Assembly: GCA_018985235.1 (NCBI GenBank)
Contig: JADGIG010000033.1
Location: 1 to 36,538, forward strand
Direction: 5' to 3'
Length of the DNA stretch: 36,538 nt
DNA from: Sanchytrium tribonematis
Lineage: Eukaryota
Shown here in pieces: positions 1-36,538 of this stretch. The notes under the pieces were generated by a model that did not search any database, was not told where the DNA came from, and saw only the letters and a list, made by a program, of their open reading frames with translations. Made by a program: the position numbers and the translations under genes. How positions within the stretch are numbered: the first letter of the stretch is position 1; the number at the start of each line of letters is the position of its first letter.

Positions 1-3000
1 AATGGTGAAAGAGTTAGCCTCAGGAAATGTAAATACCTTTTTAAAGTTCAGGACTTAAATTATGCTTCACCAGCTACTGTTAGCCGATTGGGCATCGTTA
101 ATTTTCAAAAGGTTTATCCTAAGCTGGAAAATGAGAAATACATTAAAGCATTTATAGGCAAGGGCGAAAATATTGAAAGTGGAATTTCATTTGTCTGTGC
201 AAAAGACACGACTTTAGAAGACGTACATCTTTTTCTCGAATTTGTCACAGTTTTATTAGAAGATCCTTACATAAGGAAACCTAGATTTGGCGATTTTCAA
301 ATCATCAATATATATTCTGCAGAATCGATCAGTAGTGATAAATACGGCAGTAATTTTATTTTAAATTTGTTTCACTTTATTAGCAAATATAGCTTTTATT
401 TTGATGACCAAGCAAGAAAAGTTACATTTCAATCTATTCGCTTCAATTTGTTTGTTTCTGAGAAGCCAAATTTGTCAAATTTTACATACGTTGTGGAGAA
501 GGAAGCACTGTATAAAAATACAAATATCGAAAATCTGACCGAGCAGAGTATTGCTCATGACTTTAATATATTGCCATGGTTTTTGAATGGCATTCGTCAG
601 CTTTTTGCAGCTTTTCAAATGAATGCTAATATTTTATGTTACATACCTAGACCACTTGATGCCTTGGATATTTTACAAAAGATCACCGAAAAGGCAAATC
701 AATCTTATGTAAAAGCTGACTCGTTACTCGATCTAATCGACTACATTTTATCTGGCATTATGCTTCCCAAAATCAAAAATATTTGTATCACATTTGTTGT
801 TGACAATGTAAATTTTAAAAATGCTGCTTATTTTCTATCCAATATGAAGAATTTGTTTTCTTATGGAAAATTTTTATCAAAGTCAGTTTTGGAAAATTAT
901 ATTCAAAAATTAAAAGGTTATGATTTTCCATCTTTAATGAAATCATATACAATTATACCTGTTTGTACCAACGTCCTTATCTGGAACAGATTTAAGGAAG
1001 CGAGTGATATTTTTTTGGCCTTCGCCAAGATAGAAATAGGTGCCTTAACTAAGGAAGACGTTAGAGATCTGTTTCAATATTACAAATTAGATCCTCTAGA
1101 CTGCCCAATTAGCAATTTTGGATGTCTTTCTAACATTGTGGATACATCGAAAAAAGTTTACTCGACATTAATGGAAAAAAATCTATCTAGGCAATCATTC
1201 ATTGCAAAAGGCATTGGCCAGGTCAGCACTATGACTGAAAAAATCTTTAATTTGAAATTAGAAATTAAGCAGGAAATAGATAATATTAATATTCTACAGG
1301 CAGATGCTAATCAAGCCCTGGAGGATGTCACATCTAAGATTCAGTTAAGCACTGAAAAGAAAAAAGAAGTCGAGATCCAATTGGCAGATATTGAGGGTGA
1401 AAGTGCGAAAATTTTGTCGAAGAAAATGTCCATTCAACAAGAGTTGAATCAAGTAAAACCTGTGCTTGATAATGCCAAGACTAGTATTAGCGAAATTAAA
1501 CAAGAATATTTGAGCGAACTTCGAGCACTAAGGCAACCGCCTAAGATAGTCCAAGATGTTTTAGAAGCTGTATTTATAATATTAGGATTGGAAGATAATT
1601 CGTGGAACTCAATGAAAGCATTTTTAGGCGACAGAAAAATTAAAGAACAATTGACAAACTTTGACCCAGCTCAAATCAGCATGAAAAGTATTACAAAGCT
1701 CCAAAAGTTTCTTGTTGAGCATGCCGAATCGTTTGACTCCCAAAATGTCAAAAAATCTTCTCAAGCTGCATCTCCATTGGCGGAATGGGTATGTGCTACT
1801 GATCAGTATTGCAAGGTTGTTCATTCAATTGAGCCACTGAATAAAGAGCTCAAGGCACTTGAGGAGAGTTTATCCCAAAAACAGGCGTCGATCAAAGTGG
1901 CCCAAGAAGAACTTCAGAATATCAATAAGTCTGTAGAGTCTCTCAAATCTACGTTTACGACAAAAACGAAAGAAGTTGAGCAATATAAGATATCTTTGGA
2001 TTCGAAGCAAGAAAAATTAACCGAATCATCATTGTTAGTCGAGAAATTTAAGTCTGAAAGTTCGAGATGGGAAAGCAATAAGCAGGTGGTTCGAAGTTCT
2101 TCTGATGCCCTAAAATTTTGTCTAGAAAACGTCATATCATTTTATTCCGGAAAAGCTGTCGCATATTCTGAGTTTGTATCTGAAGTCAAGAAACTTGAAT
2201 ATAAAAGTATGGGTTTGATACAAGATTCCTCATTTATCGGGGCAGCATTATTTCTAGAATGCATAGATCATCAAGTGTGCATTATTGAAGAGTCAATGAT
2301 GTTTCAAGAGTTCATTGTGAAAAAATTTATCGAAAAATATATACCTCTTGCTCACTTTGATTCGTCAAGCTCAGTGAAACTTATATCAACAGCAGTTGAA
2401 CTTGGTCAGTATTTGATTCTTACACTGTCTTCCGAGCCATCTGCTTTGCTTTATGATATAATCAATAACTATCCGAAAATTTTCATGTTTATCTCTAACG
2501 CTAAGAGTTTAGAAAATTTTGTCATTGAAATTAAAGAGAGTACCTTGGTTCTAGAATTATCGTTGTCAGAAAAAGGGCTAAATGAGGTGATAACGAAAAA
2601 TGCTCAAAAACACCTACATTCTGCTGATGTTCAAAGATTGGAAACGCTTTTACTGACAGATGTGCATCTACAACAAAACTTGGAGGCAAAAGAAGAAGTC
2701 TTGCTAGGCACAGACATTGAAGATATTAAAATCAAAGTAATTTTAAAAGACTTGCAAGATTTGCAAAAGTCGATAATTGATAATAGAACGTCCATTAATG
2801 AGATTCAGTCGAAAATAGAAATCAACTATGATTTTTCAGCAATTGCTAAGTTGTTTCAAAATATACAAGCACTCAAAATCCATAATAAGAATTATGGAAC
2901 AAGTTTGCATGAATTTTTATCTTTTCTTACAACAACTTTTCATTCATTAGACAAAAAAGATTATATGAAAGTGGCATTATTAGATCTTTACAAAAATCTT

Positions 3001-4408
3001 GGCCATACGATATTTAACAAGGATAAGGCACTTCTGGATTATTGCTTTGCCAACTCATACAAAGCGTGTGATTTTAAAAAAGCGAAAGAAGTTTGCGCTG
3101 AATTGGGTCTATACGATATTGAATCGCAGTTTCCAGATCCTGATGCATTTGTAATCAGGGACAAGCGTGCATTTCTTCCAACTCCAGCAAATTACGTAGA
3201 ACTGACTTTGCAGGGGGTCTTGGATACTTCAGAGTCCAATTTTATTATAAGAGATGCCCACTTAAATTCTCAGAAAGCATTAGAGCTTCGACAGTCATTG
3301 TTGAATTTAGGAAAAAAAGTAATTGTGGAATTTGAAGATTCCTCCGAGATTCCTGCTTTGAGCCCATGCTTTTTTGTTGACCAACCACTTGATTTCAAAA
3401 CAAATCTTCAACAAGTAATTCAACTCTACAAAATATACTTTATCAATGATGAAATTCCACTTATGATGATGCTATGCCTATTCAATACTCTCATGATTTT
3501 TAGAACTAAATTTGCACCCTTTTCATTTTTAAAATCGTACGATTTTGATGACACTGATTTTCAGTTTATTGTAAAGCATGCAAGCAACTTGAAATTGGAT
3601 TTCGAAATATTGCAGCGTGTCGTAGAAACTAGTTACGGATCAAAAATTGACAATGAACTGGATATGCGAATTCTCCAATTGTTAACCTCTCAATATATAT
3701 CACGTTCATTTTACGACCAAATGCCCAAAACATACAAAGATTGCCTCGAATGGAATTCAGATGATTTGTCATTTTGTAAATTATCTGTCTTTCCAAATCT
3801 GTCAGCATCAGCACCTCCCACACCGAGTCCATCAAAATTCACCAGTATCCAAATCAAATACTCGGAAACCGATAATTTATTTATTCAACATATTAAATAC
3901 GAAATGCAAAATGCTATGAATTTTGTAAACAATGACTGCAAACCAAATGAATGGTACACTATTGAAAATGCGACTATATTTCGAGCAAAATATAATGAAT
4001 TAATCAACATGACCACCTTGGCCACCAAAAACAAATTAGATGAGCTCAATTTGAATTTATTAATACGCCCACAAGCAACATTGGAAAGTTTTAGACTTTT
4101 CGCAGCTCATAAAGGTACATTTTTTTCATTTAGATAATATTGAATTTGGTAAATTATTCATTTCTGATATAAAACCAAAACAAACTCACATTGTTGCGAA
4201 ATGTGCTATTCTCATCGGGGACGTTGTGAAGGATACTGTGGTAGAAAGTAATTCTGTTTCGGTCAAATCTTACTATTTATATGTTCATCCATTAACCAAT
4301 CAAGAATTCAATTGTGTTAGTGTTGTTTCAAAAGACAAATTATTGTATACGCTTTATACTCAAAACAGCAATGTCAAATACATGAGACCAACCATTATCA
4401 TTGAATAA
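1..4408 (+). CDS. DYNC2H1: Cytoplasmic dynein-2 (IFT dynein) heavy chain, 5'-partial and highly degenerate; join(<1..4114,4134..4408)
   Basis: Frame is open from base 1: NGERVSL..LFKVQDLNYASPATVSRLGIV is the end of dynein AAA2. The stalk/MTBD sequence LSELRALRQPPKIVQDVLEAV..SWNSMKAFL..SFDSQNVKKSSQAASPLAEWV is dynein-2-like. C-terminal YGSKIDNELDMRIL. A 19-nt intron joins it in frame to the 4226..4408 ORF. Confidence 0.85.
4115..4133 (+). other. 19-nt spliceosomal intron
   Basis: GTACATTTTTTTCATTTAG. Removal gives ..AHK-D-NIEFGK.. and an open frame to 4408, where the stop lies within GAATAAA. Confidence 0.85.
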
Positions 4409-4412
4409 ATGT

Positions 4413-6923
4413 TTATAAAATGCCATTCGTGATTCTTTGGTACTGATCGTACAGAATTGTAAATACGTTTTCAATACTGTTGTCTATAATGCTGTAGACC
4501 TGGTCCTGTAATTTCTCATCAGTCAAATGGACTAAGCAACGCTCTCTTAACGCATCTGTGACGGGGCAATTGGTATTTGTTTGTCTGGAAGTGACACTGC
4601 TTGATCTTGAAGTGGGCCGAGTGGATGCCCTGGTAGATCTTCTGGAGATACGATCTTGAGAGGTTGTTGGTGTGTTGGCATTCAGTAGTGGTGAGCTAGC
4701 TTGTCTATTGTGTTTGGCATCTAGTCCTCGACTTAATTCCGCTGGAACACTACTAGACCGTTGTAATTCTGGAGAAAATCTAGCATCATCAAATATAGGA
4801 GAATTCACTTGTTCAGGGGAATATGGTTCGACGCCGGTAAAACAGGGTAATGGCTCTGAAGCAATTTCCATCATATGAACTAAATCCGTTAGTTTTCGAT
4901 GATGTTTTTTCACAGCTTTAAATCCATGTTGCATTAATTGAGTAAAATCTGTCCAAAGCGATGATCCAAATATTTTAGACCGTTCCAAAAATTCACGTGA
5001 GCTGCTCGAGAGCACTGGTGTGTTGTCTGCTGAAATTGTTGGCGTAGTGACATTGAGTCTATCTTCAGAGCGTCTTAATTCTTTGGGGACGCCCCCGAGT
5101 ATTTCAATATAGTCATGATGTAATTTGAAGGGGGCTTGTTCGAATCCTGTGCCTCTGCTAACAAATCCACCAATTCCTTTTGCACCAGGAATTAAATTGA
5201 AGAAAAAACCAAAGTCAATGTGAATTAACTTGCCAGTAGGTTTATGCAATAAAATGTTGCCATTGTGTCTGTCTTTAATGTTGAACAAATATGTGGCAAT
5301 GCTGTAGCTTACAAGACTCAGCAAAAATTTATAATGCGGGCCACCGATTTGCTTTCCATATAGCGCCTCAAATCCATGTTGAAAAGAACCATATTGCTCT
5401 GTCAATCTGTGCACCGATACAGTGTCGAGGCAGAGTTCTATCATACCATGCTTCCTTTCATTGCCAAAATATTCCTCATCATCATCAATATTTTCAGGGT
5501 GTTGGCTGAGCCAAGCAGGAAGTCTAGCTCTGCCTGAAACTGATAAAATTTCATAAATCGTAAGACCGCTAGCAAGACCACCTTCAAAAAGAGACTCCCC
5601 AACGTGTTCTTCTGCAAAAATTTCTTTAAGTATCTGTAAAAGCTGCAAAGCAAATTTTTCCTGTCTTAGATCTCCTGGTTTGTGAAGCATTGGTATAATA
5701 TGAAAGGAATTGATGCTAGAATATGGAGATTCTAATGCAAGTTCGTTCAAATAATCAGAGAATGTACCTTTGTGTTTCCTATCTTTTGGTATCTCGCTCA
5801 AATCAGCATAGCTGTCAAAACTGAGGCCTTTCCATTGCTCTTTCCATTTTTTAGTAGTGATTTTGAGATTTTCGACTATTTTTGCTTGATATTCTTTTTT
5901 TGATTCTCTGTACAAATGTGAGGCTGTATTGATTTGGATCATCATATCAGAAAGCGAAGGAATATGCGGGTTATTTTCTAAAACAGTATTTCTAATTTTT
6001 TGGTAATAGTCTAAGTCTTCTATAGCAACACATTCATAATAAACAATATAAGGTCTTTCATGCGCAGAAGACATAAATTCACTGGAAGGCGTGCAAGATA
6101 CGATAGAATAAACATCAGAAGCTTTTTCTGAGACATTCGGTGAATTATATAATGTTTCTGTACCTTTGCATTTTAAATAATCAAAGCATTTTCTGTGGGT
6201 TTTCACTGAAAATGGGGAAGCCAGGCATTTCATGTCAAGACCATATTTTAAGTAATATAGCTGCATATCAAGAACATCCATCATTCTGGGTATATTAGAA
6301 AAAAAAGATAATGAATTAAAAACGGAATCAGAATAGTGGAGTATCCTTACATAAAATTCACTTCTCGCTAGATTTTTTGAGCTGGATTCAGTGCTGGTTG
6401 TGTATAGTTTATATTTCTGTTCCATTTGTTTGTAATTTGCAATAAAAGTGATCTTATTTTCAAACAAGCTTGGGAAATTATAAGATTTTTGAACATCTGA
6501 TGGGCACATCATTAAAAATGGTAGCATACAATACAAATCTATAGTTCTCTTGCAATTATTCATTGGGTATAAATGTGTATTAAGCAACAATGCCATATTT
6601 TGATGAAAATCCGTTAATGGTATTATTTTAGCCATTTCCTTCCAGGTGAGTTGACGAAATTGGAGTGCCAACTGGTCTTTTAAAAGAAATAATTGATTAA
6701 TAGCTTTGTATAAAATGTTGTCGAATGAAACCGGAAGTATGGTGAGTTGCAAGCTGAATCGTTCTAATTTTTCCATCGTTATTTGATCAAACTCGTTACT
6801 ATTTTCCGTCTCTAAACGATTATATAGAATATCTACCAATAAAGGCGATGGGTGTTTGTTTATCTGATATAAAAATATAGAAATATCTGCAACATCTAAC
6901 AACTTCAACAAACTCGGTTTCAT
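4413..6923 (-). CDS. PIK1: Phosphatidylinositol 4-kinase, type III beta / Pik1-like
   Basis: S-AHERPY, GDLRQE, IKDRHNGNIL, IHIDFGF and FEQAPFKL motifs; C-terminal YDQYQRITNGIL. Confidence 0.88.
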   Translation of the reverse strand: MKPSLLKLLDVADISIFLYQINKHPSPLLVDILYNRLETENSNEFDQITMEKLERFSLQLTILPVSFDNILYKAINQLFLLKDQLALQFRQLTWKEMAKIIPLTDFHQNMALLLNTHLYPMNNCKRTIDLYCMLPFLMMCPSDVQKSYNFPSLFENKITFIANYKQMEQKYKLYTTSTESSSKNLARSEFYVRILHYSDSVFNSLSFFSNIPRMMDVLDMQLYYLKYGLDMKCLASPFSVKTHRKCFDYLKCKGTETLYNSPNVSEKASDVYSIVSCTPSSEFMSSAHERPYIVYYECVAIEDLDYYQKIRNTVLENNPHIPSLSDMMIQINTASHLYRESKKEYQAKIVENLKITTKKWKEQWKGLSFDSYADLSEIPKDRKHKGTFSDYLNELALESPYSSINSFHIIPMLHKPGDLRQEKFALQLLQILKEIFAEEHVGESLFEGGLASGLTIYEILSVSGRARLPAWLSQHPENIDDDEEYFGNERKHGMIELCLDTVSVHRLTEQYGSFQHGFEALYGKQIGGPHYKFLLSLVSYSIATYLFNIKDRHNGNILLHKPTGKLIHIDFGFFFNLIPGAKGIGGFVSRGTGFEQAPFKLHHDYIEILGGVPKELRRSEDRLNVTTPTISADNTPVLSSSSREFLERSKIFGSSLWTDFTQLMQHGFKAVKKHHRKLTDLVHMMEIASEPLPCFTGVEPYSPEQVNSPIFDDARFSPELQRSSSVPAELSRGLDAKHNRQASSPLLNANTPTTSQDRISRRSTRASTRPTSRSSSVTSRQTNTNCPVTDALRERCLVHLTDEKLQDQVYSIIDNSIENVFTILYDQYQRITNGIL

Positions 6924-7001
6924 AAAATTTTATTTTGACGATTGCAAAAATAATTTCATGCTAATATGTAATACTCAAAGTTTTATTCAACAAAGATTTG
7001 G

Positions 7002-7352
7002 CTAAACTTCGCTTAAATCACTTGGCAATTCAAATTGAGCGAGAATTAAACTGATTTTTTCCAAAGCTTGACTTAATTTTTGCTTTCTTTCAAATTGATC
7101 TTTAAATTTTTGATTGTATGTCACAATAGAGTTGTCCACATACTCCACAATATGATTTTTACTTTCACTCAGTGCTTGGTCAATATAATTTTTCAGTCCT
7201 TCTGAAAAATAATCAATTTTTTCCTTTAACACAATGCCAAAATCTTCATATTCATCAACCATTCTTTGGATTTGGGTGAGCTCTTCTTGATAGTCAGGCA
7301 AGTCAATCTCGCTCATATGGTGTAATAAAGTTTCAGAAATATATTTTATCAT
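7002..7352 (-). CDS. Hypothetical small coiled-coil protein (116 aa)
   Basis: ATG-initiated ORF filling the gap between genes; helical, charged composition; no family recognised. Confidence 0.6.
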   Translation of the reverse strand: MIKYISETLLHHMSEIDLPDYQEELTQIQRMVDEYEDFGIVLKEKIDYFSEGLKNYIDQALSESKNHIVEYVDNSIVTYNQKFKDQFERKQKLSQALEKISLILAQFELPSDLSEV

Positions 7353-7364
7353 TTTTTATTAGGA

Positions 7365-7844
7365 TTACAACTTTTCAATTTTCAAACCATCCTTAAAAAA
7401 AGTAATATACGGTGTGATACCATCTTCACGCCAATTCAATAACGCGACCATAGCATCAGGGTCCATGCTTTCCCCAATGAAAAATTGCAAATCTGCAATA
7501 TTTCCTAATTGAGATTTAACAAATGCTTGTGCTTCAGATTTGAACCCATCAACTCGTTCAGGATTATTTGCTTCCAAATGTGCTTGTAATTTCTTCATGT
7601 AACCTTTAATGTAAGTCATGTAGGATTTCTTGTCAAATTGGGTTTCTACCAGACGAAAAGAGTAAACAACATCGTTGACAGTAAGCGTTTGGTCATCGAC
7701 CTCATCTTCGTTAACAGGCAAATCGCTACCTTCTTTAACCTGAATCATTTTACAGTCAACTTCAAAAGTGCATCCGACTTCCTTGTATTTGTATGCATCA
7801 CTGAACATTTCATCACCACTTAGAACATCTCGAAATAACTTCAT
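7365..7844 (-). CDS. TPT1: Translationally controlled tumour protein (TCTP/Tma19)
   Basis: MKLFRDVLSGDEMFSD start, FDKKSYMTYIKGYMK, FFIGESMDPD, TPY..FKDGL; likely ATG at 7844. Confidence 0.96.
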   Translation of the reverse strand: MKLFRDVLSGDEMFSDAYKYKEVGCTFEVDCKMIQVKEGSDLPVNEDEVDDQTLTVNDVVYSFRLVETQFDKKSYMTYIKGYMKKLQAHLEANNPERVDGFKSEAQAFVKSQLGNIADLQFFIGESMDPDAMVALLNWREDGITPYITFFKDGLKIEKL

Positions 7845-8049
7845 TGCAAAAAAGGAGGTTTGAAGTCTTTTGAAGTATTTATTCGCCAATCAACGCATAG
7901 ATATTGGTTGTATCATTTCTTCCCCAATGATCAGAAGTTGCTTTGAAAGCAATAGTCGATGGTATATGCCTCAAAGTTTCGCAGTTGTTACGAATCACAA
8001 TTTTTGTTAAAAAATAATTGGAGATCGGAAATATGTGTCAAAATAAATT

Positions 8050-8058
8050 CACGTGTTT
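8050..8058 (+). promoter_or_regulatory. E-box CACGTGTTT upstream of RPL37
   Basis: Starts 54 nt before the ATG; the same 9-mer recurs at a similar distance before RPS24 and the RRM gene. Confidence 0.6.
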
Positions 8059-8103
8059 GATTACACTTTTTTTCTAAATTGTAGTGAATTTTGTAATTCC
8101 AAA

Positions 8104-8352
8104 ATGACCAAAGGTACTTCATCTATGGGTAAAAGACACATCAAGACACACGGTTTGTGTCGAAGATGTGGAAGACACGCATATCATTTACAAAAATACG
8201 AATGTGCAGCTTGCGGATATCCAGCAGCTAAAACCAGAAGATATAATTGGAGTGAAAAAGCAATCAGACGTAAAACAACTGGTACAGGTAGATGCGCGTA
8301 CTTGAAAAATGTAACTAGAAGATTTAAAAACGGATTTAGAACTTCTAAATAA
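8104..8352 (+). CDS. RPL37: 60S ribosomal protein L37 (eL37)
   Basis: [12 protein letters not shown], zinc finger [32 protein letters not shown] at 8104. Confidence 0.97.
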
Positions 8353-8506
8353 AATACTTTTCCTTTACTTCAATCAATAGGCTTTTAATTTATTATTGTT
8401 TTCTCTCAATTCTATTTGCTAGGTTTTGGCAATGTTGCTATTTTTAGTAACATTTTAAAACGTCTTCTATAAAAGCAACGGATGGCCCAAGTCTCGCGTT
8501 GAAACC

Positions 8507-8953
8507 ATGACATCTCTAGTCAGCGACCCAAAGATAAAAGAGTTATACGACCAGGTAAGAAGCGATTCTGAACCACTAAACTGGTTATATCTAACTTACA
8601 AGGAACCAGCAGACGTTCTTGAAGTCAGAGGAAGCGGATCTGGTGGTCTTAAAGAAATGTACGCACACTTAAAACCAGAAGAATGTGGATATGGATATGT
8701 CAGAATCAATATTGGAAACGATGAATTATCAACAAGATCCAAATTTATTTTGGTAAGTTGGGTTGGAGCAAACGCCAAGATCATGAGAAAAGCTAAAATT
8801 AGTGTTCAATTAGCCGAAGTCAAATCTGTTTTGAAAGTTTATGCTTGTGAATTCGCAGCTAACACCATCAATGACTTAAAAGAAGATGAAGTTTTGTTGA
8901 AAGTTAAAAAAGCTATGGGTGCAAATTATGACAGACAATCATCTCAATATTAA
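8507..8953 (+). CDS. Coactosin-like ADF-H actin-binding protein
   Basis: YDQVRSD..NWL, GSGGL.E, GYGYVR, RSKFILVSWVG, MRKAK, KKAMGANYD. Confidence 0.9.
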   Translation: MTSLVSDPKIKELYDQVRSDSEPLNWLYLTYKEPADVLEVRGSGSGGLKEMYAHLKPEECGYGYVRINIGNDELSTRSKFILVSWVGANAKIMRKAKISVQLAEVKSVLKVYACEFAANTINDLKEDEVLLKVKKAMGANYDRQSSQY

Positions 8954-8998
8954 ACCCAGTAAATTGGTAAATATCCGTACCCATATTCAATTTATTTT

Positions 8999-10850
8999 TC
9001 AGTTTAGATTATCGGTGCTCGATATTCTTTCAAACTTGTTTCGATTATATTTTCTATCTGTTTTTAATTTTGGTCGCTTTCCACATTTTACGGAAACTCC
9101 AAACAAAGCCAACAAGAAAATGATGCAAATAATTATAACCCAGATTGTTACTGAACTAAGTCAGAAATAAATACTTATTAAGTGTGACATTTGTACCTAT
9201 TGGAACTTTAAATCCACTCAAAGTGACTGAAGCAATATTTTTGGAATCACTGAAACTTTGGGATTGAGTGCTCCGCAGCTGGGTCGCATCCAAATATCTT
9301 GAAGACTGGTAGCTTGTAGAGACTGATGACGTAGATTCTTCTATTATCCAAAAATGGAATTTTTCAATCGAGTCTGTCTTAGAGTTATTGAACATACTGA
9401 GAGTAGAATTAGTATAATTGAAATGAGTCGTATTGGTGGCGGTATGATTGGAAGCAATATTATAATTTGTTCGCGTGAACCTGGTAGACGTCGAATTATA
9501 AGAGTTGGTACGATTCATAGCTACAGACCGAGTAGAAATTGTGGTCGAGGTGAATAACGGTCTAAAAGTCGTAGTAGCAGCATACTTCAAGCATATTTTT
9601 GAATATGTTATCGATTCATTAATGCAAGTTAGGCTCCAAATGCCACTTGTCAAATTAGAAAGCTTGGTGATGCCACCACAATTTAAATAGTCCAATTTCA
9701 CAGTGTAAAGTGGGCCTTTGGGATTACTTGTGCATATTGCAGGGAGTGTGGAATTTTTACCGATTACGATTGATTTGGGTATACCAGAATCTTGACAAAG
9801 TTCAGTCAAAATCTCATTTGTAGAAGGAGAAAATGCAAAATCCAAGGTTTTACCACTGAGTTGTGCTCTCAGGTTTTTAACAGATTTCAAGGAAAGGTTT
9901 CTGAACCTTAAATTGTTAGCACAACTCACAATATCTGAGACTGAATTCACAACCAAATTGTCCATGATGAGATAAGCGAATGTATGTGTGCAATCGACTT
10001 TTCCTTTGTTCAATAAATCCGAATTACCAGACAAGTCAATCTTTGCATTCAAAAATATTGGAGAAGCCTCAAATGTGTCTAATAAGTTGTATGATAAGTC
10101 AAGAACATCAGATCTATCTCCCAAATAAAACCAAATGGGTACATGCGTCAAATAATTATGTCCAGCGTATAATTCTAAGAGTTGTGGAAATACATTGTCA
10201 TCCAATGAAGTGAATTTGTTCTTGCTAACATCTAAAATCTGTAAATAAGACGGCTGAATATTGGTTGGAAATTCAGTTAATTGATTATTTGTCAAATTTA
10301 GTTTTTTAAGACCGAATACATTAATAAGTTTGTCAATAACCCCAAATGTAATATTGACACTATTTGATATTTCTAATTCATTCAAGGAAAGTTTATTATT
10401 TTGAAAAACACAACTAGGAATTCTTGTATTCACCAAATTGTCAATTCTTAAAACTTTTAGCTTAGAATAATTTGCAGAAGAACATAGAGAAACCAGAAAT
10501 GAATAATAGTTGTATCCATTGACATTTCTCAATGTTAAACTTGTGAGCTTTGAGTTGATGTTCAGCCAATTCTGTGAGATTTGCGAATTGACAAATTCCA
10601 AATCCAGAGTTGTGACCTGGGTAAAACTAATAAGAAAGGTAGGATCGTAATAGGAACAGTCTAGCACTTTTACCTTCACTTGAGTGATTTGGCTGTATGG
10701 AACATTTATGCATGTTTTATTCCAAGGAGAAATGTCCAGCCTAGTCGGTATATCCGATCCAGATCTGGCCACTATAGTTAAGGAGTCGGATGTATAATAG
10801 ATATTTGGACTATCATTTGGAATTTGTTGAGAACAAAAAAGGTGGCTCAT
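8999..10850 (-). CDS. Leucine-rich-repeat type I membrane protein; join(10850..9175,9155..8999), 610 aa
   Basis: LRRs (LKKLNLTNNQLTEFP, LQILDVSKNKFTSL, LDLSYNLL) and an S/T/N-rich stalk. Exon 2 adds a TM helix (VTIWVIIICIIFLLALFGVSV) and a basic tail. Confidence 0.82.
9156..9174 (-). other. 19-nt spliceosomal intron
   Basis: GTATTTATTTCTGACTTAG with branch motif CTGAC; removal restores the TM exon. Confidence 0.88.
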
Positions 10851-11186
10851 GTTATAGAAGAAAAATCAAAAAAAATATATAAATGCTCAGGGTTAAAAAG
10901 CTAAAAATCATGTATCAATTTTTATAACCTCATCTTTGCAATAAATATACTATATATCGAGGGATGCCGCACAACCATTATAAGCCTCATTGAGTTCGAT
11001 AGCTACCCACTTTAATCCGACCAAATAAATTTGGCTATTGCACTTTCTGCTTGTGGATATGAGGACTTTCCCTGGCAAATGGACATTCTGTCAGTAAGTG
11101 GCGCCAAAAATATCATGATTGAGCAACATAAGGGGAAATCAAAATTTGTCAGTTACAGTTCAAAACACTCGTCTGGTTGGTCAGCC

Positions 11187-11195
11187 CACGTGTTT
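11187..11195 (+). promoter_or_regulatory. E-box CACGTGTTT upstream of RPS24
   Basis: Starts 42 nt before the ATG; shared with the RPL37 promoter. Confidence 0.6.
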
Positions 11196-11228
11196 TGTAA
11201 AATTGACAGTGCCGAAAATAACTTTTGA

Positions 11229-11627
11229 ATGACTGACACTATTAAATTAAGAACAAGAAAGTTCTTGACAAACAGATTATTACAAAGAAAGCAAATGGTT
11301 ATTGACATTGATCACCCAAATCAAGCTTCTCCATCTAGATTGGTTCTAAGAGAACAATTATCTAAATTATACAACAGTTCTCTTGATTGCGTCGTCGTAT
11401 TCGGAATCATGACTAAGTTTGGTGGTGGAAAATCTACAGGATTTGCACTTGTTTATGATGATGTTGATTCTTTAAAGAAATTCGAACCTACTTACCGTCA
11501 AGTAAGATTAGGTTTAACTGAACCTGCAAAAACTGGAAGAAAGCAACGCAAAGAAAAGAAAAATAGATTGTTGAAATTAAGAGGTACCGAAAAAGTAACT
11601 GGTAAAAAGAAGAGAAAGAGCGATTAA
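11229..11627 (+). CDS. RPS24: 40S ribosomal protein S24 (eS24)
   Basis: [51 protein letters not shown]. Confidence 0.97.
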
Positions 11628-11647
11628 TAAAATCTTTCATTTAATAT

Positions 11648-13490
11648 TTAGTCCTGAATACTTCTGAATCTTTCTTCAATATCTTTACCTAATTTTGCAT
11701 ACTTGGCAAGGACTTTCTCTTTTCCATCCTTAGGATTTTCGAATTTCATACTTGAGAGTGCGTAGAGTAAATCACTAGTTTTTTCCCTAATTTTAGCCCA
11801 AGTTAATTGTCCCTGAGAAGTTTCAACAGCTTTGACTGCCTCTGTGTAGAAACCCATCATATTTTTGAGCATTCCAACGGTTTTGTAGAATGGACAAAAT
11901 CGATCGTATTCTGAAAATCCGTTTTGTTGCAAAAAATCGTCTTTTAAAATTTTCGAAATTTCCAAAGTGATTTTGTCGGTTTCTCCAAGTGCAGATTTAC
12001 CAACAAGTTGAACGATTTCAGCTAAATCTTCTTCAAGTTGCAATATTTCTTTGCACTGAGTTCTTAATGCAACAAATTCTGGTTCAGTCTTTTCATAGTA
12101 TGGGTCTAAAGCCTTCAAATATTTTGAATAAGAAAGAGACCAATTAACAGATGGGAAATGCTTTCTTTGAGCCAATTTTTTATCTAAGCCCCAAAACACC
12201 TGAACAATTCCCAATGTAGCGGAAGTAACAGGGTCAGAAAAATCACCACCAGGAGGAGAAACGGCACCTACAATACTTACACTTCCTTGTCTTCGTGGAT
12301 TTCCGAGACAAACGACTTTGCCAGCTCGTTCATAAAAAGATGCGAGTCGGGCTCCCAAATATGCAGGATAACCCGAATCGGCAGGCATCTCAGCTAGACG
12401 ACCTGAAAGTTCTCGCAAAGCCTCCGCCCATCGTGAAGTTGAGTCAGCCATCATCGCTACATCTTTTCCTTGATCCCTAAAATATTCACTTAATGTGATA
12501 CCAGTGTAAATAGATGCCTCTCTTGCAGCCACAGGCATATTACTCGTGTTGGCCACCAATGTGGTACGCTGCATAATACTTTCCATTTTTGTTTGTCCAT
12601 TGACATTCACTTCTGCAGTAAGTTCAGGGAAATCCATTAAAACTTCAGCCATTTCATTTCCACGTTCACCACAACCTACATATATAATGCAATCACTGTT
12701 GGAATACTTAGATAACGATTGAGAAATAACAGTTTTCCCACACCCGAAAGCTCCAGGAATTGCAGTTGTCCCACCTTGAACACAAGGAAAGAGAGCATCT
12801 AAAACTCTTTGACCTGTAAGTAATGGATTATCAGCACTCAATTTCTCAGTAACGGGTCTGGGTGAACGAACTGGCCAAGAGTGATACATTTTGAAGCTAG
12901 CTTTCTTATTTTCAAATTCAACTTCAAGAACCTACATGAATAAAATCTACGATATCTTCAAGTGTATAATTGCCTTGTGGTGCAATGTACGTTATTTTTC
13001 CATAATTACGTGGAGGTAGCATGATGTTGTGAGTGTGAACAAAGGCATTTTCATAGACACTTCCAAAAATATCGCCACCCGTAATTAAGTCTCCAATTTT
13101 TAAATTCTTGTTAGGAACGAATTCCCATTGTTTTTTCTTATCCAAAGCATGTGTATCAATTCCTCTAGGTATATAAATGCTCTGACTATATTGCTGAATA
13201 GCTTGTAAGGGTCTTTGTATACCGTCATATATATTATCCATCAAGCCTGGTCCTAATTCCACTGATAAAGGTTTACCTGTCTTGAGAACAGGATCTCCGA
13301 CAGTTAGACCGCTGGTTTCTTCGTAGACCTGAATTGTTGCCCTGTCCTTGTCGATTTTGATAACTTCTCCGACTAGTTCGTCAGTACCAACTCTTGCTAG
13401 TTCATACATCGCACTACCAGTCATATTTTCGGCCACAACGACTGGACCCGACACACTGTAAATATAACCATATTGAGATTCTTTTGTCAT
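11648..13490 (-). CDS. VMA1: V-type ATPase catalytic subunit A; join(13490..12951,12931..11648), 607 aa, no intein
   Basis: [20 protein letters not shown], Walker [40 protein letters not shown]; the spliced junction reads YTLEDI|VLEVEF. Confidence 0.97.
12932..12950 (-). other. 19-nt spliceosomal intron
   Basis: GTAGATTTTATTCATGTAG; removal gives the conserved V-ATPase A motif YTLEDIVLEVEF. Confidence 0.95.
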
Positions 13491-13789
13491 TTCAGCAAAC
13501 TCCCAAGTTTTGAAAAATATACACTTTATTAAATTTCATTCTTAAATTTTCAAGGCATATCAATTTTCATATAGTTTTATAACAATGTTGTGGTGAGTCG
13601 TATCATAAATTTATTAAGTATAGATTTTGAGGTCGAGCCAGTCATTTTATAAAATGGTGCATTTGTTTAAAGAAGTGCTCAATAAACCTTTTGGAGAACA
13701 AGATTCAGCAACTACGCTAATACGTACACGTATACAACGCCCTTAAATCATCTAATTGATATGGGGCCGGGTATTTGTATTATTTTTTT

Positions 13790-13798
13790 CACGTGTTT
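13790..13798 (+). promoter_or_regulatory. E-box CACGTGTTT upstream of the RRM gene
   Basis: Starts 47 nt before the ATG at 13837. Confidence 0.5.
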
Positions 13799-13836
13799 GG
13801 GCCTCCTATTAAACCATTAACAGTCCTTATTAGCGG

Positions 13837-15285
13837 ATGTCGGGAATAACTGCCTATCGTGTCAAAGTAAATGATTTCTCCATTCCGACGGAGCAGATGT
13901 CCTGGACTCTGGAATTATTTGCTGATTTTTTGAAATGTCACACAACTGAGGAAGACCTGGTTGCAGAATTTTTAACTTTAGAGTCTGCAGAACTATGCAT
14001 TAAAAAATTATCTTCAGCCCCATTTGATGTAAATGCTTTACTTTTAGAAACTCATTGTTTGCCTAAATTATATTTTAAATATTTACCTCCAGATATCCCC
14101 CTATCGGGTATAAAGCGGCTATTTAGTATGATTGGACCTGTACACTCTGTGAAATTATTACCGGCAAAGTCAACACCTCTTAAATTTCGATGTGGGTTTA
14201 TCAATTTTTATGCAATTCGAGATGTATATTTAGCTGGTTGTTTCAATCAAAAATGCCTAATCAGTGAAGGAAAGCAATATAATGTTATGGTTAGAGATGC
14301 TTGCGACCGTCCCAGTGTCGTGTACTCTGTGAAAGTTCGTGATACTTCTGTGGAAGAAGTGCTTTTTGAAACCTTTTCTCAGTATGGTGCATTAGCATTT
14401 ATCGATCGTTATCCCAGTTATGCAATTATCGGCTATGTCAATGAAGAGGGTGCTAAAAACCTTAGTAACTCAGTTGCAGACGCCGAAGCAATCAGCTACT
14501 CTCCAGAATTGGAGTATCCAGACATTCCGGAACAATTAACTTATTTCAACAATTCATTCGTATCTTCTCCAGATCAAAAAATATCAGAAGTCATTCCTGA
14601 TGATACTCAAGATAATACAACTAATTTATATATCAAAAATTTAGCAGTTACAATCGATGAAGCAAGATTAAAAAAAGAATTTTCAAAATATGGAATTGTT
14701 CAAAGTGTTAAAGTCATGAGACATTTATCAGGAGTGTCTAAAAGAATTGCATTTGTGAATTACGACACGCCGAGAGCAGCTCGTGAGGCTCAGAAATATT
14801 TGGACAAAGCAAGTATGGATGGTAGACGTGTGCATGTATCTTTCGCACATCGTAGATTTGGGACCAAAGATGATCCTCAGTGGGGTGGAGATCCAAATTT
14901 TCAACTCTGGTCGCGCTCTTCTACTCCACCTATTCAGTTGCATTCTATTTTGGATTCGTTATCTCTTGATAGACCTAATGATCGAGGTTTGGATCACAAG
15001 CTACATAAATCAGTCAGCGAACCAAATTTAGAACCTATGGAAAACTGTGAATTTTATGGAACCCAAAGCCTAGGGCGCCATGGCTTTGGGCTAGAATCTT
15101 ATGCAAAAAACTCTTTCTTTTCTTCAAATGGCTTTTCATCAACAGTTAGTGCGCCTGTGAGTGCAACCGCAAGTAAGATGGGTAGTGATTCTTCCACTAC
15201 AACGTCTTCATTGCCTTGCTCTCCTCCCAAAAGCCCAGTTGATGAAGTAAAGCATTATGTTGGAGATTTACTGGCTGGAATTTAA
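13837..15285 (+). CDS. Multi-RRM RNA-binding protein (PABP/ELAV-like RRMs) with Ser-rich tail
   Basis: RNP2/RNP1 pairs: LYFKYL..CGFINF, FSQYG..YAIIGY, TNLYIKNL..FSKYG..SVKVM..IAFVNY. Confidence 0.8.
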   Translation: MSGITAYRVKVNDFSIPTEQMSWTLELFADFLKCHTTEEDLVAEFLTLESAELCIKKLSSAPFDVNALLLETHCLPKLYFKYLPPDIPLSGIKRLFSMIGPVHSVKLLPAKSTPLKFRCGFINFYAIRDVYLAGCFNQKCLISEGKQYNVMVRDACDRPSVVYSVKVRDTSVEEVLFETFSQYGALAFIDRYPSYAIIGYVNEEGAKNLSNSVADAEAISYSPELEYPDIPEQLTYFNNSFVSSPDQKISEVIPDDTQDNTTNLYIKNLAVTIDEARLKKEFSKYGIVQSVKVMRHLSGVSKRIAFVNYDTPRAAREAQKYLDKASMDGRRVHVSFAHRRFGTKDDPQWGGDPNFQLWSRSSTPPIQLHSILDSLSLDRPNDRGLDHKLHKSVSEPNLEPMENCEFYGTQSLGRHGFGLESYAKNSFFSSNGFSSTVSAPVSATASKMGSDSSTTTSSLPCSPPKSPVDEVKHYVGDLLAGI

Positions 15286-15297
15286 ATAAAAATTTTA

Positions 15298-16933
15298 TTA
15301 ACATGAGGCGGCTTGAACATCACTAGATGTTTGTGTGTAAGTAATAGAAACTAATCCACCGTTTTGGCGAGTCTTTTTTTGGGCCAAAAACAATGATTGT
15401 GGGTCCGGATCTGTGAAAGATTCAACCCAGCCCGTGGGCTGTTGAAATGGGCAAGGTGGTTTCGCCCCAGTTGCAATCAACAAAGTGTTACCTATCGCAT
15501 AATTTTGCGCACCCGGAGGTTTTTGAACCATCACGCCGCCCATGGTTTGGCTATTGTCAGCACTACTCACAAATTTACTTCCCCAAACGATGCAGTGAGC
15601 GCAGGACCATCCATGAGAAGTTCCGAAATTTCCACGATTGTAAAGTCCAAGGGATGGATAATTTCCAGGGATGGTTGATACTTTGTTAATGAAAAATACG
15701 CATGGTATCAAATAAAACTCCATTAGTCCATCCTCGATGGGATTCATCCACACCAGATGGATTAATAGAAGTGCAATCAAAAAACACAATCCCGCTAGCC
15801 GTGCTCATTCCGTTAATTACATATTGATGTCTTCCACCCCGAGCAAAATTGTGAGCGAAAAAGATTAATTGAGAGTTTCTTTCAACCGCAAAATTGTAAA
15901 AATTTTCAGTTGTATCTTGACCAATGGGATCTATTGCCGCACAGGATGTTACGCTGACTCTGGTTGAAGTATAGACTGCCACGCCTGAACGAACAAATCC
16001 AGATATAGTCAATTTATAAAGCCAAACGTCCTCAGATCCATCGACAACGACTCCATTTTGCGAATGGTTTTGGTCTTGAGGATCCATCACAAATGACTGA
16101 ATTTGAATACGCATATCTCTGAGAATAACGTTTTCTGTCACCAAGGTCTCATCAAATAAAATAACGTAAGGCTGGGATATTGAAGAATTCATTTTATCAA
16201 AAGTGGGAGAATCTAAAAATAAAGTCTTTGTTGCTATGTCAACATATATAATTCTTCTCAAATAATTCACACTAGGATAGCCGAGTCCCCAAGGAGCGTC
16301 AAAATAAGTGTCGCCTCTGTTGACCGAATCCAACCAAGATTGAGTTGCGGGATATACAATCAAAATAGATTGCCCTACAGAAAAGCGTGAGATATCATCT
16401 ACCTGAAATTTGAAGGCAGACATTCCTACTAATGGGGTTGTGATCTTTGTCTGAAATGAATTTCCGGCGTACCAGTTGACTTTGCTAGATCCAATGTAAA
16501 ATACAGAATACATTGAACTGTCTCCGTTAGCTCTGATGACAGTTGATGCCGAAGGATCATCACCGTTTCCCTCACCTTTAACGATGACACCATCAACATT
16601 TATACTAATTTGAGTAGCGATATTCCAAATTCCCTTTTTTAGTAAAATCGAGCCTCGAAATCCATTTGTACCAACAGGATAATTCACCATGTCATTGATA
16701 GCGCCTTGAATCAAACTTGATGCATCACCAGATGGAGGATAAAGTACTTTAACAGTACTGGCCGTCACAGGCAATGAATAATTTCCGTGTTTAAATCCAA
16801 CATACGAAAAATGAGGAATTCGATTATTTTCTGCATCATAGGTGTATGTTAAGTATTTATATTTACCTGAAGTAGTCCAGTAGACTCTTTGAGAGGAAGT
16901 CAAAGCTTCCAAAGCACAAAACAGTAAAAACAT
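15298..16933 (-). CDS. Secreted pectin-lyase-like beta-helix protein of bacterial type; join(16933..15700,15680..15298), 538 aa
   Basis: YTYDAENNRIPHFSYVG, GDASSLIQGAIN, NGFRGSILLKKG, ESHRGWTNGVLFD, then after the intron LGLYNRGNFGTSHGWS and PQSLFLAQ; hydrophobic N-terminus. Confidence 0.72.
15681..15699 (-). other. 19-nt spliceosomal intron
   Basis: GTATTTTTCATTAACAAAG (branch motif TTAAC, AAG acceptor); joins the two ORFs as LFDTM-L-STIPG. Confidence 0.88.
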
Positions 16934-17286
16934 GAGGCTTATGACCTTTTTTAAAAAAAACCGTCATGAAATTAAAAGTTGGTAAGTTGTAGCATAATAG
17001 CGAAATACAGTCAAATAGACAATACATTATATCATGCGCAATTCTTTTGTACGCCATTTGCAGATTTCAACGAAAGGCGCAAGTAAGTACAATGACAGAG
17101 TTTGATCCGTCATCTCCTTGTCTATGTTTTTCACATAACAGTACACGTCTATAATCTACATTTCACTTGATTACGAAGTCAAAGTGTAGTATCTTCATAG
17201 GTAAAAGACGAATTCAAAATTAGATTCAATAAAATTCGAAATCCTAAATCCTAATCTAAAACATAAATATTTACTAAACTCTGCAC

Positions 17287-17583
17287 TTAAGAAATCAATT
17301 CCAAGTTCGGGCTGCATTTTTGGATTTTATCCAAGCTAGTCAACTGCCGCTGTAGCATTTGCTGTAACGAATTTTCAAGATCAACTTTTGAATTAATATT
17401 GTATATGGAAAAACTTGCGTGAATAGGATATTCACAAACATAAACTTTGAGGCTTCTCTTAATTAAAGCCTTCCTAAATAGATCGTTTTGCTGCACGTCC
17501 AACTTGGCTTTTAATAATACCTTTTTCATTAGAGCCACGTCTACATTAAAATTGCTATCATCATTTATAAACGTAAAAGACAT
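17287..17583 (-). CDS. Hypothetical 98-aa protein (weak SERTA-like motif)
   Basis: ATG ORF; KVLLKAKL..DLFRKALIKRSL loosely recalls SERTA-type motifs. Confidence 0.45.
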   Translation of the reverse strand: MSFTFINDDSNFNVDVALMKKVLLKAKLDVQQNDLFRKALIKRSLKVYVCEYPIHASFSIYNINSKVDLENSLQQMLQRQLTSLDKIQKCSPNLELIS

Positions 17584-17670
17584 CTTGCACGATAAAGATG
17601 GCCTTTCTAGTTTCCAAAACTACCCCTTGATAGCTTTAAATCGTTTCTTCCCGTGGTCATTCGTTGGGTC

Positions 17671-18201
17671 ATGTGTCAGCTGATTGGTTTGGTAAGAAAG
17701 TATGACGTCCAAAAAGAACTAGCTTTCCCCATTCGGAAAAAATATTCATCTGAATTTAAATTCCGAAACCTGTCTAAAATGTTAACAGACGCTGGTGATT
17801 CAAAATTGCAAACTGCTTCTTCAATTCATTCTAAAGATTTCAACGCTTTACAGAAAGTGGCACTTTTGCATGAAAAATTGAGGGACATTAGTATGCGTGA
17901 ACTATTGAAGGATGAGGAGGTGGAATTGCGCTCGCCACCCAATCAAAACCCTACATCAATAGCAATAACTGGTTGCAGCCAAGTCAATAGCATAGTGGAT
18001 GACATTTGTCTGGAGGAAGTAGATGAGATTTTGGACACATCTCTACTATTTTTAGATTTCATTTTTATTATTTTTGCATTTACTCTTATGATATTTTTTG
18101 GGGTCGTAGGAATTTCGATTGGGTTTGCTTTAATGCTGCCTTATTGCTTTTTATTTGGTGGCTTGGCAATCATTGGCGACGTCATCAAAAACATAAAATA
18201 A
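17671..18201 (+). CDS. Hypothetical protein with C-terminal transmembrane hairpin (start 17671 or 17779)
   Basis: Long hydrophobic C-terminal stretch; stop codon lies within AATAAA. Confidence 0.6.
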   Translation: MCQLIGLVRKYDVQKELAFPIRKKYSSEFKFRNLSKMLTDAGDSKLQTASSIHSKDFNALQKVALLHEKLRDISMRELLKDEEVELRSPPNQNPTSIAITGCSQVNSIVDDICLEEVDEILDTSLLFLDFIFIIFAFTLMIFFGVVGISIGFALMLPYCFLFGGLAIIGDVIKNIK

Positions 18202-18218
18202 ATTTATGATTTATTAGG

Positions 18219-19874
18219 TTATTTCGCTAAGGTGACCTCACCTTGTTCATTATAGTCGCCTAATATTTTAAATCTCAATCTGACAGTGCTGCCATTTCCA
18301 CTTATATCCAGACGGATATAAAATGGCGTATTCCATAACATTTCACCAATAGGATAAATTTTCATGGCAAATTGATTAGGAACTGCAAATTGCCAGTTTG
18401 CCTCAATTTTGCCAGACTTTTGTCCAGAAATTGTAGCTGATAATTTCAAAGGATCATTTGATATCTGGATAATTTGGAGGGTATTAGACTTGAAAAGTGG
18501 GGTTTTAGCCCCCAAACTGAGTGGCACAGAATTACTATTGCCTAAAGAAACAAAATCAAATGGATCGGATTTCTTATTTTGAAAAGTTTGTGGCTGAAAA
18601 GTGGGATTGACAGTGTTTGGTGAAACAGGCTGTATATTTGAATTAGAAAACCCGCTTGGTTTGGAAATAGACACATTTTGAAATAAGTTGGCATCAATTG
18701 GAGCTTCTTGAGAAAAGAAACTGGCGTTGGATTGTATTGTCTGAAGATTCTCTGTAATAGGTTTCTTCGTTGGAGAAGTAATTGCAGGCTCTGACAAAAA
18801 ATCTATCAAACCAGAGGCAGGTACCGGAGCAGATGGCTCATCAAAAGCTAATAAATTATCTACAGTTGATTTGTTTTGAGCCGATTTTTCGGGTTCACTA
18901 AGATCCAGCAAAAGATCTTGCTTTTGAGGCTCTTTGGATACATCTTCAATCATTTCTTCTAATCTAGAGTCAAACGTACCACTCATGTGTTGAATTACAA
19001 GCTCCTTCAAATATTCAATTAATCTTGTCTCTGTTTTAGGTAATGTTTGTATCAATTCGTAAATCATTTGCTGGTTTTCTGAAGGATGCTTAATAAGTTG
19101 TCCAACAATAAGGTTGACAGTTGATTGATGCTCAACCGCTAGATGCTGAATTGTAAAAGGTAGCTTCACGGTTGGCGAATCTGGTTTCTTTGATGAAGAA
19201 CGGGAGTATTCACGCTTTGTGTTATCTACTTTTAGCCTAATGGTTTCGCTCATACTATCACTCGTTACAAGTTCTTTCATCAAATCATTTGCTCTGACCA
19301 AATCCATTCCTTGTCCGCTTCTAATCAATTCTTCCAGTAAAACGTGCTTTTTATCAACATCATTAATTTTGTGTATCAAAATGTCATAATCATTTTCATT
19401 TAATGTGGATCTTGGTAGAATATAGCCTTTTTTGCTCAAAAGTAAGTACAATTGTTTCATATGTTGCATTTCGTTGTAATAAAACGAGTTCAAGGCAGGA
19501 TTTGTCAAAATTTGATAGTTGCTGATGATTTGTAATGTCAAATGCTGAAATTTTGAAAGTATGGCTGGTGGTGTGTTTGGAAATACTTTTATAAGATCGT
19601 TTAAAAATTTCTTTCGGCTAAATTCGTACTGTAATGGGTAGCCAATGTTGATATTTAAATAGTGAATAATAATAAGTATTTTGTAATTTGGCATGTATTT
19701 TAACAAATGTTGCAAAACTTTGTAAGGATACGAGTAGCTGGACTTGATTATATCAATCAACTGATAAAGAAGCACAAAAAATTCATCACCAGTGTAATTA
19801 TATGAGCTTGAATTAAATTGGTCCAATTGATCACTCATATCGAGGCGCATTAATCGATCGATTAAATTTTCCAT
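18219..19874 (-). CDS. GGA: GGA clathrin adaptor (VHS-GAT-hinge-GAE)
   Basis: VHS-like GYPLQYEFSRKKFLNDLIK; GAT LEELIRSG..DL.RANDLMKEL; clathrin-box-like DLLLDL and LIDF; ear domain WQFAVP. Confidence 0.85.
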   Translation of the reverse strand: MENLIDRLMRLDMSDQLDQFNSSSYNYTGDEFFVLLYQLIDIIKSSYSYPYKVLQHLLKYMPNYKILIIIHYLNINIGYPLQYEFSRKKFLNDLIKVFPNTPPAILSKFQHLTLQIISNYQILTNPALNSFYYNEMQHMKQLYLLLSKKGYILPRSTLNENDYDILIHKINDVDKKHVLLEELIRSGQGMDLVRANDLMKELVTSDSMSETIRLKVDNTKREYSRSSSKKPDSPTVKLPFTIQHLAVEHQSTVNLIVGQLIKHPSENQQMIYELIQTLPKTETRLIEYLKELVIQHMSGTFDSRLEEMIEDVSKEPQKQDLLLDLSEPEKSAQNKSTVDNLLAFDEPSAPVPASGLIDFLSEPAITSPTKKPITENLQTIQSNASFFSQEAPIDANLFQNVSISKPSGFSNSNIQPVSPNTVNPTFQPQTFQNKKSDPFDFVSLGNSNSVPLSLGAKTPLFKSNTLQIIQISNDPLKLSATISGQKSGKIEANWQFAVPNQFAMKIYPIGEMLWNTPFYIRLDISGNGSTVRLRFKILGDYNEQGEVTLAK

Positions 19875-19895
19875 TTGCGATGTTTCAAAAATAAT

Positions 19896-20747
19896 TTATT
19901 TTACCAAAATACTTTTATAAAATTCTAAAAAAGTGAGAGTCAGTATTGTGTGAGGACCAATTCGCATATAATGTGCCATACTGCCTTTATACAGTCCAGA
20001 AATGCCTTCTGTTTTAATTGTTTTAACGAAGCAATCAGCCAAATTTTTATATAAGTGATTGCCCTGATTATACATTCTAGTTGATATAACATCAAAAGGG
20101 TTCATGAAAATACAAACAAATACACCAGTGACCATGGATGCGCTAAAATGTACCTGTAGAGTATTTGGAGGTAAAAATTGATTAAAATACTTTTTCGTGA
20201 AATCATATATGCTCAGTTGAACCGCACTACCAACAGCAGTCCGAAGCATAGATGCGTCAACACCATGATATAACCCTCTAATACCTTCTGCTTTTATAAT
20301 CTTTCTTGTGGCATCAACAATACCGCCATAATTGTGCTGATACCCATATTTGGTTGCTCCATTTGTAGCACTTTGCAATCTGGTTTTAATCAAAAAAAGA
20401 GGCGAACCCATGAAAGCCCCAAAAACACCCGCGGAGGCACCGCTTACAATATTTATCATAGGTGAATGCCCACCTGAGGATTTAGCTAAATGCTGCCTTA
20501 TATGCTCGTAGCTCCCTAACCTACAGGCATTCATGGTAAATTGGTACAAATAAGCAGGTACGAGACCTTTTTGTATCCCTCTTATCCCTTCTTCCTTAAT
20601 TGTATCAATCACAACATGTCTTAGATGCTTTTGAACAGCACTGCTTTTCAATTCTCCTTGTAATTGTAGTCTTGTTTTAATAACTTCAAGTGGGTTAGTG
20701 AAAGTAACCGCTGAACAGGCCGCTAATCCGCCACTCAAGAATTCCAT
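19896..20747 (-). CDS. OAC1: Mitochondrial carrier, oxaloacetate carrier (OAC1/SLC25A35) type
   Basis: AVTFTNPLEVIKTRLQLQGEL, YQFTMNACRLGSYE, GSPLFLIKTR, GSAVQL, RIGPHTIL. Confidence 0.9.
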   Translation of the reverse strand: MEFLSGGLAACSAVTFTNPLEVIKTRLQLQGELKSSAVQKHLRHVVIDTIKEEGIRGIQKGLVPAYLYQFTMNACRLGSYEHIRQHLAKSSGGHSPMINIVSGASAGVFGAFMGSPLFLIKTRLQSATNGATKYGYQHNYGGIVDATRKIIKAEGIRGLYHGVDASMLRTAVGSAVQLSIYDFTKKYFNQFLPPNTLQVHFSASMVTGVFVCIFMNPFDVISTRMYNQGNHLYKNLADCFVKTIKTEGISGLYKGSMAHYMRIGPHTILTLTFLEFYKSILVK

Positions 20748-20778
20748 CCAGTTTTAAATTTACTCCCTTGAATCTGAT

Positions 20779-21723
20779 ATGGATTACGCGCTCGGTGCTT
20801 TTGTGGGTGTGATGGTCGGAGATGCCGCGGGAGCGACTCTCGAATTTATGTCAGGTTTAAGATCTGAGGAAGAGGTTGATAATGCAATGAAAATGCCAGG
20901 AGGTGGAGTGATGAAAATGGGACCTGGGCAAATAACAGATGACTCTGAACTATCGCTATGTTTAGCATATGGTCTACAAAAAGGTTTTGAAATTGATGCA
21001 ATAGCTAAAAATTACCATGAATGGTACAAATCTTGTCCTCCAGATATTGGAAATACTTGCCGTAACGCTTTTTCCAGTAAAAATTCTGCTAAAATGTATC
21101 GAAAATCCAAAGATTTAAATGGAAATTCTCAGGCGAATGGTGCATTAATGAGGCTTGTACCTCTTGCCATTTTTACGAGAAATATGTCTGAGAATGTTAT
21201 TGTAGAAAAGGCTAAAATGGATTGCGAATTGTCGCACCCTAATCCAATAACAGTAGATTGCAACTGTGTGTATTCTCTAGCTCTTGCGTACCTACTGAAA
21301 AATTCTGGCGATTCTAAGGGTTGCATCAGCTATATTGAAAAATGCTTTTTGAAATATAAATTTAATGCCGAAGTTTATCAATGGTTTAAGTCCTCTACCA
21401 CTGACAATGAAATCGACTGCCTAACAAATATTGGGCACGTAAAACACGCATTTATGCTGTCTTTTTATTGTTTGCGTAAGCACTTATCATATGAAGCTGC
21501 AATCAAAGATGTTTTAAAGCGTGGTGGTGACACAGACACCAACGCTGCCATATGTGGTGGAATTCTTGGTTGTTTGCATGGAATCCAGTCCATCCCTGAC
21601 TTTATGAAAAGTCCTGTCCTAAGCTTTGACTCCTCAAAAAATAGTTGGTACAAAAGACCTAAAAAATACAATGCATCAAATTACGAATCGCTGATTACAA
21701 GTATTTATAATAAAACTTTATAA
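20779..21723 (+). CDS. ADP-ribosylglycohydrolase family protein
   Basis: GDAAGATLEF, GQITDDSEL, PPDIGNT, NGALMR, GGDTDTNAAICG. Confidence 0.92.
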   Translation: MDYALGAFVGVMVGDAAGATLEFMSGLRSEEEVDNAMKMPGGGVMKMGPGQITDDSELSLCLAYGLQKGFEIDAIAKNYHEWYKSCPPDIGNTCRNAFSSKNSAKMYRKSKDLNGNSQANGALMRLVPLAIFTRNMSENVIVEKAKMDCELSHPNPITVDCNCVYSLALAYLLKNSGDSKGCISYIEKCFLKYKFNAEVYQWFKSSTTDNEIDCLTNIGHVKHAFMLSFYCLRKHLSYEAAIKDVLKRGGDTDTNAAICGGILGCLHGIQSIPDFMKSPVLSFDSSKNSWYKRPKKYNASNYESLITSIYNKTL

Positions 21724-21730
21724 CATTTAC

Positions 21731-22525
21731 TCAGTTCCACATTCCCATATAACCAAAGAGTGCAGCCCATGTAGACTTTGGTTGAGCGAAAATGTTACTT
21801 ACAGTTGTGGTAGCATCGCTCAAGAAGCTTTCATTTCTTGAGTATTCTGATGCAATTGATAGTTGGCTACTTGCTGGAGATATTTTTAGTGTTTTATGAA
21901 TATCTGCAACAGTTTTTTTCTTTGGTGTTGTAGCAGCTTCGGATTCATTTTCCGATTCAACAATTTTATCACTTTCGATAACAGAATCAATTGTTTTGGC
22001 TGGAGTACTTGGTTTTGTTTTCTTTTCAACTTTTGCTTTCTTTGGAGTTCGTTTCTCTTTTTGAGGAAGTTCATCCGCAACAGAATCAACGTCGTTCTCC
22101 TTGTCTTCGTCCACAGTTTTAAGCTCACTATCTCCGACTTCAACTCTCTTTTTAGCTTTTTTAACGACTTTTTTAGAAGTTGTAGCTTTTCTTTTAGCAC
22201 CCTGATATATATCAAATTCTTCCTTTTCATCTTTCGTTTCATTTAAGACAACATCTAAAGGAAAAGTGTCATCCAACGCTTGTTGAAGTGCTACCAAATC
22301 TTTCCCTGCAGTAGTATAAATATCAATTTCTTTCTCGTCAAAAGCTTTTAAATCATTCACAACGGCTTTTCTAAATGTTTGAAAGAAAAATACATAGTTT
22401 TGACCTTTTGCTAATTTGATGTCTTTAGTAGGTTCAATAACAGCTGCCGGAGCATATCTAATTTTACCACCAGCTAAAGTTTGTTTTGCAAAAACTCGCT
22501 GACCTTTTTTAAAATTGGAGATCAT
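21731..22525 (-). CDS. PWWP-like domain protein with Lys/Glu-rich low-complexity tail
   Basis: FKKGQRVFAK..YAPAAVI..YVFFF..LKAF..ALQQA matches the PWWP layout; start 22525 (or 22564). Confidence 0.6.
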   Translation of the reverse strand: MISNFKKGQRVFAKQTLAGGKIRYAPAAVIEPTKDIKLAKGQNYVFFFQTFRKAVVNDLKAFDEKEIDIYTTAGKDLVALQQALDDTFPLDVVLNETKDEKEEFDIYQGAKRKATTSKKVVKKAKKRVEVGDSELKTVDEDKENDVDSVADELPQKEKRTPKKAKVEKKTKPSTPAKTIDSVIESDKIVESENESEAATTPKKKTVADIHKTLKISPASSQLSIASEYSRNESFLSDATTTVSNIFAQPKSTWAALFGYMGMWN

Positions 22526-22676
22526 ACGTTTCAAAAACAATTTTAAAAAATAATTTTGCATCATTAATCGATACTTTTTATTGTGGCATGATAGTCAAGG
22601 TTTACTCTTTATACTGTCTACATCCATATTATGCTCGTTTTTAATTTGAGATGAAGGAGAATTCCCTTGACACTTA

Positions 22677-23144
22677 ATGGGAAGGAAATCCAAAGCAAGA
22701 AAGCTCGTAAGACAAACCCGTAGACTACAAGATGCGCATCACAAACACCCAAAGCCAGTTGATAAACTTCTTAAGGAAAGATGGTCTAAAGGCGAGTATA
22801 GACAACAATTACAAAATCTTGGGTTAGAAATGAATGTTAATGATGTAAAAATGGCAGAGCTAAACAATGCAATTACTGCACTGGAGCCAATTGAGCGTAC
22901 CGATTCCGAATTTATACAGAGTTTATCAAATTTGGAAGGTCGAACCAGTTATTTTTATTTGAGCGAAAATGAATGTGTGACTCTGAATGCCTTAATAAAA
23001 AAACATGGTAGAAACGTTGATTCCATGTTTAAGGATATAGATCTCAATGTCATGCAGTGGAGCACAGGCCAATTAAGAAAAAAAATTAACAAACTTGAGA
23101 AAGAACTTAATTTATTAGAACTAAAGAAACCTAATGTTCAGTAA
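22677..23144 (+). CDS. NOP16: Nucleolar protein 16 (60S biogenesis)
   Basis: W.K....Q.LQNLGL..N.N; LSENE...L..LIKKHG.NVDSMFKDIDLN.MQ.STGQLRKKI. Confidence 0.85.
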   Translation: MGRKSKARKLVRQTRRLQDAHHKHPKPVDKLLKERWSKGEYRQQLQNLGLEMNVNDVKMAELNNAITALEPIERTDSEFIQSLSNLEGRTSYFYLSENECVTLNALIKKHGRNVDSMFKDIDLNVMQWSTGQLRKKINKLEKELNLLELKKPNVQ

Positions 23145-23808
23145 ATATCTCTTCAAAATCCCAAGCTAAGCACAAAAATGAAGTAATAGCTACACATTTT
23201 TCTAGGTAGTTGAAAGCTTTTCTCCAATTGGAAAGAAACAGCCAGGTGAAGGGAACAAATAACAAGGCAAACAGTAGAGCGGTAAAAATCATATTTAAAA
23301 GACTAATTGTAAATTGGACCAACAGCATATAAATAAGAGATCTGGCTGTGAAAGGACTACTACTCAAGAGAAATAAATTAGCAGTAATACTGTTCGAGTA
23401 GCTATGTATCCCACCCACTCGAGGCATTTTTCGGAACTGAGCAGGAAGAGAAAATCCTTCTTCCACATAAATATTCTTGATAATCACTCTATTGATTAAA
23501 AGATCCACAAATGCTAAACATCTCCATGAGTATAAAATCAAAAAGCTAAGAGGAATTCCTATCGGAGGAACAATCATTGTTGCGAATAATACGATGCTGC
23601 ACATTGTCCACGAAAAGCAAAAAGAAGTCCACATCAATCTAAATATAAACTCAAAGGTGAATCGCAGAATTAAAGTACCACAGGTAGGCTCTGTTTTAAA
23701 TGCAATATTTTCAACATCTTGCAAGTAACCTGAAGTTTTTCGTTCTTTCTCTTCTGATTTAAGCGGCACATTCGAACAAATATCGTCGTAAGCTGGAGGA
23801 CTTTCCAT
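23131..23808 (-). CDS. Multi-pass membrane protein with N-terminal PPxY motif
   Basis: MESPPAY followed by about 4 hydrophobic helices; the 3' end overlaps NOP16 by 14 bp. Confidence 0.7.
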   Translation of the reverse strand: MESPPAYDDICSNVPLKSEEKERKTSGYLQDVENIAFKTEPTCGTLILRFTFEFIFRLMWTSFCFSWTMCSIVLFATMIVPPIGIPLSFLILYSWRCLAFVDLLINRVIIKNIYVEEGFSLPAQFRKMPRVGGIHSYSNSITANLFLLSSSPFTARSLIYMLLVQFTISLLNMIFTALLFALLFVPFTWLFLSNWRKAFNYLEKCVAITSFLCLAWDFEEIFTEH

Positions 23809-23864
23809 TTGAGGTAACGGTACTAGCTACTATATTAATATATCCACCAATCACAATATACCAA

Positions 23865-24674
23865 TCATTTGCTCTTTTCAAATTGAATTGCCTTGTTCAT
23901 TAAAGCCTCAGTGTTGACCACGGGTTCATCATCGTCTGCTTCTTTATGACTTGTCATACGAGAATCAAATTGAAATTCTGAAGGAACGTCGTCCCTTTTC
24001 TTTTTCCTTAGGCGATGCTCCAATTGTTCTTGTTGGAATTCTTCATAGTCCCTTTTGTCTCCAACAACAACTTTCTTGTCTTTAGTGAGCACTTCCAACG
24101 AATGCTCAATAAACAACTGCTGCTGCTTTAATGCTTTTTGCTCTTGGATTCGTCTCTGGTTTAATCTTTCCTTCAACTTATGATCAGCTTCATACAATGC
24201 TTCCGCCATTTTCCCAAAATTTTCGTTCATCTTTGTTTCTTTTTTGTGTTGATGTGCCATTCGTTTATCTAAAGGAATAACAAACCCTTGGGGATTTTTG
24301 TAGTTACTCACGCAAGGCGGAATATTCCACTTTTTCAATTCTTCTTTGTTGACTATACTTTTATGATCAATTCGAATCGGTTGCGAAGTATTTGTGGGTA
24401 GTTTTTTAAATTTTCCAAAGGTTTGCAGAGGATCCTTTTTTTCAACAATCATGTGAGTATTCCCATGTGTATCGTTGTAGAATTGAACAGGGTTTTCTTT
24501 CGATTCTTTTTTCATTAATTCATTATTTGGTCTAGATTTATTTGGATTTTCTTCAATCTTTTTTACCTCTTTGGTTTGCAATTTGGAGACATCAATCTTT
24601 TGAGATTTGACAGAAATGTCAATTACTTTAGTAGGTGCTGGCGCAACCGAATTTAAAGTATTTAAAAGATCCAT
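23865..24674 (-). CDS. PRP45: Pre-mRNA splicing factor Prp45/SKIP (SNW1), shortened and divergent
   Basis: KDPL..KF, WNIPPCVSNYKNPQGFVIPLDKR, NENFGKMAEALYEAD, QFDSR, C-terminal IQFEK; ATG at 24674. Confidence 0.92.
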   Translation of the reverse strand: MDLLNTLNSVAPAPTKVIDISVKSQKIDVSKLQTKEVKKIEENPNKSRPNNELMKKESKENPVQFYNDTHGNTHMIVEKKDPLQTFGKFKKLPTNTSQPIRIDHKSIVNKEELKKWNIPPCVSNYKNPQGFVIPLDKRMAHQHKKETKMNENFGKMAEALYEADHKLKERLNQRRIQEQKALKQQQLFIEHSLEVLTKDKKVVVGDKRDYEEFQQEQLEHRLRKKKRDDVPSEFQFDSRMTSHKEADDDEPVVNTEALMNKAIQFEKSK

Positions 24675-24891
24675 TGAAACTAATGAAACGATGGAGAATT
24701 GTCCCACTTATTGTATAGCACAAAATAATTATAAGAGCCACGCCATTTATAGCGCAAAATTATTATAATTTGAAGCATTATTAAACATTGAACGGTATAT
24801 TAAAAGTTGACAGAGCAGCTGGAATTTGATTGGCGAGAATGGCCTTTGATTGGATTGAAAGTTATTAAGAGTCTTAGGGCTCCAACCTGCA

Positions 24892-26808
24892 ATGAAATGG
24901 CTGCTGACATTCAATTCAACTTGCGTGGAAACTATAGTTCAAGAAATAAAAAGCGCGCTACCTGTTACGCTGCCAATGCATGTATATACTAATTTTCCAG
25001 TTATTGAAATTGAGGCAAACTCGTCTCAAATCGCTGTTTTGAGCAAGATACCGTGCATTCTTACCAATGAAAAGCAAATTATGTTCAAGTCGCATGAGAC
25101 CCAGTCTCCAACTTCCTGGGTTTTGGATTCTCTTGATGGAACTAAATTAGATGACAGTTATTCTTTTACAAGAACTGGTAAGGATGTTCAAATTTATGTG
25201 ATAGACTCTGGAATAGACACGACTCATAGAGATTTTGAAGATAGGGCAGAGATTACCATGTTAGTCAATGAGACTCTGAATGACTGCACAGGGCACGGAT
25301 CTCATGTAGCTGGGCTTATAGCTGGGAGAAATGTGGGTGTGGCAAAGAAAGCAAAGATTCACTCCATCAAAGTCATAACATGCACTGATGATTCTGACAA
25401 TTTTATTATTGTGAAAGCGTATGATGCTATTGTATCTGATTTTAACTCTAAAGGTCTTAAATCTGCATTGGTAAATTTATCTTTGGGGCCACATGCTGTC
25501 AATGGAGACTTCCCGCAGTCGCCTAGCTTGGAAGCCGCAATTAATGCCGCTTTTAACAAGAACATTCTAACTATTGCAGCGTCTGGAAATGACAATCTCG
25601 ATGCCTGTTCTGGAACTCCTTCTAGACTAGATACAGTTGTGACTGTAGGTGCTATAGATCAAAATTTCGCTAGAGCATCGTTTTCTAATTTTGGAGATTG
25701 TGTTAAAGTTGTGGCTCCAGGTGTGAATTCTGTTTCTGTGAAAGCAAATACAAATGATCAATATACAATCAAGCAAGGTACAAGTCAGGCAGCTCCACTT
25801 GTCACTGGAATTTTAGCGTTAATTTTAGAAGATAATCCTAATGCAAACATTAAAGATCTTTATGGAATCCTTAGAGGCGAATCTTATGGTGATGGAGTTT
25901 CTGATTTGAAGTCTTCAGCCAGTGTACTTGCTCAAACATATTTACCAGATGGAGATAAATCTGGTAATATCCAATTTGATTCAATTGATTACGCAGCATT
26001 ACAGGGAGATACCATATTGCCTTTATGGGCCATAATTTTAATAGCTTTTGCTGTACTCCTGATTTTGGGAATTGTCATTTTTAAATTGACTCGTAAGAGG
26101 AATAAAAAAGCTTCGAAAAGAAGAAGAAAGTTGCCTAGAGCGAATCGGCAACACACTGCAAATTCTGAGCCTATTCTTGAACAATTCCACCAAGCTCCAA
26201 ATCAAGATAGACGCCCGAACTCTGTAGGATTGCCAGTCATTCGAGACACTCCTAAATCTAAAATTTCTCGCCAATCTACAATTGATTTTGGCAGGAGTTT
26301 CACTGAAGGAAAAAAATCTAGTAGTCAAAAAACCTTGCTATTCAAATCTTCAAGCAAAGCTAGAAACAAAGCACCTGATGTCATTAATAAGCATCAACAA
26401 TTAGCTTCTTCTTTTGAGCAACACATTGTACCCCCTGGAGTCAAGAACAGAGCAGATCTTTCCCGCCATTTGTCTTTAACAAAAGCTACTAATTCTTCAC
26501 ATAATACTAATAGATACTCGGATTCTCGAATGCTTGAAAAGAATAACAAAAGTAATTATTTATCACCACAGCCAAGTATTGCGGATGATCTACCCCCGAT
26601 TGATCCAAACAGGACGAGCAAGTTCATATTGACTCCAGATGCTAGTCCAGACAAGGGTACATTGAAAAAACAGAGCATTATAAGCTCGCCGGAGTCTGAA
26701 AGCACAATTGTGCAAATTAGTCCGCATGATGCTCCCCCAAGACAGAAAGGTACACTATTGGATCACATTGAACCAATGTCTCCTATAAATTTGGACTTCA
26801 ATTTTTAA
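24892..26808 (+). CDS. Subtilisin S8 (proteinase K-like) protease with I9-like prodomain, TM helix and long cytoplasmic tail
   Basis: Catalytic triad IYVIDSGI / GHGSHVAG / GTSQAAP, oxyanion ASGN, TM segment LWAIILIAFAVLLILGIVIF followed by a basic cluster. Confidence 0.9.
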   Translation: MKWLLTFNSTCVETIVQEIKSALPVTLPMHVYTNFPVIEIEANSSQIAVLSKIPCILTNEKQIMFKSHETQSPTSWVLDSLDGTKLDDSYSFTRTGKDVQIYVIDSGIDTTHRDFEDRAEITMLVNETLNDCTGHGSHVAGLIAGRNVGVAKKAKIHSIKVITCTDDSDNFIIVKAYDAIVSDFNSKGLKSALVNLSLGPHAVNGDFPQSPSLEAAINAAFNKNILTIAASGNDNLDACSGTPSRLDTVVTVGAIDQNFARASFSNFGDCVKVVAPGVNSVSVKANTNDQYTIKQGTSQAAPLVTGILALILEDNPNANIKDLYGILRGESYGDGVSDLKSSASVLAQTYLPDGDKSGNIQFDSIDYAALQGDTILPLWAIILIAFAVLLILGIVIFKLTRKRNKKASKRRRKLPRANRQHTANSEPILEQFHQAPNQDRRPNSVGLPVIRDTPKSKISRQSTIDFGRSFTEGKKSSSQKTLLFKSSSKARNKAPDVINKHQQLASSFEQHIVPPGVKNRADLSRHLSLTKATNSSHNTNRYSDSRMLEKNNKSNYLSPQPSIADDLPPIDPNRTSKFILTPDASPDKGTLKKQSIISSPESESTIVQISPHDAPPRQKGTLLDHIEPMSPINLDFNF

Positions 26809-26857
26809 TAAAAACTCCTATTTCGGAATTTTGTTTCAATCGCTGCTTTGTCAAATT

Positions 26858-26863
26858 CACGAG
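26858..26863 (+). promoter_or_regulatory. Variant E-box CACGAG upstream of RPL35
   Basis: Starts 43 nt before the ATG, similar position to CACGTG in the other RP promoters; flanked by the direct repeat AATTTTGTT(T)CAATC. Confidence 0.45.
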
Positions 26864-26900
26864 ATTTAATTTTGTTCAATCAAATTCCAGGTTCTTCTTA

Positions 26901-27245
26901 ATGGTAAAAGCACACGAACTTAGAAACGAGAGTGATCAAGAATTACAATCACAACTCAAGAACTTGAAAACCGATTTACTCAATTTAAGAACTCAACAAA
27001 AATCCCAACAACAGTCCAAAAAATTTAAACAACTATCTAAATTGAGAAAAGACATCGCTCGTGTTTTGACAGTTGCTAATGAACGCCGAACTGGTGTTGT
27101 GGATCCTAAAGGTTTGAAAAAAGGTGTTAAAGTGCAAGGAAAGAGAGTTAGAACTTTAAGACAGTCAATTGTATACACCCAATCTAAAAAGCAATTTAAA
27201 AAGTCATCCAACTTTCCTTTGAGAAAATTTGCTTTGAAAGCCTAA
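26901..27245 (+). CDS. RPL35: 60S ribosomal protein L35 (uL29)
   Basis: VKAHELR, L..LK.DL..LR, RKDIARVLTV.N, C-terminal FPLRKFALKA. Confidence 0.93.
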   Translation: MVKAHELRNESDQELQSQLKNLKTDLLNLRTQQKSQQQSKKFKQLSKLRKDIARVLTVANERRTGVVDPKGLKKGVKVQGKRVRTLRQSIVYTQSKKQFKKSSNFPLRKFALKA

Positions 27246-27254
27246 TAAATTTAT

Positions 27255-27569
27255 TTAAAGGCAATCGTACTTCATTTTTAGTAAGACTCTTCGCTCTGTC
27301 TCTACCAAGTCAGCTAAATTTACATTGAAGTTTGAAGCTAAGCAAGACAACTTGATTGTTCTATCTAAGTAAAGTTTTTGCTTTATGGAGAAACAAGCCA
27401 AAAATACTAAAAATGACTTTGGATAACCCAATTGCACGAGTTTATCATACATTGAAAAAGATAAATCGATTATCAGCAAAGGGATTTCATTGTCTAAGCT
27501 CTTTTGAAATGCTTCACTGGCATGATCGCACCTCGGAGTCGATTCCTGTAAATTAAAATTAGAGACCAT
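27255..27569 (-). CDS. Small divergent cyclin-box protein
   Basis: LVFLACFSIKQKLYLD...LVETERRVLLKMKYD resembles cyclin-box helices 3-5. Confidence 0.55.
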   Translation of the reverse strand: MVSNFNLQESTPRCDHASEAFQKSLDNEIPLLIIDLSFSMYDKLVQLGYPKSFLVFLACFSIKQKLYLDRTIKLSCLASNFNVNLADLVETERRVLLKMKYDCL

Positions 27570-27572
27570 TCT

Positions 27573-27712
27573 ATGATGATAGATGCATCAAATGAAGAGC
27601 ACTCTTTAAGTATCTTTATTTGAGACACCATAGACCCACAATAGACCTCTTGCAACTATTGTGAACTATAGTACATTAATACACAGGATCACAGACCTGA
27701 AATCTGGTCTGA
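27573..27712 (+). ncRNA. Possible C/D box snoRNA (snR56/U25-like antisense element)
   Basis: ATGATGA at 27573; ATCACAGACCTG (27688-27699) complementary to conserved 18S CAGGTCTGTGAT; CTGA at 27697 and 27709. Confidence 0.22.
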
Positions 27713-27735
27713 AATTACAGTGTTTATTTACAAAT

Positions 27736-28805
27736 TTAATCTCTTTGTATGCTTGGAAGTTTATCAAATTTGCTTATTTCATTTCTAGAATATTGATGTG
27801 TTTCAGTTTGAGTGACATAAGATCGTTTCTAAATAAACAACTAATTACAATCACATGAGCGTCTGATGAGTTTAATCTTGCTTCTTCTTTTCTTTGCGAA
27901 TATGAAATCAAAAATGAGTGCTTTAAGAGAGTGGAAGCAGTAGGCCTGTGGAGCGGACTGTATATTAGCGATTCCTCAATAAACTTAATACAGTCTTCTG
28001 AAGGCCTTGCAAGAAACAATCTTTTAATCCCGTAGCCAAGACTTTTGGGGAAAGTAAAGGGTAAAGTAAAGGTTTTGCTATGATTGATATCAATCAAGTC
28101 TTGATCTGATGGTGAACCGATTGCTTTGTGAATTAATAAAAGTTGTTCAATAGCGTTTTTACCCGGGAATAAAGGTTTTTTAGTCATCATTTCAAATAAA
28201 ATACAGGACAATCCCCAAATATCCATTTTCTCGTTATAAAGACCAGACGTAAGTAAGTTTTCCGGCGCACGATACCACCTTGTCGCAATGTATTGAGTCA
28301 ATGGTCGCACCTCTGCGGAAATTCGAGCACAGCTACCTAGATCTGCAATTTTTACAATGGTGGCATCGATATTAAGAAGTATGTTTTCAGGTTTTACATC
28401 ACGGTGAAAAAATCCCTTAGAATGTATATATTCCAACCCTTTTAAAGACTGATGTATGATAAATTTTGCTTTCTCCTCGTTAATATATTTTTTAGAAAGA
28501 TACTCGTATAAGTTTATATCCATTAGTTCCAAGTCTAAGCAAAATATACAAGTTAAAGGATCGTAAATCATTCTATGTATTTTAATAATGTTGGGATGAT
28601 CTCCTAGTACTTTAAATATTTGAACTTCGCGTAAATAATCTACGTCTAGAATTGATTTTAGCTTTTTCTTAAATACTTTGAGTGCCACTGGGTTATCATC
28701 CGACATTCTTTTTCCGCGGACAACTTTGCTAAAAGTACCCTCGCCTATGACTCTGTCTATAATATAATAGTTTTTTAATGAATCTATTGTTAATGGAATA
28801 GACAT
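27736..28805 (-). CDS. MOK: MOK/RAGE/LF4-type (RCK family) Ser/Thr kinase; probably join(28805..27849,27828..27736)
   Basis: GEGTFSKV, FHRDVKPENIL, ADLGSC, TQYIATRWYRAPE.LLT.G.Y..KMDIW, PLFPG.N..EQ...IH..IG.P; the spliced tail ends KLPSIQRD* followed by AATAAA. Confidence 0.85.
27829..27848 (-). other. 20-nt spliceosomal intron (probable)
   Basis: GTAATTAGTTGTTTATTTAG fits the consensus (GTA, branch A at -6). It lies in the non-conserved tail, so there is no homology support. Confidence 0.65.
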
Positions 28806-29169
28806 TTTTTTAGAATTACCCTTCAAATCAATACCGTGATGTTTTAAAATCAAGCAAGTCGTGGATGTGTAACTCACACACCTGAGTTGTTGTCCCATTA
28901 CATAAAATTGAATCTTAAGTAATCAAATACAAACATAAGGATTTAATTATTTTCCCAAACGAGGGATTGGAGATTCTCTTCTCAATTATAATAATTTATT
29001 TCTAACGTAAATTAAGAAGCGCAATTGAATTTTTTTTATCATATTAAGCGGTGACTGGAAGTTTTTGTTGCTGCTAAACTTTGAGATTTCGGAATAAAAA
29101 CTTTTACGTGCAAAATATGTTTGTAATTCTCTACTTTGAAAAGATTTGCACAATTTACTCCACAATTTA

Positions 29170-29514
29170 TTAATATAATCCTAACAATGCGAAAACAGTA
29201 GCACTAACAGACAAGACTGAAACAGATGATTTTTTGTCTGATGACTTATTATCATTTGAAGACGATGAAGAGTTTGTGGCTACACCGATTCCATCAATGT
29301 AATTTTGTTGACATTGATTTCTGCAATCCAAATTACCGTTGCAGGATTGGAAACAGTCCGACGTTTTTTTGACTAATGCTGCATCTGGAAATGGTGTTCC
29401 AACACACTTTGCGCGACAATTCACATCAGAATCTTGACATCCATTGACACAAGATAATACTTCCGGTGATAATGCTGTTAAATTTTGAGCAGTGACAATT
29501 GCGGTGAAGATCAT
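29170..29514 (-). CDS. Small Cys-rich secreted, probably GPI-anchored surface protein
   Basis: MIFTAIVTAQ leader; 8 Cys (CVNGC..DVNCRAKCVGTPFPD..CFQSC..CRNQC); Ser-rich linker; hydrophobic C-terminus. Confidence 0.78.
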   Translation of the reverse strand: MIFTAIVTAQNLTALSPEVLSCVNGCQDSDVNCRAKCVGTPFPDAALVKKTSDCFQSCNGNLDCRNQCQQNYIDGIGVATNSSSSSNDNKSSDKKSSVSVLSVSATVFALLGLY

Positions 29515-29565
29515 TTGGTATCTAGCTGAATCTTCGGCTTAAATATATAGTAAATTGAGTATGCT

Positions 29566-29590
29566 CCAATCATTTTGAACCAATCATTGG
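29566..29590. promoter_or_regulatory. Cluster of three CCAAT boxes in a bidirectional promoter
   Basis: CCAAT at 29566 and 29580, ATTGG at 29586, between divergent genes. Confidence 0.45.
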
Positions 29591-29688
29591 TTTTCAAGTA
29601 CAGTCCCCTTGGTGGTTGTTATGCCAAAACTGTTAATTGATACAAGTCAATATAAATTATTCTTATTTTTTAAAACAATATTACATTG

Positions 29689-32343
29689 ATGATTCAAGAA
29701 ATAAAGCTTGCGCAACAAATGTTACTAAACAATAATTTAAATGGATCTATTTCCATTCTTGAAGAAGCTATAACAGTTCATCCTTCCAACAGAGAATGTC
29801 TTGAGCTTTTGGCGGAGGTTTCATTTAAAGCCAAGTTGTATTCGCAATGTATAAAATATAATCAACTTTTGCTTCCAGTATTTGAAGACAAAGAACACAT
29901 ACTTATTCAATTAGGTGTTTGTTACCAGTGCCTATTTCAAAATGAGGAAGCACTTTACTATTTAAAAGAAAGTTTGAAATTTGGAATTTCAGGATTAGCC
30001 AATCTAATTCTGCTATACATACAATTAAAGAAACAAGACGATGCAATTGAAGAAATGATGGACTTAGAATATAACATATGTGATGCTGAAAGCGAAGACA
30101 AAGTCTTGTTTTTTTCCACGTTTGCAACATTGTATAAAAGTATAAAAAATCCATATCAAGCCTTCAAATGCTATGAAAAAGCATTTTTTGCAACAAATTT
30201 AAGGCTGGATAATATTATTTTGGATGCGTTACAATATTTTGATATTAGTGTGGAATTTTTTGTCTTTCCGTGGCAAGTCTTTGAAAAGTCAATACTAAAT
30301 AGTTTGATCTCTAATTTACCAGAACCTCAAGACCTTGTATTGACAAACCAAATCTATCCTCTATATTCGAATATATTTATGGAGTTGGGGCTGCAATATT
30401 TAGATTATTCAAACTACGCATTTGCATTGATCGCTTTTCTCCTGGCTTACAACAGCAAGCCTAGCGCTACGCCTTGTGCATTTATTGGTAGCATATTACT
30501 GCCACTTTCATTAGACTTATCCGAATTATATCTTTTTTACGGATCATCCCTTGGGGAGGACGCACATTTATATGGAACCTTGGGAAAACTTTATTTGAAA
30601 AGAAATAGACTGGAAGAAGCTATGGAATGTTTTGAAAAGGCAATCATTTTGAATCCAAAACTCGATCATGTGAAATTCGAAATGGCACGAATCTATAAAT
30701 TGGAACGAAACTTTGCAAAAGCATTGGAGTATTTAATATCTTGCTGTGAATCAAAACCTGAAAATGTTTATTACATCTCTGACAAAATATGCACCAGCTT
30801 GTTTGTGTGCGACTGGCGTACGGTCGATATGGATTTTCAACAAATGCAAAAACTTTTACGAGAATTCTTCAAAGTACCGCTAAATTCCCGCGCACTTTCC
30901 GAAATATTGGATCTAAATGTGAAAGATACGCCATTTAAACCAACTGATTGTTTTACACTTCCTGTCAGTTCAGAGCAATTAGCATTAATAAGTTATTACA
31001 ATTCTATTATTGCAATTCAAAATGTTCATAGCAGCGAATGGTTTCCTGTAAATGGATACAAAAAATCACTTGATCATTCTCGGATTCGCATTGGATATGT
31101 TTCCAGTGATTTTAGGGATCATTCTCTCTCTCATTTGTTGCAAAACATGTTTAAATTTCAAAATGAGGATAAATTTGAAATATTTGGATATGCATTAAAC
31201 CAAAGTGATGGTAGTGAATATCGAAAAAAGATTGAAGAAAATATTGCACACTTTCGGGATTGTTTCAGACTTAGTCTTGGCCAAATTTGTGAATTGATAG
31301 AGTCCGACGAAATCGATATTCTTGTCGATCTTAATGGATTTACAGACGGAAGAAGAACTGAAATATTTGCAGCAAAAGCAGCTAAGATTCAAATGCATTA
31401 CATGGGGTTTCCTGGACTTATGAGCAATCTCTTTATGGATTATTGCATTGCTGATAGAGTAGTCGTTCCTGATAGCCTTTCAAATTTTGCGAGTCTCCAG
31501 GAAAAAATCATATATATGCCAAATACATATTTCTGTACAGACCATAAGCAACAGTCTGATAGCAGTTTGATGATGTTCAGTGAAGAAGCGTGGCAATCTC
31601 ACGAGCTGGAAAGAAATATGCTCCGTGGTGAACTTTTTCCACATTTATCCCCAAACACCATCATTTTGGGTTCATTTAATCAACTGTACAAACTTTCACG
31701 AGAAAATCTTGTTTGGATCGAAATTCTTCAAAATACTACTAACACAATTATCTGGATGCTTAATTTTCCGGAATATGGAGCCAAAAATTTACTCAAGTTT
31801 ATAATGAATGTGGATCAAAATATAGTCGACAGATTCTATTTTACAGATTTGGTACCCAAAAAGCAGCACCTACAGAGAGCTAAGGTCTTGGATATATTTT
31901 TGGATAGTATTGAATGCAATGGGCATACAACCGCTTGCGATGTTTTATGGAATGGAGTTCCACTTGTTACGTTTCCAAAGTATGACTACAAATTTGCCAG
32001 CCGAGTTGCAACTTCTATAGCCAATGCAACTGGTTATGGTCATGAAATGGTTGTTTCAAATTACGATGAATATATTCAAAAAGTTATTGAATGGGTTACA
32101 TCGGCTTCGCCTGTTATTATTGAAACTCTGCCAAGAATTAGAAATTTAAAACATCAAAACCAATTTCATTCCTTTGAAGGACCTTTATACCATTTAAAAC
32201 GACAATTGTTTGAAGAGAGATATAGCATGCCACTTTTTGACACTCAAAAATGGGTCAGAAATTTGGAAAGAGGGTTTTTAGAAGCATTCAATAGATACAA
32301 GAAAAAATTGCCCGTAGAAAATATTTACGTACGTGAGATGTAA
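29689..32343 (+). CDS. OGT: O-GlcNAc transferase (GT41, OGT/SEC type) with degenerate TPRs
   Basis: TPRs; RIRIGYVSSDFRDHSLSHL, DILVDLNGFT, YMGFPG, FNQLYK, CNGHTTACDVLWNGVP, ASRVA, PLFDT. Confidence 0.9.
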   Translation: MIQEIKLAQQMLLNNNLNGSISILEEAITVHPSNRECLELLAEVSFKAKLYSQCIKYNQLLLPVFEDKEHILIQLGVCYQCLFQNEEALYYLKESLKFGISGLANLILLYIQLKKQDDAIEEMMDLEYNICDAESEDKVLFFSTFATLYKSIKNPYQAFKCYEKAFFATNLRLDNIILDALQYFDISVEFFVFPWQVFEKSILNSLISNLPEPQDLVLTNQIYPLYSNIFMELGLQYLDYSNYAFALIAFLLAYNSKPSATPCAFIGSILLPLSLDLSELYLFYGSSLGEDAHLYGTLGKLYLKRNRLEEAMECFEKAIILNPKLDHVKFEMARIYKLERNFAKALEYLISCCESKPENVYYISDKICTSLFVCDWRTVDMDFQQMQKLLREFFKVPLNSRALSEILDLNVKDTPFKPTDCFTLPVSSEQLALISYYNSIIAIQNVHSSEWFPVNGYKKSLDHSRIRIGYVSSDFRDHSLSHLLQNMFKFQNEDKFEIFGYALNQSDGSEYRKKIEENIAHFRDCFRLSLGQICELIESDEIDILVDLNGFTDGRRTEIFAAKAAKIQMHYMGFPGLMSNLFMDYCIADRVVVPDSLSNFASLQEKIIYMPNTYFCTDHKQQSDSSLMMFSEEAWQSHELERNMLRGELFPHLSPNTIILGSFNQLYKLSRENLVWIEILQNTTNTIIWMLNFPEYGAKNLLKFIMNVDQNIVDRFYFTDLVPKKQHLQRAKVLDIFLDSIECNGHTTACDVLWNGVPLVTFPKYDYKFASRVATSIANATGYGHEMVVSNYDEYIQKVIEWVTSASPVIIETLPRIRNLKHQNQFHSFEGPLYHLKRQLFEERYSMPLFDTQKWVRNLERGFLEAFNRYKKKLPVENIYVREM

Positions 32344-32445
32344 TCTTGTACTTAGAACACAGTGGGATACAAGAAATTACAAAATGAAAATCACCAATCA
32401 AGCACAAACGCAAAGAAAATAAATGTGAGTTGCGACTTTCAATCC

Positions 32446-32703
32446 ATGTTTTTTCCTCTAGCGTTCACGGTTCCATTAATGGATCCTACAATGATGAATA
32501 TGAATCCAATGATGCCAGGAGGGCCAACAATGGACCCACTTGCTGGCAATGTTGCAGTCCCACCTCCACCGAGAGAATATGGCGTGCAAGAGAAATGGAA
32601 AAAAAGTTTAATATTCTCAGGTGTTATTGGGGGATCAGCATTGGCACTTTTAAGCATGGTGATGTGTTTTAGGGCAAAAAGTTGCCATCCGAAAAAACCT
32701 TGA
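32446..32703 (+). CDS. Small single-pass membrane protein, Met/Pro-rich
   Basis: MFFPLAFT leader, MMNMNPMMPGGP, TM segment LIFSGVIGGSALALLSMVMCF, AATAAA after the stop. Confidence 0.6.
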   Translation: MFFPLAFTVPLMDPTMMNMNPMMPGGPTMDPLAGNVAVPPPPREYGVQEKWKKSLIFSGVIGGSALALLSMVMCFRAKSCHPKKP

Positions 32704-33052
32704 TGAAATAAATTATATATCTATGATTCAAACCACTGAAAAAAAATACATATGATGATCTGCGATGCTGGGAACGCTTATAATTAATTAAAAACTTAGA
32801 CTCAGTGATTTACATCTACAGATTTTTTGTCAATCGAAAAGTGTAAATTACTAGACTAAAGGATACTCAGATGCTGTACCTTAATGCGGTTTTCAAAAGA
32901 GAATACGCTTCCTATATTAATACCTCTAATAATGTTCTAAAAATTATCATGCAATTATTATTTCGCCTCATTTCACCGATTGGTGTATTCCGATGATCTT
33001 GTAGCATAGATCGTGCGGGTGCGATAAATATCAGACTTTTACCGTAAACAAT

Positions 33053-33487
33053 ATGTCCAAGATAGGAAATCCTCTTGAAATTCATAATGTTATTGCTTTG
33101 ATATTATGTAAATATCACAAATGTGATGATTCCGAAGAAAAAGTGGCCGACGAGCTCAAAATTATATCCAGAAATACCAGAGCTGATTATGAAGCAATAT
33201 TAATGGCGGTCAATTACATATATAAACTAGTAGTTTTAAACGATCATAAATTAGATTGGAAGCCAAATGTTGTGTTTGCTGTCGCGCTGTGGATTAGTTG
33301 CGAAATTCGTGATCAAATTCAAATTGAAGCTCAGAAATGGCACGAGAAAACACAAATTCCTATGAGAGATCTCAAGCTAGTAGAAACTGTTTTCAAAGGT
33401 TCGCTTGGACACCAGCTATTTCTTACTGCCGCTGAATTTGATCAATTCAAATCCGAATTTTCGAAGCGCATATCCAGCTTACAATAA
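33053..33487 (+). CDS. Pho80/PCL-type cyclin-like protein, divergent
   Basis: AILMAVNYIYKL, VFAVALWISCEI.D, W...T.IP..DL...E..F...L...LFLT..EF. Confidence 0.7.
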   Translation: MSKIGNPLEIHNVIALILCKYHKCDDSEEKVADELKIISRNTRADYEAILMAVNYIYKLVVLNDHKLDWKPNVVFAVALWISCEIRDQIQIEAQKWHEKTQIPMRDLKLVETVFKGSLGHQLFLTAAEFDQFKSEFSKRISSLQ

Positions 33488-33496
33488 CTATTAATT

Positions 33497-35495
33497 TTAT
33501 TTACTGCTAATTTCTAATAAATTTTCTCTAGATTGACTCAAATCCTTCAGTCTTGAGAACCGTCTTTTTGTTGGAGATTTCATTGCAGTAGCTCCACTAT
33601 CCACTGTATTTGATTCGTATTGTGACTCTTCTTCAAGTTGTTCTCTCTTTTGCTTTTTTGCCTCTCTTCTTTTCCTTTCGTTCTTGTTGCGAATATGAAA
33701 CCCACAAGAGAATAAAATTATTAGAAATACAATAACGCCGATAATGACATACAATTGATTGTTTGCCAGGGTTCCACGAAATTTGTCAACTAAATCAGTT
33801 TTGATTACATGAACTAGAGTACTCACAAGATCCCATTTTACATTTTCCAAAACCACCACCACAAATAGATCCATCAATCAAAAAACTGTCAAATTGAGCA
33901 CAACCTCCAGCTTGTTTACAAGTAAGCTTACAGTCCGAATCTCCAGTGACTATGCCAGTGCAGGATCCTGATGAGTCAGGATAAGCATCTGTACATTGTT
34001 TATCACTTGACGTGCAATATTTGGAAGCACAATGACCATCAAAGTTAATTGTAGGGTCATGACATGATGTGCCATCTGCTACAAAAACATTATTTGGACA
34101 CTTTGCGTGTATGCCATCACAAACTTCTTCAAAGTCGCAAACGCTTTCCTTTTTCCTACAAATCTGAGATTTCGATACAACTTGACAACCTGAACAACAA
34201 CTTTCATTTTTATCACTACATGTGGACCCTTTTGTTAGTTTGCAATCTTTAGTGCAACAAGTATCTGTTGAACAAAGGTCTCCGCAATCACATTCTTCAC
34301 CCGCTTCTAAAATTCCATTACCACATACATTTTCACTAAATGCGATTAGAGCAGAGCTTGAATTTCGAATACAGCTAAAATTTGGAATATTATTACAAAC
34401 TGTAGAGATTGAACCTGAAGCGAAATTATCTGTTGCGACATTTTGATTTGGATTCATTATATATTGACCTCTACAATCACAAGAATCACACTTATTGCAA
34501 TTGTCACAAGTCCCAAGGCAATCATGTATGGCTCCCAAATTGTGCGCAATTTCATGAGCCATAACTTTCCAACTTTCTTTCTGTCTTGTAGCTATCGAAA
34601 CACCACTGAAATAATTATTGCCTGTTGCAACATCTGCAGTTTTATGGCAAACAGCAGAGGGCCAGGCTAAACCAACTTTTCCATCACTTGGACAAGTGCT
34701 GTATAAATGCCACAAGTCAATATCATCTTTTCGTCCACCTCTCCATTTTGAAAAATCACTAATTCGTTGCATCATCGAATAATTTCCTGCACAGGGAATG
34801 TTCCATCGGTCAAACTCGCCATCCTTATCAGCTTCACCTTTCCATCCGTTGTATTTCTGACTGCAACTCGAACGAATGTCTAACACCGTTAAAATCAATT
34901 GTAAATTAAAAGAGCTTTTGTAAACCGAATTAGTCCTGGCCAATACACCTAATATTTCACGCATCACAGCCTCTATATCCTCGTTAGATTGTTGTACTAC
35001 GGAGCAGTCTACCATTATACCCAAATTTATATATTTTGTTTCCTTGGGACAAGGCGTTGCGTCAGTTGCCAATTCCAATTGTTTCGGACCAAGCAAGTTT
35101 TCAGAAATATCATGCAGACTAGAATTAGTCGCACAGACCAAATTATCCGAGGCAGCATTTTCTAAAATTTCAACGTCGCCGCTATCAATGACTAGTCTTC
35201 CATTTTTTTGAAGTAATTTGTAATTTGTGTGATTAAATGTGAATTCAGCGGAAATAGAAGGAAATTGGTCACAGCTATTTTCTTTTTTCACAAAGGCATG
35301 TCCGCTGCCGGTCAAGCCAGCATATGAAATGGAAGTGGTAAAAAATCTAGATTCAATGCTCATTGGATATGGTTCAAAATGCATTTTGATTATTGATTCA
35401 TCAAGCAATTTAAAAGCATAATCAAATGTGCTTGACGGATATATACATGGAATTGATTTTTGAAAAGGAATTAAGATTTGATATAACAAACTCAT
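33497..35495 (-). CDS. ADAM metalloprotease-disintegrin, type I membrane; join(35495..33809,33789..33497), 659 aa
   Basis: HEIAHNLGAIHD zinc motif, Met-turn YIMNP, disintegrin CGNGILEAGEECDCG, Cys-rich domain; exon 2 encodes TM LYVIIGVIVFLIILFSC and a tail. Confidence 0.93.
33790..33808 (-). other. 19-nt spliceosomal intron
   Basis: GTAATCAAAACTGATTTAG with branch motif CTGAT; joins the ectodomain to the TM exon as CEYSS-S-F-DKFRG. Confidence 0.9.
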
Positions 35496-35613
35496 TTTGA
35501 AACCGATGATAGACGTGTAATAATTCTTTCAGAGGCTACAAAAATTTCACACAGTCAAAATTGCATTCATTAAATTTGGTTAAGCTTTAATTGAAATTTC
35601 TGCCTGATTGTAT

Positions 35614-36414
35614 ATGACAAAGGAGGTTCCAAATATTTCTCATACACAAACATTTTTATCGGGCGCAACGGCACTGGCGATTGCAATGGGAACAATGCAC
35701 CCATTAGATACAATCAGAACCTGTATACAGAAAAATATAAAACCGCAAAATTTATCAAGAGGTATTGTTACAAGTGCTACAGCAGCTTGGCCACAAGGTG
35801 GGATTAGATTTATGGTTTACGAGAAATTGAAAAAAGATAATATGATCAAGACTGGGCTTGAAAAACCTACAATAACTGGCATTACTTATGCTGCAGTTAT
35901 TGCTGACTTGTGTTCTTCTATTGTAAAGGTTCCAAGGGAAGTCGTGACCACTAACATGCAAATCAATGGAACTAATTTCGGTGATACTGTAAGACACGTG
36001 CTTAAGGTCAAAGGCCCTTTGGGATTCTTTACAGGGACTGTTAGTACAAGTCTTAGAGACTCTCCATTTATGGTTTTATTGTTTATATCTTACGAACTTT
36101 TACAGAGTCAACTTGAGGATGTGTTTTACAAGACTCATGAAAAGCACCATATATGGATAAATGCTTTGATAGGAAGTACTGCGGGCGGCATTGCTGGTGG
36201 CCTTACAACACCTTTCGATGTGATAAGAACAAATGCTATGATTTCTTTAACATCGACTGGCAAAACCACAAGTAATTTATATAGAGAGGGCGGTGTGAAA
36301 ATTTTCTTTCGAGGATTCGCAGCACGATCGATATGGTGGATGGGAGTTTGTGGTGTATTTTTTCCATTGTACGAGAAATTTAAATATTATTATATAATTG
36401 ATGAAAATAAATAA
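35614..36414 (+). CDS. Mitochondrial carrier, SAM carrier (SLC25A26/Pet8)-like
   Basis: HPLDTIRT, IVKVPREVV, LRDSPF, AGGLTTPFDVIRT, GFAARS; three Px[DE]xx[KR]-type repeats. Confidence 0.85.
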   Translation: MTKEVPNISHTQTFLSGATALAIAMGTMHPLDTIRTCIQKNIKPQNLSRGIVTSATAAWPQGGIRFMVYEKLKKDNMIKTGLEKPTITGITYAAVIADLCSSIVKVPREVVTTNMQINGTNFGDTVRHVLKVKGPLGFFTGTVSTSLRDSPFMVLLFISYELLQSQLEDVFYKTHEKHHIWINALIGSTAGGIAGGLTTPFDVIRTNAMISLTSTGKTTSNLYREGGVKIFFRGFAARSIWWMGVCGVFFPLYEKFKYYYIIDENK

Positions 36415-36538
36415 TGTTCTAGTTCCTTCAATATTTCAAAAGCAAACTTTTGTTTTATTCCCTTAAAAGAAGATTATATAAATCTGAAACAAAAATTTTA
36501 AATGTTGAGAGGTAAAGCGATTTCTGCAGGCAGGCCCA

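What the first reader, a model, noticed from the sequence alone, without database searches (positions are those of the whole stretch)
4115..33808. Fixed-geometry 19-nt spliceosomal introns in a fungal-type genome
Seen in sequence: six introns, namely 4115-4133(+) GTACATTTTTTTCATTTAG; 9156-9174(-) GTATTTATTTCTGACTTAG; 12932-12950(-) GTAGATTTTATTCATGTAG; 15681-15699(-) GTATTTTTCATTAACAAAG; 33790-33808(-) GTAATCAAAACTGATTTAG; and the 20-nt 27829-27848(-) GTAATTAGTTGTTTATTTAG. The five 19-mers each repair a broken ORF; in V-ATPase A this gives the conserved YTLEDI|VLEVEF. No longer intron was needed anywhere in the window. Established: introns this small are known from chlorarachniophyte nucleomorphs (18-21 nt) and heterotrich ciliates such as Stentor (15-16 nt), and are shorter than typical microsporidian introns (about 23 nt and up). 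Inference: an independently evolved minimal, ruler-like splicing system in an opisthokont. I am not aware of it being described for a fungus but cannot search the literature. Gene predictors with a minimum intron length of 20 nt or more would mis-annotate these genes.
Basis: partly seen in the sequence, partly recalled or inferred. Interest (0 to 1): 0.93.

Follow-up and report, generated by a model that had tools for sequence, protein, structure and literature searches.

The report
19-20-base introns in sanchytrid fungi
In an alga-parasitic sanchytrid fungus, five genes are each broken by a 19-base insert with intron signals, and relatives break at the same sites in two of these genes; these are likely the shortest spliceosome-removed introns yet seen in fungi, and public protein sets hold such genes as fragments.

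Summary
All six stretches are present as stated. The five 19-mers each mend a broken gene and share GTA...YTNAY-NN-AG, with the branch-like A always sixth from the 3' end. Two are backed by homologues. Spliced V-ATPase A aligns without a gap to an intronless Amoeboradix gromovi protein (556 of 607 identical), and a pectate-lyase-like gene joins in register with an intronless relative and bacterial homologues. Six unnamed relatives break at the same two codons; three of their read-through tails fix the length at 19, 19 and 20 nt, which argues strongly against assembly error. The organism is a sanchytrid (100/100 with A. gromovi). So the size is 19-20 nt; what is fixed is the branch-to-AG distance. 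No RNA run was available, so splicing is inferred. Ten literature searches found no spliceosomal introns this short in fungi (Encephalitozoon 22-76 nt, myxozoan median 22); Stentor, Mikrocytos and nucleomorphs are the parallels. The sanchytrid proteomes were called without an intron model. The scan noted 26-30-nt Rozella introns before, nothing on sanchytrids. New variant of a known kind.

The parts
12932..12950 (-). 19-nt intron, phase 0, in V-ATPase subunit A (gene 13490..11648, 607 aa spliced)
   Evidence: Best of 63 repairs, no gap against 60 of 60 homologues; 556/607 identical with 0 gaps to intronless A. gromovi P0133; relatives P0141 (19 nt), P0261 (20 nt) and P0260 break at the same codon
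15681..15699 (-). 19-nt intron, phase 1, in a pectate-lyase-like beta-helix gene of likely bacterial origin (16933..15298, 538 aa spliced)
   Evidence: Ungapped junction against intronless P0125; best of 29 repairs with a bacteria-only profile; relatives P0122, P0123, P0124 break at the same codon, P0123 fixed at 19 nt
33790..33808 (-). 19-nt intron, phase 1, in an ADAM-type metalloprotease-disintegrin gene (35495..33497, 659 aa spliced)
   Evidence: Joins reprolysin and disintegrin domains to a hydrophobic segment and tail (KD19 2.9 against 0.7 unspliced); exon-2 frame stop-free with positive codon score; no homologue test
9156..9174 (-). 19-nt intron, phase 2, in a leucine-rich-repeat membrane protein gene (10850..8998, 610 aa spliced)
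   Evidence: Only GT-AG repair of 40 nt or less; adds a transmembrane-like segment (KD19 3.1 against 1.1); codon score of exon 2 is negative (-5.1); no homologue test
4115..4133 (+). 19-nt intron, phase 1, near the 3' end of a degenerate dynein-2 heavy chain gene (window start..4408)
   Evidence: Only GT-AG repair of 40 nt or less, though six GC-AG ones exist; exon 2 has 90 stop-free codons, codon score +17.4; gene identity; exon 2 has no database match
27829..27848 (-). 20-nt candidate intron, phase 0, in the tail of a protein kinase gene (28898..27736)
   Evidence: Same motif; not needed to keep a frame open; codon usage favours the spliced frame. Likely but unproven
13600..13618 (+). 19-nt motif match in the spacer upstream of the RRM gene; chance match or 5' UTR intron
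   Evidence: about one chance match per length is expected; joins no reading frame
23865..24674 (-). SKIP/Prp45 spliceosomal protein gene, 269 aa against 379 (yeast) and 536 (human)
   Evidence: shows that this genome encodes a spliceosome component, in shortened form

Best explanation
The window belongs to a sanchytrid fungus in which five genes are interrupted by 19-base GT-AG inserts that are likely removed from pre-mRNA by the major (U2) spliceosome, predicted to branch at the A six bases from the 3' end. SHOWN: the inserts, their shared GTA...YTNAY-NN-AG form, exact restoration of two conserved proteins, and the same breaks in relatives at 19 or 20 nt. INFERRED: U1 and then U6 pair with the GTA donor, U2 pairs with YTNAY at positions 11-15 (12-16 in 20-mers), and step 1 makes a lariat loop of 14-15 nt. 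Step 2 takes the AG five bases beyond the branch A by proximity, with no polypyrimidine tract. Length varies only between donor and branch site (7 or 8 nt between GTA and YTNAY), so the intron is little more than its two RNA-pairing sites, squeezed by genome compaction against a steric floor. Neither 19 nor 20 is a multiple of three, so retention always shifts the frame and would expose unspliced messages to decay. The genome is intron-poor (5-6 introns in 30 genes). At least the intron in the bacterial-type gene was likely gained inside this lineage.
For: Junction restored without a gap against A. gromovi P0133 (556/607) and 60 of 60 other homologues. Second junction best of 29 with a bacteria-only profile and ungapped against P0125. 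Six relatives break at the same two codons (P0141, P0260, P0261; P0122, P0123, P0124). Tails re-enter exon 2 out of frame and fix L = 19, 20, 19 for P0141, P0261, P0123, reached by 0 of 300, 0 of 60 and 0 of 300 shuffled tails. A pattern written down beforehand (note) was met by P0141; 8 of 2560 random GT-start 21-mers meet it. A at -6 is forced by the amino acids in P0141 and P0122 and allowed in P0261 and P0123; A at +3 is forced in 3 of 3 phase-1 relatives. The same 3' geometry is described for Stentor (branch A at 10 of 15 and 11 of 16) and Yarrowia lipolytica (2 nt between TACTAAC and AG). Spliceosome parts: SKIP in the window; SF3B1, U2AF small subunit, DBR1 and SNRNP40 in the A. gromovi annotation table.
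Against: No transcript was seen, so removal, branch use and efficiency are untested. Three of the five 19-mers (dynein, LRR, ADAM) lack homologue support: dynein exon 2 matched nothing, a representative search with the dynein C-terminal region gave only 4 weak hits, and LRR exon 2 has a negative codon score. Lengths in relatives come from back-translated protein tails, not DNA. P0122 (20 nt, needs its stop to be TAG; 11 nt also fits), P0124 and P0260 are only compatible, not fixed. P0261 and P0260 do not meet the 19-nt prediction; P0261 fits 20 nt. One 36.5-kb window cannot give a genome-wide length distribution. The names PRPF8 and SLU7 had no hit in the supplement, which was cut when stored.
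Confidence: 0.9

Rival explanations
1. The breaks are assembly or amplification errors (single-base indels) in intronless genes.
For: 9 of 55 single-base-deletion and 8 of 55 two-base-insertion models near the V-ATPase junction are stop-free. Published sanchytrid genomes came from whole-genome amplification.
Against: Such models add 6-7 residues where 60 of 60 homologues and A. gromovi have no gap. Six independent relatives break at the same codons with different intervening letters.
Confidence: 0.01
2. The inserts are real but skipped at translation (ribosomal bypass or programmed frameshift) instead of being spliced.
For: No RNA seen. All inserts shift the frame.
Against: GTA, YTNAY and AG are spliceosomal signals. 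Lengths of 19 and 20 at one site need different shifts. No matched take-off and landing codons are visible at the junctions, and no stable structure surrounds them.
Confidence: 0.03
3. The inserts are cut out by a non-spliceosomal nuclease (Ire1-type), like the 19-20-nt HAC1 introns of Candida and filamentous fungi.
For: The size equals that of fungal HAC1 introns (19 nt in C. albicans, 20 nt in Aspergillus).
Against: HAC1 introns have CTGCAG at both borders within strong structure. None of the six has this; folding z-scores run from -0.4 to +2.2; the host genes are not bZIP factors.
Confidence: 0.01
4. The introns are real but the size range of the genome is wider: this window samples the mode of a short-tailed distribution (as in myxozoans or Rozella), and some of the three unsupported genes use longer introns from upstream donors.
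For: Longer motif-matching repairs exist (dynein 190; ADAM 52, 130, 142 nt). Only 30 genes were sampled. Relatives already show two lengths.
Against: Where homologues allow a test, the longer repairs lose. All 9 lengths that could be fixed or read directly are 19 or 20. Spacers are too short to hide long introns (median 87 nt).
Confidence: 0.25

Closest known systems
15-16-nt introns of heterotrich ciliates (Stentor coeruleus; PMC9505925, passages read)
   Same: GUA donor, AG acceptor, U-rich middle, branch A fixed six bases from the 3' end, length varying only 5' of the branch
   Different: 4 nt longer (predicted loop 14-15 against 10-11 nt); clearer YTNAY motif; never a multiple of three here; a fungus, not an alveolate
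16-17-nt introns of Mikrocytos mackini (PMC10245619, section 7 and passages) and 18-21-nt introns of chlorarachniophyte nucleomorphs (as summarised there)
   Same: two adjacent lengths, conserved sequence, parasite or reduced genome, mostly non-3n in Mikrocytos
   Different: different supergroup; sanchytrids keep mitochondria, thousands of genes and, in A. gromovi, U2AF, SF3B1 and DBR1
Microsporidian introns (Encephalitozoon cuniculi, 22-76 nt; PMC3629993 and PMC6349667, passages)
   Same: holomycotan parasite, GT-AG, strong branch motif, intron-poor
   Different: shorter here; microsporidian introns sit at the 5' ends of ribosomal-protein genes, whereas the 3 ribosomal-protein genes of this window have none and 5 of 6 inserts lie in the last quarter of their genes; separate lineage
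Myxobolid myxozoan and dicyemid introns (median 22 bp; PMC13644364, parts 1-2 of 3 read)
   Same: opisthokont parasites, donor reduced to GTa, no polypyrimidine tract
   Different: broad length range there, with branch-like As that move away from the AG as length grows; here the A is fixed at -6
Yarrowia lipolytica introns with fixed branch-AG distance (PMC2483917, passages)
   Same: fungus; 2 nt between branch motif and AG; no polypyrimidine tract
   Different: Yarrowia introns are long and use TACTAAC; here the motif is a looser YTNAY and the whole intron is 19-20 nt
Ire1-spliced HAC1 introns (19-20 nt in fungi; PMC2606855, passages)
   Same: length and frame shift
   Different: non-spliceosomal, CTGCAG borders, structured, one gene; none of these features here

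Membership tests
U2-type spliceosomal intron | GT...AG ends | tested here: met
   6 of 6; GT and AG are compatible with relatives' tails at the best lengths
U2-type spliceosomal intron | branch-site motif with an A near the 3' end | tested here: met
   YTNAY with A at -6 in 6 of 6; forced in 2 and allowed in 2 of 4 relatives examined. Sequence only
U2-type spliceosomal intron | exact removal restores a conserved protein | tested here: met
   2 of 2 testable genes; 3 further 19-mers and the 20-mer had no usable homologue
U2-type spliceosomal intron | removed from RNA as a lariat | not testable with these tools
   no RNA run listed
U2-type spliceosomal intron | the organism has a spliceosome (snRNAs and core proteins) | tested here: inconclusive
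   SKIP in the window; SF3B1, U2AF small subunit, DBR1, SNRNP40 in A. gromovi (file cut); no whole genome held; no snRNA in the window
U12-type intron | RTATCCTT donor (consensus recalled) | tested here: not met
   none of the six donors has ATCC after RT
Ire1/HAC1-type intron | CTGCAG borders in stable stem-loops of a bZIP mRNA | tested here: not met
Fixed-size tiny introns (Stentor, Mikrocytos type) | nearly all introns of the genome within 1-2 lengths | tested here: inconclusive
   9 of 9 readable lengths are 19 or 20 (6 in the window, 3 in relatives), but only one window and two sites in relatives were seen
Sanchytriomycota | clade with a named sanchytrid | tested here: met
   V-ATPase A 91.6% identical to A. 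gromovi; clade 100/100; next named fungi 82% or less on exon 2
Sanchytriomycota | compact genome, about 35% G+C | tested here: met
   35.4%, 90% gene span; published values 34.6-36.3%
Sanchytriomycota | sister to Blastocladiomycota; amoeboid zoospore with long kinetosome | tested here: inconclusive
   The single-gene tree put the long sanchytrid branch next to Piptocephalis (89/89, not starred); best named hits by score were blastoclads; morphology not testable

The most novel reading that the evidence does not exclude
A whole fungal phylum splices only 19-20-nt introns, the shortest genome-wide size in opisthokonts, reached independently of microsporidia and with a spliceosome that still has U2AF, SF3B1 and DBR1. 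It still gains and loses such introns at minimal size: one entered a gene taken from bacteria, one was cleanly lost in Amoeboradix gromovi. They favour the 3' ends of genes, the reverse of other intron-poor fungi.
Probability: 0.45. Interest if true: 0.9.

Novelty: new variant of a known kind. Interest (0 to 1): 0.8.

Why it matters
It adds an independent origin of near-minimal, fixed-geometry introns, apparently the first among fungi below 22 nt. Convergence with Stentor and Yarrowia on a branch A six bases from the end points to a physical floor of the spliceosome. Sanchytrids sit among fungi whose spliceosomes are well known, so changes that permit a 14-nt lariat can be traced by comparison. 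There is also a practical cost. Sanchytrid proteomes were called with TransDecoder on contigs, and the protein collection holds this window's genes as separate fragments. If the window is typical, about one gene in five or six is split or truncated (extrapolation), which bears on published gene-loss counts for the phylum.

Tried and rejected
No whole genome is held, so there is no genome-wide histogram or snRNA search. No RNA holder was listed, so no reads were laid; this is no evidence either way. A metagenome scan found no sanchytrid-like DNA among the 80 loci kept of 537 (best 81%). A genome scan with P0134 gave 8 loci, none in the sanchytrid clade among those placed (L081, L082). A first genome scan for the beta-helix gene found nothing; an alignment query then found 274, of which 80 were kept and 72 full-length ones used. 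The dynein C-terminus gave 4 weak hits that I did not use and no PDB or Pfam match for exon 2, so that junction rests on frame, motif and codon usage. An ancestral position for the V-ATPase intron was not found: 82 of 88 loci are contiguous across it, including all 25 that show introns elsewhere in the gene; 4 do not cover it, 1 starts there, and 1 (L028) has a small gap that I did not examine. Among 121 short fragments, non-sanchytrid breaks fall one or two codons upstream, not at the site, so sliding of an old intron is not excluded. In-frame 24-nt motif matches in TCTP and PI4K were not called introns: TCTP already spans its Pfam model in 155 residues; PI4K was not tested. RNA structure around the junctions is no better than shuffles. 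Earlier scan notes hold nothing on this genome or on sanchytrids.
Full report
OBSERVATION. The window is 35.4% G+C with no N and reads in the standard code. It holds 30 gene models covering 90% of its length, with a median spacer of 87 nt. Five genes are broken: a degenerate dynein-2 heavy chain, an LRR protein, V-ATPase subunit A, a beta-helix protein and an ADAM protease. In each, the upstream frame stops 4-8 codons after a GTA, and removing 19 nt to an AG opens 51-427 further codons. Among GT-AG repairs of 10-40 nt, 19 is the only length common to all five. Aligned at the 3' end, all five and the 20-mer read GTA, 7 or 8 bases, YTNAY, two bases, AG. Of 226 GT..AG 19-mers in the window 6 have this form, and 5 of them are the gene-mending ones; chance gives about 1 per length. 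The motif came from these five, so I looked for independent tests.

HOMOLOGUE TESTS. For V-ATPase A, the 19-nt removal is the best of 63 in-frame candidates and leaves no gap against 60 of 60 full-length homologues. The 90% cluster of exon 2 contains a 607-residue protein named Amoeboradix gromovi (P0133). The spliced window protein is also 607 residues and aligns to it at 556 identities with no gap. P0133 is a complete ORF called on a genomic contig (header, method), so A. gromovi likely lacks the intron. For the beta-helix gene, an intronless unnamed relative (P0125) gives an ungapped junction, and a profile of 72 bacterial homologues ranks the 19-nt removal first of 29 by 31 bits. The other three 19-mers have weaker support. 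Splicing adds a transmembrane-like segment to the LRR and ADAM proteins (KD19 3.1 and 2.9 against 1.1 and 0.7). Exon-2 codon scores are +17.4 (dynein), +6.0 (ADAM) and -5.1 (LRR). No homologue covered these junctions. The 20-mer in the kinase is not needed for an open frame; codon usage favours the spliced tail (1% of 393 controls).

RELATIVES BREAK AT THE SAME SITES. The protein collection holds unspliced ORFs of unnamed relatives, whose tails run through the intron. In the beta-helix gene, P0122, P0123 and P0124 (66-70% identical) all diverge at the window's codon and begin their tails with Cys, as T followed by GT requires; the next residue forces A at +3 in all three. P0123's tail re-enters exon 2 out of frame and fixes 19 nt. 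P0124 stops at the same codon as the window. P0122 fits 20 nt if its stop is TAG (11 nt also fits). Before looking at V-ATPase relatives I wrote down the tail expected of a 19-nt phase-0 intron with this motif. P0141 (87% identical) meets it; 8 of 2560 random GT-start stretches do. Its two cluster members do not: P0261 fits 20 nt, with 37 residues of exon 2 recovered, and P0260 stops where a 20-mer's branch motif would lie. Shuffled tails reached the observed scores in 0 of 300 (P0141), 0 of 60 (P0261) and 0 of 300 (P0123). P0001, P0002 and P0134 start at or just inside exon 2. These lengths are inferred from protein, not read from DNA. They show that the break is inherited, that its inner letters vary, and that the length is 19 or 20.

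ORGANISM. The window, A. gromovi and three unnamed sequences form a clade at 100/100 (45 rows). Base content fits the published sanchytrid values. The tree did not recover the published sister relation to Blastocladiomycota: the long branch sat by Piptocephalis without strong support. I place the window in Sanchytriomycota, distinct from the A. gromovi record.

MECHANISM. Most likely these are U2-type introns. The donor GTA would pair with U1 and then U6, YTNAY with U2, giving a 14-15-nt lariat, and the AG five bases beyond the branch A would be taken by proximity (inferred from established spliceosome chemistry). Length varies only 5' of the branch. Stentor shows the same: branch A at 10 of 15 and 11 of 16 (PMC9505925, passages). 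Yarrowia lipolytica has the same two bases between motif and AG in long introns (PMC2483917, passages). The window encodes a SKIP/Prp45 of 269 residues, and the A. gromovi table lists SF3B1, the U2AF small subunit, DBR1 and SNRNP40 (the file was cut when stored and one supplement could not be read). No RNA run was listed, so splicing, branch use and efficiency are untested. An Ire1-type mechanism matches in size (PMC2606855, passages) but not in borders or structure.

HISTORY. In the V-ATPase tree A. gromovi lies between the window and the intron-bearing relatives (99/87 and 98/88). This suggests one precise loss, or two gains; pairing exon-1 with exon-2 records rests on equal contig lengths. 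No other eukaryote examined has an intron at this exact site: 0 of 25 intron-bearing loci, while fragments from other groups break one or two codons upstream. The beta-helix gene and its four relatives form a clade (100) among bacterial homologues, with intronless P0125 as sister to the four intron-bearing ones (99) (quick tree, 36 of the 72 bacterial domains). Atlas look-alikes are 92-100% bacterial. A transfer from bacteria followed by intron gain is likely, but distant eukaryotic homologues were not excluded and the tree is unrooted. Five of the six inserts lie in the last quarter of their coding region and the three ribosomal-protein genes have none, unlike Encephalitozoon (PMC6349667, passages). 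This is a post hoc observation on six cases.

NOVELTY. Ten searches of the open-access library found no paper on sanchytrid introns and no fungal spliceosomal intron class below 22 nt. The sanchytrid genome paper (PMC8371127; passages and a supplement search) has the word intron only in a reference title, has no hit for 'spliceosom', and called proteins with TransDecoder on contigs. PMC10459994 likewise has it only in a reference. Known parallels are Stentor 15-16, Mikrocytos 16-17 and nucleomorphs 18-21 nt (PMC10245619, section 7 and passages), Encephalitozoon 22-76 nt (PMC3629993, passages) and myxozoans with a median of 22 bp (PMC13644364, parts 1-2 of 3). Subscription journals, theses and bioRxiv supplements were not searchable and could hold a prior note. 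The scan's own notes mention 26-30-nt Rozella introns (unchecked) and nothing on sanchytrids.

VERDICT. Observation confirmed; interpretation supported, with the size corrected to 19-20 nt and the fixed element identified as the branch-to-AG distance. Real spliceosomal introns 0.9; whole genome confined to 19-20 nt about 0.7; new variant of a known kind; interest 0.8.

Noticed in passing
window 10968-11126 (-): RNase MRP RNA match (Rfam RF00030, E 0.001, 25.6 bits, below the gathering score of 50), only 159 nt against a 266-position model, between the LRR and RPS24 genes.
   Followed up: no
window 1-4408 (+): Dynein-2 heavy chain with a well-kept stalk but motor domains eroded and shortened: about 350 residues between the stretches that match human 2287-2321 and 3089-3399, where human has about 770. 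Fits a lineage with a non-motile pseudocilium; it may be a dead motor.
   Followed up: partly
window 23865-24674 (-): SKIP/Prp45 of 269 aa, about half the human length, lacking much of the N-terminal part; a candidate for spliceosome streamlining.
   Followed up: partly
window 15298-16933 (-): Pectate-lyase-like beta-helix gene with a hydrophobic N-terminus whose homologues found are bacterial apart from four unnamed close relatives; likely a horizontal acquisition, possibly for attacking the algal wall.
   Followed up: partly
window 9156-9174 and 33790-33808 (-): In both the LRR and the ADAM gene the intron sits just before the transmembrane-like segment, so retention would give a soluble form. 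Untested idea.
   Followed up: no
window 13600-13618 (+) and 24795-24815 (+): Motif matches of 19 and 21 nt in spacers upstream of the RRM and subtilase genes; chance or 5' UTR introns.
   Followed up: partly
window 4408-4413, 22677-23808, 21723-21731: Convergent genes 4-9 nt apart or overlapping by 14 nt, implying overlapping 3' UTRs.
   Followed up: no
L081 1-5051: A contig in a bacterial MAG carries an intronless eukaryotic V-ATPase A (81% to P0134) that falls among early-branching fungi and their relatives, outside the sanchytrid clade; likely a contaminant.
   Followed up: partly
window 11651-12931 (-): A 3-residue insertion in V-ATPase A shared with A. gromovi and the unnamed relatives and absent from the other fungal proteins printed; a possible marker for sanchytrids.
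   Followed up: no
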